From positions 1 to 64,000 of IMG/VR virus record IMGVR_UViG_2740892280_000002: a DNA stretch of 64,000 nt. The stretch is one strand, 5' to 3'. Positions 1-64,000 of this stretch are shown piece after piece (within the stretch, counting starts at the first letter, position 1; each line of letters begins with the position of its first letter). Below the pieces are notes generated by a model. That model was not told the origin of the DNA. It saw nothing but the letters and a program-made list of their open reading frames with translations, and did not search any database. The DNA is from a virus (taxonomy: Duplodnaviria > Caudoviricetes). Made by a program: the position numbers and the translations under genes.

Positions 1-1557
1 TTGAGCAGGATCTTGCTACGCGGAAAGAAGTTCTACTATCAGAGAGCGGTCCCTAAAGACCTTCAGGAAATGGTCGGGAAGCGAAAATGGGGGATCTCGC
101 TCAATACGGACTCCCGTCGAGCCGCCGAGATCGCCGCTAAAAAATGGGAGCTCCATTTCGATCAGGAGATCACCCGGCTCCGGAATATCGATACGGATAA
201 TCTCTCGGGCGCGGAAGCTAGTCTGCGCGCCCTCGGCGTGACCTTGCCGCCCGAGCCGATCTATACCGAAGAGGGTAACAAGAAAGCGATTACCGCCGTC
301 CGGCAACTCCTCCAAGATATCGAGGACGACTTCGAGCATACGCGCGAGGAGGACCGTATGGACTTCCTCAAGATCGCGGAGCGCGGCCTCGCGGAGATCT
401 TTAGCGAAAAGCGCGACCGGCGACGCAAGGCGCGAGAGCTTTACGACAAGACACTAACCCCGCTCGCCGAGAATGAGATCGATAGCCGTCGCGAGCAGGC
501 TAGGAAGGCCATAGGCAGCGTTGAAGCGGTTGCGCCGACCGATACCCCGGAAATAACGAAAGAGCGTCGAGAGGCCCTTAAAACTGATCTTGTCGATACC
601 TGGGTCGCCAATCGAAAGCCGACTAGTCAAACAGAGGGTGATACCCGTAACGCGGTAAAGGAGCTTTTGGAGGCGTCCGGTTGCGACGACCTTATCGAGG
701 TCGAAAAGGAGGACGTCGTCGCCTGGGTCAAGAACCTCCGGAAGTTTCCTCGCGCTAGGAGGCAGTTGGAGCGAGATCTCTCGTTTAAGCAGGTCCTCGA
801 CCTATACGAGGGCAAGACCTACGCGACGCTTTCTTCGAAGTCGATCCAGAAGCGGTTTAACCTTGTTCAGGCTGTCTTTTCCGACGCGGTAAATTCGGGT
901 CAGATCGAGCGAAGCCCGTTTGATGGGGTCAAAACCCCGAGCGTCGAAACAACGGTTATCCGGAAGCCGTTCTCTATTCCGATGGTCAAAAAGATCTTCT
1001 TGACCGAGCCAATGGCGACCGGCCCTCTCGACGGGTTCTACTGGACCCACGCCCTCGGCTTGAGTAGCGGGATGCGCCTCGGCGAGATCTGTCTTTGCAA
1101 GCCTAGCGACTTGGTCTCGCACGATGGCATTTGGTTTTTCGATATGACCGATTTTAAGCTCAAGACGCAATCTTCGCGGCGTCGCGTTCCAATCCATAAG
1201 GACCTTGTCGCTGCCGGCTTTACCGATTGGGCAAAGAAGCAACCGGCAACGGGCATTATGGGTTTCGGGAAAGACTCGAAGGGAAGCGCCTCCGGCCTTG
1301 CCTCCAAGGTCATAAATAGGTGGTTTGGATCCAAGGTCGGGATTACCGGCGAGGAGTATGTCTTTCACTCCTATCGCCACCTCTTCAAGGACCTTTGCCG
1401 CGAGTATGGCGTTCAGAAGGATGTGCACGACCGCTTGACCGGACACGCCGGGGATAACGTCGGCTCCGGCTACGGCGATTTCCCGATCAAGGTCCTATCG
1501 GACGCGATCAATCAAGTTTCCCTTCCTGTCGAAATTCGGAAATGGAAAAAAACATAA
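1..1557 (+). CDS. int: Tyrosine recombinase/integrase with DUF6538-like N-terminus
   Basis: Catalytic set GMRLGE (R), FHSYRH (HxxR), TGH (H), GYG (Y); N-terminal FYYQRAVPKDL. TTG start at base 1, so the true start could lie upstream. Confidence 0.92.
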   Translation: MSRILLRGKKFYYQRAVPKDLQEMVGKRKWGISLNTDSRRAAEIAAKKWELHFDQEITRLRNIDTDNLSGAEASLRALGVTLPPEPIYTEEGNKKAITAVRQLLQDIEDDFEHTREEDRMDFLKIAERGLAEIFSEKRDRRRKARELYDKTLTPLAENEIDSRREQARKAIGSVEAVAPTDTPEITKERREALKTDLVDTWVANRKPTSQTEGDTRNAVKELLEASGCDDLIEVEKEDVVAWVKNLRKFPRARRQLERDLSFKQVLDLYEGKTYATLSSKSIQKRFNLVQAVFSDAVNSGQIERSPFDGVKTPSVETTVIRKPFSIPMVKKIFLTEPMATGPLDGFYWTHALGLSSGMRLGEICLCKPSDLVSHDGIWFFDMTDFKLKTQSSRRRVPIHKDLVAAGFTDWAKKQPATGIMGFGKDSKGSASGLASKVINRWFGSKVGITGEEYVFHSYRHLFKDLCREYGVQKDVHDRLTGHAGDNVGSGYGDFPIKVLSDAINQVSLPVEIRKWKKT

Positions 1558-1563
1558 TTTAAA

Positions 1564-1603
1564 GTGCATTTTCAGTGTACATATTTCTGATTTTGGCTAC
1601 TCT
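1564..1603 (+). promoter_or_regulatory. Sigma70-like phage promoter (TGTACA-N16-TACTCT) overlapped by an inverted operator motif
   Basis: GTGCATTTTCAG-TGTACA at 1576; the spacer and -10 contain the reverse complement of GTAGCCAAAATCAGAAA. Confidence 0.6.
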
Positions 1604-1629
1604 CCAATAAAGACGAATTGGAGAGAGCC

Positions 1630-2448
1630 ATGATCGATTTTGCAGACCTTGACCAAGAGCCGGTAATCGGAAAAGCGGAAGCGCCGCAGAAAACCTTCCC
1701 CTGCACAGTTTGCAACGGGACAGGCAAATATCGCGGCGTCCGCGTCTACCAGGACAAGAGCCACTGCTTTGCCTGCAAGGGCGAAGGATGCTTCAAGACC
1801 GACCCTCGCAAGCTTGCCGCACGCCGGGCGAAGGCGAAGCTAAACAAGGCCGCGAAACTCGCGAAGGCAATCGACCAATTCGACAAGGCTAACCCAGGCA
1901 TTCACGAGTTTCTCAAAGACGCGAGCCGGTGGTCGGAATTCGCCTCCTCAATTCTTGGCAACCTTGAAGGTAAGGGCGGCCTCTCCGAAAGGCAGCTCGA
2001 TGCCGCCAAGTCAATGAAGGCCAAGTCCGAAGCACGCGAGAAAGAACGCGCCGAAGCTCGGGCAAAAGAGTCCGTCTCCGTCGACCTTTCGCCGATTAAA
2101 GCCCTCTTTGAGACCGCGAAAGAAAGCGGCAAGGCTCGCCCGGTTTTCCGCGCCGAGGGTTTGGCCCTCTCGCTCGCTCCCGAGAGCGGGCGCAACGCTG
2201 GCGCCATCTACGTCAAAAAGGACGGAGAGTATGCCGGGAAGCTTGTCGGCGATAAGTTCCTCCCGGCCTTCGGTGCCGAGAAAGGGATCGGCGAGGCTCT
2301 TCTCGAAATTGCCAAGAACCCGAAAGAGTCCGCGATCCGTTACGGTCGCCTAACAGGCGCCTGCTCTTGCTGCGGCCGTGAGTTGACCAACAAGGCAAGT
2401 ATTGAGCTCGGGATCGGCCCGATTTGCGCGGAGGCTTGGGGCTTCTAA
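1630..2448 (+). CDS. DUF6011-domain protein with N-terminal CxxCxGxG zinc fingers
   Basis: C-terminal CSCCGRELT...SIELGIGPICA; N-terminal CTVCNGTG and CFACKGEG; RBS GGAGAG before ATG 1630. Confidence 0.7.
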   Translation: MIDFADLDQEPVIGKAEAPQKTFPCTVCNGTGKYRGVRVYQDKSHCFACKGEGCFKTDPRKLAARRAKAKLNKAAKLAKAIDQFDKANPGIHEFLKDASRWSEFASSILGNLEGKGGLSERQLDAAKSMKAKSEAREKERAEARAKESVSVDLSPIKALFETAKESGKARPVFRAEGLALSLAPESGRNAGAIYVKKDGEYAGKLVGDKFLPAFGAEKGIGEALLEIAKNPKESAIRYGRLTGACSCCGRELTNKASIELGIGPICAEAWGF

Positions 2449-2480
2449 AAAAAGAGGCGGGTCTAGCCCGCCTTTTCTCT
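2447..2480. terminator. Bidirectional intrinsic terminator
   Basis: A-run, AGGCGGG/CCCGCCT hairpin, T-run, between convergent genes. Confidence 0.8.
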
Positions 2481-3517
2481 TACGCTAGAGCGCTGATCGT
2501 CCGAGGGTAGACCTCGAAGGCTCGCTCGAAAATCGAGTTTGCGAGCGCCCGAACCTCAAGCTGAGCATCGGACGGTGTCCGATCCCTAAAGAACCGACAG
2601 TAAGCGTCAAGCGTCCCGGTCCAATACCACGACGTCATAGTCGCATTCGGAAGAACGAAGCGAGCCTGCTCGGCGCAAACATCTGCCTCAATAAGCCCGT
2701 TGTAGAGCCGCTCGCAGGACTGGAGGTGTGCCTCGACAAGATTGTCTAGCGGCTTACCTCCGAACGCGGCTTCAACGCTCTCAAGCGAAGAGCCCTGCTT
2801 GACGTTCTCGGCCTTCTTTCGCCAGTAATCCGGACGGAAAAACTCCGGGCTCTCGGTAACGTACCGGCGAGAGATCTCGTTTTCGACAAACCCGTATTTA
2901 TGCTTGAACGCCTGACGCGCAATCGGGAACGGCGCGTGGCAACGGAAGGTCAAGCGTAGGAGGCGAGCGACTTCGCTCTCGGCTAGCCCGAGCTCGGTAA
3001 TCGTTTCATAGATTACCCCCTCCGGGACTGTTGAGAGCGCGGTATAGTCGACGATGTTCGCGTCATAGGTCTCGGGGATCTTGAGCTCGAAGACGCGGTA
3101 AATCGTCGGGAAGGTTTCCCGGATCTTGCTCGCGATAAGCGACCAATGCTCGACCGGCAATAGGTCGGCGTTTTCGATCCAGGCGAAGACTGAGCCGGAT
3201 TCGATGATCGTCGTCTCATATCCGCTCTTGGAGATGATCGCAGTCTCGAAGCCCGGCTTTCGATTGATCAGCCAATTGATCAAGTCGATGTTTTTGACCG
3301 ACCGCGCAAAGATCAAATTCGTATGGGCGAACGGGGTCCAGTGACGGTTACGGGCGAGGAAGCGGATAAGCTTTTCGTCCCGCGTCAAAAGGAGACCGCC
3401 GTCATCCCATTCGCTTTCCTTGGCGAACGATACGCGCGCGGCATTGACGACGGTTAGATCGCTCTGCGCCTCGGTTATCAACTCCCCCCGGATAACCGGG
3501 GAGAGCTTCGTGTTCAT
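2480..3517 (-). CDS. thyX: FAD-dependent thymidylate synthase with ~118-aa insertion
   Basis: DLTVVNAARVSF, HWTPFAH, KHKYGFVENEISRRY, EQARFVLP, WYWTGTL motifs. Confidence 0.9.
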   Translation of the reverse strand: MNTKLSPVIRGELITEAQSDLTVVNAARVSFAKESEWDDGGLLLTRDEKLIRFLARNRHWTPFAHTNLIFARSVKNIDLINWLINRKPGFETAIISKSGYETTIIESGSVFAWIENADLLPVEHWSLIASKIRETFPTIYRVFELKIPETYDANIVDYTALSTVPEGVIYETITELGLAESEVARLLRLTFRCHAPFPIARQAFKHKYGFVENEISRRYVTESPEFFRPDYWRKKAENVKQGSSLESVEAAFGGKPLDNLVEAHLQSCERLYNGLIEADVCAEQARFVLPNATMTSWYWTGTLDAYCRFFRDRTPSDAQLEVRALANSIFERAFEVYPRTISALA

Positions 3518-3537
3518 ACCTTGATTTCTCAAATTGG

Positions 3538-6153
3538 CTACGCTCCTTTCATACCTTTGGTCAAGACGGCTTCGAGTTGGTCATAGCCGCCGACGAACTC
3601 CTCGCCGTATTTTTCGTTTACCCAGACGACAACGGGGACGGTCTTGTGGTCCGGGTAGAAGTTGCGAACGATCCTCAAACGAGATTGGTCGCATTCGATG
3701 TATTGGAACCGCTCGCCGAGCTCGAAGAGCAGGTCCTTGGCCTTTTCACACCAAGGGCAATCAGCTCGCCCGTAGATCCGGAAACCTTCGCAGAAGGTAA
3801 AGTCGAAGCCTACCGAGCCGCTCTCGCGTTCGCCGGTAATCTGCTCCTCTTCGTCGAAGTCGACCGGGCAACCACCGGACCCACAATCGACATGCTCGAA
3901 GCCGATATCCTCCTGCGCGGAAATTTCGATATTGGCTACAAGCTGGTCATAGGTCTCCCGCGAGATCGGCTCCTCCGGCTGATACTCGTAAGCCGTTGTA
4001 TCGACCTGCGGCATCACGGAGCAGCACCGGACTGAGAATTGACCATCGATCAGCGTCTTGACGAAGTCGGCGAAACCAACTTCCTGCGGGTCATACTTGA
4101 GCGTGTATGAGACCTGGTTACCCGTCTCCCGGAGCGGAGTAACGCCGTCAAGATCAACGCCGGTGATCCAGTATTTTTCGATCAGGCGGAGGTACTCGTA
4201 CTGCTCCTCCGGCGTTGCCTCGGCAGCGGTTACGATCCAATCTCCGCCGTCGAGATCGCAGATCGTCGGGCGGGTCGGGAAACCGACAATAGTCGTGCCG
4301 GAGTAGCTCTTGAGCTCCCGAACCGGGTAGCCGCGCGAACGATATTCCTCGACAAGAGGATCATCGAAGCGGAACTGAACCCAGCGGAGGAATTCCCGCA
4401 TTGCCGGCAGGTGAGCACCTTCCGTCAACCCGAAGAGCTTCGAGGTCGTCCCGGCGGGCTTGAAGGTCGTATCCGTATGAGGGACCTCGACGCCAAGGAT
4501 ACGCGAGAAGATCTCAGCCTCTTCCTGAACCGCCCGCTTGAACCGGGAGAGCATCAACCAGAACGCTCTCGACGCCTTTTCGTCGACAAGCTCTTTCCAG
4601 CCGAAGCCGAACCGAGAATAGGCGTATTCATGGAGCCCGGTAATACCGACACCGATCCGGTTCGTCCGCCTGATTTCGCGCCCATAGAGAGCGTCCATCA
4701 GGTTGGTACGGATCAACGCCCGGACCGCCGTCCGGAAGGCGTCCTCGGCGTCGCTATCGTCCCGAGCGTGGAACGGGACGACGTCGGCGATCACGCAATA
4801 ACCGCCGAGGAGCAGGAGAGTGATCTCGCCGCACGGGTTGGTGATCATCGTATATTTGAGGAGCGTTACCTCGACCGCGAGATCGCGAAGTAGGGCGCGG
4901 GTCTCTTCGTCCGGCTTGAACTTCTCGGACTCCGCGTAAAAGCCATCGACGTAATCCTCGATACCGTCCCGGTTCTCGGTCAAGCGGTCCTGATTGATGA
5001 TCCCAGGCTCGCCGGTCCCGTCAAAGTAAGAGGCGCGGGCGAGGGCGATCAGAACGCGGAAAGCATGCTTGTCGAAGTGATCGACCTTCCCGGCAATCGT
5101 CAGTGCCGTAAGCGTATCGTCGACAGCCTCTTCGTCTTCGAGGATATCCCAGACGTCCGGGATCAGGGAGACGACCTTCGAGACGCGCTCGCGGAACTCT
5201 TCGTCAATCGTTACCGAGTTGTTGGAGGAGAAGAGGAAGCCGCCACGCTTGAGCTCGATAAAGCCGAAGATCGTCGCGTCTTTCCAGAACTTCGTCGCCA
5301 TGCGCGCGGCGCGGCGAGCTCCGCCAACAAGGACGCACTCGGCGAGGTAGTGATCGGCGAACATAGCCGCGCGCCAAGCTTCCATGCCGCTACCGTTAAG
5401 GCGGGCGATATTGCGGATCGCCTGCATAAGCGGACCTGGGCCGGACGCCGGACGTCCCTGCATCCCCATGATCGGCGCACCGCGCTCGCGGACCTTGGAG
5501 AAGTCAAGGAGCACGACTTCATTCATCCGGCCTTCGTAGGTCATCCGCTCGATGACTTCGATTGCCTTCGCCCAGCCTTCGCGGGAGTCCGGAACCTCGA
5601 AGACGGTAACCTCGCGGCCTTCGTAGAGGTGCTCGGCGTCCCGGCGCGTCATATAGCCGGAGATCTCGCCGCTCGCGACGTCCTTGTGACCCCAATCGAT
5701 AACGCACTCGATTGTTGGCGCAAGGGTCCAATCAACAGCCATCAAGGCGTCGTCGTAAGCGCGACCGACCCCGGAGCCGTTCAAGAGGAGGTAGAAGAGG
5801 AGGAACGAAAGAGCGGCGGTCGAGCAGTTCGTAAAGACCTCGATATTCCGATCCGGCTGGGTTTCGTCCCCGTGCTGAAGATGCCGGCCAGACATCAAGA
5901 GCGAAGCCTGCGCGAGGTGATGGCGCATACGAGCATATTCGAGGTTGAGCGTCTGCGGCTCGGAACCGTTGCGAGGGTCGAGGAGGGCGTTTCCGAGAGC
6001 TACGCGCTTCGCTACTTCCGGCCAAGTCTCGCGGCGACCGTCAATAACGCGATTGACCGTCCGGTCCGCGACAGCCTGCCCCATGCCGGGGAAGTAGCTT
6101 CGCTCGACCAGCTCGAAGCCGCCGTAGGTTTCATCGGGGTTCCAATGTTTCAT
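3538..6153 (-). CDS. nrdJ: Class II (B12-dependent) ribonucleotide reductase fused to C-terminal glutaredoxin
   Basis: TNC, TNPCGEI, RRIGVGITG-like, KPAGTTS, CGSGGCP motifs; then CPWC, TVP and GGYD glutaredoxin motifs; no NrdB gene in the window. Confidence 0.88.
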   Translation of the reverse strand: MKHWNPDETYGGFELVERSYFPGMGQAVADRTVNRVIDGRRETWPEVAKRVALGNALLDPRNGSEPQTLNLEYARMRHHLAQASLLMSGRHLQHGDETQPDRNIEVFTNCSTAALSFLLFYLLLNGSGVGRAYDDALMAVDWTLAPTIECVIDWGHKDVASGEISGYMTRRDAEHLYEGREVTVFEVPDSREGWAKAIEVIERMTYEGRMNEVVLLDFSKVRERGAPIMGMQGRPASGPGPLMQAIRNIARLNGSGMEAWRAAMFADHYLAECVLVGGARRAARMATKFWKDATIFGFIELKRGGFLFSSNNSVTIDEEFRERVSKVVSLIPDVWDILEDEEAVDDTLTALTIAGKVDHFDKHAFRVLIALARASYFDGTGEPGIINQDRLTENRDGIEDYVDGFYAESEKFKPDEETRALLRDLAVEVTLLKYTMITNPCGEITLLLLGGYCVIADVVPFHARDDSDAEDAFRTAVRALIRTNLMDALYGREIRRTNRIGVGITGLHEYAYSRFGFGWKELVDEKASRAFWLMLSRFKRAVQEEAEIFSRILGVEVPHTDTTFKPAGTTSKLFGLTEGAHLPAMREFLRWVQFRFDDPLVEEYRSRGYPVRELKSYSGTTIVGFPTRPTICDLDGGDWIVTAAEATPEEQYEYLRLIEKYWITGVDLDGVTPLRETGNQVSYTLKYDPQEVGFADFVKTLIDGQFSVRCCSVMPQVDTTAYEYQPEEPISRETYDQLVANIEISAQEDIGFEHVDCGSGGCPVDFDEEEQITGERESGSVGFDFTFCEGFRIYGRADCPWCEKAKDLLFELGERFQYIECDQSRLRIVRNFYPDHKTVPVVVWVNEKYGEEFVGGYDQLEAVLTKGMKGA

Positions 6154-6174
6154 ATATTTTCCTTTTGGCTACAG

Positions 6175-6615
6175 TTAGGACATACCGGAAGAGCCGAAGC
6201 CGGTTTCGCCTCGGGCGCTTTCGGAAAGAGTTTCGACGGTCACGAACTCCGCCTGCTCGAATTTCGCAAGGACCGCCTGGGCGACGCGATCACCAGGCTC
6301 GATCCGGAGATCCTTCGAGCCTTCGTTTTTGAGCATCACGCGGATCTCTCCACGGAAACCGGAGTCAATTGTTCCGGGAGAGTGGATCAAGAAAACGTGG
6401 TGCTTGAAGGCGAGGCCGGAGCGACCACGGATCTGAAGCTCGTATCCTTCCGGGATCTCAAACGCGACGCCGACCGGGACGGTAACGATACCTCCCGAAC
6501 GAATACGGAGACTCGCAGTCGAGCGAAGATCGAAGCCCGCGTCGCCCTCCTTTGCGTATTCAAGTCGCGGCCAGTCAGGGGAGTACCCGTCGAGGTATTT
6601 GATCGGTAGTTTCAC
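6175..6615 (-). CDS. dut: Trimeric dUTPase
   Basis: AGFDL, GRSGLA, GTIDSGFRGE, GDRVAQ, RGETGFGSSG motifs. Confidence 0.96.
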   Translation of the reverse strand: MKLPIKYLDGYSPDWPRLEYAKEGDAGFDLRSTASLRIRSGGIVTVPVGVAFEIPEGYELQIRGRSGLAFKHHVFLIHSPGTIDSGFRGEIRVMLKNEGSKDLRIEPGDRVAQAVLAKFEQAEFVTVETLSESARGETGFGSSGMS

Positions 6616-6725
6616 TCTTCTCTCCTTGTGCTTGAGACTAAAAAAGCCTCGGCGCTTGTAGCCAAGGCTTTCATTTTTGTCTACGGATACTCGAAAAAAA
6701 ATGCGGGCCTAAACCCGCACTCTTT

Positions 6726-7529
6726 TTATACCGAAGTTGAACCGACGATTAAGTCTAGCTTTTCGATCTCGTTTCCGGAAAATTTCTCTGCGCTTCCGTC
6801 CGATACGGTCGCGAGTGTGTAACCGTTAGCATCCGCCTCGGTAAGGCGACGGATCAGGATGTTCTTGTTTGCGAAGGTCGCGACGACGTAATCGCCGATA
6901 CGCGGCTGGCGCTCGGTAACAACGTAGAGCGTATCGCCCTGCTCAAACTTCGGAGCCATATCAAAGCCGACCTGGGTAACGGCATAAGCGCCCTTGTCGT
7001 CAGCCTGAGCCGGAAGCGCGGGGATAGTCCCCGAGGCTTTCCCGGCGAACCTATACGCGCCGTCTTCTTTGCGAAGGCTCTTTAGGGGAACATTAGCCGA
7101 GCGTGCGGCAATCGAGGCGCTCCCACGGTCGGCGGAGGAGCGGAGCCAGTTATTGATCTTCTCGGCCTCCTCGCCCGAAATCCGGCGCTTTCCTTGAAGA
7201 ATATTCGTAACGGCTGAAGGGGCGATCCCGAGGAGCTCGGCAAGCTCCTTGCGGAGGAGACCTTTGCGGCTCATTTCGGTCTCAAGCCAATCCGCCGAGA
7301 TCGGCGCGAAACTTCCGCTATCTCCGAAGATCTTCCCGACCGGGACGTTAAGAGCCTGTGCGAAGGCTTCCGCCCATTCCATCGTAAGCTTGCGCTCGCC
7401 GCGCTCGATACGGTTGATCGCCATCCGGCTCCGGTCGATCAGTTTCGCAAGCTCGGAAAGAGACATGTTCCGCTCGTCACGGAGTGCTTTGATATTCGGG
7501 ATTGGAAACTTGCTTTCTTCGTTAGACAT
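6726..7529 (-). CDS. CI-like repressor: two tandem XRE HTH domains plus degenerate S24 peptidase domain
   Basis: HTH1 LSELAKLIDRSRMAINRIERG; HTH2 RKELAELLGIAPSAVTNILQG; S24-like GFDMAP and ILIRRL; divergent from the replication operon. Confidence 0.82.
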   Translation of the reverse strand: MSNEESKFPIPNIKALRDERNMSLSELAKLIDRSRMAINRIERGERKLTMEWAEAFAQALNVPVGKIFGDSGSFAPISADWLETEMSRKGLLRKELAELLGIAPSAVTNILQGKRRISGEEAEKINNWLRSSADRGSASIAARSANVPLKSLRKEDGAYRFAGKASGTIPALPAQADDKGAYAVTQVGFDMAPKFEQGDTLYVVTERQPRIGDYVVATFANKNILIRRLTEADANGYTLATVSDGSAEKFSGNEIEKLDLIVGSTSV

Positions 7530-7586
7530 AGGCCCCTCCAAAAAATGTTTGACGCATTACTGTTGTGCCATGTTGGCAGTGTTCTG

Positions 7587-7624
7587 TTGACAAAAACGGA
7601 AGTCCTGTTACAACCGTAGCCAAC
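7587..7624 (+). promoter_or_regulatory. Putative rightward early promoter with downstream operator copy
   Basis: TTGACA-N16-TACAAC followed by GTAGCCAAC. Confidence 0.55.
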
Positions 7625-7660
7625 TTGATTATGGCCCAAGGTTACGGAGGGTTTATTTAA

Positions 7661-8167
7661 ATGTCAACAAATACAGGTTGCGAATCGCAGCCAGTCCCAG
7701 AGTTAGAGTTAATGCTCCCAGGTCTCGGTGAAGAGATCAGGAAGCTCGACGCCAAGATCTCGACCGAGAAATTCGAGAAAGAGGTAGGTGATCGCGTCAA
7801 GCAAATCCGAGAAGAATTCGGAGGACCGGAAAATATTTCGGTCGAGGACGCTGTTACCTTGTTCCAGGCGGTCCTTACCCGCGCTTACAAGGATGCGATC
7901 TGCCTCGATATGCTGATCTGCAACGACGAAGACGGCGAGGACGAAGCAAAGACCCAGGAACGGGCGCTTAGTTGGTTCCTTAAACGGTCGGTCGACTTCG
8001 AAAACGTTTGTCGTCTTGCTGGCTTCGATCCGGACAAAGTCTTTGCCTTGTCTGTAGCCGAATTCGTAAATCGAGGTACGGTATACCTTACAAACAAAGG
8101 AAACTACCGCATCGACTTTGATGAACTTGGAAAACCGCATAGGCGGGAAGGGGAGATCCTCCATTGA
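7661..8167 (+). CDS. Hypothetical phage protein
   Basis: RBS GGAGGG; pattern LFQAVL..A..DA...WF...DF..VC.LAG.DP resembles proteins I recall from other phages. Confidence 0.6.
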   Translation: MSTNTGCESQPVPELELMLPGLGEEIRKLDAKISTEKFEKEVGDRVKQIREEFGGPENISVEDAVTLFQAVLTRAYKDAICLDMLICNDEDGEDEAKTQERALSWFLKRSVDFENVCRLAGFDPDKVFALSVAEFVNRGTVYLTNKGNYRIDFDELGKPHRREGEILH

Positions 8168-8685
8168 TTATTGCAGCAGTTGATCCGGGCCAGCGCGGCG
8201 GGATTGCTTTTCTTGATACCGCGACCGGCAAGCTCCTGACCTACTCGACGCCCGGTTTCGACGTCAAAGACGCCAAGGGCAAGAAGACCGGGCGAAAGAT
8301 CTTCGACCCGTTCTCGGCAAGTGCGCTTCTCGTTTCTCACAAGCCTGACGTCTTTATTATCGAGCGTGTTCATGCCCGGACCGGCCAGGGTGTCACGTCG
8401 ATGTTCAATTTCGGTATGGACTTCGGGACGTGGATCGGCATCGCCGTCGCGAACAACCTAAAGCCGGTCTACTACTATCCGCAGACTTGGAAAGGCGCTC
8501 TCGGCCTCAACAAGAGCAAAGAGCTATCCCTAAAAGTCGCTCGGGAGAAGTTCCCGGAGAATGTCGCGGACTTCAAACGGAAGCTCGATGACGGTCGCGC
8601 GGAAGCTGCGCTGCTCGCCCACTATCACACCATTGTTTTGAATAGTGCGAGTAGCCAAAAACAGAAATTACTTGACGAAAAATGA
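8164..8685 (+). CDS. RuvC-like Holliday junction resolvase
   Basis: AAVDPG, IIERV, SMFNFG, DDGRAEAALLA acidic catalytic motifs. Confidence 0.85.
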   Translation: MIIAAVDPGQRGGIAFLDTATGKLLTYSTPGFDVKDAKGKKTGRKIFDPFSASALLVSHKPDVFIIERVHARTGQGVTSMFNFGMDFGTWIGIAVANNLKPVYYYPQTWKGALGLNKSKELSLKVAREKFPENVADFKRKLDDGRAEAALLAHYHTIVLNSASSQKQKLLDEK

Positions 8686-8729
8686 TCGACAAGTTAACTA
8701 AGTCACGCAACTAACGAAGAGGAGCGAAA

Positions 8730-9176
8730 ATGAACATCAACGAAATTGCTACGATGTCCCCAGAGGCTCTCTCCCAGATCCCGGCGCTTGAGCTCAAAAA
8801 GCTTTCGGCTTCGGTTTCCGCTCAGGAGAAGGGCCTCAAGGCGACAAAGAGCAAGCTCGGCGAAGCGCTTTCAATCCGCTACGGCGAAAAGGTTAAAACC
8901 CTCCGGGAACTTCAGGGACAGAAGACCGGGACCGTATCGGGCGTTTTCGACGAACTGCCGATAAAGGCGGAGATCGGAAAAAAGGTCTCTTGGGATAGCG
9001 AGAAGCTCGGCGGAATCCTTCCGCACTTCTCCCAAGAGGAGCGCGACGCCCTCGAAATCAAGGTCGAGATCAAGATCCCCGAGAAAGCCTACGAAGAGGC
9101 TCCCTCGCAGATCAAGACCGCGCTCGACGCGGCCCGGACAGTCACTTTCAGTGACGAAAAAATCAGCCTCAAGTAA
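8730..9176 (+). CDS. Conserved hypothetical protein of phage recombination module
   Basis: RBS GAGGAG; KKVSWDSEKL pattern; position upstream of the AAA ATPase. Confidence 0.65.
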   Translation: MNINEIATMSPEALSQIPALELKKLSASVSAQEKGLKATKSKLGEALSIRYGEKVKTLRELQGQKTGTVSGVFDELPIKAEIGKKVSWDSEKLGGILPHFSQEERDALEIKVEIKIPEKAYEEAPSQIKTALDAARTVTFSDEKISLK

Positions 9177-9187
9177 GGAGATCCCTT

Positions 9188-10024
9188 TTGTTTCAGCTTA
9201 TCACGCTTGATCAGCGCCTCGCGCAAAAGCCGGCAGTCAATATCTGCATGTTCGGCGAAGCCGGTTCCGGCAAGACGACCCAGGCGCGGACGCTTCCGCC
9301 GGAAAAAACGCTCTTCCTCGACCTTGAAGCCGGTACGCTTGCACTCGGCGGCTGGGGCGGAACCGTCCTCCCGATCAATACGTGGGACGAAGCCTGCATG
9401 ATCGCCTCAATCCTCCACGGCCCGGACCCGGCGCTCGCTCCCGAGCAGCGCTATTCCCAGGCTTACTACGAATACGCCTGCGCTACTGCCGGCGCGGACT
9501 TTGTCGCTGCGCTCGCTCAGTTCGAATTCGTCTTCGTTGACTCGATCACGGTTTCCGGTCGCCACGCCCGGACGTGGGCCGAGCAGCAGGCGGAGAACAA
9601 GACCCAGGCGGGCAAGGTCGATACTCGCGGCGTCTACGGTACGCTCGGGACGGAAGTCGTCCGCTGGATCGAAAAGCTCCAGCATATCCGGACAAAGTCG
9701 GTAATCGTCGTCGGCGGCCTCGAAACCAAGACTGACGAATTCGGTCGCAAGGAACACATCCCTCTGATCGAAGGCTCCAAGGCTCCGCGCGAAATTCCTT
9801 ACATCTTCGATATCGTCCTTACCCTGCAATCTTTCGCGGCGGACGACGGGACGAAATATCGTGGCTTTGTAACTCAGCAGGACAACCCTGACGGCTTCCC
9901 GGCAAAGGACCGCTCCGGCGTCCTCGATATGATCGAGCAGCCGAACCTCTACCAGTTGATCCTCAAGACGCAGAACAGCGTTCGTCCCGACAACCTCAAT
10001 CTGTCGATGCCAAGCGCGGCCTAA
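9188..10024 (+). CDS. AAA_24 family ATPase (Sak4-like recombinase)
   Basis: Walker A GEAGSGKTT, LFLDLEAG, Walker B FVFVDS. Confidence 0.8.
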   Translation: MFQLITLDQRLAQKPAVNICMFGEAGSGKTTQARTLPPEKTLFLDLEAGTLALGGWGGTVLPINTWDEACMIASILHGPDPALAPEQRYSQAYYEYACATAGADFVAALAQFEFVFVDSITVSGRHARTWAEQQAENKTQAGKVDTRGVYGTLGTEVVRWIEKLQHIRTKSVIVVGGLETKTDEFGRKEHIPLIEGSKAPREIPYIFDIVLTLQSFAADDGTKYRGFVTQQDNPDGFPAKDRSGVLDMIEQPNLYQLILKTQNSVRPDNLNLSMPSAA

Positions 10025-10078
10025 CCCGCGCTTTTCAAAACCTCAAATCGTAGCCAAATTCAGAAATTAGGAGACTCA

Positions 10079-10927
10079 ATGTCCTGGGATCTTAACCTCA
10101 ACAACGCCGAAGCCCCGTCCAACGATTACGAGCTCGTTCCGCACGGAACGTTCGCAAAGATCAAAGTCAATATTCGCCTTGCGGAGGACGCCGGGAAACG
10201 CCACCCGAACGACCCGCACGTCACCGTCAACCCGGCGACCGGCTCTTGCTATCTCGATATGGTCTACACGATCACCGGGACCATCGACGGCAAGTGGGTC
10301 AACAAAAAGATTTTCGACAAGATCGGCATCAAGTCTTCAAACGAGAAGATCCAGCAAAATCGCGGCGAAGACAAATGGGCAAAGATGGGCTTCGGCATGA
10401 TCCGCAGCATCGTCGAGTCCGCTCGCGGTATCAACCCGAAGGATACGACCCCGGAAGCCAATATGAAGCGCGATATCTCGCAGGGCGGCTTCGCAAACCT
10501 TCAGGATCTTGAAATCGTCGGTCGCATTACCGTCGATACGAAGAACGTCGACGCGCAGGGCAATCCGAACCCGCAGAACCGCCTCGGCTCCGCGATTACC
10601 ATCGACCGGAAGGAATACTCCGCTCTTATGAGCGGCGCTCCGACCGGCGGCGGCGCGGCAATGGGCGGCGGTTCGGCTCCGGCCTGGGCAAACCAGGGTG
10701 GTCAGCAGGCTCAGCCTCAACAGCAGAACTTCGGCGGTCAGCAGCAGTTCCAGCAACCTGCCCAGCAGCAGCAGTTCCAGCCCCAGGAACAGCAGGCTCA
10801 GCAGTACCAGCCGCAGCCGCAGCAACAGCAGCAGCCGGACCAGAACTTCCAGCCTCCGCAGACTGGCGCCTGGGGCGGAGCTCCGGCTCAGCAACCGGCC
10901 CAGAACGCTGGTGGTTGGATGAACTAA
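10079..10927 (+). CDS. DUF669-like single-stranded DNA-binding protein with Q/G/P-rich tail
   Basis: YELVPHGT N-terminus, IFDKIG core, low-complexity Gln-rich C-terminus; module position. Confidence 0.7.
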   Translation: MSWDLNLNNAEAPSNDYELVPHGTFAKIKVNIRLAEDAGKRHPNDPHVTVNPATGSCYLDMVYTITGTIDGKWVNKKIFDKIGIKSSNEKIQQNRGEDKWAKMGFGMIRSIVESARGINPKDTTPEANMKRDISQGGFANLQDLEIVGRITVDTKNVDAQGNPNPQNRLGSAITIDRKEYSALMSGAPTGGGAAMGGGSAPAWANQGGQQAQPQQQNFGGQQQFQQPAQQQQFQPQEQQAQQYQPQPQQQQQPDQNFQPPQTGAWGGAPAQQPAQNAGGWMN

Positions 10928-10942
10928 TCCAAACCAAGAAAC

Positions 10943-10972
10943 GGCAGGGGATTCAATTCCCCTGCCTCTTTT
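10943..10972 (+). terminator. Intrinsic terminator
   Basis: GGCAGGGGA/TCCCCTGCC hairpin plus T-run. Confidence 0.7.
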
Positions 10973-11002
10973 ACGAGTAGACAAAAACAGAAAGGTCGAT
11001 AC

Positions 11003-12760
11003 GTGCTTCTCCGTCCCCGTCAAGAAATCTTTGTTCGGAAATCCGTCGCGGCGCTCAAGGAGCACGGGAATACCGTTTCGATTGCTTCTACAGGCTTCGG
11101 CAAAACGATCTGCCTCTCGGAGGTAGGCGGACGCCTCTTTGACGACGGCGCGGAGAAGGGGATCTGTATGGTCCACCGCGACGAAATCAACGAGCAGAAC
11201 CGCAAGAAATTTCACCGTGTCCGGCCTAACGGGATTTCGTCGACGCTCTTCGATTCCAAGCATAAGGATTGGCGCGGCCAGATGGTCTTCGCGATGGTCC
11301 AATCGCTTGCGACGTCAACGGCGCTCGCCGGTATGCCGACCGTCGACTTTATCGAGATCGATGAAGGCCATCACGCCGTTGCCGATACCTATCTCCGGAT
11401 CATCGAGCGCGGCCTTCAGCTCAACCCGAATATGAAGCTCTTCGCTGTTACCGCAACGCCTAAGCGCGGAGACAAGAAGGGTTTGACGCGCGCCGGGTTT
11501 GACAACGTCGCCGACGTCGTCGCGATCCCGGAGCTAATCAAGTCCGGTCACTTGGTAAAGCCTCGGACGTTCGTAATCGATCTCGGCGTTACCGAGGAGC
11601 TCAAGAACGCCAAGCGGACAAAGCACGACTTCGACGAAGACGCGGTCGCCGAGATCCTCAACAAGAAACCCCTGACCGACGCGGTAATCGAGCGCTGGTA
11701 TCAAATGGCGGGCGAGCGGCAGACGATCATGTTCTGCTCCAACGTCAAGCACTCAAAGGACGTTTGCGCGGCTCTTCAAGCTCGCGGTATTGCGGCGGCG
11801 CACGTTGACGGCAACACACCGACCGACGACCGCAAGGCGATTTTCGATAACTTCCGGGCGCATAAGATCCAGGTTGTTTGCAACGTCGCCGTAGCAACCG
11901 AGGGCTTTGACGCTCCGACCTGTTCCTGCGTCGTTATCCTTCGACAGCAATCCTGTCACGGGCAGTATATCCAGATCGTCGGTCGCGGCCTCCGGACTGT
12001 CGACCCCGAGGAATACCCGAACTTTATCAAGACGGACTGCATCGTCCTCGACTTCGGTGTTTCGACGATCATTCACGGCTCTCTTGAAATGGAGGTCAAC
12101 CTCCGGGAGATCAAAGGCGGCAAGGCTCCGACGAAGCTATGCCCGGACTGTTATTCGGAGATCCCGACAACCTCCCGCGAGTGCGGTATTTGCGGCCACG
12201 AATTCCCTGCGCCGGTCCGCGCGGAAGGCGAGGCGAAGCTTATCGACGAAATCGACGAATTCGGTATGACCGAGTTTGATCTCTTGGAGGACTCGACCTT
12301 CAAGTGGGAGGATATCATCGGCGACGAGTCCATGATGATGGCTGCCGGCTTCAACGCCTGGGCGTTTATTGGCTGGTATAACGGTTTCTGGCACGCGGTC
12401 GGCGGTATCTCGGGCGATCAGATCCGGCACTTGACCGTTGGTGACAAGAGCCAGGCCCTCGCTGCGGCCGATGATTGGATGCGCCTCAAGGAAAATACGC
12501 AGGGCGCTGCCAAAACGAAGCGATGGCTAACCCTCCCGCCGACCGACAAACAGGCGGAGCTCCTCGGCCTCCCGAAAAACGACGCGGTCGACAACGTTCT
12601 AAAGGCGCTCTCTTTCGGCTCGAAGAATACCAAGCTGCCGGAGCACGGGGTTACTCGCTACAAGGCGTCGCTCATGCTGACCTTCAAGTTCAACAAGGCG
12701 AAAATCAAGTCGCTTGTTCTTGAGAGCGCGACCCGGCTTGAAAACAAGATAGCCGCATGA
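11003..12760 (+). CDS. SF2 DEAD/DEAH helicase with zinc ribbon
   Basis: STGFGKT, IDEGHH, TATP, QIVGRGLR; CPDC...CGICG. Confidence 0.9.
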   Translation: MLLRPRQEIFVRKSVAALKEHGNTVSIASTGFGKTICLSEVGGRLFDDGAEKGICMVHRDEINEQNRKKFHRVRPNGISSTLFDSKHKDWRGQMVFAMVQSLATSTALAGMPTVDFIEIDEGHHAVADTYLRIIERGLQLNPNMKLFAVTATPKRGDKKGLTRAGFDNVADVVAIPELIKSGHLVKPRTFVIDLGVTEELKNAKRTKHDFDEDAVAEILNKKPLTDAVIERWYQMAGERQTIMFCSNVKHSKDVCAALQARGIAAAHVDGNTPTDDRKAIFDNFRAHKIQVVCNVAVATEGFDAPTCSCVVILRQQSCHGQYIQIVGRGLRTVDPEEYPNFIKTDCIVLDFGVSTIIHGSLEMEVNLREIKGGKAPTKLCPDCYSEIPTTSRECGICGHEFPAPVRAEGEAKLIDEIDEFGMTEFDLLEDSTFKWEDIIGDESMMMAAGFNAWAFIGWYNGFWHAVGGISGDQIRHLTVGDKSQALAAADDWMRLKENTQGAAKTKRWLTLPPTDKQAELLGLPKNDAVDNVLKALSFGSKNTKLPEHGVTRYKASLMLTFKFNKAKIKSLVLESATRLENKIAA

Positions 12761-13092
12761 CCGCGACCTGCAGGATCTGCCGCTCGCCTGTCCCCGATCT
12801 CTTTTCGCGAGCGGCTGTCCTTCGGGACAAACTCGAAAGAGAAATTCTAGGAGCGGCCTTCGTCTGCTCGGTAACTTGCGCAAAGGAGTTTGGAAACATG
12901 ATTGATCCGACCGACGCCGAGATCTCGGCGAAGAACGAAGCCAAAGCGAACGCTGCCGAATACCTTATGTCCGAGGGCTTGATCGACAAGCCGCTCAATA
13001 CCTTCTCCTCGGATCAGGTCGATACCTTCTTGTGGGTTGTCATCGACAACTACACCCGGAAGATGCGCAATGTTGAGGAGATCCCGTTTTGA
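12757..13092 (+). CDS. DUF6511-like protein
   Basis: CRIC...CSVTC, ends EEIPF; position between helicase and nuclease. Confidence 0.55.
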   Translation: MTATCRICRSPVPDLFSRAAVLRDKLEREILGAAFVCSVTCAKEFGNMIDPTDAEISAKNEAKANAAEYLMSEGLIDKPLNTFSSDQVDTFLWVVIDNYTRKMRNVEEIPF

Positions 13093-14096
13093 GCTTAGAC
13101 GTCCTTGCCGCCCTCGACCTGACGCTTAAGCGAGAAGTCCCAAAGGGTTCGAAGCTCTCGCCTCCGGTTGAAGCCGAACCTAGCCGAGAACCTGAAGAAA
13201 CAGGTCAAGGGCAGGTGATCGACTTCTCGCTAGTACGCGAGACAATCCCCGGCGACCGTCCTGTCGTAGCAGCCCTTTCCCGGATGATCGACGCCGCAAC
13301 CGCCCACGCTGCCGCCGAGCGCTATAAGGCCGGACGCGGCTCCGGTCAGGGCCTTGTCGCAAAGAAGCGTATCGGTGCGGGCTATATCGGCCTCGAATGC
13401 GACCGCCAACTTGCCTTCAAGTATCACAAGATCCCGCCGAGCGAGCGAGCCGAGGAGGATCAATTCCTTACGAAAGGCGAGCTCAACCGTCACGCGGAGT
13501 CCGGGCATTGGGCCGAGGAAAAGACTATTCAATGGTTCCGCGAGACCGGGATCGTTATCGAGACCGAGGTCCCCGGCGAAATCGGATATGACGGCAGACC
13601 GAAGCAGCACGGTTTTATGGCGGGTAAAGACCCGGCAACAGGGCAATACCGGCTTGCCGGGGAAGTCGACGGCGTCATAACAGCTCTTCCCGAGAGCGTC
13701 CCGGAAGACTTCGCCCTCGACCTTGAGACGCTCCGGCGCGCGGTCGGTCAGCCGCCGATTATTTGGGAGTCAAAGAAGGCGACCGATAAGAAATGGAAGC
13801 GCTTCAATAAGGAGGGCGTCAAGAAGTCCGACCCGAAATACTACGGGCAGATCCAGACTTGTATGGCGCACATGCAAATCCCTCGGGCGCTCTTCTCGAT
13901 GCTCAACCTCGATACGATGAAATATTTCTTCGAGGTTATCGACTTCGAGCCCGCCTATGCGCAGGGACTTATTGACCGGGCTGCGAAGGTTATAACGTCG
14001 CGCGGTCCGGAGGAATTCGCGCGGGTCTCCTCGACGCATACGGATCAACGCTGCCGGTTTTGCGACTGGAAGGAAACCTGCTGGACGATGCGATAA
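13089..14096 (+). CDS. PD-(D/E)XK Cas4/YqaJ-like exonuclease
   Basis: GEVDG, WESK, YYGQIQTCM, with C...CRFCDWKETC Cys cluster. Confidence 0.8.
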   Translation: MSLDVLAALDLTLKREVPKGSKLSPPVEAEPSREPEETGQGQVIDFSLVRETIPGDRPVVAALSRMIDAATAHAAAERYKAGRGSGQGLVAKKRIGAGYIGLECDRQLAFKYHKIPPSERAEEDQFLTKGELNRHAESGHWAEEKTIQWFRETGIVIETEVPGEIGYDGRPKQHGFMAGKDPATGQYRLAGEVDGVITALPESVPEDFALDLETLRRAVGQPPIIWESKKATDKKWKRFNKEGVKKSDPKYYGQIQTCMAHMQIPRALFSMLNLDTMKYFFEVIDFEPAYAQGLIDRAAKVITSRGPEEFARVSSTHTDQRCRFCDWKETCWTMR

Positions 14097-14110
14097 ACAC
14101 TTCGAAGAGA

Positions 14111-14137
14111 GGGCGTGGACTGCGCCCTTTTTCTTTT
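14111..14137 (+). terminator. Intrinsic terminator
   Basis: GGGCG/CGCCC hairpin plus long T-run. Confidence 0.65.
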
Positions 14138-14180
14138 GCTAGACCGTAGCCAAAATCGGAAACTAAGATACGGAGAGAAG

Positions 14181-16493
14181 ATGTCTAACCCTTTCGCGGG
14201 TTTCTTCAACCTCAATAACGCGCCCGTAGAGGGGCAGGACTTCGTCGAGATCGAAGTTAGCCGCGCGGATATCGAGGTCTTTGTCGAGACCCTCTATGGC
14301 CACTCCGATGGCTTTATCCCGCTCCGGGCGTTTCCGGAGAAAGGGACCGATACGAAGGTAACGCCGCGCCTTCATTGGGTTCCGAACGACGACAAGGTCG
14401 TCGACGCGGTTTATGCGTTCGCCCAGGAATGCGCCAAGAATAGAATGGCGGCTTACGTTATCCCCGGAACCGTCGCGGAATACGGTCAGGCGAAGGCCGA
14501 TCAGATCCGCGAAACCGGGACGATCCTGATCGATATCGATGCCGGCAACGTCGACGAAAAGCTCGCGGCGGCAACCGAAGCCCTCGGCGAGCCCTCGCTT
14601 ATTGTCGAGTCCGGCGGACGTACCGAGGAAGGCTACGGCAAGATCCATGTCTACTGGAAGCTTGACGAGTCGATGTGGGACGAAGACGTAAAGACGGCGT
14701 CGCGGGTACGTCACGAGCTTGCGATCAAGCTCGGGACGGATACGGCTTTCCAGTCTCCGCATCAGCCTATCCGAATCGCGGGCTCAATCCACGGCAAGAA
14801 CGGAATTCAGCGTCGATGCTCTATCCGGAAGAAAACCGATGTTGAGTACCGGCTCGAAGATCTAGTCGCACGATCGGCAGCTCTTAAGCCGCTCGCGGTC
14901 GCGGCTAAACCCGTCTCGCAGACCTCGATGTTCAACGCGGACGGCGGCTTTAACTTCAACCTCAACAATGCCCCGGTTAACGCCTCGGACGTTCAAGAGG
15001 TCTTGACGACGGTAACCCATGAGGGTGGCGTCGATGGTCGGACTCGCTTCGAGGCTCTCTCGAAAACAATCGGCTATTGGCTTCGCCGGGCGCACGAGGG
15101 CAAGATGCCGCTCGACAAGGCTGTCGAGGAAATCAAGCTCTACAACGAAGCGGCTATCCGTCCGCCTTGGGATGACGCGCGGCTTAATCAGGAAATCAAT
15201 GCTCTTTGGTCGAAGCACGTCAAAGAGAACGGCGAAGCGGTCCGCTACGTCGAGCAAATGCAGGTCAAGAATACGGATTTCATCCCGTTCTCGACCCTCT
15301 ACAACGATATCTCCGAGGACGATCCGGATCTCGTAGGGCCTGGGCTCCTCGACGTCGGCGGCTTTATGCTCCTCGCCGGTCCCCCGAAGTCTATGAAATC
15401 GATGCTCCTCCAATGGTGGCTTGAGCGCCTCGCGGTCGGTGAGGGGTTCTTCGGCTTCGCTCCCGAGCGTCCGCTCCGGATTGCCTACGTCCAGGCGGAG
15501 ATGACGAAAAAGCAGCTCAAGAAGCGTATGAAGATGCGCAAGAAGTCGAAAGAAGAGCTTGAGCTCCTCGGGAAAAACTTCCTTTTGACGGATCGCTTTA
15601 TGTGGCCCGCCGACGAAGAGGGCTCAAACAAGATCATCAACATGATCGATACGCACTTCGGCAAGGATACCCCGCCCGACGTTATCGTATTCGATCCGCT
15701 CGCGAACATCTTCGACGGGAAGTCGGAAAACGACAACGTCGATATGAAGAACTTTCTAACGAAGCGGATCGAATACATCCGCAACGCGGTCAACCCTGAT
15801 GCCGGCGTTATCCTTGTCCACCATGCGAACAAGGTCAAAGCGGAGGATATGAAGTCCGACCCGTTCAACGCTATTCGCGGCGCTTCGTCCCTTCGCGGCT
15901 ACTATTCCTCGGCGGTCTTTATCTGCAAGCTCGACCTTGAAGGCGACGACCCGACCCGGCGTATCTGGTTCGACTTCCGCTCGGAAGAACCGCCCGCGCC
16001 GAAGGATATCGAGCTCCGGAAGGATAACGGCGAATTCGTCGAGAAGGCTCCGCCGAAGAACTCCCAGGAGAGTCGCGCGGAGAAGGATCGGAACTTCCTC
16101 GAAAACGTTATCCTCGGGCAGTCCGAACAGTCGATGTACTACACGCCGTCGCAGTTCGCCGAGACCTACGGAGCGACCGGCGGTATGGGCTCCGCGAAAT
16201 CGATCAAAAAGAAGCTTCTAGAGCTCGCAAAGTCCGGGGTTATCAAGTTCTTTGACGGCTCCGCGCTCGGCCTAGAGCCAGTCTCAAAACGCGATTACGG
16301 CTATATTTGGGTTCCGGGTCTCCGCCATCCTAACGGAGATACGGAGGACGTTGATCAGGTAACCGGCGAATACAAGCTAAGCGAGGCTTTCGTTAAGCCT
16401 ACGCACTTCCTTGAGCCGGTCTCTAGCTCGTTTATTCCGCTTCCGCCCGACTTCGCGCAATCCCTCTATGACAAACGAAAGGATCTAAATTGA
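14181..16493 (+). CDS. RepB-type primase fused to AAA_25 (RecA-like) helicase
   Basis: LIDID, SGG...KIHVYW, RIAGS primase motifs; GPPKSMKS Walker A, VFDPL Walker B, LVHH, RGASS. Confidence 0.85.
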   Translation: MSNPFAGFFNLNNAPVEGQDFVEIEVSRADIEVFVETLYGHSDGFIPLRAFPEKGTDTKVTPRLHWVPNDDKVVDAVYAFAQECAKNRMAAYVIPGTVAEYGQAKADQIRETGTILIDIDAGNVDEKLAAATEALGEPSLIVESGGRTEEGYGKIHVYWKLDESMWDEDVKTASRVRHELAIKLGTDTAFQSPHQPIRIAGSIHGKNGIQRRCSIRKKTDVEYRLEDLVARSAALKPLAVAAKPVSQTSMFNADGGFNFNLNNAPVNASDVQEVLTTVTHEGGVDGRTRFEALSKTIGYWLRRAHEGKMPLDKAVEEIKLYNEAAIRPPWDDARLNQEINALWSKHVKENGEAVRYVEQMQVKNTDFIPFSTLYNDISEDDPDLVGPGLLDVGGFMLLAGPPKSMKSMLLQWWLERLAVGEGFFGFAPERPLRIAYVQAEMTKKQLKKRMKMRKKSKEELELLGKNFLLTDRFMWPADEEGSNKIINMIDTHFGKDTPPDVIVFDPLANIFDGKSENDNVDMKNFLTKRIEYIRNAVNPDAGVILVHHANKVKAEDMKSDPFNAIRGASSLRGYYSSAVFICKLDLEGDDPTRRIWFDFRSEEPPAPKDIELRKDNGEFVEKAPPKNSQESRAEKDRNFLENVILGQSEQSMYYTPSQFAETYGATGGMGSAKSIKKKLLELAKSGVIKFFDGSALGLEPVSKRDYGYIWVPGLRHPNGDTEDVDQVTGEYKLSEAFVKPTHFLEPVSSSFIPLPPDFAQSLYDKRKDLN

Positions 16494-16849
16494 CGCTCGA
16501 ATCCCTCCCGTCGCAAATCGTTGTTGGCTATCAGACTGTCGGGGTCTACGTCGATGAAATGATCCCAGCGAGCAACGTCGCGGCCTATAGCGCCGCGCAC
16601 TCACGGATCCATATCGATTCCTCGGCGCATCATACAAACGAGGATATCGTCAACTCGGTTATTCACGAGGTTCTTCACGCCTGTTTCTATACCTCCAATC
16701 TCTCACGGCTTGATCCTGGTGAGCATGAGGAAATGACCGTGACAATGCTCGCAAACTCGCTAACCCAGGTTTTCCGCGACAATCCGGATTTCCTTGACTG
16801 GGTCCGCTTCTCAATCGAGAAAACAAATTGTAGCCAAAAACAGAATTAG
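16490..16849 (+). CDS. Small HExxH zinc-metallopeptidase-like protein
   Basis: NSVIHEVLHA...EE motif. Confidence 0.6.
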   Translation: MTLESLPSQIVVGYQTVGVYVDEMIPASNVAAYSAAHSRIHIDSSAHHTNEDIVNSVIHEVLHACFYTSNLSRLDPGEHEEMTVTMLANSLTQVFRDNPDFLDWVRFSIEKTNCSQKQN

Positions 16850-16852
16850 CCC

Positions 16853-16881
16853 TGTACAGGATTTGCCGGATCGGTTACGAC
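16853..16881 (+). promoter_or_regulatory. TGTACA-class promoter
   Basis: TGTACA-N17-TACGAC, directly after an operator copy at 16830. Confidence 0.5.
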
Positions 16882-16930
16882 TCTCTCTATCGAAAACGAA
16901 CGCGAAACAACGCGATTTAGGAGAGAGAAG

Positions 16931-17143
16931 ATGTTTGTAGTTCGCAACCGTTCCGGCTACCTGGCCCTTGAAAACGGCGAGTTTTTCTTCGCCAAGAATC
17001 CGAACAAAGCTTTCAAGTTTTCTACGCTTTCCGAGGCAGACGGTTACGCCTCCGAATACGGCGGATCTGCCGAACCTTCCTCCGCTCCGCGCTTCCGCCG
17101 GAAGAACGACAAGCGCTCGCTCGCCTTCTCCCTTGCTGCCTAA
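16931..17143 (+). CDS. Hypothetical protein
   Basis: RBS AGGAGAG; ORF in operon orientation. Confidence 0.55.
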   Translation: MFVVRNRSGYLALENGEFFFAKNPNKAFKFSTLSEADGYASEYGGSAEPSSAPRFRRKNDKRSLAFSLAA

Positions 17144-17176
17144 CGAGTAGCCAAAAAAGGAAAGGCGGTTACGCCA

Positions 17177-18475
17177 ATGTCAACGCTTAAGTCAGACGGG
17201 ATCGTCCTCTCCTCGGAGCAGGAGACCGCCGTCAAGAAGTTCCGCGATTGGTGGCGCGGCAAAGAAGGCAAGACCTTCTATCTCGCCGGGTACGCCGGTA
17301 CGGGTAAATCAACCGTTGCAAAGATCATGGCCGAGGGTAAAGGTCGGATCGGATACGCGGCTCCGACCCATAAGGCGGCGGCTGTTCTCCGGTCCAAAGG
17401 GATCGCAGGCGCGGGGACGATCCATTCCTTTATCTACATTCTCGAAGAGCCTCGGCGCGAGGACTTTGCGACGGATTGGGAATACGAAAAGGCGCTGATC
17501 GCCTTCCTTGACTCCCCGGAATTCGCCCTCCAACCCGAAGACTCGCTCGACGAATACGACCTGATCGTCGTCGACGAATGCTCGATGGTAGATCAGAAGA
17601 CGCTCGACGATCTCGAAAAGTTTGCGCCTCGGATCTTGGCGATGGGCGACCCCGGCCAGCTCCCGCCTGTTGGAGGACCCGGAGCCTTTACCTTCCGGGA
17701 GCCCGACGCGATCTTGACGCAGGTTCATCGTCAGGCGGAGGATAACCCGATCCTGGCACTTGCGACGCAGGTCCGGCTTACGGGCCAGTATGGCGCCTTT
17801 GACGATATCCCGATTATTTCGGCATACGATCACAACGCGGTCGACTGGTTCCTCAATAACGCTGACCAGGTTGTCGCGGGCTTCAACAAGACCCGGCGCG
17901 AGGTCAACTTCCGGGTACGGCGCTTGCGCGGTATTGACGACTTTTGGCCTGTCCCCGGAGATCGGATGATCTCTCAATCGGGAGCGATTATTCACAAGCG
18001 CGTCGACCCGTCCGAGGTTGATCTTTCTTCAACTCTTCGTGGCCTCGGCTTCGAAGACGATACGCAGGACGGCCTCTTCAACGGCGAGGAAGTCGTGATC
18101 GAGAAGGTCGTGCGAGACAAGAATAATCAGGTGATGGAACAGCCTGAATTTCGATCAATCGGCTCTCAGGATTTCAGGTTCAAATCGGCGTATGCGGACA
18201 TTCGCAAGCTCGATAAGCCCGGCGTCTATATGGCGAATTGTGTTACAGATTGGTGGAAACCTGACGTCTCCGCGAACCCTCGAAAATGGAGGGGTTTCGT
18301 CCATCTCGATTACGCTTACGCGATTACGGCGCACAAGAGCCAGGGCTCGGAATGGGAGCGCGTCGCTATCTACGACGACGGCTTCGCGGCCCGGAATATC
18401 GAGGATCGGAAAAAGTGGCTCTATACGGCTGTCACCCGAGCCTCCAAGGCGCTCGCTATCATCAGGTCAAACTGA
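17177..18475 (+). CDS. Dda/RecD-like SF1B ATP-dependent helicase
   Basis: GYAGTGKS, APTHKAA, VVDECSM, GDPGQLPP, YAITAHKSQGSEW, LYTAVTRA. Confidence 0.9.
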   Translation: MSTLKSDGIVLSSEQETAVKKFRDWWRGKEGKTFYLAGYAGTGKSTVAKIMAEGKGRIGYAAPTHKAAAVLRSKGIAGAGTIHSFIYILEEPRREDFATDWEYEKALIAFLDSPEFALQPEDSLDEYDLIVVDECSMVDQKTLDDLEKFAPRILAMGDPGQLPPVGGPGAFTFREPDAILTQVHRQAEDNPILALATQVRLTGQYGAFDDIPIISAYDHNAVDWFLNNADQVVAGFNKTRREVNFRVRRLRGIDDFWPVPGDRMISQSGAIIHKRVDPSEVDLSSTLRGLGFEDDTQDGLFNGEEVVIEKVVRDKNNQVMEQPEFRSIGSQDFRFKSAYADIRKLDKPGVYMANCVTDWWKPDVSANPRKWRGFVHLDYAYAITAHKSQGSEWERVAIYDDGFAARNIEDRKKWLYTAVTRASKALAIIRSN

Positions 18476-18505
18476 CGGAGCCTTCTAGCGGTCGTCTTAA
18501 TACGG

Positions 18506-18736
18506 AAAAAATATCCTATCCTTGCCCGCTCCAACTAAGAAGGGCTAGGATGGGATATATTTTTCCTCCTTGTATTTATCCGACCTAGCTCGGTCGCTTT
18601 CGCTTCCCGCCCTATCCGCTTCGGGTAAACCTACGCTATCGGGCGTGACCGAGCTAACGCAGAGTGCGCGCAAGAAGGCTCATCGAAAATAAAGGGTGCT
18701 AGGCAGGCGAGAAGCGTTTCTAGGCTATCGTTGTAG
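18506..18736. ncRNA. Structured non-coding element, copy 1 (putative sRNA, strand unresolved, minus favoured)
   Basis: 59-bp hairpin block identical to 47004-47062, conserved apical hairpin, 16-bp box; no credible ORF. Confidence 0.6.
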
Positions 18737-18853
18737 CCAAAAAGATAAGAACGGCTGCGGAGCACCTGTTATTTTTTGATATTGGGTATGATTTGGCATT
18801 CTCCGAGGGGTCAAAAGCGAGAGGGAGAGCGAATAGCGGCTACATCGGCCCTC

Positions 18854-18882
18854 TTGATAGGGTTTTCGAATTTGGCTACAAG
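18854..18882 (+). promoter_or_regulatory. Promoter for the dnaN operon with inverted operator in the spacer
   Basis: TTGATA-N17-TACAAG; spacer ends TTTGGC. Confidence 0.6.
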
Positions 18883-18911
18883 CGGCCAACGCAACCGGAA
18901 AGGAGCAACAA

Positions 18912-20012
18912 GTGAAATTTGAAATCGGCAAGGAAAGCCTCTCGGCGGCAATCGGAATGATCGTCTCCGTCCTCGACAAGAAAGCGACCGTCCCGCTCTT
19001 CGGCATGGTCAACATTGTGTCATACCTCCCGGAAGGGAACAGCGATCTCGGCAAGATCGAATTGTATGGGACGAATGGGATCTCGGAGATCCGGACAACG
19101 CTCGAAGCGACGGTCGGCGAAGCTGGTCGGATTGCAGTCTCCGGGGAAGTCCTCGGAGGGATCGTCAAGAAGCTTCCGAGTAAACCGGTCAAGGTTGAGA
19201 TTGACTCAAGTATCATGAACGTCAAGTGTGGTCGCTCAAAGTTCAAGGTTACGACCTTGCCCGAGCTCGCTCCGAGCTTGATCGATATGAGCGATGCCGA
19301 AGTCGTCTTCAAGGCTCCCGAGGATTCGTTTATCCCGGCTCTCAAGATGGTTGCCTTCGCAATGTCCGACGACGCGGCGAGGCATTATCTCAATGGTGTC
19401 CATATCGATTTCGAGGACGGCAAGGCGAACCTTGTTGCAACGGACGGCCATCGTCTCGCTCGCAAGGTTATCGAGGTCGACGGCGTTCCTGGGAAAGCCT
19501 ACACGCTCCCGCGCCCGGCGGTCGACTTCCTCTCGAAGTATGCCAACGGCGAGGTAACCGTCTCCCTTTCCGCGAACAAGATCACGGTCGGCTTCCTCGG
19601 CGGGGTCTATACCTCGAATCTGATCGACGGGACCTTCCCCGACTATCGGCGGGTTATTCCGGAGACAACGAAAGAGGTCGCGGAGATCGACAAGGACGAA
19701 CTCTCGCGGACGATCTCTCTCGTTACGGCTACCTCGGAAGCCAAGACGCGGGCGGTCCGGCTCTCGCTTAGCGAGGGGACGCTCGTAACGAACGCGGCAG
19801 CGGGCGGGAACGAAGGCAAGGACGAAATCGAAATCGACTATGCCGGCCCTCCGATTACTGTCGGCCTAAACGGGAAGTATCTCGCGGAGATCCTCTCCTC
19901 GGTTGAAACGCCCGGCGTCTATTTCGGCGTCAACGATCCGAGCACTCCGATCAAGATCATCCCGACAGATGACGCGGCCTTTACGGCGATCTGTATGCCG
20001 CTTCGAGTGTAG
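18912..20012 (+). CDS. dnaN: DNA polymerase III beta sliding clamp
   Basis: 366 aa; RHYLNGV, VATDGHRLA, LIDGTFPDYRRVIP, GLNGKYL, ends ICMPLRV. Confidence 0.95.
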   Translation: MKFEIGKESLSAAIGMIVSVLDKKATVPLFGMVNIVSYLPEGNSDLGKIELYGTNGISEIRTTLEATVGEAGRIAVSGEVLGGIVKKLPSKPVKVEIDSSIMNVKCGRSKFKVTTLPELAPSLIDMSDAEVVFKAPEDSFIPALKMVAFAMSDDAARHYLNGVHIDFEDGKANLVATDGHRLARKVIEVDGVPGKAYTLPRPAVDFLSKYANGEVTVSLSANKITVGFLGGVYTSNLIDGTFPDYRRVIPETTKEVAEIDKDELSRTISLVTATSEAKTRAVRLSLSEGTLVTNAAAGGNEGKDEIEIDYAGPPITVGLNGKYLAEILSSVETPGVYFGVNDPSTPIKIIPTDDAAFTAICMPLRV

Positions 20013-20033
20013 CCAAAAGGAGAAGAATTGATC

Positions 20034-20168
20034 ATGAGAGAGTTTCTTCTTGCCGTAGCGGTCCTCGGCCTTGTCGCAACCGACTTTTACGAAGGCTGGA
20101 CGGTCGACGAAGGCGTAACGCTCGCAGTCGCCCTAATCGTAGGAGTGTTGATTTTCTTCGATGACTGA
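20034..20168 (+). CDS. Small membrane protein (44 aa, below ORF-track cutoff)
   Basis: MREFLLAVAVLGLV...LIVGVLIFFDD; RBS AGGAG. Confidence 0.5.
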   Translation: MREFLLAVAVLGLVATDFYEGWTVDEGVTLAVALIVGVLIFFDD

Positions 20169-20406
20169 ACTTTTCGATCTCGGCCTAGGAGGGGATTTAA
20201 CCCCTCCGAAAGCCTTCCCGGTCTACGGGCGGACTTCCTTCGGAGATCTCTCCGAATGCCCGTCCTGCGGCTTCAAAATCCCATTCAACGCAAAAGGCGA
20301 CTTCGAGACGCTCGATCTCTTCGGAGAGGCGAAAGAGGTTCCGACCGATTGCCCGGCTTGTCGCGAGGAATACGACGCGGGAGCCAATCTTAGGAGGATC
20401 CATTGA
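20161..20406 (+). CDS. Small zinc-ribbon protein
   Basis: CPSCG...CPAC; coupled start and stop. Confidence 0.55.
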   Translation: MTELFDLGLGGDLTPPKAFPVYGRTSFGDLSECPSCGFKIPFNAKGDFETLDLFGEAKEVPTDCPACREEYDAGANLRRIH

Positions 20407-20828
20407 TCGTTGATCATTACGCCAAGCTTACGGAAAAGCTCGCATCGGTTGATTGGGGGAAACTCCGAAACCAGACGCTTTACCCTGCGGAGCGAATTAT
20501 CGCTCTTAGGGACTCCGGCGGCTCTCTTGTCTACATCGCGGAGCTTTCCAAGGGATCGCTAGCAACCTCGGCGGATCTCTCCGCAAACGACTTTGAGACG
20601 CTTTTCAAAGACCCGGCAACGGTCCCGACCTGGGCGGCTACGGCGCTCCAAAAGCTTGGCTATATCGATCAGGATGACTTCCTCGGGATCGACAACGTCC
20701 AGCACCAGGCGCTCCGGGATTCAAGGATCAAGACAGCCCTTCGCCTTATCCGGTCTTACTCCGACTTGATCGGCGTTGAATTGACCGGAGAACAGCTCGC
20801 TCATATCGAGCGGATGGAGGGGAAATGA
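20403..20828 (+). CDS. Hypothetical protein
   Basis: Translationally coupled ORF. Confidence 0.55.
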   Translation: MIVDHYAKLTEKLASVDWGKLRNQTLYPAERIIALRDSGGSLVYIAELSKGSLATSADLSANDFETLFKDPATVPTWAATALQKLGYIDQDDFLGIDNVQHQALRDSRIKTALRLIRSYSDLIGVELTGEQLAHIERMEGK

Positions 20829-21976
20829 AGCCCTCCTACCGCGTCCCGACCGTTGCGGAGGTCAAGGCAAGGGAAGGCGAGAACGGCTACAAGGTCGCGT
20901 CCTTCTTTGCCGGTTGCGGCGGGTCTTCGTTCGGCTACCGGCTCGCCGGGTTCAAGGTCGTCTATGCAAACGAATTCGTAGAGGAGGCACGCAATGCCTA
21001 CGCCGCAAACGCCGGGGAAGGGACAATCATCGATGGCCGAGATATACGGTCCGTCGATCCGCAAGATGTACTCTACGCAGCAGACCTTGAGGAGGGAGAG
21101 CTTGATATCCTCGACGGATCACCTCCCTGCGCAAGCTTTTCCATGGCCGGTGCAAGAGACCGATTGTGGGGAAAAGAAAAGAACTACTCCGACGTCAAAC
21201 AACGAACTGACGATCTCTTCGATCACTATGTCCGGATGGTTGATGGAATCCGACCGAAAGTCTTCCAAGCGGAAAACGTCGCAGGAATGGTCAGGGGATC
21301 TTCGGTCGGACACTTCCTTAACGCCCTCGACGACTTCGAGCGAGCAGGATACGACGTTGAAGCCCGACTCGTTAATTTTGCATTCCTCGGATGCCCACAA
21401 AGTCGTGTTCGACTATTTTTCCAAGGCGTTAGAAGAGATCTGGTCGAAGAGTTTAATGTCCGGCCATCCTTCCCGAAGCCCCTCGGATATACCTACTCAA
21501 TCGCCGACGCCTGCCCGTGGGTTGTTCCCGATCTTGGCGATACCGTCGAACTAGATAGATCAGAAAGTCTGATCAATCAGGCTGGCATTGATTTGAGCGT
21601 CGAATTAGCGTCACGCATGGATCGTCAAATGACCGACCCGTCAAAAGCGTATGCGGTCGGCGAAGAATGGCTCAAACTCAAGCCCGGCGAGCAGTCGGAT
21701 CGGTTCTTCCAATTGGTCCGCTGCGATCCCGACAAGCCTGCGCCGACGATTACAGCGACGGGCGGTCACCCGTCTGCGGCCTCGGTAACCCACCCTTACG
21801 AGAATCGGAAATTCTCGATTGCTGAAGTCCGGCGGCTATCCGGCTTCCCTGACGACTTCGTCTTTACCGGATCTTACATGCAGCAGTTTGAACGCGCTGG
21901 GCGTTCGGTCCTTCCGTTCGGGATGATGCGGCTTGCCGATACCATCGAATCCGAAATCCTCGACAGGCTTGTCTAG
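20825..21976 (+). CDS. C5 DNA-cytosine methyltransferase-fold enzyme, candidate carboxymethyltransferase (CmoX-like)
   Basis: FAGCGG (I), GSPPCASFS (IV), AENV (VI), QSRVR (VIII), RLSGFPDDF (IX), motif X GRSV. Confidence 0.88.
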   Translation: MKPSYRVPTVAEVKAREGENGYKVASFFAGCGGSSFGYRLAGFKVVYANEFVEEARNAYAANAGEGTIIDGRDIRSVDPQDVLYAADLEEGELDILDGSPPCASFSMAGARDRLWGKEKNYSDVKQRTDDLFDHYVRMVDGIRPKVFQAENVAGMVRGSSVGHFLNALDDFERAGYDVEARLVNFAFLGCPQSRVRLFFQGVRRDLVEEFNVRPSFPKPLGYTYSIADACPWVVPDLGDTVELDRSESLINQAGIDLSVELASRMDRQMTDPSKAYAVGEEWLKLKPGEQSDRFFQLVRCDPDKPAPTITATGGHPSAASVTHPYENRKFSIAEVRRLSGFPDDFVFTGSYMQQFERAGRSVLPFGMMRLADTIESEILDRLV

Positions 21977-21998
21977 CTTGTAGCCAAAAGGAGAAAAA

Positions 21999-22178
21999 AT
22001 GATCTTGTTCGAATTCAATCGCTGGCGTCGTGCCATCGATCTCCGGAAGCGGCGGGCTGCTGCCGCGATCCGGGTTGTTGAGCATACGCGGGCTCAGCGG
22101 CATATCGCTGCTCAATCTGCATACGAATATTACGTCGAGCTCGCCGAGGAGCTTGATCAGGTAGAGGGGAGGGCCTGA
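21999..22178 (+). CDS. Hypothetical protein (59 aa)
   Basis: RBS AGGAG; coupled to the next ORF. Confidence 0.5.
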   Translation: MILFEFNRWRRAIDLRKRRAAAAIRVVEHTRAQRHIAAQSAYEYYVELAEELDQVEGRA

Positions 22179-22348
22179 TGATCAAACGCCTCAAGCGATG
22201 GTTTAAGCGCCGGGAGCTAAAGGATCTTCTCCGGATGGCCGTCGTCTACAAGTTCCGGGCTCTCCTAAACGGCGATCACGCAACGGCTAAGCGCTACGAT
22301 CAGATCGTAAGGAACATCCGACAAGAGCTCCGGGAACTCGAAGCATGA
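22178..22348 (+). CDS. Hypothetical protein (56 aa)
   Basis: TGATG and ATGA coupling on either side. Confidence 0.5.
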   Translation: MIKRLKRWFKRRELKDLLRMAVVYKFRALLNGDHATAKRYDQIVRNIRQELRELEA

Positions 22349-22719
22349 ACGGCGTTCAATTCGTTTTCGTCTTCGGCTCTAACCTTGCTGGCCGGCACGG
22401 CAAGGGAGCCGCCCTCTACGCAAAGCAACACTTCGGCGCGGAATACGGCGTCGGGGTAGGGCGGACCGGCAACGCTTACGCTATCCCGACAAAGGATAGA
22501 GAGCTCCGGACGCTCTCTCTTGAGGTTGTCGAGGAGGGTATCAAGGCGTTTATTGAATACGCCCGCGAGCGAGCTCGGGAAGCGCCCTATGAGATCTTCA
22601 TCCTAACGCCTATCGGTTGCGGGCTAGCGGGTCATGCTAAGGCGAATATCGCCGAGATCTTCAAGCGGCTCAGCTTGCCGGAAAACGTGCTCTTGTCGAA
22701 TACCTGGGTTACCGACTAG
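22345..22719 (+). CDS. Macrodomain-like phage protein
   Basis: FVFGSNLAGRHGKGAA...AYAIPT...TPIGCGLAG pattern of macro-fold proteins. Confidence 0.7.
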   Translation: MNGVQFVFVFGSNLAGRHGKGAALYAKQHFGAEYGVGVGRTGNAYAIPTKDRELRTLSLEVVEEGIKAFIEYARERAREAPYEIFILTPIGCGLAGHAKANIAEIFKRLSLPENVLLSNTWVTD

Positions 22720-22948
22720 GCCCTGCCCAAATCCCGGCTCTCGCGAGCGGCTTAACGAAATGCTCGCGGTTGCCGGTCAACTTCTCGGCGAGGGCGTCGA
22801 TAGCGTCTAGGACGTCTTGAGCGGCGCGGTACTCAGGCGATCCGATCTTCGCCTCGGTAGAGACCTGGATCGCTCCCGCTCGCCCTTCCTTGAGCCTCCC
22901 TAGGGCTTGATCGGTATGGATGACGCGGCGCTTTGATCGTTGCGACAT
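22709..22948 (-). CDS. Small antisense-oriented hypothetical protein
   Basis: MSQRSKRR...; RBS GAGAAG; only minus-strand ORF in this stretch. Confidence 0.5.
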   Translation of the reverse strand: MSQRSKRRVIHTDQALGRLKEGRAGAIQVSTEAKIGSPEYRAAQDVLDAIDALAEKLTGNREHFVKPLARAGIWAGPSR

Positions 22949-23079
22949 GCTAGCTTCTCTCGATTTGTGTTCACTATCTGTTCTAGTGCTCGCAGTCGCA
23001 TATTTCAACACTCAATCGCTTGACTGCCTCGGGTCGTTCAAGTAACCAAAACGTAGCCAAAAACGGAAAAGGAGATACA

Positions 23080-23676
23080 ATGAAAACCACCCATATGATG
23101 ATCGACCTTGAGACGCTCGGAACCGTCGCCGGGATGAAGATCCTCTCTTTCGCCGCGACGCCCTTCTTTGAAGGGGAAGGCACGCGCCTTGAGGTCGGCG
23201 ACCCTCTCTACCGGCGGATTGATCGGGACAAATACGCGAAGCCGGTCGAGGACCGCGAGAACTTCGTCAATGAGGATTGGCAGGAAGATTCGCGAACGCT
23301 CGCTTGGTGGGATCAGCAGTCCGAGGAAGCCCGGCGCGAAGCCTTCTCCGGGACCGAAGCGCCCGAGACCGCCCTTGTTGAGCTCGCGGCCTTTATCCGG
23401 CGGCACAAGCCGAAAACGGTCTGGTCGAAGGGCTTTATGGATCTCTCCATGCTCGAATACGCCTTCTACAAATTCGGCATCGAATGCCCTTGGCACTACC
23501 AGGCTCCGCGCTGCCTTCGGACAAAGCTCCGGACAACCGGCGAGCTTGGTATCGAGCCCGGTCACGACGTCCGGTGGAGCGAGGACTTTGTCGCCCACGA
23601 CCCGGTCTGGGATAACAAGCTCCAGATTGCCGAGCTTGAGGATCTCTACCGCTTCTCCGATATGGTCCTCGCATGA
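23080..23676 (+). CDS. DEDDh 3'-5' exonuclease (Rv2179c/exoVIII-like)
   Basis: HMMIDLETLG, WW..QS.EA, WSKG..D, CPW, HDP..D. Confidence 0.8.
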   Translation: MKTTHMMIDLETLGTVAGMKILSFAATPFFEGEGTRLEVGDPLYRRIDRDKYAKPVEDRENFVNEDWQEDSRTLAWWDQQSEEARREAFSGTEAPETALVELAAFIRRHKPKTVWSKGFMDLSMLEYAFYKFGIECPWHYQAPRCLRTKLRTTGELGIEPGHDVRWSEDFVAHDPVWDNKLQIAELEDLYRFSDMVLA

Positions 23677-24098
23677 TCGGAGCTGGCCCTAAAAAGCCGA
23701 TCCTCCCGAGGTCGATCCGGTCCCCTGACGATAACTTCGTCGGGGACTGCGTCGCAACAGCCCTATGGAATACCGGTGGCGTTGTCGTCGTCTCGGAGAA
23801 ATTCGAGCGGTCGAGAAACCTACTCTATGGCGCAGCCGAGGTCTTGAGCCGTTGCGAGATACCCTTTTCGTTCAAGAAGAGCCGTAACGCGATTACGATC
23901 CTGCCTGATAGCTACCGGATCTTCCTCGGCTTTTCCTACCTCGACGCACGGCCGGAAGTCTCGGTCGCCGGGACGTTGCGGGTTATCGTCTTCGATCCTG
24001 ATATGCCGAGCCTCTTCGGTCCTAGGCTTAACAGCTACCGGAGATGGCGGGAGTATGCCGAGGTACAGGATCTCAAGCTCGGGAGGGTAAAGCCTTGA
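23673..24098 (+). CDS. Hypothetical protein
   Basis: Coupled ORF in operon orientation. Confidence 0.5.
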   Translation: MIGAGPKKPILPRSIRSPDDNFVGDCVATALWNTGGVVVVSEKFERSRNLLYGAAEVLSRCEIPFSFKKSRNAITILPDSYRIFLGFSYLDARPEVSVAGTLRVIVFDPDMPSLFGPRLNSYRRWREYAEVQDLKLGRVKP

Positions 24099-24216
24099 TC
24101 CCGCTCTCCCTGATCTTCCCCCTATTGCCGACAGGCATCCCTGGCCGCGTAGGGTATCGCAAGCTAAAGGCGGAGGCGCTCTCGGCGTCTCCTGATCGTA
24201 GCCAAAAGGAGAAAAA

Positions 24217-24432
24217 ATGAGCATCGATCCGGAGGGAATGGAAGCCCTCAAGGAAAACGTAAGGAGCGGGCTTATGCTCGGGTTTGCAATCGGTCAGAAG
24301 ATCGCCTTGACGATCAAGGAATGCGCCGAGGACCCGGACAAATACGAGCCTGGGCTTATCAGCAAAATGTGGTCCGACGTCGAGGCAATCGACGAAGTCA
24401 TCGAAGCGGCAAAGGAGTCCGTAAGCGCATGA
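24217..24432 (+). CDS. Hypothetical protein
   Basis: RBS AGGAG overlapping an operator copy. Confidence 0.55.
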   Translation: MSIDPEGMEALKENVRSGLMLGFAIGQKIALTIKECAEDPDKYEPGLISKMWSDVEAIDEVIEAAKESVSA

Positions 24433-24593
24433 AACAGTCATTCAAAGACAAGCTCGAAAAGAGCGCTGAAATCGGAGCGACGCTCGGCGTTTGCGCAGCG
24501 GCCTTTGTCTTCGTCTCCGGCGCGATCTTTATCGCGAGCGCAGTCGCCGGTACTCCGGCCTTTATCATCCTCAAGATCTTCGGAGGTCTTTAA
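24429..24593 (+). CDS. Small membrane protein
   Basis: MKQSFKDK...hydrophobic stretch; coupled. Confidence 0.5.
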   Translation: MKQSFKDKLEKSAEIGATLGVCAAAFVFVSGAIFIASAVAGTPAFIILKIFGGL

Positions 24594-24919
24594 TGGCCTT
24601 CTTTGATCGGTTTAAAAACCCCGAGGGCGAGGAGCTTGAAGTTACCGGCCCGGACTATCCGGAGGGCTTCTCTTTGGCAAACCTCGAATGGGAGGAAATG
24701 CAGACCCGGTCGGTTAGCCTGATCTTCCGCGACGGCTCAAGGCTTGCTTACGAGCGGATCAAGTCGGTTGCCCAGGTTGCCGATTTCGTCTTTATCGAGC
24801 GCGAGCATGAGGGAAAGACGGTCATCGAGCGATACCATATCGATATCGTTGCATCGTTCCGGGAGACGATTACGCCGACCGTGCCCGAAGAGCCAATCGA
24901 CGGGGAGGGCGACGAATGA
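24593..24919 (+). CDS. Hypothetical protein
   Basis: TAATG coupling; MAFFDRFK... Confidence 0.55.
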   Translation: MAFFDRFKNPEGEELEVTGPDYPEGFSLANLEWEEMQTRSVSLIFRDGSRLAYERIKSVAQVADFVFIEREHEGKTVIERYHIDIVASFRETITPTVPEEPIDGEGDE

Positions 24920-25242
24920 GCGACGCTCCCCGCGTAACCCCCGGCGATATCGAGGCGGCGATCTCTTCCGAGCACTTCTTTACCGCGCTCGAAGGCGTTG
25001 ACGGCCATTTTAGGGGTGGCCCGGAGGCGCAAGCGATCAAGGACGCTAAGACCCTAGGGCTCCTGACGATCTGCGTCCTTGTCCTCGACAACGGCTTTAC
25101 GGTCCTCGGCAAGAGCGCTTGCGCGTCCCCGGAGAACTTCGACGCATTTATCGGTCGGAAGCTCGCACGCCAGGACGCGGTCAACCAGATCTGGCCGCTC
25201 CTCGGTTTCCGGCTTCGAGATCATATCCAATCGGCTATCTAG
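24916..25242 (+). CDS. Phage_gp49_66 family protein (Acb4-like nucleotide sponge candidate)
   Basis: RVTPGDIEAAI, LTICVLVLDNGFTVLGKSACASPENFDAFIGRKLA, IWPLLGF. Confidence 0.78.
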   Translation: MSDAPRVTPGDIEAAISSEHFFTALEGVDGHFRGGPEAQAIKDAKTLGLLTICVLVLDNGFTVLGKSACASPENFDAFIGRKLARQDAVNQIWPLLGFRLRDHIQSAI

Positions 25243-25247
25243 ATCCG

Positions 25248-25278
25248 AAGGCTCGCTCTAACCGGCGGGCCTTTTTCC
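25248..25278 (+). terminator. Intrinsic terminator
   Basis: AAGGCTCGCT/GGCGGGCCTT hairpin plus T-run. Confidence 0.65.
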
Positions 25279-25335
25279 TTCCCGCTCTTCTTGCTAGAAG
25301 TTGTGATGCGAAACGACTCAATCCGAGGGGCGGAA

Positions 25336-25686
25336 ATGGAAGCTTTCATTTATGCGCTAGCTGCGACCGCTATCGGCGGCATGACCGTCCTAGGCTACAA
25401 GCAGCCGAAACATTTCCATAGAATTGCACCATTTATCCTAATGGCAACACTCTCATACATTCTTGCGATTAGTATTAGTAGGATGGGGTTTGAAGAGGGG
25501 TTAAAGGCTGCTCATAAGATTTATGAGGTAAAGGGAGAGTTTAGTGAGGAGCCCTTCGATAGCTTTTATAATAAGCATATCTCTCAGATCGGTACGATCT
25601 GCCTTTTCGTATTCCCCTATACGTTTATCGTTTGGTTTTTTCCTGAGATATTTGATCTCAAAGAGGACGAGAAGCAGGGCAAATAA
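25336..25686 (+). CDS. AT-rich membrane protein, paralog A
   Basis: About 3 hydrophobic segments; similar to the next gene. Confidence 0.7.
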   Translation: MEAFIYALAATAIGGMTVLGYKQPKHFHRIAPFILMATLSYILAISISRMGFEEGLKAAHKIYEVKGEFSEEPFDSFYNKHISQIGTICLFVFPYTFIVWFFPEIFDLKEDEKQGK

Positions 25687-26045
25687 TGGAAACGTTCATA
25701 TATTCTTTGGCAGGGCTTGCAATCGTTGCTCTCACGAGCCTCGGATACAAGAACCCGAGGGACTTTAGCCGGGTCGCAATCTATATTTACTTGACGCTAT
25801 TCATGTTCATACTTGGCGTTTACGCTATAAGATTCGGATTTAACTCCGGTTTTCGCTCGGCGCATAAGATGTATGACGTTAAAGAGTTTCTTCTACCAAG
25901 CAAAATAGAGGAATTTTACGATCCGATTATAACACAACTAACCTACATCGCATTTGGTCTTATTGTTTGGATGACATTTGTCTCGCTCTTTCCATACATC
26001 TTCGATTTAGACGAAACCAAGAAAGACGAAACCAAGAAAGACTAG
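25686..26045 (+). CDS. AT-rich membrane protein, paralog B
   Basis: ME.FIY.LA...LGYK.P..F.R...GF..G...AHK.Y.VK...FP.IFDL shared with paralog A. Confidence 0.7.
   Translation: METFIYSLAGLAIVALTSLGYKNPRDFSRVAIYIYLTLFMFILGVYAIRFGFNSGFRSAHKMYDVKEFLLPSKIEEFYDPIITQLTYIAFGLIVWMTFVSLFPYIFDLDETKKDETKKD
26010..26042 (+). repeat. 15-bp tandem duplication
   Basis: GACGAAACCAAGAAA twice plus GAC, encoding DETKKDETKKD. Confidence 0.9.
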
Positions 26046-26049
26046 GCGT

Positions 26050-26079
26050 AAAAAAACCCGCTCCGAGGCGGGTTTCTTC
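26050..26079. terminator. Bidirectional intrinsic terminator
   Basis: A-run, AACCCGCT/GGCGGGTT hairpin, T-rich tail, between convergent blocks. Confidence 0.75.
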
Positions 26080-26313
26080 TTAGTCGGCAAGCTTGTAATC
26101 GAGCGTATCTTCACGGATCGGGTTCGCCTGTTTGAACTCGGCAACGGTCTCAAAGAGCCCTGTACGGCGACGGCACCACGGGTCTTCTCCGATAAACGTC
26201 CAGCCTTCCTTGAGGAGGACGTCGTGAAAGGGAACATCGCCGCAATCGTCGGTCAGGTCGTAGTCGGCGACAGCCGGGTGGTTTTGGATCGTCTTGGATA
26301 GCTTACGCGCCAT
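26080..26313 (-). CDS. Hypothetical early protein
   Basis: MARKLSK...; part of a coupled minus-strand array. Confidence 0.55.
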   Translation of the reverse strand: MARKLSKTIQNHPAVADYDLTDDCGDVPFHDVLLKEGWTFIGEDPWCRRRTGLFETVAEFKQANPIREDTLDYKLAD

Positions 26314-26530
26314 TTTTTTGAACCTTCTCAACAAACGCCTTGCCGATTGCGACCCACTGATCGAGCGTCATATCGACTAGGCAAGGGGTATAGACCGACT
26401 CCGTTTCGTAGATGCCGGCGGTTTCGAGATCGTCGTAGGAGAAGATCCAGTAGCTCTGCCCGATAGGCTTCCAGAGATCGAGGTAGGGCGAGCCTACCTC
26501 TTTCAGGATCTTCTTTGTGGTTAGTCGCAT
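26303..26530 (-). CDS. Hypothetical early protein
   Basis: MRLTTKKIL...; coupled. Confidence 0.55.
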   Translation of the reverse strand: MRLTTKKILKEVGSPYLDLWKPIGQSYWIFSYDDLETAGIYETESVYTPCLVDMTLDQWVAIGKAFVEKVQKNGA

Positions 26531-26733
26531 TTGACCAATCCCCGGCGGATGCAACGGGTAAGGGCAAGGGAAGACATCCACTTGATCCCGGCATCTTTGA
26601 TCTGGAGCATCGTTTCGTCGTCGAAGTTGTCGACCATCTTTACGAGCCGGTCGTAAGCCGGGGACTCGACGCCTACCCGGTTGATCTTGGCGTAACCGGC
26701 GCGGAGCTCGGCGATCTGTTTTTCGGTAAACAT
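26521..26733 (-). CDS. Hypothetical early protein
   Basis: MFTEKQIAEL...; coupled. Confidence 0.55.
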   Translation of the reverse strand: MFTEKQIAELRAGYAKINRVGVESPAYDRLVKMVDNFDDETMLQIKDAGIKWMSSLALTRCIRRGLVKCD

Positions 26734-26933
26734 CAGGCGATTTCCTTGAGCTTCTCTTCGGCGGCTTCGCGGGTAGGGAAGGGCTTGTAGCCGGGGTAAA
26801 GGGTCTTACCGTCCTTCTTGATCCGGAAGCCCTGGGAGACGATCTCGAAGCCGGTCGGGTCAAAGACCTGGGTAAGCGCAACCGTCGTTTTGCCGTTGCT
26901 CCAAGCCTTCTGCTCTACGATCTCGTAAGCCAT
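26733..26933 (-). CDS. Hypothetical early protein
   Basis: RBS AGGAAGAG; coupled. Confidence 0.55.
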   Translation of the reverse strand: MAYEIVEQKAWSNGKTTVALTQVFDPTGFEIVSQGFRIKKDGKTLYPGYKPFPTREAAEEKLKEIA

Positions 26934-26943
26934 TTTCTCTTCC

Positions 26944-27057
26944 TTACTTCGTGATGCCGGCGAGGCGACGGGCGGCGATTGCGGCGGGCGTATCCCGGAT
27001 GATGATCATTTGAGCGAGCTGTGCGTCGGTTAGCTTCTTGGTCGGGCGCTTGGTCAT
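26944..27057 (-). CDS. Small basic peptide (37 aa)
   Basis: First ORF after promoter 27086-27126; RBS GGAGAG. Confidence 0.5.
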   Translation of the reverse strand: MTKRPTKKLTDAQLAQMIIIRDTPAAIAARRLAGITK

Positions 27058-27085
27058 GTCGTTCTCTCCGTCGTTGTTGAGATTG

Positions 27086-27126
27086 ACTATAAGTGCCGTA
27101 GCCAAACTGTACAGTGTAAATCGCAC
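27086..27126 (-). promoter_or_regulatory. TGTACA-class early promoter with operator in the spacer
   Basis: GTGCGATTTACAC-TGTACA-N16-TATAGT; leader ATCTCAACAACGACGGAGA. Confidence 0.65.
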
Positions 27127-27159
27127 AAGAATTCTGTTTTTGTCGACAGGCTAGGGAGC

Positions 27160-27486
27160 TTAAAGCTCCCGCGCCTCTACGATCTGGAATTCCGACCAGG
27201 CACCGCGCTTTACGAAGCCGTCCCGAGCCTTCTCGGCGAGGTCGAGGCGGGCGGAGGTTGAGAGGATGACCCAAAGCGTCGTGTCCATCATTTCGATCTC
27301 GCGCTTGATTTCGGCGAGGCGTTCCGCCGGGTATCCGAGGGAAGTCATCTCGGCAAGCTCCCGCTCGCGGATCGCCTTGTAGACTTCTCCCGGACGGGCG
27401 AGGACGGCGTGGGAGGTTGCGCGTTTGGTAGAGAACGTTGCGGTTTCGCCGTTCGGCTTGGTAACTTCAAAGGTCTTCTTGGTCAT
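27160..27486 (-). CDS. Hypothetical early protein
   Basis: RBS GAGAGAG; leader similar to other early cassettes. Confidence 0.6.
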   Translation of the reverse strand: MTKKTFEVTKPNGETATFSTKRATSHAVLARPGEVYKAIRERELAEMTSLGYPAERLAEIKREIEMMDTTLWVILSTSARLDLAEKARDGFVKRGAWSEFQIVEAREL

Positions 27487-27634
27487 GTCGTCGTCTCTCT
27501 CGTTTGATGTTGATTACGTGTAGCCAAAAACAGAAAAGCTGACCAGTGCGATTTCTGAAAAACGCACATTGATTGCGCCGTTACCGGAATCGTGTACCTA
27601 ATACCGAGGGTTGAAGTTTGTTGAGGGGCGAGAA

Positions 27635-28495
27635 ATGTCAGAGGAAGAAAGTGTCGACGATGACAAGGAAGCAAAGAGCGAAAAAGGCAGCGGCTTAGAC
27701 ACGGTCGAGCGCCTCAACAAAATGGGCGGCAAAGACGGGTTGCTTGAACGCTTATTTGGCGGAAGTGTCGACATTCTCGGGGGTAAGTTAACGGCGCTTA
27801 CAGCATGGGCGTTTGAAGAGAGGCAGGCAAATACTCGCTCGCATGTTGAAGCTGTCCAGGCGAAAAACCCGGAGCTTATCGATATAACACCCAACCTAAA
27901 GACCATCGAATACTTTCACGAATGGCAAAAGAAGGCGGAAAACGTCGGGCCTGACGATGCAGACGCAGCACTCTGGCGTGGCATACTTGAAGATATATTG
28001 CGGGGTGAGGATAGATTTCAGTCAGATATAATTGACATTGCTAAAAAAATAGACGCGAAAGATTTTGAAATTCTTCGGAAGGTGCGTCAGGGCGGCATAA
28101 GAATAACTCACGATGCTAGAATAGATCGTTTAATTAGACTTGGCTTGATACAAATTTCTACATCAAATATGATTTTGGGGCAGAGCCTTTTGCTAGGTTC
28201 GCTTTTCGCGATTGCGTATTTGCTCAAGTTCGTTTCGGATTATGTCGTCGGGGACGGGAGTTTAGATGCTGCGATAGGCGCGGCTATGCTTATGCTCTTC
28301 CCAACTTTTCTCCTGTTTACAAGTATTCGAATGATAAGGTGGAGAAAAGAACGGGCACAATCAAGGGCTAGGCTGTTAAAGGAGAGGGTATTATCCGCGT
28401 CAGAGCGTTATTATGATTACTATTTTAACGCAAACTACGCAGAGATATCCCCTGTAGGTCGAATATTAATGGAAATGACAGATAGGTATTCATAG
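27635..28495 (+). CDS. AT-rich moron: DUF2806/Abi-alpha-like domain plus 2 TM helices
   Basis: NT..HV, W...A..V, ALWRGIL pattern; two hydrophobic segments; opposite strand to neighbours. Confidence 0.55.
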   Translation: MSEEESVDDDKEAKSEKGSGLDTVERLNKMGGKDGLLERLFGGSVDILGGKLTALTAWAFEERQANTRSHVEAVQAKNPELIDITPNLKTIEYFHEWQKKAENVGPDDADAALWRGILEDILRGEDRFQSDIIDIAKKIDAKDFEILRKVRQGGIRITHDARIDRLIRLGLIQISTSNMILGQSLLLGSLFAIAYLLKFVSDYVVGDGSLDAAIGAAMLMLFPTFLLFTSIRMIRWRKERAQSRARLLKERVLSASERYYDYYFNANYAEISPVGRILMEMTDRYS

Positions 28496-28580
28496 TTATA
28501 TAATCATTCTTCCGATGGTAGCCGGGTAAAGACGCATTGACGTTATTCTTCACCCGGCTGGCTCTTGGCTGCTCGTAAAC

Positions 28581-28883
28581 CTAACGAACAAGCTCGACCG
28601 GCATCCCCCAGCGGTCGGCGAGGTACTCGATAACGATGACCGCCTCCTCGCGCGTCCGGCAGTCCGTAAGCGCGTCAACGCCTCCGGCCTTTAGGTGGAG
28701 GTAGACCGACCAGAGCTCCGCGTCCTCGGGCTCGCAAGGCTCGAATTGGGTTCCCTCTTGGTCCTCTTCGGAAACGTCCCTGACGCAGTTCAATTCGAGC
28801 GTGTCGTAGATCGATAGCTCCTCGGCGGTCGGCTCCCGTTCTCCCGGCCAGCAGTTGTAGAGGACAGCGTTAGTTAGGTTCAC
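28581..28883 (-). CDS. Hypothetical protein
   Basis: GTG start with GGAGGG RBS. Confidence 0.55.
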   Translation of the reverse strand: MNLTNAVLYNCWPGEREPTAEELSIYDTLELNCVRDVSEEDQEGTQFEPCEPEDAELWSVYLHLKAGGVDALTDCRTREEAVIVIEYLADRWGMPVELVR

Positions 28884-29277
28884 TTGCTGCCCTCCGTGCT
28901 TCGAATTGAACCCACGCCGCAGCCGCTTGGAAGAGAGCGGCGGCAGGGCTATCGCCGATCCCATGATAACCTGGCCCCATATCGATATCGGCGCGGAAAC
29001 CGCTTACGCGCGAGACCGGGTCGACATACGGGTAAATCTCGATATCGGGCTGCGTATATTTGAGCTCCTCAAGCCAGGAATTCCAGCGCCGGACGGCTAG
29101 GTCCATATCGCTTGCGAAAGGCCCTCTACGACCGCAAGAGAAGCATTTGACTGCGGTCTTTCGCTCTCCCGGCTTTTCCGTAAACTGGTCGACCGAGGCG
29201 AGGGTATTTTTCGACCCGCACTTCGGGCAGGGGTTCGCGTCGTCGCGAATATTAAGCTGAAACTTTGGTTCGATCAT
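28870..29277 (-). CDS. Lar-like (restriction alleviation) zinc-finger protein with C-terminal extension
   Basis: PCPKCGS...CFSCGRRGP...AVRRWN. Confidence 0.65.
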   Translation of the reverse strand: MIEPKFQLNIRDDANPCPKCGSKNTLASVDQFTEKPGERKTAVKCFSCGRRGPFASDMDLAVRRWNSWLEELKYTQPDIEIYPYVDPVSRVSGFRADIDMGPGYHGIGDSPAAALFQAAAAWVQFEARRAASEPN

Positions 29278-29593
29278 TGATCCAGCCCTCCGTTTGATGT
29301 TCGCGCCAAGCGCCATTTGTGATCCGATCCCAGAAGCCGGCACCGCCTTCGCATTCCGATTTGTACGGGATAACCGAGTGGTGCAATTCCCTTTGAAGCA
29401 TCTTCCCGCGAGCGTGGTCGTCCGGGTAGATCGCGCAGCTACCTAGCTCCTTAAGTACCCACGGCGGAGGGAGTTTCGGCCACTCCTTGAGGGAGCCGAG
29501 GAGATCGTAGTGAACCGGCGCCATCTGCTCGAAAGACGCGGCCTTGTAGCTTTCGGGTAGGTCGGTAGCGAGTTGGAAGCGTTCCACGATCAA
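29252..29593 (-). CDS. Hypothetical protein
   Basis: Coupled ORF. Confidence 0.5.
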   Translation of the reverse strand: MIVERFQLATDLPESYKAASFEQMAPVHYDLLGSLKEWPKLPPPWVLKELGSCAIYPDDHARGKMLQRELHHSVIPYKSECEGGAGFWDRITNGAWREHQTEGWINDRTKVSA

Positions 29594-29832
29594 CCCTCCA
29601 CGCAGGCGTAGGTAACGAGCCCGTCAATCGTCTGCCAGTATGGGTTTTGAGCCTCGGCGACTTTGCCGTATTGAGCGCAGTACGCGGCAGCTTTGGCGTT
29701 CGCGTCCTTGAGCGTCGGCAAGCGAACCATGCTAAGCGTTAGCCCGTTCTCTCCGAGCGTTCCGACCGTCGAAACCTGCTGGCAACCGGCAAGCGAGAGC
29801 GCGAGAAGCGCTAGCGAAATCATCCTTTTCAA
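29590..29832 (-). CDS. Putative lipoprotein
   Basis: Signal peptide with lipobox SLAGC. Confidence 0.65.
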   Translation of the reverse strand: MKRMISLALLALSLAGCQQVSTVGTLGENGLTLSMVRLPTLKDANAKAAAYCAQYGKVAEAQNPYWQTIDGLVTYACVEG

Positions 29833-29844
29833 ATCGTCACCTCC

Positions 29845-30132
29845 TTAGCCGTTGAAAATGTTGTTTTCTTTGGTGATGCAGACGTCGCGCCCTTCCGGCT
29901 GAGAGTCGATCCGCTTCGTAATGCCTTCGAGCAAGGCGTCGGAGACCGACTTCGCAAACGTTGCCTCGAATTCGTTCGCGCTCGGCTTTTTGAGGTTCTC
30001 GGCCTGCGCCTTTTCAAACGCGGCGATAAGCTCGTGACCGGTCACCCCGTCGCAGGCTTCGGCTTCCGTCCCGCAAGCTGCGAGGACGGTTAAGAAGAGG
30101 ATCGCGGACGCGGTCTTGATGGTCTTTTTCAT
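29845..30132 (-). CDS. Putative lipoprotein
   Basis: MKKTIK...VLAAC lipobox. Confidence 0.65.
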   Translation of the reverse strand: MKKTIKTASAILFLTVLAACGTEAEACDGVTGHELIAAFEKAQAENLKKPSANEFEATFAKSVSDALLEGITKRIDSQPEGRDVCITKENNIFNG

Positions 30133-30164
30133 GTTGTTCCTTTCTGTTTTTGGCTACGCTCTGG

Positions 30165-30584
30165 TCAAAAAACGACCGGCTCGTATGCCTCTTCTGCGTT
30201 GTAAGTGTTGATGTCTCGAAAGTCGGCGAGGACCTTGAATTTAGAGAGATCGATAGCCGACTCGAAGTCGCGGGACCACCCTTCGTCAAAGGACGAATAG
30301 CGGGCGGAGGATACGGTTACGTTAGGCGTATTGCCCGGCTTGGAAGCGCCGAAGATCGCCTGCGAAGGGATATCCTGCCAGCCGTCGATAAGGATGACGT
30401 AAGGGGCATAGGAGTAGACCATACCGCGCGCCTTGCGAGCGCCCTTCCTAACGTAGGAGATCTTTACCGCGCTATTGTATTGCGCCCACTTCTCCCGGCT
30501 ATGGCGGAGGAGCCAAACGTGCTTGACGACGACGTTCCCGAGACCGCCCTTAGTGATAAGGGTTGCCTTGATACCTTTGGACAT
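30165..30584 (-). CDS. Hypothetical protein
   Basis: RBS AGGAG; phage-like codon use. Confidence 0.6.
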   Translation of the reverse strand: MSKGIKATLITKGGLGNVVVKHVWLLRHSREKWAQYNSAVKISYVRKGARKARGMVYSYAPYVILIDGWQDIPSQAIFGASKPGNTPNVTVSSARYSSFDEGWSRDFESAIDLSKFKVLADFRDINTYNAEEAYEPVVF

Positions 30585-30595
30585 TATTACTCTCC

Positions 30596-30856
30596 TTACG
30601 AATAGACGACGATGTAGGGGACGCGCGCGCCGACCTTGAAACGGGTTTCGTTGATCATCTCGACCTCAAAAACCTGGTACTCTTCCGGGGACGTATTCTC
30701 TGCGCAATCGACCCGGACGTAGTCGGCGACGAAGCCAACCGGCCCGCCCTGGGTTGCGTAGAACCAGCGATCAAGACCCGGATGCCAAGCGGCGAAACGG
30801 TTGAGGTCGCCGTCGTTGACGTAGGTCGGGTTGCTTTCGTTAACTTGGTGAAACAT
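30596..30856 (-). CDS. Hypothetical early protein
   Basis: First gene after promoter 30883-30922. Confidence 0.6.
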   Translation of the reverse strand: MFHQVNESNPTYVNDGDLNRFAAWHPGLDRWFYATQGGPVGFVADYVRVDCAENTSPEEYQVFEVEMINETRFKVGARVPYIVVYS

Positions 30857-30882
30857 CGTCTATCTCCGTTTGTTGAGACCGA

Positions 30883-30922
30883 CTTATAAGTGCGCCGCGA
30901 ACGCTGTACAGAGAAAACGCAC
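30883..30922 (-). promoter_or_regulatory. TGTACA-class early promoter
   Basis: GTGCGTTTTCTC-TGTACA-N16-TATAAG. Confidence 0.65.
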
Positions 30923-30939
30923 AAGATTTCTGTTTTTGG

Positions 30940-31161
30940 CTATGATTTGTCCAAAAACCCAGGGCGCAGTTGGGCGGTTGGTATAGGAGCCCAGGCGCGA
31001 ACGCGAGCGCCAAAATTAGCGCCGTAGTAGAAGGCGTAGGGCTCATCCCATACGAGCTTGTCCTGAAGCCTCCCGATAAAGATCCCGCCTTCGCTCGCTA
31101 GGAAGATCGCATCCTTATCCTTCGGGCATTCGTCCAACTTCCGGCTAAGGATGATACTCAT
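30940..31161 (-). CDS. Hypothetical protein
   Basis: MSIILSRK...; coupled. Confidence 0.5.
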   Translation of the reverse strand: MSIILSRKLDECPKDKDAIFLASEGGIFIGRLQDKLVWDEPYAFYYGANFGARVRAWAPIPTAQLRPGFLDKS

Positions 31162-31484
31162 AGCTCTACCTCCAATCGTTCCGGCTTGCCGGACTTGAGT
31201 CGGGACGCCTCGCGGAGCGCCCAGGCGGCAAAAACGACAGGCACGTATTTGACGGTAAAGCCTTCGCCGTAGACGCGGTCGCAAAGAGCCTTCGCCGTTG
31301 CCTCCGACCTGTTGAACTGCGGAGCTGGCGGGTCGCCTCGGTAAGGCCCGGAGAGAGGGTAGAAGAACGCGAGACCCTTTTCCGGATGAATGACCCAGTA
31401 TTTGTCGACGATGCACTCTCCGTCGCGCGGGGTTGCCGCGAGAGTTTCCGAGATAAAGAAGAGGTGTTCGGCGCACTTGCTCAT
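31158..31484 (-). CDS. Hypothetical protein
   Basis: Coupled ORF. Confidence 0.55.
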   Translation of the reverse strand: MSKCAEHLFFISETLAATPRDGECIVDKYWVIHPEKGLAFFYPLSGPYRGDPPAPQFNRSEATAKALCDRVYGEGFTVKYVPVVFAAWALREASRLKSGKPERLEVEL

Positions 31485-31675
31485 TGGATTTTTACCCCTC
31501 GGTCGTTCTTTTCAGCAACGTGGATAACCTGCTCCGGCGTCCCGTTGCTTTCGACGGCGATCACGCCCCAGCCGGTAAACGCGGCTAAAAATTCGTTCGC
31601 CTCTTCGTCGGTGTTGAAAGTGATCGTCAGGAACTTCCGCCCCATCACGATTATCTCTCCGGTTCCTTTAGCCAT
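31481..31675 (-). CDS. Hypothetical protein
   Basis: RBS AGGAG. Confidence 0.55.
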   Translation of the reverse strand: MAKGTGEIIVMGRKFLTITFNTDEEANEFLAAFTGWGVIAVESNGTPEQVIHVAEKNDRGVKIQ

Positions 31676-31684
31676 GTTCGTCTC

Positions 31685-31897
31685 CTAGTTTATCTTTTCG
31701 GCTACAATCTGCTGAGCCTTCCAAAGGCTCGAAACGTTGTCGAAGGGGATCTTTTCCCCGTCGTAGGACTCCCGCCATACGACGAATTCGTCGGGGAAGT
31801 CGAAAGATGCGGTGATGTGAAATTTTCGACCGCCGGAGCGAGCTGACCATCGCCAGCCGAGCTCGCTCGCCGTTGCCTCGAATTGGATCGCGGTCAT
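31685..31897 (-). CDS. Hypothetical protein
   Basis: RBS GGAGG; coupled. Confidence 0.55.
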   Translation of the reverse strand: MTAIQFEATASELGWRWSARSGGRKFHITASFDFPDEFVVWRESYDGEKIPFDNVSSLWKAQQIVAEKIN

Positions 31898-32181
31898 GAT
31901 GCCTCCGCGTGGTCAGCATATGAGAAATACTTGGCTGCCGCCTTAAGCGAGCCGTCCTTCCGGACCTCGCGAACGGCAACCGAGTCCGTCGAGCGGTGCG
32001 TCTCGGGATTAGACCAGATCATCGCGCAAGAGCAGGCGTGCTCGAAGCTCTCCGCGTCGTATTCGAAGAAATCGCCGGAGAGGGTAAGGACGTGATAAAC
32101 GAACCCGCCAGCGATACCGCGCGCTACGCGGCCTTCGGCGGCTTCGCGGGTCATCAGGCGGGAAAGAGGGAATTCGGTCAT
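31894..32181 (-). CDS. Hypothetical protein
   Basis: RBS GGAGG before MTEFPLS. Confidence 0.55.
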   Translation of the reverse strand: MTEFPLSRLMTREAAEGRVARGIAGGFVYHVLTLSGDFFEYDAESFEHACSCAMIWSNPETHRSTDSVAVREVRKDGSLKAAAKYFSYADHAEAS

Positions 32182-32198
32182 AGGAACCTCCAAGAGGG

Positions 32199-32486
32199 TT
32201 AGAAATTGACTTCGATCAGCGTCTTGTTTTTCGCGTTCCGGCGAAGAACCTTTGCGCGGATCAGGCAAGTGATTGCCTTTGCGTAATCGTTCTCGCTCGG
32301 CTCGATCCCGGAGAGGGCGTCGCCGATTTTCTTGATCCGCTCGATAGGAAGAGCTGCGAAGAATTGAGCCCGGAAGGCTTGAGAGATCGCGTACTCGACA
32401 GGGGTGTAATCCCGGTTTGTAAGGTACTCGGCGAAGAGCTCGTAGGTCTTGGCTTCTTCCGGGTAGCGTTTAGAAAAGTCGGTCAT
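32199..32486 (-). CDS. Hypothetical early protein
   Basis: First gene after promoter 32513-32554. Confidence 0.6.
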   Translation of the reverse strand: MTDFSKRYPEEAKTYELFAEYLTNRDYTPVEYAISQAFRAQFFAALPIERIKKIGDALSGIEPSENDYAKAITCLIRAKVLRRNAKNKTLIEVNF

Positions 32487-32512
32487 TTCCGTCTCCGTCG
32501 TTGTTGAGATCT

Positions 32513-32554
32513 TATGTAGACGGAATCGGAAAAGCTGTACAGATGAAAATGCAC
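32513..32554 (-). promoter_or_regulatory. TGTACA-class early promoter with degenerate operator in the spacer
   Basis: GTGCATTTTCATC-TGTACA-N17-TACATA; spacer carries GTAGACGGAATCGGAAA on the + strand. Confidence 0.65.
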
Positions 32555-32668
32555 GAAAAATATGTTTTTGGCTACATTGTTTTCTGGCAGTAATCGCTCC
32601 GCCATTTTAGGTTCGGAGCGTCAAAGGGGCTTATCTCTTTGGCAAACTAGAAAGGGGGTGACGCACTG

Positions 32669-32746
32669 ATGAAAATCCGGCAAGTCCGGTTCAAGCTCAA
32701 GTTCTTCGGCTTCGCAATCGAAATCAACTTGAGATTTGAACGCTAA
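32669..32746 (+). CDS. 25-aa small ORF MKIRQVRFKLKFFGFAIEINLRFER
   Basis: Strong RBS GAAAGGGGGTGA; followed by a GC hairpin. Confidence 0.5.
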   Translation: MKIRQVRFKLKFFGFAIEINLRFER

Positions 32747-32837
32747 GGGCGAGGGGCCGGGGATAAAACCCCGGTCCCACCGGATCTAAGAAGGTGCGTC
32801 ACCCCTTGCCTAGATAATACGACCAACTCCCCAAAAT

Positions 32838-33413
32838 TCAAGCGTAGCCGACCGCGTCCGAGGGAATCGGTAGGATGATGAAACCGCAGTTCGGCTCCTT
32901 GTAGATGACCTCGGAAGAGATATCGCAGTCGCATTCCCCGTAATAGTCCTGGCTGTACGATATCGAGACCTCGACTAGGAACCGCTCGCCGATAGAGATC
33001 CCGTGCTCAAGCATAAAGTTGATGGCCGGGAAATCTATCCCATACCGACAGTCCCCACCGATAAGCCCGAGAAGACCGTCCGGACCTTCCGCAGCCTCAT
33101 AGGCCGGTAGGTTGACGGCGTAGCGCCGACCGTCGCCGATAGGTAGCATATACGGGAGTTTCCCTAAGTCCCCGTCAATCGACGGCTCACCCTGATCGGA
33201 GATTGCTTCGCACCAAAGCCAGGACGGGCAGGAGCTAGAGGAGGAGGCGACCGACTCCTGCCGATAGATCACCTTCTCGATAACCTGAGCAGGTGTATAG
33301 CGGGTAGCGCCGGGGATATACGCGGATTGCTCCAAGATCCTGCGAGCGACGTCCGAGAGGCGTCCTATGCCTGGGGCATAGATCGGGCGCTCGAAGCGCT
33401 TAACGGCTTTCAT
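32838..33413 (-). CDS. Hypothetical protein
   Basis: RBS GAGG before MKAVKRF. Confidence 0.55.
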   Translation of the reverse strand: MKAVKRFERPIYAPGIGRLSDVARRILEQSAYIPGATRYTPAQVIEKVIYRQESVASSSSSCPSWLWCEAISDQGEPSIDGDLGKLPYMLPIGDGRRYAVNLPAYEAAEGPDGLLGLIGGDCRYGIDFPAINFMLEHGISIGERFLVEVSISYSQDYYGECDCDISSEVIYKEPNCGFIILPIPSDAVGYA

Positions 33414-33535
33414 AGGGTTACCTCTTGATTGGATAGGGGAAAAGGCTCGGCGGCGTCTAGGCACCTGTCCTAGACGCTTCTATCGCCGTTGCCGGTTCGT
33501 CAGAGTGAGGCTAAATCCGGTCTCAAGTTGGTTTG

Positions 33536-33808
33536 CTAGAGACCTTGTGTCACCGCCTCGCGGGCGAGTAGCTCGCGGATACGTTCCATTGCTGCAGTCT
33601 GGTTGTCGACGCCGAGGGCAACCCAGATTTGAGAGAGGGCGGTAGTCTTCGCCTGGGCAGCTACCCCGTCGCTCGTATAGCCTTGAGCCCAATGTGGCCG
33701 GAGTTGCTCAAGCGAGGAGATCTCCCGCTCGGCGTTTTGAAGCTGCCGCGCAAGATCCTCGACGTAGTCCGCCGGGTAGAAAACGACTGCACGATCGGTC
33801 TCTAACAT
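33536..33808 (-). CDS. Hypothetical coiled-coil protein
   Basis: Coupled ORF. Confidence 0.55.
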   Translation of the reverse strand: MLETDRAVVFYPADYVEDLARQLQNAEREISSLEQLRPHWAQGYTSDGVAAQAKTTALSQIWVALGVDNQTAAMERIRELLAREAVTQGL

Positions 33809-34029
33809 GGCGTTGTCCCGTCGAGCAGCTCGTCGAGTTCCTTCTCGACCTCGGTAACTCGGAGAAATTCGAATGGCATCGCGTTGTTATTCTCCCGCGA
33901 GAGAGCCAGGTCGACCTTTGCGTCGATCAGCCGGCTGATGGTCTCGGTAATCTTCCGTGTCCGCTCCGGAGGGCCGATAGGCGTCCGGTCGAGACCGTCG
34001 CTATTTGAAGGGAAGACAATGAGGCTCAT
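33802..34029 (-). CDS. Hypothetical protein
   Basis: Coupled ORF. Confidence 0.5.
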   Translation of the reverse strand: MSLIVFPSNSDGLDRTPIGPPERTRKITETISRLIDAKVDLALSRENNNAMPFEFLRVTEVEKELDELLDGTTPC

Positions 34030-34391
34030 TTGCACAGCTCCTTAATCCGCTTGACTAAATCCATATTGGTCGCGATCCGCGACTTAGCGATCATCTGGTC
34101 GGCATGGTCCGGCGCCATCTTGTTGAGAACGTATTTCCGCTCGGTATGGGAGGCCGCTTCGAGCGCGGTAATCGCGAGGGCGAGCACTCCGAGCTTTTCC
34201 CGTTCCCGGTCAAGGAAGGTCTGCTCGACGATCCGGACAAACTCGGCGGATGCTTCGTCGAGCTCATATTCCGGGTTGATCTCGAAGCGACCGTCGCGGG
34301 TAAAGCGAACGACCCAGGTATCTGCCGAGAAAGACAGGGTCCTCATATCGAAGCTCTCTCCGGCATCGAAATATCCAATTGTCTCCTGCAC
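34026..34391 (-). CDS. Hypothetical protein
   Basis: RBS AGGAGAG next to an operator copy. Confidence 0.55.
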   Translation of the reverse strand: MQETIGYFDAGESFDMRTLSFSADTWVVRFTRDGRFEINPEYELDEASAEFVRIVEQTFLDREREKLGVLALAITALEAASHTERKYVLNKMAPDHADQMIAKSRIATNMDLVKRIKELCK

Positions 34392-34438
34392 GTTGCTCTC
34401 CTTTTCTGTTTTTGGCTACGTTCCCGGCAAGGGAAGGC

Positions 34439-35083
34439 TTATGCCTTCCCTTCTCTTTCGTCCTTGAGGATGCCGGCGATTGCGATGATTTCGGCGAGGC
34501 GGGTCAGCTTGCCGTTGAAGTAAAAGAAGTGGCGGACAAAGGTCGTGCCGTATTCGTTGGTAACGTAATGGGCGGTAACCGTAACCGGCAGGCCGTTGAA
34601 CATCCGAGCGACGTCGAGGTTATGAAGGAAACGCTCTTTGCGCTCTTCGAGGGTCATTACGACCGAGGCGCGGATCTCTTCCTCTTTCGCTTTGGCTTCG
34701 TCCTTAACCGGAGCGTTGATCGGGGTTGCTTTCGCGAGGTCGCGGAGGTTCATCAGGTCGGAAACCTGCTGCCAGAAGTCGCCGAAGATCGCGGCGTGCT
34801 TCTTTTCGCGGACCTGGTGGAGGTCAAACGGGGTTTCGTTTGCCGCGAAGAACTCGCCGCGCTCTTGGTGCATTTCCTGGGTCCACTGCTCCGCGCCGTT
34901 GTGCGGAGCGTTCTTGCAAAGACCGTCGTGGTGCAGGTCGTGGATATAACCGTAAGCGCGGTTGAGGTTTTCGAGAGCGCGTTTCTGAGCGGCCTTCGAA
35001 GCGAAACCGGCTTCGATCATTTCTTCAGCTTCGGCGGTCATCTTGACGATCTGTTCTACCTTGTAAGCGTTGCGGTCGGTCAT
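34439..35083 (-). CDS. Hypothetical early protein
   Basis: First gene after promoter 35124-35170; RBS GGAGAG. Confidence 0.65.
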   Translation of the reverse strand: MTDRNAYKVEQIVKMTAEAEEMIEAGFASKAAQKRALENLNRAYGYIHDLHHDGLCKNAPHNGAEQWTQEMHQERGEFFAANETPFDLHQVREKKHAAIFGDFWQQVSDLMNLRDLAKATPINAPVKDEAKAKEEEIRASVVMTLEERKERFLHNLDVARMFNGLPVTVTAHYVTNEYGTTFVRHFFYFNGKLTRLAEIIAIAGILKDEREGKA

Positions 35084-35123
35084 TTCGTTCTCTCCGTTTT
35101 GGCTATCGCCGTTTCGATGACCT

Positions 35124-35170
35124 CTTGTAACCGAAATCAGAAATAGATGTACAGTGAGAAAATGAACTTT
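35124..35170 (-). promoter_or_regulatory. TGTACA-class early promoter with operator variant in the spacer
   Basis: GTTCATTTTCTCAC-TGTACA-N17-TTACAA; spacer carries GTAACCGAAATCAGAAA on the + strand. Confidence 0.6.
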
Positions 35171-35174
35171 ATGT

Positions 35175-35384
35175 TCATTTTTTATCAGGAGGGGGGAAAA
35201 CGTGTCTCCAAGCCTCGCGGCATCCGATCTCTTGCGGTGTTTCTTTGACGCGCCAGCCCTGACCGTCGATATCGATGACGGTTAGGACGATTGCGCCGCA
35301 GTCTTCGCTCTCGACGACCGAAACGATGTGGAACGGATTGAGGTAGACCGGGAGACCTGTCGTCGCAGAAGATAGCCTAAGCAT
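35175..35384 (-). CDS. Small FlbD-like hypothetical protein
   Basis: MLRLS...PVYLNPFHIVSV...VKETPQEI pattern. Confidence 0.5.
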   Translation of the reverse strand: MLRLSSATTGLPVYLNPFHIVSVVESEDCGAIVLTVIDIDGQGWRVKETPQEIGCREAWRHVFPPPDKK

Positions 35385-35589
35385 CGGGAGCCTCCGGGAA
35401 CTCGGCCCAGTGCGTCGCGTTGACAAATTCCGTCGTCTCGGCAATTCCGACCGCGTAGAAGTGCTCGCCGTTCCAGAAGCCCGGAAGCGTCGTTTTGTTC
35501 CCGGCGGTTGCCGCGCGACCGATCAAGACCTGCTTGTATTGCGCCGGTCTTTTGCCGGAGACGACCGGTATCCAATTGATTGCCGTCAT
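35377..35589 (-). CDS. DUF551-like protein
   Basis: NWIPV...P...VL...THWAEFPEAP. Confidence 0.6.
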   Translation of the reverse strand: MTAINWIPVVSGKRPAQYKQVLIGRAATAGNKTTLPGFWNGEHFYAVGIAETTEFVNATHWAEFPEAPDA

Positions 35590-35591
35590 AC

Positions 35592-36233
35592 TCAAGCTCC
35601 GCGCTCCTCGGCCTTCCAGGCGCTTTCGCCGTTCGGGCGCTTGAAGCGGGTAAGCTTGTAGCCTGCCGCCGTCGCGACCCGACCGAGGGTAGCGTTTGCG
35701 CGCGGCCAGCCGGTTGCTTCGGCGAGCTCGGCTTTCGTTACGCCTTTCTCGCGGAGGGCCAGGTCAAAGACGATCCGCTTTTTTGTCCCCGGCTTCGGGA
35801 GCTTAGGAGCGTCGGAGACAGGCGCGGAGGCTTTCGGGGTAGTCTCGGTCGGCTTGATAGCTTCTTGCTCTTCGTAGACCTGCCCTAGGTCCTCCTCGGC
35901 TGCGACCGAGAGGGTTTCCGATCCGATGATCTCGATTGCTCCGTCGAGGGCTGTTTCCGGCTCCGGCTCCGGCTTCGCGATCTCGATAAGGTCGCAGCCT
36001 TCCTCGGTAAGGATCACGTTAAGGCCGCCTGCGATCCCTTCCGAGATATCGGCAAGCTCGATCTCTTCGACCGGCTTCTCGATAGCGTCAAAATCGGCGA
36101 GCGCCGCGATGATCCGCTTGCCGCCGGTCTTGCGGTCCGAAAAGCGCTTGATCGGGTCCGCTTCGGAAATCGAGTTGAAGATTTTGACCTGAGCTGTTGC
36201 CTTGACGTTGGTAAAGAATTCGAGGGCGTTCAT
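35592..36233 (-). CDS. Protein with C-terminal DUF3489-like winged helix
   Basis: REKGVTKAELAEATGW motif. Confidence 0.55.
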   Translation of the reverse strand: MNALEFFTNVKATAQVKIFNSISEADPIKRFSDRKTGGKRIIAALADFDAIEKPVEEIELADISEGIAGGLNVILTEEGCDLIEIAKPEPEPETALDGAIEIIGSETLSVAAEEDLGQVYEEQEAIKPTETTPKASAPVSDAPKLPKPGTKKRIVFDLALREKGVTKAELAEATGWPRANATLGRVATAAGYKLTRFKRPNGESAWKAEERGA

Positions 36234-36397
36234 TTCGTCTCTCCGTGTTTGAAAATCAACGTTATGCGACTTTTACGGCGAGTCCGTGTAGCTGTCCATA
36301 ACCAAAATTAAAATTAGTGTTCATTTTTAGATTTGCGTTTTTGGCGACGAATCTTTAGACAAACCACCGGCAAACGGCCATGAGAGAAAGGAATCAA

Positions 36398-37096
36398 ATG
36401 ACAACGAAGAGCGCAAAGGTAGGAAGCTGGAGCTTTGAGCGGACTTCTATCGCGGAAGAGTTTGACGCCCACGTCCGCCGGCATCTCCCTTGGTATGACC
36501 TTCTTAGCGACAAGGTCGCTGATATAGCCGCCGGGTATCTCCCGGCGAACGGCGCTCTACTTGACTGCGGCTGCTCTACCGCCGATCTCGCGATCCGGAT
36601 GCAAGACGTCTTCAAGTCCCGCGATGCGAGCTACGTCGGCGTTGATGTTTCCGAGGAAATGGTCGAGATCGCGACCGAGAGGCTCGACTCCGACGAATAC
36701 CGGATCAACTTCCAGCTTGAGGCGGTCGATGTTTTCGAAGAGCTTTCACGGAAGCCGGAGGCTTACGACGTGATCGTAGCGAACCTGTTCATCATGTTTC
36801 TTCCGCCGGAGGATCGCAGGTTCTTTATTTCGAAATCCGTTTCCGCGCTCAAGAGGGGCGGAATCCTGATTGTCGTCGACCGTATCGAGCCCGAGGGCGG
36901 TTATCTTTCGAGCGTCCTTTCCCGGTCGACAATGGCCGACAAGATGCGAGCCGGGACTCCGCTTGAAGAGATCGCGGCGAAAGAGGTTTCCCTAATCGGC
37001 GTTCAACGCCCGACCAACCCGAATATTTACTCGGGCTTCAAGCAGTTTTTCCAGTTCGGCGACTTTGTCGGCTACGTCCTCGAAAACAACTACTAA
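36398..37096 (+). CDS. CmoA-like carboxy-SAM synthase homolog (class I SAM-dependent fold)
   Basis: GSWSF...F..HVRRHLPWY, LDCGCS, GVDVSEEM, NLFIMFLPPEDR, LKRGG, EEIAAK, FFQFGDF align colinearly with CmoA as recalled. Confidence 0.8.
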   Translation: MTTKSAKVGSWSFERTSIAEEFDAHVRRHLPWYDLLSDKVADIAAGYLPANGALLDCGCSTADLAIRMQDVFKSRDASYVGVDVSEEMVEIATERLDSDEYRINFQLEAVDVFEELSRKPEAYDVIVANLFIMFLPPEDRRFFISKSVSALKRGGILIVVDRIEPEGGYLSSVLSRSTMADKMRAGTPLEEIAAKEVSLIGVQRPTNPNIYSGFKQFFQFGDFVGYVLENNY

Positions 37097-37166
37097 CCCG
37101 CACTATTATTCCCCGCGCTCGGGCGCAGCTTACCCTCGCCGCAAACGATAAACCTGAGGTTTTGAA

Positions 37167-37610
37167 GTGGTAGGAAAAGCAATAAACCCGAGCACGGGGA
37201 AGCGTGTCCGGACCGGCGGGCGCGAGAAGGGTACACCTAACAAGACGGCGAAAGAGCTCCGGGACGCAATCGCGAAAGCCGGTCTTGTCAATTTCTATTC
37301 CCAAATCATGAACGGCGAGCCGCTCAAGGTCTCAAGGCTTGATGTCCTCGCCGGTAGTCAAACGCCTGTCCCGCTTGGCTTCAAGACGAAGCAAGAAGCG
37401 AAGGAAAACGCTGTCTGGATCCTCCCGACAATCGATCAGCGGATCAAGGCGGCAGATACACTAATCAAGCGCGTCTTGCCGGAGCTAAAAGCCGTCGAGA
37501 TGGAAATCGAAGGCCAGCTCGATAATCCTTCTGCCGGTGGCCCGTCCCTTACTCTTGTCCTCGCTCAACAAGAAGCGAAAGAGGAGAGTGAAGATGACGA
37601 AGACGATTGA
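37167..37610 (+). CDS. Terminase small subunit (probable)
   Basis: RVRTGGREKGTPNK motif; upstream of TerL. Confidence 0.7.
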   Translation: MVGKAINPSTGKRVRTGGREKGTPNKTAKELRDAIAKAGLVNFYSQIMNGEPLKVSRLDVLAGSQTPVPLGFKTKQEAKENAVWILPTIDQRIKAADTLIKRVLPELKAVEMEIEGQLDNPSAGGPSLTLVLAQQEAKEESEDDEDD

Positions 37611-38034
37611 TTTCTATCAGGTTGGCTATCTAGCCGCCTCTGATGAGTACCAGGACGAAATCGACCGTCTTCAGGCCGATGTAGATCGCCTTGAGGCTGA
37701 AAACCGCTTCTGGACCACCATCGCCGGGGGGTTGCTTCGAGATCCGAAGGAAGGCGACCTCGGCGAGGCTCTTTGTCTCGTAGGCCGGACGAAGCCGGAG
37801 GCTTGGATCTCCGCGCCCGGTTCCGAGGCGCACTTTCCAGTCTGCCTGTCTTTTTCCAATTCGTCGGTGCCTGGGGAGGTCGCGCACTACTTCCATAAAG
37901 ATCGCGTCGTCTCGAAAGAAGCAGCTCTCCGCTGGGTTGTCGGCGAGATCGTTCTCCGGATCGCGGAATTTACTCCGCTCGCGCTCCTCGGGCTCGTTTG
38001 CCTTCTTTGGGGCATTGTCTCGTTCGCCTCGTAG
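37594..38034 (+). CDS. Hypothetical protein with C-terminal TM helix
   Basis: Overlaps the TerS stop; RBS GAGGAGAG. Confidence 0.55.
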   Translation: MTKTIDFYQVGYLAASDEYQDEIDRLQADVDRLEAENRFWTTIAGGLLRDPKEGDLGEALCLVGRTKPEAWISAPGSEAHFPVCLSFSNSSVPGEVAHYFHKDRVVSKEAALRWVVGEIVLRIAEFTPLALLGLVCLLWGIVSFAS

Positions 38035-38046
38035 CCAAAAACGAAA

Positions 38047-39486
38047 ATGCAGCTACAGCTATTCCCGAAACAAACGCTAGCCTTTACATCGCTAGCTACC
38101 GAGATCCTTTACGGCGGCGCAGCAGGCGGCGGCAAGTCCCACCTGATGCGCGTCGCGGCGGTCGCTTGGTGTATCGATGTGCCGGGTATTCAGGTCTATA
38201 TCTTCCGGCGTCAATACGGCGACCTTTTCGCCAACCATATGGAAGGCCCGAGCGGGTTCCTTTCCCTCCTCTCCGAGTGGGTCGAGGCCGGTTACGTCAA
38301 GATCAACTTGTCGGATAACAAGATCCGTTTCTGGAACGGGTCGGTAATTCACCTCTGCCACTGCCAGCACGAAAAAGACCGGTTCAAATATCAGGGCGCG
38401 GAAATCCACGTCCTGATGATCGATGAGCTGACGCACTTTACCGACAAGATCTATCGCTTTCTCCGTAACCGCGTCCGCTTGTCCGGTCTTGATATCCCGG
38501 CAAAGTACAAGGGCCTGTTTCCGCGTATCCTCTGCGGCTCTAACCCCGGCGGCGTCGGTCATACGTGGGTCAAGTCGACCTTTATCGACCCGAAGCCGGA
38601 GCTTGAGATTTACCGCGCGTCGGACGACGAAGGCGGGATGCTTCGCCAGTACATCCCGGCGAAGATGTCCGATAACCCGAAGCTTGCCGAGGATGACCCG
38701 GATTACGAGAAGCGTCTAAAGGGTCTCGGTGATGAAGCGCTTGTCCGGGCAATGAAGGACGGCGACTGGAATATCGCTCTCGGCGCGTTCTTCGCAGACG
38801 TTTGGAAGCCTGGGCGGATTATCCTCCCGCACTTCAAGATCCCGAATACATGGCGTGTCGACCGGTCTTTTGACTGGGGTTCCGCGAAACCGTCCGCAAC
38901 GATCTGGTGGGCCGAAACAGACGGGACCGAGGTCGAGATCCCCGGTCGAGGTCCGTTCGCCTTCCCGCGCGGGTCACTTATCGCGATCTCGGAGGACTAT
39001 ACGTGGAACGGAAAGCCGGACGAAGGTCTGCGCCTTCATTCGACCGAGCTCGCGCGTCGTATCAAGGAGATCGAAGGCAAGCTCGGGCTATCGCAGATGA
39101 TCCACCCAGGCCCGGCGGACAACGCGATTTATGATGTTCAAGACGGCAAGTCGATTGCATCCGAAATGGAGAAAATCGGCGTCCGCTGGATCCGGTCCGA
39201 CAAGTCTCCCGGCTCCCGTGTCAACGGGTGGGATCACATGCGCAAGATGCTCAAGAACGCGGCTCCGACCGATGAAGAGGGTAACGCTCTCCCGGTCGAG
39301 GAGCCAGGGCTCTGGGTCATGGACAATTGCCGGCATATTATCCGAACACTTCCCGCGCTCCCGCGTGACGAGAACAAGCCGGACGATATCGATACGAAGG
39401 CCGAAGACCATATCGCCGATGCCGCCCGTTATCGCGTTGCCGCGCCTAAGAGGTCGGTTACAAGCTCCAAGCTTGGCGGAACCTAG
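38047..39486 (+). CDS. terL: Terminase large subunit
   Basis: YGGAAGGGKS, IDELTHF, GSNPGG, SFDWG, DHIADAARY. Confidence 0.95.
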   Translation: MQLQLFPKQTLAFTSLATEILYGGAAGGGKSHLMRVAAVAWCIDVPGIQVYIFRRQYGDLFANHMEGPSGFLSLLSEWVEAGYVKINLSDNKIRFWNGSVIHLCHCQHEKDRFKYQGAEIHVLMIDELTHFTDKIYRFLRNRVRLSGLDIPAKYKGLFPRILCGSNPGGVGHTWVKSTFIDPKPELEIYRASDDEGGMLRQYIPAKMSDNPKLAEDDPDYEKRLKGLGDEALVRAMKDGDWNIALGAFFADVWKPGRIILPHFKIPNTWRVDRSFDWGSAKPSATIWWAETDGTEVEIPGRGPFAFPRGSLIAISEDYTWNGKPDEGLRLHSTELARRIKEIEGKLGLSQMIHPGPADNAIYDVQDGKSIASEMEKIGVRWIRSDKSPGSRVNGWDHMRKMLKNAAPTDEEGNALPVEEPGLWVMDNCRHIIRTLPALPRDENKPDDIDTKAEDHIADAARYRVAAPKRSVTSSKLGGT

Positions 39487-39722
39487 AAGTTGACCTTAAC
39501 AGCCTCTAGCACACGTTTCTTTGCCTCCTCGACGCCAATCCCGGCGAAGAGGGCGGCAGGCAGGTCCCGGTTGTTATAAAGCGAGTACCAGGAGTCCGGG
39601 TTTCCGATATACCGCCCGAGGATTATATGACCGCGAGCGAGCTGATAGGTCCAATATTCAACGCCTGCGGCCGCATCGCGGGAATAGGTCCACGGGTCAA
39701 TCGGCGTAAAGTCCGTTTTCAT
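39483..39722 (-). CDS. Hypothetical protein
   Basis: Last gene of the antisense block. Confidence 0.5.
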   Translation of the reverse strand: MKTDFTPIDPWTYSRDAAAGVEYWTYQLARGHIILGRYIGNPDSWYSLYNNRDLPAALFAGIGVEEAKKRVLEAVKVNF

Positions 39723-39999
39723 CAATATCTCCGACGTAATAGGCGACAGCCTCAAGAACGACCTTGCCGCGTTTGTGAATTATGCTGATCGGGTAATCCT
39801 TGCGCCTTCCGCGCCCTTTGATCTCTCGACCTGGGGCGGGTAGGGCTCGGATTTCTGGGAGGCTCGTATCGTATCCCCGGACAAGGTAGTGACGCTCTTC
39901 CTCGCCTTCGAAAACAACGCGGTAACGCGCCGGGCGCTGGCCCTTACTTGGCTCAAAAGTTACCGTCGCGGTTTTGAACTTGTCCCAGGCGAAGTTCAT
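39697..39999 (-). CDS. Hypothetical protein
   Basis: Coupled ORF. Confidence 0.55.
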   Translation of the reverse strand: MNFAWDKFKTATVTFEPSKGQRPARYRVVFEGEEERHYLVRGYDTSLPEIRALPAPGREIKGRGRRKDYPISIIHKRGKVVLEAVAYYVGDIDENGLYAD

Positions 40000-40136
40000 G
40001 TAAAGATCCGGGAAACAAGGCCGTAGCCGATAACGACCGAGGCGATTGTAAAAAGACCTCCGAACATACCGAGGGTGGTCCAGACGATTGCTTCGATGGC
40101 CGTAAAGCTTTCCGTGTTTTCCGTATCCTTAGACAT
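39996..40136 (-). CDS. Small membrane protein (46 aa)
   Basis: Single hydrophobic helix; coupled on both sides. Confidence 0.5.
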   Translation of the reverse strand: MSKDTENTESFTAIEAIVWTTLGMFGGLFTIASVVIGYGLVSRIFT

Positions 40137-40542
40137 GTGCAAACGAGCTCCGGAGACCGCCGAAGAGATCCGGCTCGTTATTCGCGGGCTCGCCGTATTG
40201 GAGGATCATCATTCCGTGGTCGAGCGCGACCTGGATCATGTCTTTCGTTCCGGAATTACCGGGGAAGGCGACAAGCGTCGAGTCCGGGTAGCCGAAGGCC
40301 ATTTCGCGGTTTCGGATCGGTCCCGCGCCTTTGCCGAAGCGGTCCCAGTCCGCCTTGACGGTTACGACCTGAACGCCGTTAGCGATTGCCCAATCCTTCG
40401 CAAAGGTATCGACCCCGCGCGCGCCACCGTTTACGAGCCGGGTAATCGGTCCGCTTCGGCTTGCGTGTAATTTCGAGAGGGTTTCGGAGACGAAAGGACC
40501 GTCGTCGTAGTCACGGCCTCCGGTTACAATAACATTCAGCAC
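40129..40542 (-). CDS. DUF2493 / YspA-like SLOG family protein
   Basis: VTGGRDY, GGARGVD, ADW...GKGAGPIRN, AFPG..GT..M. Confidence 0.85.
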   Translation of the reverse strand: MLNVIVTGGRDYDDGPFVSETLSKLHASRSGPITRLVNGGARGVDTFAKDWAIANGVQVVTVKADWDRFGKGAGPIRNREMAFGYPDSTLVAFPGNSGTKDMIQVALDHGMMILQYGEPANNEPDLFGGLRSSFAHV

Positions 40543-40559
40543 GAAAATTCTCCTTTTGG

Positions 40560-40733
40560 CTACACGTTGGTCAAGTCATCGATTGCAATCGTTAGGCCGA
40601 TAGAATCGTAGTCGGGTGTTTTGCTGATCTCGATTGCGCCGGAGATAACCCCGGCTCCGAGGAGCGTAAGAATTGTCAGGATCAGGATCGCTTCGACGAT
40701 TTTCCCGGCGAGGTAACGCTTAAATTCGCTCAT
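40560..40733 (-). CDS. Small membrane protein
   Basis: Hydrophobic helix. Confidence 0.5.
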   Translation of the reverse strand: MSEFKRYLAGKIVEAILILTILTLLGAGVISGAIEISKTPDYDSIGLTIAIDDLTNV

Positions 40734-40738
40734 GTCTC

Positions 40739-41011
40739 TTAGGCCGCTTTCGCGGCCATCCTTTCGCAATTGTCGAAAACGGCTTCAGCTTCACCTTGCC
40801 ATTTGCTAAGCAAATCAAGCTGCGACGCCTCAAACCGCCCGTGTACTTTCGGCCCGGTCGTATAGATCCGGTCACGGTCCTCTTTGATTGCCCTGATCGT
40901 CTTTGCGGCGATCTCGCGGACAGCGAAGCAGTTCTCTTTTGATTGAACGCCAAAGCGGAGCTCGCGGTATGCGTTCTCAAGGGCGACTACTTTTCCAAAT
41001 ATGCTAGGCAT
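40739..41011 (-). CDS. Hypothetical protein
   Basis: RBS GGAGAA. Confidence 0.55.
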   Translation of the reverse strand: MPSIFGKVVALENAYRELRFGVQSKENCFAVREIAAKTIRAIKEDRDRIYTTGPKVHGRFEASQLDLLSKWQGEAEAVFDNCERMAAKAA

Positions 41012-41136
41012 CTCGTTTCTCCGTGTTGTAGCCATTTACCGAAGATTCGGGACGGTTGTCCATACCCAAAAACAGAAAAACAGCGCGGGGAGCGCTGCTT
41101 CTCTAAAATTCAGCTTTTGGCTACAGTTGCCGCAAG

Positions 41137-41337
41137 CTAATTGACGCTTGACCTTGCGAGGAGCGCCTCCGCGTCGCGGATATCTGCGCGTGCGACGCTA
41201 GCCATAAATTCGGTCGTCTCCTCCCTCAGGACACCGCGACCGGAAAGGATGTCGACAAGGTCGGCGTATCTTGTCGCCCAGGTTGAGAGTTGCCGAATGC
41301 AGGCCGCAGCGTCTTCGGGAATTGGCAAATTGCTCAT
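41137..41337 (-). CDS. Hypothetical protein
   Basis: RBS GGAGG; coupled. Confidence 0.5.
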   Translation of the reverse strand: MSNLPIPEDAAACIRQLSTWATRYADLVDILSGRGVLREETTEFMASVARADIRDAEALLARSSVN

Positions 41338-41470
41338 TAGATCCTCCTTGCGTCCGGGATCGTCGCGTTAACGGCAGCGTTAAACGCGAGGTAGTCACTG
41401 TTTGAGAGGGCGAAGGCCCGGCGGATCAAAAACTTGATCAGCCGGAGCCGGAAGGGGTCGCGTTTCACGA

Positions 41471-41743
41471 TCAAGCGGCGCGGTTCCTGATGCCCTTGGT
41501 CGGGTGATAGGAAAATTCGCGCCCGGCAATCTTGACCGGATCGGGGATGCAGGAGATCGGGCGCTTGCCGGTCGCGATATCGTCGGCGCGGCGCATCTTC
41601 TTGAGGCTTGAAGTCCGACCCGGATGGATATCCTTGCGGGCGCGGTAAGCGGAGGCTGCGCCGATCCGCTTGATGACCTTGTTTGCCTCGCTTTTGCTTT
41701 TGCTTTTGCCGGTCGGGAGGAGGTTCGTAAGCAGCTTGAGCAT
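41471..41743 (-). CDS. Small basic protein
   Basis: RBS AAGGA; Lys/Arg-rich. Confidence 0.55.
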   Translation of the reverse strand: MLKLLTNLLPTGKSKSKSEANKVIKRIGAASAYRARKDIHPGRTSSLKKMRRADDIATGKRPISCIPDPVKIAGREFSYHPTKGIRNRAA

Positions 41744-41744
41744 G

Positions 41745-42128
41745 TCAGTGTCCTTTCTTCGTTTCGTTTTTTCCGATTTTGGCTACTTTCGAGCGACTGA
41801 TAAGCGAACGTTTAAGGCGTTCCTTGGCAGTATCGCGCTGCTTGGCAGTAACCTTGCCGCTAGGCGTTACCGACAGGTCGTATCGGTGATAGCCCGAGAG
41901 GATTGCGCGGTAATAGGAGCGTTTGCTCGTATACCGCTTGAGAGCGAAGTGGGTAACTCGCCCGGAGACGTCCGGGTAAAGCTTGCGGATATCCTTGTAG
42001 ATCCCGACCTTGAGCGGGATTTTTGCCCGGCTCTTATCGAGGATAAAAACATCCGGGTGATCGTCTGCGAGGCGAGCTAGAAAAGCGTCTGCCTCAGACT
42101 TGATCTTGTAATAGGTCGCCTTGTTCAT
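41745..42128 (-). CDS. ProQ/FinO-domain RNA chaperone
   Basis: PLKVGIYKDI, ALKRYT...YY, G..RYDL...P.G.VT..Q...A. Confidence 0.85.
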   Translation of the reverse strand: MNKATYYKIKSEADAFLARLADDHPDVFILDKSRAKIPLKVGIYKDIRKLYPDVSGRVTHFALKRYTSKRSYYRAILSGYHRYDLSVTPSGKVTAKQRDTAKERLKRSLISRSKVAKIGKNETKKGH

Positions 42129-42252
42129 TGTCTCCTCGCGTTTTCGATATTGGCTACGTCTGAAGCGTTTATAGATTCCGGTTTTGTCTACGTCAAGCGA
42201 CTGGGTTAATGTGAGTGCGTTGGTAGAACATTCACGAAGAGGAGTTGAGCAA

Positions 42253-42564
42253 ATGAACGAAGTAGCGCGCGCCGCATACCTGATTGAGGCTGTCGATTAT
42301 ATCGCCGAGCTTACGGCGGCTATCGGCAGGCTGCCCCTCGACTCCGTACCCGAGGACCTGCGGAACCTTCGCGAGGAAGCTGGTGCTTTTGTTGAGGTTC
42401 TCGAAGAAAACGGCGTCAACGACCTCAACGAGGTTATGGCCGAAGATGAGCCTTGCGGCTGCTGTTCCGACGACGAAGTCGAAACCTCCCTCGAAGAGTT
42501 TCTTAGCGAGTGTGCGGGCTCGGTCGAGGGCGAGGGCGTGATCCTGGTTTTCTATCCGGAATAA
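42253..42564 (+). CDS. Acidic hypothetical protein
   Basis: RBS GAGGAG. Confidence 0.55.
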   Translation: MNEVARAAYLIEAVDYIAELTAAIGRLPLDSVPEDLRNLREEAGAFVEVLEENGVNDLNEVMAEDEPCGCCSDDEVETSLEEFLSECAGSVEGEGVILVFYPE

Positions 42565-42602
42565 GCGGATTTTTTGTCGGCTACCTGTAGCCAATAACTT
42601 AA

Positions 42603-42630
42603 GGAGCGGGCCGAGAGCTCGCTCTTTTTT
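42603..42630 (+). terminator. Intrinsic terminator (overlaps the portal upstream region)
   Basis: GAGCGGGC/GCTCGCTC hairpin plus T6. Confidence 0.6.
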
Positions 42631-42644
42631 GTTACGAGGAAGCA

Positions 42645-44258
42645 ATGCAGCATCAGACGGGTATTGAAACAGTCGCAGCGTCCTACGCTCACTCAATCGA
42701 GGACTGGGTCGCCTGCCGCGATGCAAGCAACGGTCAGCGTGAAGTCCACCGAAAAGGCGAGGTTTACCTCCCGCGCCTCGGCGGCCAGGACGCGGACGAA
42801 TACAAAGCCTATCTCCTACGCTCTACCTTCCTCGGAGCGTTCGGTCGGACCGTCGAAGCTTTCTCCGGAATGATCTTCCGGCGCGACCCGGTAATAAAGC
42901 TCCCCGGCAAAATGGAGGAGTGGCAAAAGGATGTTACCGGGGACGGTATCGATCTCGTGTCGTTCGCTTCTATGGTCGTCGATGAATCTCTAATTACCGC
43001 CCGATCCGGCATCCTGGTCGACTTCCCGTCGACCGATGGATATGGCGACTTGACTATCGCTGAAGCCGAGCGCTTGAAGCTTGTTCCGTTCCTTCGCCTC
43101 TATACCGCCGAGTCTATCGTTAACTGGCGCTTCGGCGACCTCCCGAACGGCGGGTATGGCGTTGTCAAGGTCGTGCTCCTTGAACATGTCGAGGAGGAGT
43201 CCGTCTCTAACGAATTCGAGACGGTTGAGCTCCGGCAGTACCGTGTTCTTGACTTCCATGAGGGAGAGTACCGGCAGCGTATCTACCGGCAGGATCAAAA
43301 AGGCGCAACGAAGCGCCGGACAGGGGTCGTAGACGCGAACCGGGAGGAGAAGCCGACCGGAGAGACGCCGAACGCCGACAGCCTGTATACGGGCCAGAAA
43401 ATCTCTGGCTATCATCTGTATGAGGTTTTCCCGCAGATCGGCGGGAAGCGTCTCAACTATCTACCGTTTACGTTTATCAACGTCCGGACGCTAACGGCGA
43501 ATGTCGAAAAGCCGCCTATGCTTGATCTGGTCAACCAGAACTTTCAGCACTACCGGATCTCGGCTGACTACTATCACGGCCTGCACTATGTCGGGTTGCC
43601 GACCCCGTACATTACCGGCGTCTCTGCCGACGAAGCTCCGACCCAGATCGGTCCTTCGCAGATCTGGCATCTAAGCAACCCGGAATCAAAGGTCGGTTAC
43701 CTACAGGTTGACGCTGCGGGCTTCCAATCTCTTCGTGAAGAAATGGTCGCTATCGAGGGTCGTATGGCTGCGATGGGCGCTCGCATGCTTGCGCCGGAAA
43801 AGAGCGGCGTCGAAGCTGCCGAGACGCTCAATATCAAGAGCCGGGGAGAGCACTCGACGCTCTCCAAGATTTCGGGAACCGTCTCGCGCGGTATCGAGCA
43901 GGCTTTGATTATCGCCCGCGACTGGATGAGCACCTCCGGCGAGGTTGTCTTCGAGCTCAATAAGGACTTTGTCGCAGCGACTTTGACCTCCGGGGATATT
44001 ACCGCGCTCCTCGGCGCTTGGCAGGCCGGGGCGATCTCTAAAGAGGTTCTCTTCGATAAGCTCAAGCAGGGCGAGATCATCCGCGAGGATGTTGAATTCG
44101 AAGACCATGAAGAGGCTATCGAAGAGGGCGCGGAAGATCTCGCCGGTATGTTCGGCGCTACTGAAGAAAGCCAAGACCAGGCTGGGAGCCGGTCGCCGGC
44201 AGGAGAGCAGGATGAGGAAGCTCTCGTAGATCAGGAAGATCCTGAAGGCTCGGAGTAG
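42645..44258 (+). CDS. Portal protein (DUF4055 family)
   Basis: YLPR...Y..YL.R..F, INWR, PPMLDL...N..HY..SADY, GLPTPY, W.AGAIS.E. Confidence 0.9.
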   Translation: MQHQTGIETVAASYAHSIEDWVACRDASNGQREVHRKGEVYLPRLGGQDADEYKAYLLRSTFLGAFGRTVEAFSGMIFRRDPVIKLPGKMEEWQKDVTGDGIDLVSFASMVVDESLITARSGILVDFPSTDGYGDLTIAEAERLKLVPFLRLYTAESIVNWRFGDLPNGGYGVVKVVLLEHVEEESVSNEFETVELRQYRVLDFHEGEYRQRIYRQDQKGATKRRTGVVDANREEKPTGETPNADSLYTGQKISGYHLYEVFPQIGGKRLNYLPFTFINVRTLTANVEKPPMLDLVNQNFQHYRISADYYHGLHYVGLPTPYITGVSADEAPTQIGPSQIWHLSNPESKVGYLQVDAAGFQSLREEMVAIEGRMAAMGARMLAPEKSGVEAAETLNIKSRGEHSTLSKISGTVSRGIEQALIIARDWMSTSGEVVFELNKDFVAATLTSGDITALLGAWQAGAISKEVLFDKLKQGEIIREDVEFEDHEEAIEEGAEDLAGMFGATEESQDQAGSRSPAGEQDEEALVDQEDPEGSE

Positions 44259-44856
44259 GGGAGAATTTCTCGGTCTCGTTACCGACAACGTCCCAGCCGG
44301 GCGCTGCCGATCGTGCAAACATTTCAAGCCTTGGAACGTCGCCGCATAGAGAGACGATATCGTCACGAATTCGGTCCGGTTTGCGAGAATGCTCGCGGAC
44401 CGGGTCGACGACAAGGCGGCGGACCGATTTAGAAACCCTCTTCGGCTTGCCGCGAGTTGCGAATAGGCATAGCTCGGGGTTTGCTCGCGTCCAATATCCC
44501 ATGCCGACGTGAAACGATTTATCGACGAACGCACGGCCGGAAATAAGCGCGTTCCAATCGAAGCGCTTGCGCAGCTTTACCCAATTGAAAGCGACAGTCT
44601 TAAACTCGAAACCCCACGCCTCGATTACTTCGAGCGTATGGGGGAGCATGTGATCAAGTCCCCAAATAAAAAGCGCCGCGTCTTTAGCACACCAATCAGC
44701 GACCGGGATCGCCTTGATATCGTCGAGCGTCATACAGTCGTAGTGCTGCTCGGGCGAGCGCGCTTTCCCCTTTGTCGACCAAGTCAAATGTGTCCACGCC
44801 GGGTCGGCATAAATCACCTGATAGTCGTTGCGGGGAGGGGTAGGGAATAACTCCAT
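44158..44856 (-). CDS. MT-A70 family DNA methyltransferase
   Basis: IYADPAW, HYDCM, ALFIW, WGFEFKT..FNWVK, GYWTRAN.E, HSRKP, LEMFAR, GW..VGNE. Confidence 0.9.
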   Translation of the reverse strand: MELFPTPPRNDYQVIYADPAWTHLTWSTKGKARSPEQHYDCMTLDDIKAIPVADWCAKDAALFIWGLDHMLPHTLEVIEAWGFEFKTVAFNWVKLRKRFDWNALISGRAFVDKSFHVGMGYWTRANPELCLFATRGKPKRVSKSVRRLVVDPVREHSRKPDRIRDDIVSLCGDVPRLEMFARSAAPGWDVVGNETEKFSPTPSLQDLPDLRELPHPALLPATGSQPGLGFLQ

Positions 44857-44901
44857 CTCTTGCCTTTTCTTTTCTCTCTTCCTCCTTGTATTATCGGCGC
44901 T

Positions 44902-45114
44902 ATGGCAGGCTTTCAGGTAATCTCCGGCGGTAAAGACGGAGACGAAAAAAAGGAAAAAACTCCGTCGCAATGGGTATGCCCCAATTGCAATGGATCTGCT
45001 GCAATTCCGGCAGTCTTCGCCCCTATCGTCCGAGAGGGGAAAGTCGTAGACGGCACAGATCGATTTATATGCGCCCTCTGTTTGTCAGACGGCCATATCG
45101 TTCAAGTTTCCTAG
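44902..45114 (+). CDS. Small zinc-finger protein
   Basis: CPNC...CALC. Confidence 0.5.
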   Translation: MAGFQVISGGKDGDEKKEKTPSQWVCPNCNGSAAIPAVFAPIVREGKVVDGTDRFICALCLSDGHIVQVS

Positions 45115-45465
45115 TAATTGGCAATCGTTCCGAGAGAGGCTTCTGCTAGCTTCATCGCTTGGTCCCTTGTACTTTTCGCGCCCCCGCTCAAAGGTTCGCG
45201 CTACTCGTACCCTAGCCAAGTCCCCTAGACCGCTTTCGCCTTTAGGATCGACCCTGACGGGATGCAACTTTTCCAATCCGGTCGCTTGTCGAGAGTGGGT
45301 TTCTCCGTTGCCTTCATCGCCAAGTGACGAGCGAGATATAGACAAAATCGGAAACGGTTACAAGTATTCCTGACGCGCAGCCTTGCGATAGAATCTGCAT
45401 ACGCCAAGGAAACGGGGAAATTCTCCTGGTTTTCGTCGCGCATCTAGTAGCCAAAAAGGGAATTT

Positions 45466-46599
45466 ATGGAAACCGCTAACGAGAGGATTGAAAACTCCGC
45501 GATCCGTCACGCGATCTTTTTGGAGCGCTACAAGACCGGGACGGTTCGGCGTATAATCGAGCTTCTCGGCGAGGTCGACGCGGATATCGTTTCTCAGATC
45601 CGAAGGCTTGAGGAGAGCTATACGCGGCGGCGGCTCGAAGCGGTTCTAAACTCAATCCGCGAGATCAATGCAAAGGCTTACCGGGAGCTCGCCGCGCGCC
45701 TTGGCGAAGAGCTCGAAGAGTTTGCAACCGGGGAGGCAGACTTCGCCCTCGGCAAGCTCTCCGAAGGGCTCCCGACCGAGCTCCGGACGGTTATCGAATT
45801 CGCTTCCCCGGCTACCGAAATCCTCTTCGTTTCCGCCGAAAATAAATTCGGAAACGCCCTAATCCAAGGGCGTGAACTTTCGTCTTGGTTTGATCAGATC
45901 GCGGACGCGGATTTCGGTCGGTTTCAGCAAGCTCTACGCCTTGGTTTCGTCGAGGGTGAGAGTATCGACAAGATGGTTCGCCGGATTACCGGGACGCGCC
46001 CGCTCAACTTCAAGGATGGAGCGCGCGAGGTTAGCCGGAGACAGGTTCGCGCCTTGGTTCGGACCGCTATCAATACGGCCTCGACTAACGCCCGCGAGGA
46101 GGTTTACAAGGCCAACGAGCCCTTGATCAAAGGCGTCCGCTGGGTATCAACCCTCGACGGTCGGACTTCGGCGATTTGCAAGGCTCGCGACGGAAAGCTC
46201 TACTCTTTCGACAAAGGGCCGAGGCCCCCGGCTCACTTCAATTGCCGGTCAACAACGACCCCGGTTCTCAAGTCCTGGCGCGAGCTAGGTTTTGACAAGG
46301 ATGAACCTGCGCGCGGCGTTCGCCCGTTTATCCGGGATACCCGAAAGCTCAAGGATATTCCGAAGAGCGCTCGCGATCAGCTTGTCGGTCGGGTTCGCGC
46401 CGATGAGACTTACGAGACCTGGCTCCGTAAGCAGCCGAAGGGATTTCAGGAGGAGGTCTTAGGTCCAACAAAAGCGCGGCTTTTCCGGCAAGGTCGACTA
46501 ACCCTCGACAAGTTTGTCGACGAAGGAACGACCCGAGAATATACGCTCCAAGAACTTCGCCGAAGGTATCCTGACGCTTGGCGTGCTTCATTTGGTTAA
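45466..46599 (+). CDS. Minor head protein / head morphogenesis (Mu F / SPP1 gp7-like)
   Basis: WVSTLDGRTSAICKARDG, PPAHFNCRST. Confidence 0.9.
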   Translation: METANERIENSAIRHAIFLERYKTGTVRRIIELLGEVDADIVSQIRRLEESYTRRRLEAVLNSIREINAKAYRELAARLGEELEEFATGEADFALGKLSEGLPTELRTVIEFASPATEILFVSAENKFGNALIQGRELSSWFDQIADADFGRFQQALRLGFVEGESIDKMVRRITGTRPLNFKDGAREVSRRQVRALVRTAINTASTNAREEVYKANEPLIKGVRWVSTLDGRTSAICKARDGKLYSFDKGPRPPAHFNCRSTTTPVLKSWRELGFDKDEPARGVRPFIRDTRKLKDIPKSARDQLVGRVRADETYETWLRKQPKGFQEEVLGPTKARLFRQGRLTLDKFVDEGTTREYTLQELRRRYPDAWRASFG

Positions 46600-46670
46600 G
46601 CTCGCCGAAGTCTGCTAGGTTTTATCTAGTTCGCTTCGTCTCGATGCGTAACTTTCTCTCCTCTCCGTCT

Positions 46671-46704
46671 AACCTCCTGTCGTTCGCGGCGGGAGGTTTT
46701 TTTT
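46671..46704 (+). terminator. Intrinsic terminator
   Basis: CCTCCTGTCG/CGGCGGGAGG hairpin plus T8. Confidence 0.7.
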
Positions 46705-46742
46705 GGTTTATACACCTGACGGATCTCGCTATTTTCACCGCT

Positions 46743-46964
46743 ATGGACGCAGAAGAATTCAAAACGCGAGCAAAAGACGCAATGGGCGGGACCGGGTGGC
46801 AGAAACGCCTCGCGACGGCGCTCGGCGTATCCCTTCAAACGACTAGCCGATGGGCTACGGGTAAGCTCCCTGTCCCTATCTACGCGATTGCGGTTATCGA
46901 GCTACTCGAAGAGCTCAAGGCGCAACGCCTTCCGGTCCCGAGCCGGTTCCGTCGCCGAGACTGA
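46743..46964 (+). CDS. Small XRE/Cro-like HTH regulator
   Basis: WQKRLATALGVSLQTTSRWATG..PVP. Confidence 0.75.
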   Translation: MDAEEFKTRAKDAMGGTGWQKRLATALGVSLQTTSRWATGKLPVPIYAIAVIELLEELKAQRLPVPSRFRRRD

Positions 46965-47003
46965 GAAACTCCGTCGTCGTTCGTCGGACCGTCAATTCAA
47001 TTA

Positions 47004-47237
47004 AAAAAATATCCTATCCTTGCCCGCTCCAACTAAGAAGGGCTAGGATGGGATATATTTTTTACTATTTAATTTCCTTCCCTCCTCACCCGCGCCTTTG
47101 TCGCTACGGGTAAACCTTCGCTAGGCGCGGGCGAAGAGTGACCGACCGAACGACTTAGGACCCAATCGAAAACGTCACGAGGATTAATTTTTAGGGGTGC
47201 TAGGCAGGCGCTATTCAGAAATTGGCTACGACGATAG
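47004..47237. ncRNA. Structured non-coding element, copy 2
   Basis: Same three conserved blocks, order and approximate spacing as 18506-18736. Confidence 0.6.
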
Positions 47238-47380
47238 CTCCAACCCCTTAAGCGCTCTCTATGGCCGTTTATTTTGTATTCCTGAAATGTGTTGGTCTGG
47301 ATTTGTCTCAAAGATTGATTTTTTGGCTACAAGTCGTTATCTGATCCCCGGCAACGACCCGAGGAAAGGAGATTTCGATT

Positions 47381-48352
47381 TTGAGCAATACCGTCATCAC
47401 AACCGGCCATTTGGAGGATTACGCGAAAAGAGTCGGGGAACTTGACCGGGCAGGTTTTGAAGGGGAGAGCGATCAGGTTTTTGAAAAGCTACTTGTCACC
47501 GGTTGGATACCTCCCGTGCCGGCCAGGAACGCGGCGGAGACAATTACCGCTTTCAACTCGCTCTATTTCCTCTCGACTGGCAAGCGAATTCCCGATCTCC
47601 GAATCCCGGTAGCAAAGGGGCTTAGCTCCCGGCGGCAGGATCTCGTTTACCGTGAATTGATCCCCGAGCTAATTTCCGCAATCGAAGAGAACGCTTCGAC
47701 CGGAACTCCGATCACGCGCATTCTCAACAATCGCGGCCTAAAAACGCCGACCCGGTCGGTTCATTCTCAGCAATGGATGCCGGGGAAACTTCAGTACCAT
47801 TTGAAGCAGGCGCTTTGCTACGACGACGACGGCGAGCTCGAAGAGTGCCTCGAAAATTACAACGTCCTCGCACAGGTTGAGGCGCGCGCCTCTGTCTCGA
47901 AGCGCGATATTCGGGAGGCGATCAAAGAGACGGTTGTCGAAATCTTCGAGGAAGTTTCGCTCGAAGGCGGCGGATGGCAGGACGCTTTGGAGCGCGTTCG
48001 CGAGTCCGGGGTCAAAAAAGTAAACGGCGAGGAGTGGTGTAGCCGGAGCCTTCTCGGCTTCGTTAACTGGCTCAAGGGCGAGGGCGTCAAGCTACCGAAA
48101 CTCTATTCCAAGGCGAAAGGTGAAACCAAGGGCGATCAAAATATCCGGAAGAACCACAAGAACGTGATTTCGGCAATGGAGCGTGCCGGTATTCGTAAGG
48201 CCGATATTCTCGCCGACCTGAGGTCGAGGCAGGTCCCCTACCTCGGCGGTCGCGGTCGAGGGAAGGGCGTAAAACTCTGGTCGGAAAGCTACTGGGGACA
48301 ATGGGAACGCGGCTGCAAAAAGCTCGGGCTCAAGATTCCAGATTTCAAATAA
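47381..48352 (+). CDS. Putative DNA-binding protein with three recombinase-type HTH-like repeats
   Basis: ILNNRGLKTP..W, VRESGVK..NGEEW, LRSRQVP..GG..W; RBS GGAAAGGAG. Confidence 0.55.
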   Translation: MSNTVITTGHLEDYAKRVGELDRAGFEGESDQVFEKLLVTGWIPPVPARNAAETITAFNSLYFLSTGKRIPDLRIPVAKGLSSRRQDLVYRELIPELISAIEENASTGTPITRILNNRGLKTPTRSVHSQQWMPGKLQYHLKQALCYDDDGELEECLENYNVLAQVEARASVSKRDIREAIKETVVEIFEEVSLEGGGWQDALERVRESGVKKVNGEEWCSRSLLGFVNWLKGEGVKLPKLYSKAKGETKGDQNIRKNHKNVISAMERAGIRKADILADLRSRQVPYLGGRGRGKGVKLWSESYWGQWERGCKKLGLKIPDFK

Positions 48353-48451
48353 TTGTAGCCAAATTTCGAATTGTCGATACGGGCACCTTACGACAACGGT
48401 ACGCCGATACCCGGCGTGCCGCTGCGCGGTTTACCTCCTGTGGAGAAGTCA

Positions 48452-49213
48452 ATGCCTGACGATATCGAGAACAAAGAGAAAGAAAACGAGACCAAGATCG
48501 ACCTGAACGACCCGGCTGTCGTCGCTGCTATCGAGGCGGCTGTCAGCGCGAAAATCGAGCCGATCAACGCGAAGAAAAACGAAATCCTGGACGAAAAGAA
48601 AAAGCTTCAGGCAAAGCTCGAAGCTTTTGACGGCGTCGACCCGGAAGAATTCAAGGCGCTCAAGGCCGCGATGGCCGAGAAGGCCGAAGAGGACGCCAAG
48701 GAAAAAGGCGACTGGCAGGCGATCCTTGATCAGCGCGAAACCAAGTATCAGACCCAGCTCGAAAAGGTTACGACCGAGCTGACCGGTCGCGCCGAACGCG
48801 CCGAAAAATTTGCAAAGGACCTGATCGTCAAGACCGAGCTGACCTCCGCTCTTGTCAAGGCGAAGGTCTCCGAGCCGTTCATGGGCGCGGTCGAAATGCT
48901 CCTCCGCGACAAGATCACCGTGTCCGAAGATGAGGCCAAGGGCTTCAAGGCATTTGCCGAAATCGACGGCGATCATGTCAACGTTGCTGAGTTTGTCCGG
49001 CTCTGGTCCGAATCCGAAGAGGGCAAGCACTTCGTGTCCGCTCCGGCAAACGGCGGCGGCGGCGGCGGCGTCAAGCCGGGCGCGAATTCCGGTCGCTCGA
49101 ATCCGTGGAAGGCGGACTCGAAGAACCTGACCGAGCAGGCGAAGATTTTGCGGACCGACCGCGCGCTTGCCCGTCAGCTTCAGCGCGAGGCAGGTGTCGC
49201 CGTAACCGCATAA
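48452..49213 (+). CDS. Capsid scaffolding protein
   Basis: Coiled-coil, GGGG linker, NPW...NLTEQ tail; directly before the MCP. Confidence 0.85.
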   Translation: MPDDIENKEKENETKIDLNDPAVVAAIEAAVSAKIEPINAKKNEILDEKKKLQAKLEAFDGVDPEEFKALKAAMAEKAEEDAKEKGDWQAILDQRETKYQTQLEKVTTELTGRAERAEKFAKDLIVKTELTSALVKAKVSEPFMGAVEMLLRDKITVSEDEAKGFKAFAEIDGDHVNVAEFVRLWSESEEGKHFVSAPANGGGGGGVKPGANSGRSNPWKADSKNLTEQAKILRTDRALARQLQREAGVAVTA

Positions 49214-49238
49214 AGCCTGGACGAAAATTTAAAAAGGG

Positions 49239-49270
49239 TAAGCCGCTGATTTTTCAGCGGCTTATTTTTT
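49239..49270 (+). terminator. Terminator-like hairpin between scaffold and MCP
   Basis: TAAGCCGCTGA/TCAGCGGCTTA plus T6. Confidence 0.65.
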
Positions 49271-49419
49271 GTCCGCTGTATCCGTCAAGTAAATTTCAAA
49301 TCAAGAGGAACAGAAACCTTATTCCGGCCTGCGGCCTACTTTGTTTGTTCCATTCGATACATGTCGGTCCTGTGGATTTGGCAGCTAAGTGAAGTTGGCT
49401 ATTATTGAAAGGAAATAAA

Positions 49420-50451
49420 ATGGCCGCTACCAAGATTGCAGACATCATTGAACCGGAAGTGTTCAACCCGTATGTCATCGAACGCTCCGCCGAGCTCTCC
49501 GCGCTCTTCCGTTCCGGTATTATCTCCAACGATCCGGAGCTCAATGTCCTGGCTATGGCCGGTGGCACCTTGATCAACATGCCGTTCTGGAAGGACCTCG
49601 ACGGCGAAGACGAAGTGCTCTCCGACTCCAACCCGCTGACCGTCAACCGGATCCAGTCCGGTCAGGACCTTGCCGTCCTGCACGCTCGCGGTAAGGCTTG
49701 GGGCGTCAACGATCTGGCGAAGGCTCTCTCCGGAGACGACCCGATGGCCGCTATCGGCGATCTGGTCTCCGAATACTGGGCTCGCCGTTGGCAGAAGCTT
49801 CTTGTCGCGACCCTGCAGGGCGTCTTCGCCGACAACGTTGCGAACGACTCCAGCGATCTGGTCCTGGCAGCCGGCAGCGAAGATACCGACACGACCGGTA
49901 TTATCCGCCTGACCTCCGACGTCGTTGTCGACGGCAAGTTCCTGCTCGGCGACGCCCAGGAAAAGCTGACCGCTATCGGCATGCACTCGACCGTCTTCGC
50001 CGGTCTGGTCAAGGCCAAGCTGATCGACTACGTGACCGTCGACGCTGCCGGTAACGTGATCGCCCAGGGCGCACACGGCGACCCGGCGGAGCGCACCTTC
50101 TCCATGCCGACCTACATGGGTCTGCGGGTTATCGTCGATGACGGCTTCCCGGTTCGTAACGGTGCAACCTCCGGCAAGGTCTATACCTCCTACCTGTTCG
50201 CTCAGGGCGCGATTGGCTTCGGCCAGGGTGAAGCTCCGGTCCCGACCGAGACCGACCGCGACTCCCTCGCAGGTGAGGATGTCCTGATCAACCGCAACCA
50301 CTTCGTCCTGCACCCGCGCGGCATCAAGTGGACCGGTGCTACCCAGGCCGGAACCTTCCCGACCAACGCCGAGCTGGCGAACGCCTCCAACTGGGATCGC
50401 GTCTACACCAAGAAGAACATCCGCTTGGTGGCCGTCGAAACCAACGGCTAA
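49420..50451 (+). CDS. Major capsid protein (HK97 fold)
   Basis: TKIADIIEPEVFNPYV, INMPFWKDL, YW.R..Q, R..FVLHPRG..W; strong codon bias. Confidence 0.9.
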   Translation: MAATKIADIIEPEVFNPYVIERSAELSALFRSGIISNDPELNVLAMAGGTLINMPFWKDLDGEDEVLSDSNPLTVNRIQSGQDLAVLHARGKAWGVNDLAKALSGDDPMAAIGDLVSEYWARRWQKLLVATLQGVFADNVANDSSDLVLAAGSEDTDTTGIIRLTSDVVVDGKFLLGDAQEKLTAIGMHSTVFAGLVKAKLIDYVTVDAAGNVIAQGAHGDPAERTFSMPTYMGLRVIVDDGFPVRNGATSGKVYTSYLFAQGAIGFGQGEAPVPTETDRDSLAGEDVLINRNHFVLHPRGIKWTGATQAGTFPTNAELANASNWDRVYTKKNIRLVAVETNG

Positions 50452-50474
50452 TTGTAGCCAAAAACCGAAAAATT

Positions 50475-50499
50475 GGGCGGGGATTTCCCCGCCCTTTTT
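50475..50499 (+). terminator. Intrinsic terminator after the MCP
   Basis: GGGCGGGG/CCCCGCCC plus T5. Confidence 0.75.
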
Positions 50500-50542
50500 G
50501 TTTCCGGCTAAAATTCAACAACTCAAGAAATTGGAGACGAAT

Positions 50543-50884
50543 ATGGGAATGATCTCGTTTCGGCATCTTCGGAACGCCGTGAAAAAAGCCGCTAAAGAAC
50601 CGGAGGCGGAAGTCGCCGAGGACGCTGAAAAGTCTGTCGAACCGGAGACAGCGCCAGCGACAGCCGAGCCACAGAGCGAGCCTGCTCAGGCTGTTCTTTT
50701 GCCTGATCCGGCGGCGACCGAGCCCGCGAAGGTCGAAACCCTCGAAGAGCAGCTCGCGGCGATGAAAAAGGCCCAGGTGCTCAAGTTTGCGAAAGAAGCA
50801 AGCATCGAGGTTGACGAAACCCTCGGCGTCGTCGAGCTCCGCGCCTTTGTTCTCAAGGCAAAGGAGGGTGTAGATGCCGCTTAA
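50543..50884 (+). CDS. Hypothetical protein (A/E/P-rich, C-terminal HeH-like)
   Basis: RBS GGAGA; position after the MCP. Confidence 0.55.
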   Translation: MGMISFRHLRNAVKKAAKEPEAEVAEDAEKSVEPETAPATAEPQSEPAQAVLLPDPAATEPAKVETLEEQLAAMKKAQVLKFAKEASIEVDETLGVVELRAFVLKAKEGVDAA

Positions 50885-51209
50885 CCCGCTTTCCCGCGCT
50901 CTAACCGGCGTCAAGTTCCCGAACGGCGAGCACTTCCCGGCGGCGACGCCGGAAGGGGTCACTGTCGGCCTCGACGCGCAGACGGTTGCCGCGCGGACCG
51001 GCGGACCGATCTCCGGCGGTCTCTACCATGTCGCGAATACCGTCTATGCGCACATTGCTCTCGGCGATGCGGCTGTCGACGCGGATGTGACCTCGATGCT
51101 CCTTGCTCCCGGCGAGCGTCCGCTCGTAATTCCGGACGGCGTTTTCGCTTCCGTGATCAAATCGACCGGCGAGCCGGACGGCATCGTCCGCATGACAAGG
51201 ATGATCTAA
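50874..51209 (+). CDS. Putative virion structural/decoration protein
   Basis: Small beta-rich ORF in the structural operon. Confidence 0.5.
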   Translation: MPLNPLSRALTGVKFPNGEHFPAATPEGVTVGLDAQTVAARTGGPISGGLYHVANTVYAHIALGDAAVDADVTSMLLAPGERPLVIPDGVFASVIKSTGEPDGIVRMTRMI

Positions 51210-51593
51210 ATGGCCGGGTATTCTCGGACCTACCAGGCGGAGGCTCTTGCGAATATCCGTAGCAAGAGCCTCGAAATCGCGCTCTACGTCGACGACCCGA
51301 CCTCGGCCTCAATCGGGACCGAGGTAACCGGCGGCGCTTACGCGCGCCCGGCGATTACGTTCGGCTCTCCGGTCGATGTTGGCGACGGGACGGAAATTTC
51401 AAATAACGGCAACGTCATTTTTCCGCAGGCAACGACGGACTGGGCCTCCGGCGCGGCAATCACTCACTACGAGATCCGTGAAGTCGGCGGAGGCGCAGTT
51501 TTCTACGGTCCTTTCGACTTCTCGCGCGTGATCCGGACCGGCGACTTTTTCCGGGTCGATGCTGGAAATATCACTCTCAAGGAAGCGGATTAA
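51210..51593 (+). CDS. Small fibre-associated structural protein
   Basis: EVTGGAYAR..ITF...SN...IFP.AT..W pattern; resembles 61377-61823. Confidence 0.65.
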   Translation: MAGYSRTYQAEALANIRSKSLEIALYVDDPTSASIGTEVTGGAYARPAITFGSPVDVGDGTEISNNGNVIFPQATTDWASGAAITHYEIREVGGGAVFYGPFDFSRVIRTGDFFRVDAGNITLKEAD

Positions 51594-51596
51594 TCA

Positions 51597-52610
51597 ATGG
51601 GCTTTGTCAGGGCTAAGCGTTCGCATGGGGTTGCCGGATACGGGAATACGTTTAGTGACGCCGACACCCTGACCGCTTCCGCTTCCGTTATTGGCGGGGC
51701 TTCCGTCTCCGGCTCCGCCAACTATTCGGCGTCCGCGTCGGGTTACGTCTCTCGGTCTCCAATGACCTCCGGAGAATATCGAGAGCCAGCAATCCGGCGC
51801 GCGGCGGTCGTTTCAACCCCGCTTGTCACCTTCTCCTCTCCAATCCCAGGAGGCGGCGTAGATGTCTACGATGAAGGGAATCTTGTTTTGCATAGCGTTC
51901 GCGAGCTCGACTTTAGGGGTAGCGAGGTTTCCGCGACCGATCTCGGCGGCGGAAGGGCTGGCATCTTCGTTCCATCGCTAACATTTAATCCCGCCTTGCA
52001 GGTTCGATTTGCTGGCGGGTTATTCAACGGGCAGAGCGTAGCCGAGGCTGGCTATATCGCCTCCGGCCTAACGATCTCCTGGGCATCCAACGATCCGGTT
52101 AACGCGCCGATTACCGGCTTTGACAGCCTAACCCTTGGCTCCGCGCCGATTGCCCTCGATGGCGGCGGCAACGCAACAAACGGCGGTGTTTATACCGGAC
52201 CGGTTGACGAAGCGTCTGCCGGAGCAGGTTTGTCCGTTCGCTTAATCTCCTCGCTCGGGACTTCAACGCTTGCGCAAGCCCTAAGCTGGCAGTGGCGGAT
52301 CTATCACGGGAATGATCCGAGCCCAACTATTGATGAGGCTGGTATTCTCGCTCTTCCGAGTACGTCGCTATCAGGATCTCGCGCTGGTACGCGGGCATTC
52401 TCGGCGGCTGCGGGCAATCACAAGTGGATTGCCTACCCGGCTGCCTACGGCCTCGCTACGCGCTTCTGGGATACGGCGACCGGCTTCGACGTTCCCTTCG
52501 AAGCTCCGCTCTCCGTCGCGGTCACGAATTCATTTGGCGCAATGACAAGCTATCTCGCCTACCGGTCAACTTTCCAGCTTGGCGGCGCGATCAGCATAAG
52601 GGTTGAATAA
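51597..52610 (+). CDS. Putative fibre/structural protein
   Basis: S/A/G-rich N-terminus, beta-rich body. Confidence 0.6.
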   Translation: MGFVRAKRSHGVAGYGNTFSDADTLTASASVIGGASVSGSANYSASASGYVSRSPMTSGEYREPAIRRAAVVSTPLVTFSSPIPGGGVDVYDEGNLVLHSVRELDFRGSEVSATDLGGGRAGIFVPSLTFNPALQVRFAGGLFNGQSVAEAGYIASGLTISWASNDPVNAPITGFDSLTLGSAPIALDGGGNATNGGVYTGPVDEASAGAGLSVRLISSLGTSTLAQALSWQWRIYHGNDPSPTIDEAGILALPSTSLSGSRAGTRAFSAAAGNHKWIAYPAAYGLATRFWDTATGFDVPFEAPLSVAVTNSFGAMTSYLAYRSTFQLGGAISIRVE

Positions 52611-53125
52611 TGGCAGCAATCCCCGGAGCGGTCCCGGTTGGTGGTTTTATCGGCCCGACCGACGATACAGACGTTTACCCGACGATTGATCCGCTTTACG
52701 GGGTCGATGGTCTCCGCTCTGTCCCTGATCATGCGACTCGTGACGCGATCCCGCCTCTCCGCCGTAGGGCGGGGATGGTTGTCGTTACGCAGAACGATCT
52801 TCAGGGCTGGCAATTGGCTGGGGATCTCGTAACCTGGGTTCCCTTCGCGCAGTCTCGGACGAAACGTGTAACGTTTACGAGCACTCGTGAAATTGTAATC
52901 TCCGGCGTTGATCAGCCTCCGCTCGCCGAGGTCTATATCACTCGGCTAGATCCGCTGCCGTTTACGTTCGATACACAACCCTTTGACGTTGCGCAATTCG
53001 ACTGGCTCGACAGGGTTACGTTCCTTCGAAACGCCAACTTTACCAGTATTTTTGATGAGGTTTTGAAGACTCTTACTATTCGACTACCGGGCTCGGGCTC
53101 GGGCATCGTCGTTTATAACGTATAG
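52610..53125 (+). CDS. Putative fibre-associated protein
   Basis: RDAIP..RRRAGM.V.......WQL pattern seen in fibre proteins. Confidence 0.55.
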   Translation: MAAIPGAVPVGGFIGPTDDTDVYPTIDPLYGVDGLRSVPDHATRDAIPPLRRRAGMVVVTQNDLQGWQLAGDLVTWVPFAQSRTKRVTFTSTREIVISGVDQPPLAEVYITRLDPLPFTFDTQPFDVAQFDWLDRVTFLRNANFTSIFDEVLKTLTIRLPGSGSGIVVYNV

Positions 53126-53132
53126 GGTCGCA

Positions 53133-56100
53133 ATGGCTAACTTTCCCTTGTCTAAAGATGATTTTGACTCGCTTTTCAACGTCACTGACAGGGCGACAAG
53201 TTCTCTTGCGACTGACTTCAATCTCGGCGACGCTTCGATCATCGTAACGGACGGCGATCTCTTCCCGTCCGGTCGGCACGTCGTTACGGTCGACGATGAG
53301 CAGGTTATTGTTGCTTCGCGTTCCGGAAACGTCCTTACGGTCGAGGCTGGTGGGCGAGGGGCGTTCGGCACGCCTGTAACGGCACACTCATTCTCGACGC
53401 AGATCTCCGTAAACATGATCGCCGGCATCTGGAATACGATGACCGGAACAATCCTCGACATGCAGGAAACCCTCTGGGTCTGGCGCCTCCCGGTCCTTAG
53501 TCGGGCGATTGCGATCCCTCCCGGCGCGGTCTCGACCGGCGATAGCTACATAGTTGCTTCCGGCGGCGTTAGCGCTTGGCTAGGGCGCGACGGGGATATC
53601 GCGACTTTCAACGGCTCCGCCTGGGACTTTGTAACGCCCGAGCTCGGCTTCGCTGCTTGCGTTGCTGATGAGGGGGCGCTCGTTTTCTTCGACGGGTCCG
53701 CGTGGAAAAGCGCGGGCTCCGTAAACTCCGTTTTCGGTCGCTCGGGGGATATCACGGCCGAAAGCGGCGACTACAACGCCGGTCAAATCAGTTTCGACAA
53801 CGTAGAGAGCGGCTTGACTGCTACGGACGCGCAATCGGCTATCGACGAAGTTGCCGCGCGCGTAGCACCTCTTGAAACAGCTCCTCCTGCCCATAGCCAT
53901 ACCGTCGGTGATATTACTGACGCCGGAACGATGGCAACCCAGGATGCAAACTCCGTAGCAATTACCGGTGGGACGATCTCCGGGGCGACCGTCGATAGCC
54001 GCAACGTCGGAGCTGACGGTGCCAAGCTTGACGGCATCGCTGCCGGAGCGACCGCGAACGCTACTGACGCATTTCTCCTTGATCGCGGTAATCATACCGG
54101 CACGCAGCCGGTTAGCACTATCGACGGGCTCTCGTCAGCGCTCGGCGATGCAAGCTCTCACGCGGCGAGGACGGATAACCCTCACGCAGTTACGAAAGCG
54201 CAAGTCGGCCTTGGGAACGTATCAAACGATGCGCAGATCCCGCTCGCGCAAAAAGGAGCTCCGAACGGCGTCGCGGAGCTTGATGCAACGGGTAAGGTCC
54301 CGGCGGCTCAGCTCCCCTCCTACGTTGATGATGTCTTGGAGGTTCCGGACTATACGGCGCTCCCGATTACCGGAGAGGCTGGCAAGCTCTATGTCACGAT
54401 CAACACGAATGTAACCTACCGCTGGTCGGGGACGACCTATGTCGAGATCTCCGCGAGCGTAGCACTCGGCGAGACGGCGGACTCCGCCTATCGAGGGGAT
54501 CGCGGCAAGATCGCATATGATCATAGCCAACAGGTCGGCGGAAACCCTCACGGGGTTACAAAGTCCGAAGTCGGCCTAGGAAACGTCGACAATACTTCGG
54601 ACGCAAGCAAGCCGGTTTCAACCGCGCAACAAACGGCGCTCGATACAAAGGTCGACAAGGTCGCCGGGTATGGACTTTCCGAGGAGGACTTTACCTCGAC
54701 GCTTCTCGCAAAGGTCAATGGTATCGCGGCAGGAGCGACGGCAAACTCCTCCGATAGCGTTCTCCTTGATCGCGCGAACCATACCGGGGAGCAGGCGATT
54801 TCGACCGTTACGGGCCTGCAAGGGGCTATCGACGCAAAGGTCGACGTTGTCCCTGGCAAGCAGCTTTCTACCGAGGATTATACGACCCTCGAAAAAACGA
54901 AGCTGGCCGGCATCGAGGATGGCGCTACCGCCAACTCGACAGACGCTTTCCTGCTCGATAGGTCAAACCATACCGGTACGCAGCCGATCTCTTCGATTGA
55001 GGGATTACAGGCGGAGCTTGACGGTGGAGGAGCTCACGCTTTCCGGACGGATAACCCGCACGGGGTAACAAAGGCCCAGGTCGGCCTTGGCAACGTTACC
55101 AATCAGGCGCAGATCCCCCTTTCCGAAAAAGGGTCTCCGAACGGCGTCGCCGAGCTAGACGCAACCGGCAAAGTCCCGGCGGCTCAGCTTCCGTCATATG
55201 TCGATGAGGTCGTCGAGTTTGCGACAGCAGGGGACTTCCCGGCGACCGGGATCGGCGGCGTGATCTATATCGCGACCGATACAAACAAGACCTATCGGTG
55301 GACAGGCACGCTTTACGTCGCGATTTCCAGCGACGTCGCGCTCGGCGAAACGGCCTCGACCGCCTATCGCGGCGACCGTGGCAAGATTGCTTACGATCAC
55401 AGTCAAGCGGTAGGCAATCCGCACGGAACGACAAAGGCGGATATTGGCCTCGGGAACGTCGACAACGTTTCAAGCGCATCTCTTAGGGATCGCTCGACGC
55501 ATACGGGCACTCAAACCCTAGCGACGATCTCTAACGCGGGAACAGCCGCCGGGCTAAACGCCGGGTCTTCAATCGGAAACGTTCTGCTTATCGAAAACAA
55601 CGCCGGGACGCCGTCCCTCCCGGCTATCGACGGATCACGACTCCTCAACATCGGCGGCGGAGGGGGAGGTGGTGGAGGTAGCTCTATGGAATTCCGCGTC
55701 AGGTATATCTCTGACGGGTTCTTTATCGTCCCGGCTGGTATCTACATGATTTGGGTTACCGCCATCGGCGGCGGAGGTGGCGGAGCATCCGGAACAGGTG
55801 CAGTTTCTACAAACGTATCCGGCGGCGGTGTCCGGTATGGTGGCAATGCAGGAAAAAACGGTGCTGCTTGTTTGCTAATGCCTGTTCGGGTTACCCCAGG
55901 CGATAACTTCCCGATAACAATCGGACGCGGTGGGGCTGGTGGTGTTCAACCAGCCGTGGCTAACACGAACGTAGCCGGTGTTGCTGGTGGAACTACAATC
56001 GCCGGTAATATCATCCTCCCAGGTGGAGAAGCTGGTGAAAATGCGTCAACTTCAATATTTACAGACGAATTGCTTTTGTCCGTTATTACCGATTTCGATA

Positions 56101-56525
56101 GAACGGATACAAGACTATTCCATAATTTCGGTGGAGTTTTCAGCCCATTCATCGGGAACACAACATACCGAAATAAAGATAGCGATGTAAACAGCGCTAT
56201 CTACTATCGAGCTGCTTATGCTTTTGGCAATACGGGAGAGTCTGGAGCTTGTTACGGCCACCACACTTACCCGCAGGTTTCAGGTATTTCCTACTCCGGG
56301 ACCGGCGGCCCAGGCTCCCCGTTTAGCTTTGCGCGCGGCGCTGATGGTGGTCGTGGGGTTATCTCCAACGCAGCGAGCCCGGCGATAGGAGGGGACGGTC
56401 AAAATGCTAACCTTTGGGGATGCGGTGGCGGAGGCGGGGGCGCGGCCCAGTCTACAACAGGTCAAGCAATCTCTATCGGCTCTGGCGGTCGAGGTGCTGA
56501 TGGGATGGTCGAGATCTACTACTAG
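53133..56525 (+). CDS. Long fibre protein (DUF2793-like domain, internal 292-aa duplication, Gly-rich C-terminus)
   Basis: GDSYIVA...AW.G..G.IA...GSAW.F..P..G; repeated NPH.VTK..VGLGNV; GGGGGG domain. Confidence 0.85.
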   Translation: MANFPLSKDDFDSLFNVTDRATSSLATDFNLGDASIIVTDGDLFPSGRHVVTVDDEQVIVASRSGNVLTVEAGGRGAFGTPVTAHSFSTQISVNMIAGIWNTMTGTILDMQETLWVWRLPVLSRAIAIPPGAVSTGDSYIVASGGVSAWLGRDGDIATFNGSAWDFVTPELGFAACVADEGALVFFDGSAWKSAGSVNSVFGRSGDITAESGDYNAGQISFDNVESGLTATDAQSAIDEVAARVAPLETAPPAHSHTVGDITDAGTMATQDANSVAITGGTISGATVDSRNVGADGAKLDGIAAGATANATDAFLLDRGNHTGTQPVSTIDGLSSALGDASSHAARTDNPHAVTKAQVGLGNVSNDAQIPLAQKGAPNGVAELDATGKVPAAQLPSYVDDVLEVPDYTALPITGEAGKLYVTINTNVTYRWSGTTYVEISASVALGETADSAYRGDRGKIAYDHSQQVGGNPHGVTKSEVGLGNVDNTSDASKPVSTAQQTALDTKVDKVAGYGLSEEDFTSTLLAKVNGIAAGATANSSDSVLLDRANHTGEQAISTVTGLQGAIDAKVDVVPGKQLSTEDYTTLEKTKLAGIEDGATANSTDAFLLDRSNHTGTQPISSIEGLQAELDGGGAHAFRTDNPHGVTKAQVGLGNVTNQAQIPLSEKGSPNGVAELDATGKVPAAQLPSYVDEVVEFATAGDFPATGIGGVIYIATDTNKTYRWTGTLYVAISSDVALGETASTAYRGDRGKIAYDHSQAVGNPHGTTKADIGLGNVDNVSSASLRDRSTHTGTQTLATISNAGTAAGLNAGSSIGNVLLIENNAGTPSLPAIDGSRLLNIGGGGGGGGGSSMEFRVRYISDGFFIVPAGIYMIWVTAIGGGGGGASGTGAVSTNVSGGGVRYGGNAGKNGAACLLMPVRVTPGDNFPITIGRGGAGGVQPAVANTNVAGVAGGTTIAGNIILPGGEAGENASTSIFTDELLLSVITDFDRTDTRLFHNFGGVFSPFIGNTTYRNKDSDVNSAIYYRAAYAFGNTGESGACYGHHTYPQVSGISYSGTGGPGSPFSFARGADGGRGVISNAASPAIGGDGQNANLWGCGGGGGGAAQSTTGQAISIGSGGRGADGMVEIYY

Positions 56526-57124
56526 AGCTCAATACTCCCTACGAGCTCGTCATCTTGGAAGGCATCGAGACGGATACTCCCCTCGATGCTCCCTTTAAAA
56601 TCAAAAAGCCGGACGGAGGTATAGACGCCGTCGCTTGTACGGACAGGAAGTAGATCAAAGGCCATAATCTCGTGCGGCTGGTATACCGAGCAATCTTTTA
56701 TCAGGACCGTGCAGCGATCTGTCTCCGGATCGTCCAAATAGCCGCTCCTCGGAAGGAGCTCGGAAAACATAGCCTTTTGAGCGTCGCTAACGTAGTCGTG
56801 CCAGACAAATCTCCCGGACGGTAACCCAGCACTAACCGCGCCTCTTGATGCCTCAATCTGAGTGTAATGATCCGGCCCGAAAATCAACGAAAGATCCGAC
56901 GCTCTTCTCGTAATCTCTTTAACAATTTGGATCATGTCTGAATGAGTGTTTAACAACCTTTCGATTTTCTTTGCTATTGAAAGGTTAGGTTCGTCGACAC
57001 CCCTTTCCCATCTACTTATCGTCGCTTGCGTAACGCCTAACTCGACGGCTAAAGCCTCTTGTTTGTATTGATTAATCTTCCGCCAACGGCGGAGTTTATA
57101 GCCAATATGTCTTTTTTCAGGCAC
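56522..57124 (-). CDS. XRE HTH transcription factor with PAS-like C-terminal domain (AT-rich moron)
   Basis: KQEALAVELGVTQATISRWERG; C-terminal LSLIFGPDHYTQIEAS is PAS-like (inferred). Confidence 0.75.
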   Translation of the reverse strand: MPEKRHIGYKLRRWRKINQYKQEALAVELGVTQATISRWERGVDEPNLSIAKKIERLLNTHSDMIQIVKEITRRASDLSLIFGPDHYTQIEASRGAVSAGLPSGRFVWHDYVSDAQKAMFSELLPRSGYLDDPETDRCTVLIKDCSVYQPHEIMAFDLLPVRTSDGVYTSVRLFDFKGSIEGSIRLDAFQDDELVGSIEL

Positions 57125-57218
57125 AGCGCATATTTCCGTATTTTTTTCGGTTTGCTTCGAATTTGGCTCCTACTTAGAAAGCTTTCAGGGGGTGTCAATA
57201 CAACTAGACGGTGGGGTA

Positions 57219-57362
57219 ATGATTTCAAAAGAAGAGGCGGAACAAATCCTTGTGATGCTGCGCCTGGCAGTAGAATTCGGCTTTTCCGACAACGTAGAGT
57301 GTGTTGCGCTAACTTTAATCAAGACAGCGATTAAGGACATTGAGGGGCTTCTAGAGGATTAG
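57219..57362 (+). CDS. 47-aa small ORF divergent from the XRE-PAS gene
   Basis: MISKEEAEQILVMLRLAVEFGFSDNVECVALTLIKTAIKDIEGLLED; RBS GGTGGGG. Confidence 0.5.
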   Translation: MISKEEAEQILVMLRLAVEFGFSDNVECVALTLIKTAIKDIEGLLED

Positions 57363-57426
57363 ATTTTCTACCATTGGATGCGGGAGGTTAGATTGACACT
57401 TAGGTTTCAATTAAGGCTCCCCATCC

Positions 57427-57741
57427 ATGACCGTAAGCGCAGAAACTCTCTTTATGGCTATCTTTGGCTCGCTTCTCTCCGTTGTGGTTGGAGCGATTAC
57501 CGTAAATTTTAAAGAACTCCGGTCATTTAAGGATGATGTTCTCGCGAATTACGCAAGACGAAGCGAGATCAATACGGTCACAAACGAATTTCGCTCAGAA
57601 ATCAAGGAGATGCGCGAGTATTTCCATAATATGATGGAGAAAAGCACTTCCGAGCTCAAGGAGAGTATGAGGGAGTCCGAGGATAGAAATCGAGAGCGTC
57701 ACGAACAACTTTTGAAAGCTTTTACGAGCAGCAAGGGTTAA
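57427..57741 (+). CDS. Single-TM coiled-coil membrane protein (holin/XhlA-like)
   Basis: N-terminal TM then a charged coiled coil; TTGACA upstream. Confidence 0.55.
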   Translation: MTVSAETLFMAIFGSLLSVVVGAITVNFKELRSFKDDVLANYARRSEINTVTNEFRSEIKEMREYFHNMMEKSTSELKESMRESEDRNRERHEQLLKAFTSSKG

Positions 57742-57744
57742 ACT

Positions 57745-60700
57745 ATGGGCATCGGATCGTCCTCTCTTAACAAGTCCCCGGCTACGGGGACTACGAGCGC
57801 TCGTGTAGGCGGTATCGCTTCGTGGGAAAGCTTCTCGAATGCCGGGTCGAGCGACAACCTTTACGCGGAGTCGCAAAGCCTAGCTCAGGGTGAAACCTCC
57901 AATCTGCTTTATGTCAGGGGTTTCGACTTTGCTCTTGATCCCGGCTCAGAAATCCTCGGTATCGAAGTCTCTGTAGAGGCTTCGGAGTCCGGCGGCGATG
58001 CCGTTATCGACCTTATCCAGATCGCGGATTCCAGTGGTGCTCTTATCGGCGGAAATATCGCTGCCGGGGAAGACTTCGGCGCGGGAGCAAAGGTCGCGAG
58101 CGATTGGTCCGCTCTCCTTGAGGTTGGTGCACTAAGCCAGAATTTCGACACGTCCGTTTCTTACGGAAATAGCACGAGCCTGTTCGGTGCAACCCTTGAC
58201 GCGGTTACGGTCAACTCGCCGAATTTCGGTGTCAAAATTGGGGTTACAAAGACCGGAGTCGAAAGCGGACAGGTATTTGTCGACCGGGTCGGGGTAACTA
58301 TTCATTACCGCACCGACAAACTTCTATCCGTCGCCGAGAGGGTCGTTTCCCTTACCGGTAACATTCAAAACGTTTCTGCTGGCGCGTTCCGAGCCTCTAG
58401 CGGGATAACTACTTTTGAGGTCCCGACGTTCTTCGCGGCTATCGAGGCCGGGGTCTCTCCGATTATCCCGGCTGCAAAGCTGGTCGTATCCGGGTTTGCA
58501 CCGACAACTGAACGTGACCAAAACGTTATTGCTGGAATTCGCTCCGCAGGCGCTTTTGGGTTTGTTCCTGACATTGACGTTGACGCTCTCGTTACGGCGG
58601 GGACTTCGGCAACCTCCTTGATTGGTTTCGTGCCGGAAGACGTCCAGGTAAACATATACAGGACGGCCAGGGCCGGAGCTCTCGACCTTTATCCCTTCGG
58701 CGCGTTAACGGTTGCCGACGCTCAGCCATCTGTAGCGCGCGGCGTTGTTGACGTATCGGGCTTTGAGCCGCTCCCTATCGTTGATCACTTCGTTACAGCT
58801 AGCGCTAGCTCGGTCGAAACGAGACCTGCCACCGCTTCGGTTTCTGCTGGTGCGCACCTTCCGACTGAAGCTGGAAGAGTTGGCGCTTACGGCTTGGTTT
58901 CAAGCGTTACCTCAGACGCCTATCTAACGACCTCTCTCTCGGTCGCAGACGTTCTAGGTCTTGACGCGAAAGCATCCTCCGACGCGATACTTTCGGCGAG
59001 TGCCTCTAGCGTCACGGTCCTCGGCCTTCAAGCTGATGTAACCTCCGACGCATTCAATAAACCGGAAACCGGTTCTATTGGGGCTTTCGGTCAAGTACAG
59101 GGTCACAGAAACGGGCATAAGCTTACCCTTCCCACAATCGGTGGAACTCTCGTTTCCGGTGCTCTCGGTAGTATTAGCGCGGACGCGAAACTTACCGCTA
59201 GCTCAAGCAGCACTTCTATTGCCGGTCTTCAAGCTGGCTTTAGAAATGGACATACGCTCTCGACGCTACTGATGCCGGTTACGGTCGTCGGGTACTCCCC
59301 TGCGGTCTCGGCAGACGCGAAGCTTGTTTCGCTTTTGCTAGGCTCGGAAACGGTCTCGGGTGTTCAGCCTGAATTTCATGTCGCGGCGAATTTTTTCCCG
59401 AAGACTAGCGGGCTTTCGGTTACCCCTCTAGCGCCGACAACCCGTCGAGGGCATCGCGTTCGGGTCGATGAATATTCGATCCGCGCATATGGCTTTTTCG
59501 CGAACGTCGTCGCCGATCAGTTTATCGCGGCCTCCGCTACATCGGCCGATATTGCTGGGGAAGTTGCGACGCTCCGGGCGAGCCGGGTTTTGTCTACTTC
59601 AAAGTCGACTATTGAAGTTACCGGGAACAGTCAGAACGTTTCTGCCGGAGCCGTTCTTTCAAGTGCTACGTCAGGTCTTGACGTCCTCGGGGCAAAGGCT
59701 GGTGTCGTATCTACCGCCTTTGCTACGCCGACTTTGGGGCAGATCCGCCTTATCGGGCATCGGCTTGACGTTCGCGCGAGTCATACGCTTCAAGCGCTCA
59801 ACTCGCCTTCAGCAATTGAAGGGTATACCGGCAGCGCAACGGCTACCGTAAAGGCGAGCACCGTAACAGGAGGCGTAACGTTTGCTGGAAAGCAGGCGCT
59901 TGCTCGCGTCGATGCCCAGATCGAAGCTTTCTCGACTTCCACCGAGATTATCGGGAAGGCACCGCGACTTATTCAGGCTCAGCGCGTCCGCGTTGGAGGC
60001 GACGCGATTAATGCCCTCGGACAAAACGCTCTTGTCCGGTCGGATGCGTTTAGAACCGTTCGCGCTGCCCCTTACTCGGTCATGGGGCGTAAAGCTTCGG
60101 TTGAGGCGGATACCTCTTCGAGGGCTCGCCTCGGCGTCGTAGCGTTCGCACCGACAAGCCCAGTTAACGCTGACCTTAAGCTCGGCCATGTGCTAGCTGC
60201 ATCCGATAGCTTTGTCGGCGTCTTTGGCAGTCTGTTGGACGTAAAAACGGACGCGAAGCCGAATACCTCCCAGGCCATCGTTTCGGTGGTCGGTCAGGTT
60301 CCGGACCTTAATCTGAGCAAAACGGCAACGGCGGCAAATAGCGCTCTTTCGATAGCCGGGCTCCCCGGCGGTATTAGTGCCGGCGGTACGCCTCGGGTAG
60401 GGCTCGGGGTCATATCCGCTTCCGGGGTCGCTCCTAGCCTTCGAGCCTCCGCACGTAACCGCGCTTCGCGGTCTCTAACGGTTGTTAGAGGCGTGGAGGC
60501 AAGCGTCGCCTTTGGCGTCGTTCTTTCCGTTGCGGAGAGTCTTCTCGAAGTATCTTCCGGGAGGGCAAACGCCTCATACGGCCACGTCAAGGTAGCTAAC
60601 CGTGGCGGAGCTCGTATTGCTCAGCTCCCTCCGGCGTCTCTTGAGTCCGATGCCAAGCCGAACGAAGCAAAAGCGCCGATCAGAGTTGAAATATCGGGGA

Positions 60701-61278
60701 CTCCCCCGGCTTATATCAACGGCCACGTACTTGCTGCCGCTACGGCTCTAAACGTTAGGGCTACCGGGTTTCTTGGGGGCGTGGTCGCAGACGGGAAAAC
60801 TTACCCGTTAGCCGGTCGCGTTAGGTTGGCCGGTATCGACGGCAAAGTTACCGCCGACGCTCAAGCCCTTGTCTCGACGGAATACGTTGCCCTCGGTGGT
60901 CAACCCGTTACGCTTTCCGCAGATGCAAAACGTGAAGCGTCTCCCGGAGCGGTAACGGTTTCGGCCTTCTCCGGGAACGTTCTTGCCGACGCAGTAGGGC
61001 TCCCGTTGGCTGGCAGGGTAGGGGTTGCCGGTCAAGAGCAGGCGGTTATCGTCGGCGGAACCTACGAGGCGCAAGCGAGCAACGTCGCGTTTAGTAAGCA
61101 GAGCGCTTCGATCAGCGCCGGTTCGGTTCCGGGCGTAAGATCCTCCGCCCTCTCGGTCGCTGGTATCGGCGCAGCGATCTACGTAATGGCGCCACCGCAT
61201 CGCCGGATAGATCCGGAAGCCGAGATCCGGAGCATCTATCCGGGTAACGAGGAGCGGCAGATCAAGGTCGCCGTATAA
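57745..61278 (+). CDS. Large filament-like structural protein with degenerate 22-aa repeats
   Basis: Gly recurring every ~22 residues over most of the length. Confidence 0.7.
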   Translation: MGIGSSSLNKSPATGTTSARVGGIASWESFSNAGSSDNLYAESQSLAQGETSNLLYVRGFDFALDPGSEILGIEVSVEASESGGDAVIDLIQIADSSGALIGGNIAAGEDFGAGAKVASDWSALLEVGALSQNFDTSVSYGNSTSLFGATLDAVTVNSPNFGVKIGVTKTGVESGQVFVDRVGVTIHYRTDKLLSVAERVVSLTGNIQNVSAGAFRASSGITTFEVPTFFAAIEAGVSPIIPAAKLVVSGFAPTTERDQNVIAGIRSAGAFGFVPDIDVDALVTAGTSATSLIGFVPEDVQVNIYRTARAGALDLYPFGALTVADAQPSVARGVVDVSGFEPLPIVDHFVTASASSVETRPATASVSAGAHLPTEAGRVGAYGLVSSVTSDAYLTTSLSVADVLGLDAKASSDAILSASASSVTVLGLQADVTSDAFNKPETGSIGAFGQVQGHRNGHKLTLPTIGGTLVSGALGSISADAKLTASSSSTSIAGLQAGFRNGHTLSTLLMPVTVVGYSPAVSADAKLVSLLLGSETVSGVQPEFHVAANFFPKTSGLSVTPLAPTTRRGHRVRVDEYSIRAYGFFANVVADQFIAASATSADIAGEVATLRASRVLSTSKSTIEVTGNSQNVSAGAVLSSATSGLDVLGAKAGVVSTAFATPTLGQIRLIGHRLDVRASHTLQALNSPSAIEGYTGSATATVKASTVTGGVTFAGKQALARVDAQIEAFSTSTEIIGKAPRLIQAQRVRVGGDAINALGQNALVRSDAFRTVRAAPYSVMGRKASVEADTSSRARLGVVAFAPTSPVNADLKLGHVLAASDSFVGVFGSLLDVKTDAKPNTSQAIVSVVGQVPDLNLSKTATAANSALSIAGLPGGISAGGTPRVGLGVISASGVAPSLRASARNRASRSLTVVRGVEASVAFGVVLSVAESLLEVSSGRANASYGHVKVANRGGARIAQLPPASLESDAKPNEAKAPIRVEISGTPPAYINGHVLAAATALNVRATGFLGGVVADGKTYPLAGRVRLAGIDGKVTADAQALVSTEYVALGGQPVTLSADAKREASPGAVTVSAFSGNVLADAVGLPLAGRVGVAGQEQAVIVGGTYEAQASNVAFSKQSASISAGSVPGVRSSALSVAGIGAAIYVMAPPHRRIDPEAEIRSIYPGNEERQIKVAV

Positions 61279-61291
61279 GCACGATCGGCAT

Positions 61292-61320
61292 GGCGCGGGG
61301 TTATTTTTTGTCCCCGCGCC
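61292..61320. terminator. Hairpin after the filament gene
   Basis: GGCGCGGGG/CCCCGCGCC stem; T-run lies in the loop, so a weak terminator. Confidence 0.4.
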
Positions 61321-61376
61321 TATACCCGTAGGTTGTTCATAGCAAATCCCAATCGGCAACAATCTTGGAGTTTTCT

Positions 61377-61823
61377 ATGGCAGTGGGTGCATTTACGGTC
61401 GTCAACGATGCGCTTGAGCGTATTCTGAACGGCACTGTCGACCTCGACAGCGATACTTTTTACGCGGCTCTGATTACCGAAGCGCATACCGCTGCGGTTA
61501 CCAATTCGACCTGGGCGGATATCTCCGCCTCCCATGCTTCCGGCACGAACTACTCTCCGGTTGACCAGTCCTTGACCGTCGCCGAAGCTGCGGGCGTTGT
61601 CACCGTCGACTCCAATGACGCGAACTTCGGCAACAACGTCACGGTTGAAGCGAAATACTGCTACATCCTGGCTGGTGATGAGGCGGCTCCGGCGGCTGGC
61701 GACGCTATCATCGGCTATGTCGATCTCGACGACTCCTCCGGCACCGCGACGATCTCCTCGACCTCCGGTGACTTCGTCGTTAGCTGGAACGCCTCCGGCC
61801 TGTTCACCGTCCAGCGTCAGTAA
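61377..61823 (+). CDS. Small fibre-associated structural protein
   Basis: VDLDSDTFYAAL, GTNYS, G.F.V.WNASG.FT; strong codon bias. Confidence 0.65.
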   Translation: MAVGAFTVVNDALERILNGTVDLDSDTFYAALITEAHTAAVTNSTWADISASHASGTNYSPVDQSLTVAEAAGVVTVDSNDANFGNNVTVEAKYCYILAGDEAAPAAGDAIIGYVDLDDSSGTATISSTSGDFVVSWNASGLFTVQRQ

Positions 61824-61842
61824 TCTTTAGGAGCCGGTAGGT

Positions 61843-62343
61843 ATGGCACTCTTTACCAAAGACCCTGACGCTTATCTCGATTACTCGGTCGATTGGAAAG
61901 CGTGGATGCCTACCGGCTCCAAGATTGTCTTTTCCGAATGGGAGGTCCCTAGCGGATTGACGCTAGGGCACCAATCCCATGCCGATACGTCCGCGACGGC
62001 GTTCATTCTCGGAGGAGTTTCCGGAGAGGTCTATTCGATCCGGAACAGGATCTATGTCGACGCATTTACGACGACTGGCGGGGATATTTCGGCGGATGCC
62101 ACCCTCGGTCGATTTGTTTTCGGGTCCGCTAACCCGTCGACTATTTTCGGCGTCGTTCAAAAGATCGTCGTCTCCGGCTTTGCCTCGCCGTCCAACAACG
62201 GCGTGTTTTCCGTCGTCTCGGTTGGCGCGGACTACATCGAGGTCGAAGAAGCGCTTCAAGATGAAACGGCGGGTCAGCAGGTCGCGGTCTCCGGTGGCTT
62301 GATAGACGACCGGTCAATGAGAATCCGTATTAGGGAAAAGTAA
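61843..62343 (+). CDS. Fibre-tail adaptor-like protein
   Basis: KDPDAYLDYSVDW, GG..G..Y.I.N.I. Confidence 0.65.
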   Translation: MALFTKDPDAYLDYSVDWKAWMPTGSKIVFSEWEVPSGLTLGHQSHADTSATAFILGGVSGEVYSIRNRIYVDAFTTTGGDISADATLGRFVFGSANPSTIFGVVQKIVVSGFASPSNNGVFSVVSVGADYIEVEEALQDETAGQQVAVSGGLIDDRSMRIRIREK

Positions 62344-62852
62344 TGGCCTTCGACGCGACGGTAGGTGGCCCGGACGCTACCAGCTACGCCTCAACCGATG
62401 AGGCAGATGATTTCTTTGCGGATCGCAATGCGCCCGCTTGGAACTCCGCTTCATTTGAAGACCAGGAAGCGGCGCTATCACTCGCAACGGATTACCTTGA
62501 AACCGAGTATATCGGTCGGTGGGCCGGATCTATTGCCTCGCCTTCGCAACGCCTTTCTCACCCGCGTAGAGGGGTTGTAGACCCCGAGGGGAGGGCGATC
62601 CCGGCGAACGTAATCCCGGAGCCTGTCAAAAGGGCGACGTTTGAGCTCGCGGTGCTATCACTTTCCGGCGAAGACCTATTCGCCCGTAATGAAGATGATG
62701 CACGTGTCCTTGAGGTTGAGGAGACTGTCGGGCCTATCACGACAAAAACCAAGTATCAAAGCGCGGTCGGCATTTCCCGTATCTTTCCGCAGGTCGAGCG
62801 ATTTATCCGCCCGTTACTCTCAAACCGACGCGGCAAGCTCGTGAGGACCTGA
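62343..62852 (+). CDS. Head-tail adaptor (DnaT-like ssDNA-binding annotation family)
   Basis: SYAS.DEAD.FF, AL..ATDYLE...W.G, Q.L.HPR, IP..VK.AT.ELA, VGPI...Y. Confidence 0.8.
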   Translation: MAFDATVGGPDATSYASTDEADDFFADRNAPAWNSASFEDQEAALSLATDYLETEYIGRWAGSIASPSQRLSHPRRGVVDPEGRAIPANVIPEPVKRATFELAVLSLSGEDLFARNEDDARVLEVEETVGPITTKTKYQSAVGISRIFPQVERFIRPLLSNRRGKLVRT

Positions 62853-63223
62853 TGGGATTATCAAGGGATCGCGTAAGACAGGTGGTAGAGCGCGCTTTTG
62901 CTTCCGGTGGGGACTTGATCCGTCCGGGTATCCTTCGCCTGCCTACCACTGAATATGACCGATCAACAGGCAAGACCGTAAAGACGTATGTGGAGCATAA
63001 GTGCCGCGTACTCCCGGACGGCTTAGCCTCAAAGGGCGGGGTCAACAAACAGGAAGAGCTTGGCGTCCTGCCCGGAGATAGGAAAATGTTTGTCGCCGAG
63101 CTCGCGGTCGAGCCCGAAACAAAGTCTGTTCTTGAAGTTGATGGAAGGGCGTTCAAGGTCATTCTTGCTAGCGACGTAAGCGCAGGCTCCGGCGCTCTTT
63201 TCGAGCTGTATGTGAGAGGCTAA
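62852..63223 (+). CDS. Head closure / head-tail joining protein
   Basis: Position and size; GDRK..V, VDG..F.V. Confidence 0.65.
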   Translation: MGLSRDRVRQVVERAFASGGDLIRPGILRLPTTEYDRSTGKTVKTYVEHKCRVLPDGLASKGGVNKQEELGVLPGDRKMFVAELAVEPETKSVLEVDGRAFKVILASDVSAGSGALFELYVRG

Positions 63224-63615
63224 TGGTTTCCCGGATCGACATGAGCGAGTTTAGCCGCGCTGCTGTCGCGGATCTTGCGGAAGATGTCCAAGGCGATCTT
63301 GAGACCTACGTCAAACGAGGGTCGCTCCAGGCCCTAAGCTCGATTGTTGAGGCGAGCCCGGTTAACGAGGGGCGTTTTCGTTCCGGCTGGATTACGACGG
63401 CAAACGCAACAAGCAACTACGCGCCTCCTCCTGGGCAGGAATCTTACCCGAATGACGCCGTGTCTAAGGGCTCTTCGGTCATCAAATCCCTTAAAGGCTT
63501 CCCGGTCGTTTATATTCAAAACAACGTCGAATATGGCCCATTCCTAGCGGACGGATCATCGGCGCAGGCCCCAGCGGGCTTTGTTGAATTGGCTGTAGAG
63601 GCGGCTTTTGCATGA
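63223..63615 (+). CDS. HK97 gp10-like tail completion protein
   Basis: SPV..GRFRSGW, YIQNNVEYG..L..GSS.QAP.GFV. Confidence 0.8.
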   Translation: MVSRIDMSEFSRAAVADLAEDVQGDLETYVKRGSLQALSSIVEASPVNEGRFRSGWITTANATSNYAPPPGQESYPNDAVSKGSSVIKSLKGFPVVYIQNNVEYGPFLADGSSAQAPAGFVELAVEAAFA

Positions 63616-64000
63616 GCGTTGCAACAATCCGGCGAGAGATTGAAGGCGTCTTCGGAGACGAATTTCCGTCTGCGTACCCGAATGTTGCAATCACATACGA
63701 AAATACAGGCTTTGATCACGATCCGGAATCTTTCTGGCTTCGTCTAACGATCCGAACGAATGAGCCAAGACGGCAAGATATCGGCGCGTCAAAAGGACTT
63801 TACCTGACGACCGGCGTCGCCCTCTTTCAAATTTTCGTTCCTGTCGGCCAAGGGACCGGCGAAGGATTGGAAATTGCGGACGCGATTGATGACATTTTTC
63901 GCGCCCGCGAGACCGAGCACATAAGGTTTCGGGCCTCAACCGCGATTCCGGTCGGGGTTTCAAATAGCTGGTACCAGGTCAACGTATCAGTTCCGTTCCG
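63612..64000 (+). CDS. Tail terminator (DUF4128-like), truncated by the window end
   Basis: In-frame MSVATIRREI...ITYENT...FQIFVP.GQG.G...IAD.I...F...WYQVNVSVPF. Confidence 0.75.
   Translation, partial: MSVATIRREIEGVFGDEFPSAYPNVAITYENTGFDHDPESFWLRLTIRTNEPRRQDIGASKGLYLTTGVALFQIFVPVGQGTGEGLEIADAIDDIFRARETEHIRFRASTAIPVGVSNSWYQVNVSVPF

Follow-up and report, generated by a model that had tools for sequence, protein, structure and literature searches.

The prophage analysed here carries about 50 copies of a directional 17–18-bp word, (T/C)GTAGCCAAAA-N3/4-GAAA, which, judging from sequence comparison, is probably the operator of the prophage's own immunity repressor CI (6726–7529). We suggest that the sites most likely serve as docking sites for a double-headed CI and form a Gram-negative counterpart of the mycobacteriophage stoperator network. 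In the window, that is, the whole 64,000-nt stretch analysed from this marine alphaproteobacterial prophage, the word occurs in 37 copies versus 0.7 expected, and the 79.5-kb provirus contains 52. Searching the window with GTAGCCAAAAWCRGAAA at up to 3 mismatches gave these 37 matches (0.68 expected), a number reached in 0 of 100 shuffles, which confirmed the asymmetric motif network of about 30 copies described in the initial annotation; the core GTAGCCAAAA at up to 1 mismatch gave 38 matches versus 2.6 expected. An 18-column PWM made from the sites, with information at positions 0–10 and 14–17, revealed 53 sites of at least 14 bits in the whole 79,511-bp provirus versus 0.2 in shuffles. Conservation of the word is bipartite: positions 1–10 and 14–17 are kept, with block centres approximately 10–11 bp apart, and positions 11–14 are free and can even house the SD GGAG.

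Position and orientation statistics were computed on the 52 sites of at least 16 bits with our own gene calls. Intergenic DNA makes up 14.7% of the total and holds 44 of the 52 sites (binomial p 5e-29). As had been claimed for the junction copies, most sites are co-oriented with transcription (35 co-oriented, 12 anti-oriented and 5 in divergent regions; p 0.001), and 17 of the 35 co-oriented ones have their G1 16–35 nt 5′ of a start codon. Between 0 and 50.6 kb, a site is present in 32 of 45 (71%) gene gaps of at least 12 nt. The earlier statement that none follows 50.5 kb holds for strong sites in the window, where only 50495–50511 (16 bits) and 56215–56231 (19 bits, in a CDS) were found, but the array restarts a short way past the window, with sites at 64022, 65268 and 76574 of the provirus. 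Sites both precede and follow terminators and thus have no fixed relation to RNA ends. A Roseibium prophage relative (60–85% at the protein level) carries the same array, with 48 sites in 59.7 kb at shared junctions as well as at junctions of non-shared genes, and in the comparison of the two phages motif columns are 81% identical versus 67% in other intergenic columns. Sites outside the predicted promoters are as follows; the strings previously quoted at 21980 and 24198 proved exact.

3525–3541, minus strand: co-oriented junction site 24 nt 5′ of the thyX start, with the RNR gene stop codon as its TAG.
3923–3939, minus strand: co-oriented site within the RNR coding sequence, kept in the Roseibium relative.
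6156–6172, minus strand: junction site 19 nt 5′ of the RNR start, syntenic in the Roseibium relative.
6668–6684, minus strand: site between two terminator hairpins in the interval of cI and the dUTPase gene.
8054–8070, plus strand: co-oriented site within gene 7661–8167, syntenic in the Roseibium relative.
8651–8667, plus strand: co-oriented site at the end of gene 8164–8685; 28.1 bits.
10050–10066, plus strand: junction site 29 nt 5′ of the start at 10079.
10977–10993, plus strand: junction site after terminator 10943–10966, 26 nt 5′ of the helicase start.
14146–14162, plus strand: junction site after terminator 14106–14132, 35 nt 5′ of the start at 14181.
17147–17163, plus strand: junction site 30 nt 5′ of the helicase start at 17177.
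18733–18749, plus strand: site before terminator 18751–18769, convergent with 18773–18789 (minus).
18773–18789, minus strand: inverted partner across hairpin 18751–18769; 18.6 bits.
20009–20025, plus strand: junction site; TAG is the dnaN stop codon, with the SD (GGAG) in variable positions 11–14.
21980–21996, plus strand: junction site with embedded SD, 19 nt 5′ of ATG.
23053–23069, plus strand: junction site 27 nt 5′ of an exoribonuclease-like gene.
24198–24214, plus strand: junction site with embedded SD, 19 nt 5′ of ATG.
27520–27536, plus strand: strongest site (30 bits), 91 nt 5′ of ORF 27611–28495, kept in the Roseibium relative.
30141–30157, minus strand: junction site 25 nt 5′ of a start codon.
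31689–31705, minus strand: co-oriented site at a gene end.
34403–34419, minus strand: junction site 28 nt 5′ of a start codon.
36298–36314 (plus) and 36332–36348 (minus): convergent pair in a divergent intergenic region.
38031–38047, plus strand: junction site 16 nt 5′ of the terminase start; TAG is the upstream stop codon.
40547–40563, minus strand: junction site with embedded SD.
41028 (plus), 41062 (plus) and 41108–41124 (minus): sites around terminator 41075–41103, the inverted copy giving the T-tract.
41770–41786, minus strand: co-oriented site at the end of the ProQ/FinO gene.
42141–42157 and 42175–42191, minus strand: two direct sites upstream of the ProQ/FinO gene.
42587–42603, plus strand: site before terminator 42601–42627, upstream of the portal gene.
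45338–45354 and 45447–45463, plus strand: two direct sites, the second 19 nt 5′ of a Mu-F-like gene.
48355–48371, plus strand: site directly 3′ of the stop codon of gene 47381–48352.
50454–50470 (plus) and 50495–50511 (minus): convergent pair flanking the bidirectional terminator after the capsid gene.

A second group of sites lies in or beside predicted promoters. A TGTACA box occurs 7 times in 79.5 kb and in 6 of the 7 cases has a site no more than 25 nt away. The registers are fixed and of two kinds: an inverted site ends 2–4 nt from the box, or a co-oriented site ends 16–17 nt (or 6 nt) upstream of it. These layouts are identical in the Roseibium relative. TGTACA appears to be the −35 box of a conserved predicted promoter family, with the inverted copies over the spacer and −10; the promoters are predictions, and a generic sigma-70 scan passes only one of them (TGTACA(27113–27108)-16-TATAGT). 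All six inverted copies that the initial annotation had located inside promoters (1584–1600, 18863–18879, 27098–27107, 32516–32532, 35127–35143 and 47314–47330) are present and lie over the predicted spacer and −10.

1584–1600, minus strand: inverted site over spacer and −10, with TGTACA box 1576–1581 and gene 1630–2448; 27.7 bits.
7586–7602, plus strand: operator variant GTTGACAAAAACGGAAG covering the −35 TTGACA at 7588–7593; 21.4 bits.
7661–8167, plus strand: first gene (168 aa) of the early operon divergent from cI, 68% identical in the Roseibium relative.
16830–16846, plus strand: co-oriented site 6 nt upstream of TGTACA box 16853–16858, likewise in the Roseibium relative; 29 bits.
18863–18879, minus strand: inverted site over spacer and −10 (CTACAA) of the predicted dnaN promoter; 25.1 bits.
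27098–27107, plus strand: inverted half-site GTAGCCAAAC in the spacer of the promoter with −35 box 27113–27108.
27131–27147, minus strand: co-oriented site 17 nt upstream of −35 box 27113–27108; 22 bits.
30927–30943, minus strand: co-oriented site 16 nt upstream of TGTACA box 30905–30910.
32516–32532, plus strand: inverted site over spacer and −10, box 32536–32541, likewise in the Roseibium relative.
32559–32575, minus strand: co-oriented site 17 nt upstream of −35 box 32536–32541.
35127–35143, plus strand: inverted site over spacer and −10, box 35148–35153, kept in the Roseibium relative.
47213–47229 and 47314–47330, minus strand: two inverted sites, the second overlapping the predicted −10 before gene 47381.

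The variant at 7586–7602 lies in a predicted early promoter (−10 TACAAC) divergent from cI. Its block over the −35 beside cI is kept in the Roseibium relative, and boxes like it adjoin the cI homologues in loci L065, L196 and L197. A Pfam search with the 168-aa product of gene 7661–8167 gave no match.

The proposed reader of the motif is encoded next to this variant.

6726–7529, minus strand: cI-type repressor of 267 aa with HTH1 (13–67) and HTH2 (79–131).

Pfam assigns to it two HTH_3 domains and a Peptidase_S24 domain. The AF2 model (pLDDT 79) leaves the inter-domain arrangement uncertain (pTM 0.45) and matches 186 CI, lambda CI and LexA in Foldseek; the C-terminal beta domain is LexA/lambda-CI-like, with the catalytic Ser changed to Asp and Lys to Arg in the family alignment. 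As modelled, CI is a tandem HTH on a lambda-CI/LexA-like fold. Its family comprises just 6 clusters among 1.8 billion representatives, and its three closest members share an identical HTH1 recognition helix. In 7 of 7 loci fetched, L194 and L196 among them, the family comes with motif-like sites, and L195 contains 5 sites of at least 15 bits in 8.5 kb versus 0.06 expected. L197, with an orphan chromosomal cI homologue, has a single site of at least 18 bits in its 20.8 kb, 229 bp upstream of that gene; in L065, whose CI is 35% identical and keeps the HTH1 helix, the 14 kb contain only about 3 sites, all weak. This co-occurrence does not single out CI, because every locus but L197 belongs to related phages, which have other genes in common as well. 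Wherever sites start with G, the residue in front of recognition helix 1 is R or K, and in P0005, where it is L, 0 of 7 sites start with G, a covariation that comes from one protein and 7 sites.

Over RNA signals or promoters, a DNA operator is the favoured reading and gains real comparative support, because the conserved columns form two blocks separated by one helical turn, inverted copies keep a fixed register over promoter spacer and −10, the promoter divergent from cI has a variant over its −35, and sites occur on either side of terminators. The link to CI likewise gains comparative support, because the protein has a pair of HTH domains joined to a lambda-CI/LexA-like body, motif-like sites turn up in each locus fetched for its small family and one residue change tracks the loss of the first G. 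Together with the site geometry, the promoter copies and the −35 variant, this partly supports the original proposal that one repressor, the double-HTH CI, is responsible; no support emerged for the other binders put forward (the 47381 protein and the 46743 XRE).

We propose a division of labour between the HTHs of CI, one for GTAGCCAAAA and one for GAAA a helical turn further along, so that the site would be asymmetric because two different HTHs in one chain each read one block. In the lysogen, CI would occlude the early promoter divergent from cI through the variant over its −35 and, on the inverted copies, the spacer and −10 of at least 5 TGTACA-box promoters; a second copy upstream of the −35, often present, could be bridged by a CI dimer through the LexA-like C-terminal domain. 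In the left 50 kb, where about 70% of gene gaps have a site, CI on the co-oriented copies may act as a stoperator-like backstop that blocks or dampens read-through. Purely by analogy with L5, these junction sites may stop elongating RNA polymerase (roadblocking); a role in RNA or translation would likewise predict that half of the co-oriented sites lie 16–35 nt before a start, sometimes with an SD embedded.

Such a role, in which the word would be an RNA-level tag in 5′ UTRs and intercistronic regions that tunes translation or mRNA stability of most phage genes, as might the Cluster K SAS, is unlikely. Its reader would be a phage factor, either an antisense RNA or the ProQ/FinO protein, the sole phage-encoded RNA-binding candidate (41745–42128, minus strand; Pfam 8e-18), whose gene is common to both phages. 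Besides the 35-to-12 orientation bias and the 17 start-proximal sites, several with an SD, it draws on anti-word copies that lie in T-tracts of transcripts and in one conserved non-coding element. Two paralogous non-coding elements bear the word in opposite orientations, and that at 47004–47237 is a candidate source of antisense RNA with the complementary word. However, only half of the co-oriented sites are start-proximal, several have a terminator directly 3′, the inverted copies in fixed register in promoter spacers would leave the RNA without the word, the variant overlaps the −35 beside cI, the free positions 11–14 fit antisense pairing poorly, and the orphan cI homologue has a site with no phage genes around it. 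All the DNA-level evidence would fit equally well an operator for a protein other than CI, such as the 168-aa (7661–8167) or the 213-aa (35592–36233) product, or a host factor, and several conserved phage proteins have no recognisable fold. We consider this improbable: a DNA-binding domain was detectable in none of these phage proteins, L197 retains only the cI homologue and the site, and the two-block asymmetric site matches a two-HTH chain. The host-frequency check proposed earlier found only 3 matches in 401 genomes (approximately 1.7 Gb) of the related order holding Cohaesibacter and none in the host flanks searched; thus the word is not a host word, and no host regulon in the genomes searched would use it.

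The word is very unlikely to be a promoter or transcription start element specific to the phage. It often follows a terminator and precedes an RBS, but the PWM has no conserved sequence 5′ of it, an SD at positions 11–14 requires the transcript to begin inside or before the word, several copies immediately precede a terminator, and a scan of 40 proteins turned up neither a sigma factor nor an RNA polymerase. We give similarly little credence to a neutral or selfish repeat, or a by-product of the A/T tracts of bidirectional terminators, with no regulatory role. Some convergent pairs do flank hairpins and supply A and T tracts, but most sites are single and away from hairpins, termination does not need the GTAGCC block, and the consensus is maintained across phages with proteins 32–66% identical and at non-homologous gene junctions.

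An operator array read by CI would be of a kind already known from L5 stoperators, SPβ SPBRE/MrpR and P1 C1. P1 is a large temperate phage whose monomeric C1 repressor reads asymmetric 17-bp operators at many promoters scattered over the genome; its operators are promoter sites, whereas most sites here lie at gene junctions. T1-like phages (T1, Stevie) of Gram-negative hosts also have asymmetric 22-bp repeats in 16–20 copies, mainly intergenic and oriented with transcription, but these phages are lytic with no repressor known, the function of the repeats is unknown and the sequences are unrelated to ours (PMC4319613). The Cluster K SAS/ESAS is, like many sites here, an asymmetric one-orientation repeat just 5′ of start codons that can include the SD, is kept before non-homologous genes and has never had its function established (PMC3203893). 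It differs in lying nearly always 3–7 bp from the start codon and at non-structural genes only (PMC3203893), whereas half of our sites are away from start codons, some are followed by a terminator and promoters contain inverted copies. In SPβ, the SPBRE, a repeated intergenic element across a large prophage, was similarly predicted in silico as a repressor site, and ChAP-seq later confirmed its binding by one master repressor, MrpR/YopR (PMC10516654). MrpR has a tyrosine-recombinase fold and approximately 10 promoter-located sites (PMC10516654), in contrast to the HTH/LexA-like candidate and approximately 50 sites, most at gene junctions, described here. The operators and stoperators of Cluster A mycobacteriophages, bound by L5 gp71 and the TipsytheTRex repressor (PMC9283540, PMC6550527), share with our array dozens of short asymmetric sites at promoters and short intergenic gaps, sometimes over stop codons, oriented with transcription and, as proposed here, read by a single polypeptide with two DNA-binding modules in successive major grooves. 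Our array, known from sequence alone, belongs to an alphaproteobacterial host and has a bipartite site of 17–18 bp rather than 13 bp, and the candidate repressor is unrelated to gp71, with duplicated XRE HTHs on a lambda-CI/LexA-type body. Because CI, unlike gp71, has a dimerisation-type C-terminal domain, pairs of sites may be bridged.

The window contains 37 matches to GTAGCCAAAAWCRGAAA with up to 3 mismatches, compared with an expectation of 0.68. The consensus site is TGTAGCCAAAAACAGAAA, and an iterated position weight matrix (PWM) placed the information at position 0 (T/C), positions 1–10 (GTAGCCAAAA) and positions 14–17 (GAAA), with positions 11–14 weak and nothing conserved outside the motif. 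The PWM describes an asymmetric site. Across the provirus, 52 sites scored at least 16 bits where approximately 0.2–1 would be expected, so the dispersed asymmetric network described in the initial annotation stands far above chance; 44 of them are intergenic, in DNA of which only 14.7% is intergenic (p = 5e-29). The orientation bias also held when every site was counted: 35 sites run with local transcription, 12 oppose it and 5 are located between divergent genes (p = 0.001). From 0 to 50.6 kb, sites occupy 32 of the 45 gene gaps of at least 12 nt and none of the 34 shorter gaps; from 50.6 to 79.5 kb, only 3 of 12 gaps carry one and the tail module is nearly site-free. Strong sites reappear at provirus positions 64022, 65268 and 76574. 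The initial impression that copies cease after 50.5 kb therefore captured a sharp thinning in the tail module but not an end of the array, which continues beyond it.

The window, bases 1–64000 of the 79,511-bp IMG/VR provirus, starts at the integrase gene (DUF6538; 1–1557), the only integrase-like gene, which lies at the prophage end beside host DNA. Downstream are thyX, a class II ribonucleotide reductase gene fused to glutaredoxin, a dUTPase gene and the cI-type repressor gene, followed by a divergent early/replication operon (AAA_24, helicases, an AAA_25 protein and dnaN), a long stretch with small genes on either strand, next the terminase, portal, Mu-F-like protein and capsid genes, and the tail genes last. 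An MT-A70 adenine methyltransferase gene (44158–44970, minus strand) is encoded on the opposite strand from the head genes and shares about 100 bp with the portal gene at the latter's 3′ end, an arrangement that is the same in the relative described below (L070 4890–5612). Among the tail genes, an AT-rich insert (49% GC island, 56–58 kb) encodes a 200-aa XRE-family HTH protein (56522–57124, minus strand), and an inverted 19-bit motif copy (56215–56231) lies within the CDS preceding it. The strongest motif copy (27520) precedes a 294-aa ORF (27611–28495, plus strand), whose third-position GC is low (0.47) and which lacks a Pfam match, located in a 1.1-kb gap between minus-strand genes; this ORF may be a moron. 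No tRNA was found, and the window contained no Rfam family match.

The same prophage, with its host flank, is present in a Logan assembly (L066). The sole close relative found is a syntenic prophage of an uncultured Roseibium sp. (GCA_947500145.1), of which 59.7 kb was covered by walking; proteins common to both phages are mostly 60–85% identical, and the two differ in many accessory genes. No DNA-level match emerged when 44 kb of the window was compared by Megablast with 50,697 GenBank phage records, and a protein-pattern scan of GTDB genomes for the 770-aa replication protein found nothing. The Roseibium prophage carries 48 sites at ≥14 bits with the same consensus, 31 co-oriented and 7 anti-oriented, both at syntenic junctions and before genes absent from the other phage. 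In 19 alignable syntenic gaps, motif columns were 81% identical compared with 67% for other intergenic columns.

A host origin of the word would predict comparable frequency in host DNA. The host flanks (3.3 kb and 4.2 kb) contained no site, and GTAGCCAAAANNNGAAA, present in about 12 copies in the provirus, occurred 3 times in 401 genomes (~1.7 Gb) from the order of a Cohaesibacter genome, a sample that may not include Stappiaceae, and was rarer there than its reversed control. Cohaesibacter and Roseibium belong to one order according to NCBI. At this order level the word is not equally frequent in host DNA, and we rejected a host motif on that count. An exact 17-mer scan of IMG/VR returned 17 single matches, all unrelated, and scanning GTDB genomes with a degenerate 17-mer produced at least 120 single chance matches, with no multi-copy locus among the matches listed. 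The core word was not common to 38 capsid-protein relatives in IMG/VR (≤56% identity); PWM matches in these 38 proved to be an artefact of AT-rich composition, making them unfit as a control.

By position, the sites fall into the following classes.

Classes of site and associated promoter-like elements
Class A, n = 17: first G of the word (G1) 16–35 nt before a start codon
Class B: sites within promoter-like DNA (predicted promoters)
1576, 16853, 27108, 30905, 32536, 35148 (window): TGTACA copies of the predicted promoter family
1584–1600, 32516–32532, 35127–35143, and half-site 27098–27107: inverted copies ending 2–4 nt from the TGTACA box
27131–27147, 30927–30943, 32559–32575: co-oriented copies ending 16–17 nt upstream of the TGTACA box
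16830–16846: co-oriented copy ending 6 nt upstream of the TGTACA box
Class C, 6668–6684, 18733, 41108–41124, 42587, 50454 and provirus 65268: after a stop codon, then a terminator hairpin
Class C, 10977 and 14146: directly behind a terminator hairpin

Class A accounts for only 17 of the 35 co-oriented sites, others preceding terminators or sitting in predicted promoters. The Shine–Dalgarno (SD) sequence of Class A copies follows GAAA or falls inside the free positions 11–14, as in the SD-carrying junction copies noticed initially at 21980 and 24198, which are indeed present (GTAGCCAAAAGGAGAAA). At five sites (3541, 20009, 30943, 38031 and 40563) the upstream gene ends on the TAG of the word, which serves as its stop codon.

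For Class B, the TGTACA hexamer has only 7 copies in 79.5 kb, of which 6 adjoin a site. When TGTACA is taken as a −35 box, TATAGT, TATAAG, TACATA, TACAAG, TACTCT or TACGAC follows 16–17 nt further on, and in the relative these boxes recur with TATTAT, TAAAAT, TACAAC and TACAAA behind them; a generic promoter scan detected TGTACA-16-TATAGT at 27113–27086. Because the three inverted copies and the half-site end 2–4 nt from the box, they cover the spacer and the first bases of the −10, bearing out the inverted promoter copies of the initial annotation, and another two inverted copies overlap −10 candidates of CTACAA type ahead of dnaN and gene 47381. The predicted TGTACA promoter family is paralogous and recurs in the Roseibium relative; in three of its members a common GTGCG(A/T)TTT block lies upstream and the leader TCTCAACAACGACGGAGA is near-identical. 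The spacer that separates cI from the divergent early operon holds the variant GTTGACAAAAACGGAAG, which contains a perfect TTGACA −35 with TACAAC 16 nt later; the relative preserves this block almost unchanged, whereas the remainder of the spacer varies.

Convergent pairs of sites around −35 boxes and hairpins have a centre-to-centre spacing of 33–46 bp, and in the Class C pairs the T-tract is provided by the inverted copy. At 10943–11003 and 14106–14181, a terminator hairpin, motif, RBS and start codon follow one another with no recognisable promoter, an order hinting that read-through is regulated, or that antitermination operates, in the replication operon.

CI (267 aa; 6726–7529, minus strand) is the only repressor-like protein and has two HTH_3 domains and a Peptidase_S24 match in Pfam. 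An AF2 model from a 7-sequence alignment (pLDDT 79) gave two helical HTH domains (13–67 and 79–131) joined through a weak linker to a beta domain, in an arrangement that a pTM of 0.45 makes unreliable. Foldseek matched 2fjr, 3bdn and 1jhf at E ~1e-7, grouping CI with 186 CI, lambda CI and LexA. A profile search of 1.84 billion representatives yielded only six full-length family clusters; the HTH1 recognition region SRMAINRIERGERKLTM is identical among the three closest members, with overall identity down to 34%. Motif-like sites were present in every locus fetched for a family member. A syntenic 8.5-kb contig (L195; 51% GC, CI 32% identical) carries 5 sites at ≥15 bits where 0.06 would be expected, every one of them at a junction, and in two other loci (L194 and L196) sites lie inside or adjoining the cI-proximal spacer. 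L065, whose CI is 35% identical with the same HTH1 helix, has only ~3 weak motif-like sites in 14 kb. Directly before recognition helix 1, the six members with G-initial sites have R or K, and the member P0005, whose seven sites start with A or C, has L; this covariation with G1 is suggestive but thin.

One CI homologue (L197), in an ordinary chromosomal context, is the only case without other phage genes; its 20.8-kb locus holds one site at ≥18 bits, 229 bp upstream of the homologue gene and beside two TGTTGACA(A/T)AA boxes. The orphan belongs to a chromosome of 5.5 Mb and is divergently arranged with a 1389-aa gene without a Pfam match (L197 5423–10807), the spacer combining inverted TGTTGACA boxes with the one strong motif copy; the orphan may represent a domesticated repressor.

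The S24 catalytic dyad was placed on the CI alignment by eye, at what we take to be the LexA/CI motifs. CI has GFDMAP where G-x-S-M would stand and IRR at the Lys position; in 6 of 7 family members Ser is changed to Asp or Glu and Lys to Arg, only P0005 keeping both Ser and Lys. The dyad thus appears to be lost, and induction probably does not proceed through RecA-stimulated cleavage; the degenerate dyad predicts a non-cleavable repressor and antirepressor-driven induction.

Co-orientation and proximity to the RBS are compatible with recognition of the word either in DNA or in RNA. We favour a DNA-level reading on the architecture and placement of the sites: the word consists of two blocks with a free centre, roughly one helical turn separating the block centres; promoter spacers hold inverted copies in fixed register, where the word would be missing from the transcript, in a layout conserved in the relative; and the variant beside cI is fused to a −35 hexamer. 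The distance to start codons or RNA ends is also not constant, half of the co-oriented sites not being start-proximal and several preceding terminators. That the word is itself a promoter was rejected, because there is no upstream conservation, some copies contain an SD and some have a terminator immediately behind them; among the 40 proteins scanned, none was a sigma factor or an RNA polymerase.

Transcribed copies of the word might in addition be recognised by anti-word RNAs or the phage ProQ/FinO protein, which would add a second layer at the RNA level. A ProQ/FinO-domain protein (Pfam 8e-18) is encoded at 41745–42128 (minus strand), with two direct motif copies upstream of its gene and one at the 3′ end, and is present in the relative too (L070 7672–8046). 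Two paralogous non-coding elements (18506–18736 and 47004–47237) share a 59-bp hairpin block without an Rfam match, each with a motif beside a GGCTA/TAGCC hairpin, the two motifs being in opposite orientations.

On the favoured DNA-level reading, we suggest that a single CI chain would read the asymmetric site with both HTH domains, and that dimerization through the LexA-like domain could bridge convergent pairs around −35 boxes or hairpins. Bound promoter sites would occlude RNA polymerase, a step that is reasonably grounded in the site positions. By analogy with L5 (PMC9283540), junction sites might act as oriented roadblocks, or alternatively as a reservoir for prophage silence.

Taken jointly, these observations may describe a small, undescribed family of temperate alphaproteobacterial phages that independently evolved stoperator-type whole-genome silencing on a lambda-CI/LexA scaffold, although we offer this reading tentatively and hold it to be somewhat less than probable. 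Within it, HTH duplication would account for the asymmetric 17-bp site, and dyad loss would require an antirepressor rather than RecA for induction. To our knowledge, stoperator-type silencing has been demonstrated only in actinobacteriophages, and their repressor fold is found nowhere else; within the literature searched, the present protein solution and host group appear undescribed. If true, this Gram-negative prophage would provide a second protein solution, unrelated to the first, and show the saturation of gene gaps by oriented repressor sites to be a convergent strategy. With a CI/LexA-like fold and a site cleanly divided into two blocks, it would then be a tractable system in which to ask how RNA polymerase is halted by a bound repressor in only one orientation. 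The word is also a sharp marker for this phage group and for prophage boundaries, and the degenerate protease dyad predicts a non-SOS induction route.

Like lambda CI and LexA (S24), CI joins an N-terminal HTH region to a C-terminal S24 beta domain. Unlike them, it lacks, at the motif positions as we presume them to be, the Ser/Lys dyad of RecA-stimulated self-cleavage, and it pairs an asymmetric site with two HTH domains per chain instead of a two-fold symmetric operator with one HTH per subunit. P1 C1 is a further master-repressor array. In the master-repressor array of SPbeta (SPBRE/MrpR; PMC10516654), the repressor has a tyrosine-recombinase fold, unlike the HTH/LexA-like candidate here. 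Two look-alikes have no known function: the T1/Stevie repeats (PMC4319613) and the start-associated sequences (SAS) of Cluster K (PMC3203893), nearly all copies of which, unlike the present sites, are only a few nt away from a start codon, in the RBS position. There are parallels with the Cluster A mycobacteriophages, in which many dispersed copies of one short asymmetric site likewise correlate in orientation with transcription and occupy short gaps, stop or start codons and the early lytic promoter (here, the variant on the −35 beside cI). The Cluster A repressor, however, is a gp71 homologue with an N-terminal HTH and a 'Stoperator' domain, whereas CI has two HTH_3 domains and an S24-like domain; with Cluster A-like behaviour but an unrelated protein, the array is not a member of the Cluster A family.

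Follow-up and report, generated by a model that had tools for sequence, protein, structure and literature searches.

The 64,000-nucleotide stretch of phage DNA analysed here (the window) contains two copies of a structured non-coding element, one between the genes for a Dda-like helicase and the DnaN clamp (copy A) and one ahead of the head genes (copy B). A related prophage has the same pair, and the elements are therefore real, conserved and regulatory, and of an undescribed kind. We favour, at a probability of roughly one in three (0.35), a reading in which the first hairpin of each element, H1, would be a bidirectional terminator and, together with a linker and a second hairpin, H2, would form a FinP-like RNA module that is served by a FinO/ProQ-domain protein of the phage and gates the dnaN and head operons. 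In this reading, action of the hairpins at the RNA level, a minus-strand transcript, its binding by the FinO/ProQ protein and the regulatory outcome are inferences.

The window covers the first 64 kb of its source record, which is 79.5 kb long, is classified as a provirus and sits within a 2-Mb contig of assembly GCA_001403915.1. Its gene content is that of a temperate siphophage. Its genes include those for a DUF6538 protein, a possible integrase, and for a CI-like HTH/S24 repressor with tandem HTH domains (6726-7541); the replication block encodes a primase/helicase, the Dda-like helicase (17177-18475) and DnaN (18912-20012); and further genes encode a terminase, a portal, a MuF-like protein, a scaffold and an SPP1-type major capsid protein. 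Beside the immunity region, the minus strand at 2480-6153 encodes a thymidylate synthase of the ThyX type and, in 871 aa, a class II ribonucleotide reductase whose C-terminal domain is a glutaredoxin. A 1130-aa gene (53133-56525) contains internal direct repeats of ~93-300 nt at 54021-55199 (71-72% identity), probably the repeated domains of a tail fibre. Copy A occupies a 436-bp spacer (18476-18911) from the helicase gene to dnaN, and copy B a 416-bp spacer (46965-47380) from a small HTH gene to a 323-aa gene ahead of the scaffold and capsid genes. Both spacers are free of ORFs, and the operons around them are otherwise tightly packed.

A single relative was found, a prophage in an uncultured Roseibium MAG (assembly GCA_947500145.1); DnaN and the scaffold protein, each at 73% identity, each point to one contig of this assembly. 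Because the only close relative of several of the phage proteins is this prophage in an 'uncultured Roseibium sp.' assembly, we infer a Roseibium-like host genus, a marine bacterium. The relative carries its spacer pair at the same two gene junctions, the helicase-dnaN spacer R_A (L007:9512-10000) and the HTH-to-head spacer R_B (L008:8380-8800), and all comparative statements here rest on two phages and four sequences. The HTH gene upstream of copy B, annotated at 46578-46964, likely starts at Met56 (~46743) and encodes 72 aa, since the relative's ortholog has 72 aa and the alignment begins there, at 83% identity. The first gene after copy B (47381-48352; L008:8801-9904) is only 25% identical between the phages, against 73-83% for its neighbours; its 323-aa product shows a weak DNA-binding signature of the recombinase type (PF07508, E 0.002) and has Atlas look-alikes at 0.82-0.87, and no other homologs were found among 5.8 billion proteins.

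The initial annotation had described two homologous structured non-coding elements, and all five of the features that it listed are present where it placed them. H1, its 59-bp block, is 100% identical at 18506-18564 (copy A) and 47004-47062 (copy B). Without an assigned strand, it consists of an A6 run, a 16-17-bp stem, a 14-nt loop (18528-18541 in copy A) and TATTTTT. H1 begins 30 nt past the stop codon of the helicase gene in copy A and 39 nt past that of the HTH gene in copy B, and the corresponding distance is 26-50 nt in all four spacers of the two phages. Fold energies on the plus and minus strands are -33.3 and -32.1 kcal/mol for copy A and -28.6 and -27.5 kcal/mol for copy B. The window hairpins are flanked by A6-7 and T5-7, such that the stem is followed by TATTTTT on the plus strand and directly by T6/T7 on the minus strand. 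A stable GC-containing hairpin followed by a U-tract, the hallmark of an intrinsic terminator, is thus found in both directions. As judged from the letters, H1 in the window looks like a bidirectional intrinsic (factor-independent) terminator, which upholds the shared terminator of the initial annotation on the minus strand as well. A simple terminator scan, run with a loop limit of 8 nt, overlooks H1 only because of that limit. The phage's ordinary terminators are short GC-rich hairpins (e.g., 50470-50499), and this difference in type marks H1 as a special kind. Like H1, known bidirectional Rho-independent terminators combine an A-run, a GC-containing stem and a T-run, are equally stable on both strands and lie right after a stop codon. 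In contrast to them, H1 faces no convergent gene, its stem is unusually long (17-40 bp), and its 8-14-nt loop has a sequence conserved between the copies. A copy of the H1 loop with two mismatches at 57166 does not form a hairpin.

H1 is followed by a CU-rich linker (18565-18585 and 47063-47087). The CCTCCT that had been annotated in it is present in both window copies (18565-18570 and 47082-47087) but is not conserved: the linker is pyrimidine-rich in all four spacers, and the relative has the CU-rich tract without the exact hexamer. H2 comes next. In copy A (18586-18656) it is two-tiered: a 10-bp outer stem is topped by a middle stem of 5 bp, and the tip lies at 18618-18639. In copy B (47079-47141) an 8-bp GC stem carries an extension that, owing to two G-U pairs, is better paired on the minus strand, and the tip lies at 47102-47123. 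The tip, CGCT-W-CGGGTAAACCT-W-CGCTA, is identical at 20 of 22 positions, while the outer stems of the two copies are unrelated in sequence. The T/A to A/T swap of the two W bases, proposed earlier as a possible compensatory pair, is real, but both bases are unpaired in the minimum-energy folds of the window copies; in the relative's copy A a T-A pair closes the CCGG/CCGG tip of H2. A hairpin with unrelated stem sequences occupies the H2 position in all four spacers, with z-scores of -2.4, -3.0, -3.5 and -1.6 on the plus strand and -2.6, -4.8, -2.9 and -1.9 on the minus strand. The window H2 hairpins are more stable on the minus strand (-38.9 versus -32.3 and -37.4 versus -28.8 kcal/mol). A search for targets complementary to the H2 tip gave seven matches in total against 0.94 expected, five of them one-mismatch 11-mers; none extended into longer pairing, and they were taken as chance or codon bias. 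The CGCTWC repeats in the window copies are 17 bp apart.

The 16-bp box GGGTGCTAGGCAGGCG (18694-18709 in copy A, 47195-47210 in copy B) is found at just these two places in the window, and its distance from the start of the H1 block is 188 bp in copy A and 191 bp in copy B; the distance from the H2 tip to the box differs by 16 nt between the copies. In both, a palindrome GGCTA-N6-TAGCC begins 14 bp past the end of the box (18723-18738 and 47224-47239). As annotated, it contains the full GTAGCCAAAA motif in opposite orientations: the right half carries it, plus-oriented, in copy A, and the left half carries it, minus-oriented, in copy B. An antibox, CGGCTGCGGAGCACC, which pairs with the box and is followed by TTATTTTTT, lies at 18752-18777. 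The A-run, box, palindrome and antibox together make up P3, which is a bidirectional terminator-like hairpin in the A copies only. Both A copies have a canonical terminator on either strand (z -4.4 and -3.3 on the minus strand, where the relative's A copy has a T9), and in the B copies the structure of P3 is not significant (z +0.5 and -0.2). In R_B, G-U pairs make P3 more stable on the plus strand (-25.3 versus -14.7 kcal/mol). The sole P3 feature common to all four spacers is the plus-strand T-run that follows it, GTTTATTTTG at 47267-47276 in copy B. A box/antibox helix as a universal RNA structure was only partly supported, three box changes in R_A being uncompensated in the antibox. The A-copy P3 unit (18685-18779; L007:9745-9846), an ~85-nt hairpin with flanking A and T runs, may be a separate small minus-strand RNA, and a minus-strand ATGCCA/CTGCCA-N17-AAAAAT kept in both A copies is aimed at the foot of P3. 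Farther on in copy B, an inverted motif, TTTTGGCTACAAG (47321-47333, minus strand), lies 48 nt upstream of the 323-aa gene start.

A chance origin of the twin elements is excluded. Copies A and B share no reading frame on either strand; a protein-coding reading was rejected on this ground, and an 80-aa minus-strand ORF at 47069-47311 has no counterpart in copy A. No further copies were found in the whole 79.5-kb provirus record. The comparison with Rfam that the initial annotation had suggested, made with the Rfam 15 covariance models over the whole window, gave no match at gathering score, and at E<5 only chance miRNA and unrelated matches far under threshold, which rules out the known RNA families. 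Searches for further relatives were similarly empty. Blastn against isolated phages returned no match; exact-pattern scans with the H1 core, the box and an A-copy 21-mer across viral, genome and metagenome collections returned nothing or chance matches (L003 and L004, in coding or unrelated context); scans of viral contigs guided by dnaN and the 323-aa gene returned no relatives; and a 17-mer motif scan returned 17 single chance matches with no enrichment of the motif.

Comparison of the four spacers revealed two modes of evolution. R_A and R_B have, in order, H1, a CU-rich linker, a two-tier GC-rich H2, an A/T run, the box (core TAGGCAGGCG, degenerate in R_B), the palindrome GGCTA-N6-TAGCC 13 nt from the box, a box-complementary segment and TTATTTT. 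The right half of the spacers is orthologous by position, A with R_A and B with R_B. Between copy A and R_A, ~55 of 60 bases agree in the tract that runs from AAGAACG through CTGCGGAGCACCTGTTATTTTT to ATTTGGCA, and TTTGGCTACAAGCGGC is common to both as well. Copy B and R_B have other islands in common. The left half (H1, H2 and box) instead follows the genome, the two copies in a phage evolving in concert. Between the phages the H1 sequences are unrelated, the 5' arm being purine-rich in the relative and pyrimidine-rich in the window, but they match within each phage, so both loci switched H1 together in at least one lineage. The H1 hairpins of R_A and R_B resemble each other. Their loop, ACTACGTA, is kept at 8 of 8 positions. 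Two double-sided substitutions and one paired indel separate the inner stems, and the outer arms of 17-20 bp differ in sequence and are fully paired in both; the 29 and 38 pairs are almost all Watson-Crick. In the relative the U-tract lies largely within the stem, with no clean U-tract past it, and the terminator match is weaker. The pattern of change in H1 indicates that selection maintains its pairing and its loop. The loop and pairing being kept while both loci changed together points to a shared sequence-specific partner or to pairing between transcripts of the two loci rather than to two independent terminators; a single trans factor, or RNA-RNA pairing, acting on both loci would be expected to make their left halves change in concert.

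A plainer explanation, nearly as likely as the FinP-like reading though tentative in itself, is that the spacers are operon-boundary cassettes. H1 would terminate the upstream plus-strand operon, H2 and P3 would insulate it or be processed by RNase III, the right part would hold the repressor-controlled promoter of the next operon, and the identity of A and B would come from duplication and gene conversion, with no shared trans factor. The position of H1 directly behind stop codons, the plus-strand T-run after P3 in four of four spacers and the positional conservation of the right halves all agree with it. So does a sigma-70-like TTGATA-N17-TACAAG on the plus strand (18854-18882), read from the sequence and under the 9/12 threshold of the promoter scan, which lies 24-30 nt upstream of the dnaN SD and GTG; an inverted GTAGCCAAA motif overlies its spacer and -10, and the relative has TTGACG-N17-TACAAG in the same place, likewise just before dnaN with the overlapping inverted motif. 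These sequences plausibly constitute a repressor-controlled dnaN promoter, and such a promoter would leave the ~350 bp between H1 and itself out of the dnaN mRNA. The duplexes of 17-40 bp also match RNase III substrates in length. T7-type RNase III hairpins offer a possible analogy, as long imperfect intergenic duplexes of related sequence at several junctions of polycistronic operons, but here there are only two sites, with A/T-run flanks and with the box and operator palindrome alongside. What the boundary cassettes leave unexplained is that the limits of the identical block coincide exactly with the A-run/hairpin/T-run unit, that the relative's loop is kept while its stems co-vary, that one lineage acquired the same new H1 at both of its loci, and that the H2 tip and box stand out as conserved islands; the phage's ordinary terminators, moreover, are of the other, short GC-rich kind.

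The elements might instead act as DNA. The H1 centre, the CGCT repeats of the H2 tip and the box could bind a phage DNA-binding protein, with the hairpins as incidental palindromes, and either the 72-aa HTH protein upstream of copy B or the fast-evolving 323-aa protein downstream could be the binder. The HTH gene adjoins copy B in both phages, the downstream gene has its weak PF07508 match and recombinase-HTH look-alikes, its 25% identity parallels the divergence of the left half, and the spacing of the CGCTWC repeats in the window copies (17 bp) would suit such sites. Nevertheless, the HTH protein is 83% identical across phages whose H1 sequences are unrelated, compensatory stem substitutions select for pairing and not for a fixed double-stranded sequence, and the sites are 170-350 bp from the nearest promoter-like sequence. 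We regard this alternative as improbable, the least probable of those considered.

The FinP-like reading draws on a candidate partner encoded by the phage itself. FinO/ProQ-domain RNA chaperones are known chiefly from plasmids and chromosomes. The window has a gene for a 127-aa FinO/ProQ-domain protein on the minus strand (41745-42128; PF04352, E 8e-18; E. coli ProQ 5NB9, E 1.7e-4), and proteins of this domain, 124-127 aa long, are present in both phages at 52% identity, against 73-83% for neighbouring proteins. The presence of both the spacer pair and this gene in the second phage accords with the RNA reading of the initial annotation, and we consider the protein a candidate trans partner of the twin elements. 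FinO-domain proteins bind a helix with a 3' tail behind it, and this is typically an intrinsic terminator; the 5' flank of many ProQ ligands is A-rich; RNA pairing in the FinO family is seeded at kissing loops; and family members on mobile elements and plasmids serve dedicated antisense RNAs (PMC9977716). By analogy, H1 fits the description of a FinO/ProQ ligand on either strand, and an antisense or kissing-loop system would be expected to retain its loop as its stems co-vary.

In the mechanism that we propose for this reading, the two spacers would be paralogous regulatory cassettes where one plus-strand operon ends and the next starts (helicase to dnaN, and HTH gene to head genes). H1 would stop transcription in both directions independently of factors. 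H2, the purine/pyrimidine-rich linker and H1 with its U-tail would constitute a two-stem-loop RNA domain of the FinP type, which would be carried at the 3' end of the upstream plus-strand transcripts and most likely also in a non-coding RNA, ~200 nt long, that is transcribed convergently from the minus strand and has its end at H1. The phage FinO/ProQ protein would bind the H1 hairpin and 3' tail and aid loop pairing between the sense and antisense copies. Through such pairing, the amount of transcription, or of stable RNA, that passes from the operon upstream to the dnaN and head operons would be adjusted.

The FinP/FinO system of F-like plasmids and the Inc RNA/FopA system of IncI plasmids show how far the likeness goes. 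There, as here, a mobile element encodes its own FinO-domain protein. Their RNAs have two stem-loops joined by a short linker, of which the second is a terminator with a U-tail, and they have element-specific loops and co-varying stems (PMC9977716). On the minus strand of the window the same architecture can be read as H2, linker, H1 and U6-7, the transcript being hypothetical, and the minus-oriented GTAGCCAAAA motifs in the spacers were counted in favour of the FinP-like reading. The differences are that the candidate RNA here would be ~200 nt long rather than ~70-80 nt, that it has two loci and that it belongs to a phage and not a plasmid. Unlike the traJ target of FinP, the opposite strand across H1-H2 carries no ribosome-binding site or start codon, and complementarity to a translation-initiation region was accordingly not found there; this strand carries CCTCCT, which is anti-SD-like, and the dnaN and head-gene starts are 250-350 nt off.

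The strand signals are divided. The initial annotation had placed a minus-strand promoter near the box and read the elements as operator-controlled minus-strand sRNAs. No sigma-70-like promoter was found in scans of the minus strand beside the box, where only minus-oriented GTAGCCAAAA motifs are present, so the antisense promoter of a FinP-type system was missing at this position, and in the A copies the region is itself the minus-strand terminator of P3. The sRNA reading is partly supported: its anatomy suits the B copies best, no promoter was found for it beside the box, and the motif orientation is not equivalent in A and B. Because P3 lies upstream of H2 on the minus strand of the A copies, it is mainly in the B copies that a minus-strand RNA could plausibly extend to H1. 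The only sigma-70-like matches in the scans were a weak TTGCCC-N18-TAGGAT inside H1 on the plus strand and the ATGCCA/CTGCCA-N17-AAAAAT of the A copies on the minus strand; purine skew gave no strand signal, and a sigma-54 reading of TTTGGCA was rejected, the window copy lacking the GC of GG-N10-GC. The plus strand is favoured by the P3 energies and by one U-G pair within H1, the minus strand by the H2 energies. With H1 equally stable both ways, H2 leaning minus and P3 leaning plus, the sequence alone does not decide which strand is transcribed.

The plus-leaning cues would suit a leader or small RNA of ~215 nt on the plus strand, with a promoter in or after H1, a CU-rich anti-SD start, H2 and an end at P3/TTATTTT, comparable to the antiterminated lambda PR'-6S RNA/tR' unit, to a put-like element or to an anti-SD sRNA. 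For such a leader speak the TTGCCC-N18-TAGGAT, which is the sole promoter-like match on the plus strand and occurs in both window copies, the universal plus-strand T-run after P3, the R_B P3 that pairs through G-U only on the plus strand (-25.3 versus -14.7 kcal/mol), and the plus-oriented motif within P3 of the A copies. The promoter match is weak, however (8/12, with a spacer of 18 nt), and nothing equivalent occurs in the H1 of the relative; P3 of the B copies shows no significant structure (z +0.5, -0.2); CCTCCT is not conserved; and no Q-like or N-like antiterminator was identified among the phage proteins scanned. Lambda nutL/nutR and HK022 putL/putR, like the present elements, are two related stem-loop copies per genome at the heads of two operons. 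Unlike them, the copies here have the same orientation, follow directly after a terminator rather than a promoter (apart from the weak promoter-like match inside H1, seen in the window only), and have no sequence or Rfam similarity to nut or put. We consider a plus-strand leader unlikely.

The palindrome links both spacers to a wider set of sites. GTAGCCAAAA-N2-GRAAA occurs ~30 times in the window (1599-50470) and ~20 times in the relative's two loci, mostly 18-30 nt before start codons and co-oriented with the gene; the relative has 11 and 9 exact GTAGCCAAA sites in L007 and L008, of 21 kb each. By analogy, these sites resemble a stoperator-like network, with the CI-like protein (6726-7541) as the putative repressor. 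In the manner of the stoperators of cluster A mycobacteriophages (L5 gp71; PMC9283540), the ~30 asymmetric sites of this phage extend across the genome, mostly at gene junctions and in the orientation of transcription; the candidate repressor here has tandem HTH domains. The comparison covers the motif and not the twin hairpins. Few of the 31 window sites of GTAGCCAA depart from the orientation of the genes beside them, and those that do are concentrated in the twin spacers (18878-, 47228- and 47329-). In both phages, the full GTAGCCAAAA motif of the palindrome is plus-oriented in copy A and minus-oriented in copy B. Given this opposite orientation, A and B are unlikely to be equivalent 'twin sRNA genes', and any model must account for the conserved asymmetry. 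A single-subunit RNA polymerase as the reader of the motif was rejected, because the 871-aa ORF encodes the class II ribonucleotide reductase-glutaredoxin fusion. On minus-strand operons the motif is extended in a second repeat family, TAGCCAAAAACAGAAATCTTGTGCGTTTTC, often followed by CTGTACAG (27117-27146, 30913-30942, 32545-32574, 34389-34418 and 40533-40562), and several of its copies lie in the ORF-poor gaps 27274-27611 and 32268-32838.

A more specific circuit of the FinOP type can also be drawn, which we think doubtful. A single minus-strand RNA from copy B would act in cis at the packaging-to-head junction and in trans at copy A, chaperoned by the FinO/ProQ protein, so that the clamp and replication genes and the head genes are co-timed. 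Copy B is the proposed source because its motif is minus-oriented and its P3 has no minus-strand terminator. In trans, the RNA would act through the identical H1, the H2 tip and the box on plus-strand read-through RNA at copy A, and P3 would block local antisense transcription at copy A. One RNA kept complementary to two loci would explain the concerted evolution in both phages.

Should the elements prove to be only terminators and promoters, they would represent ordinary phage operon architecture. The left half that co-evolves within each genome and the right half that is conserved by position amount to a clean natural experiment, which singles out the H1 loop, the H2 tip and the box. If the FinP-like reading is true, FinOP-type riboregulation would extend to the control of a phage life cycle, in a marine alphaproteobacterium.
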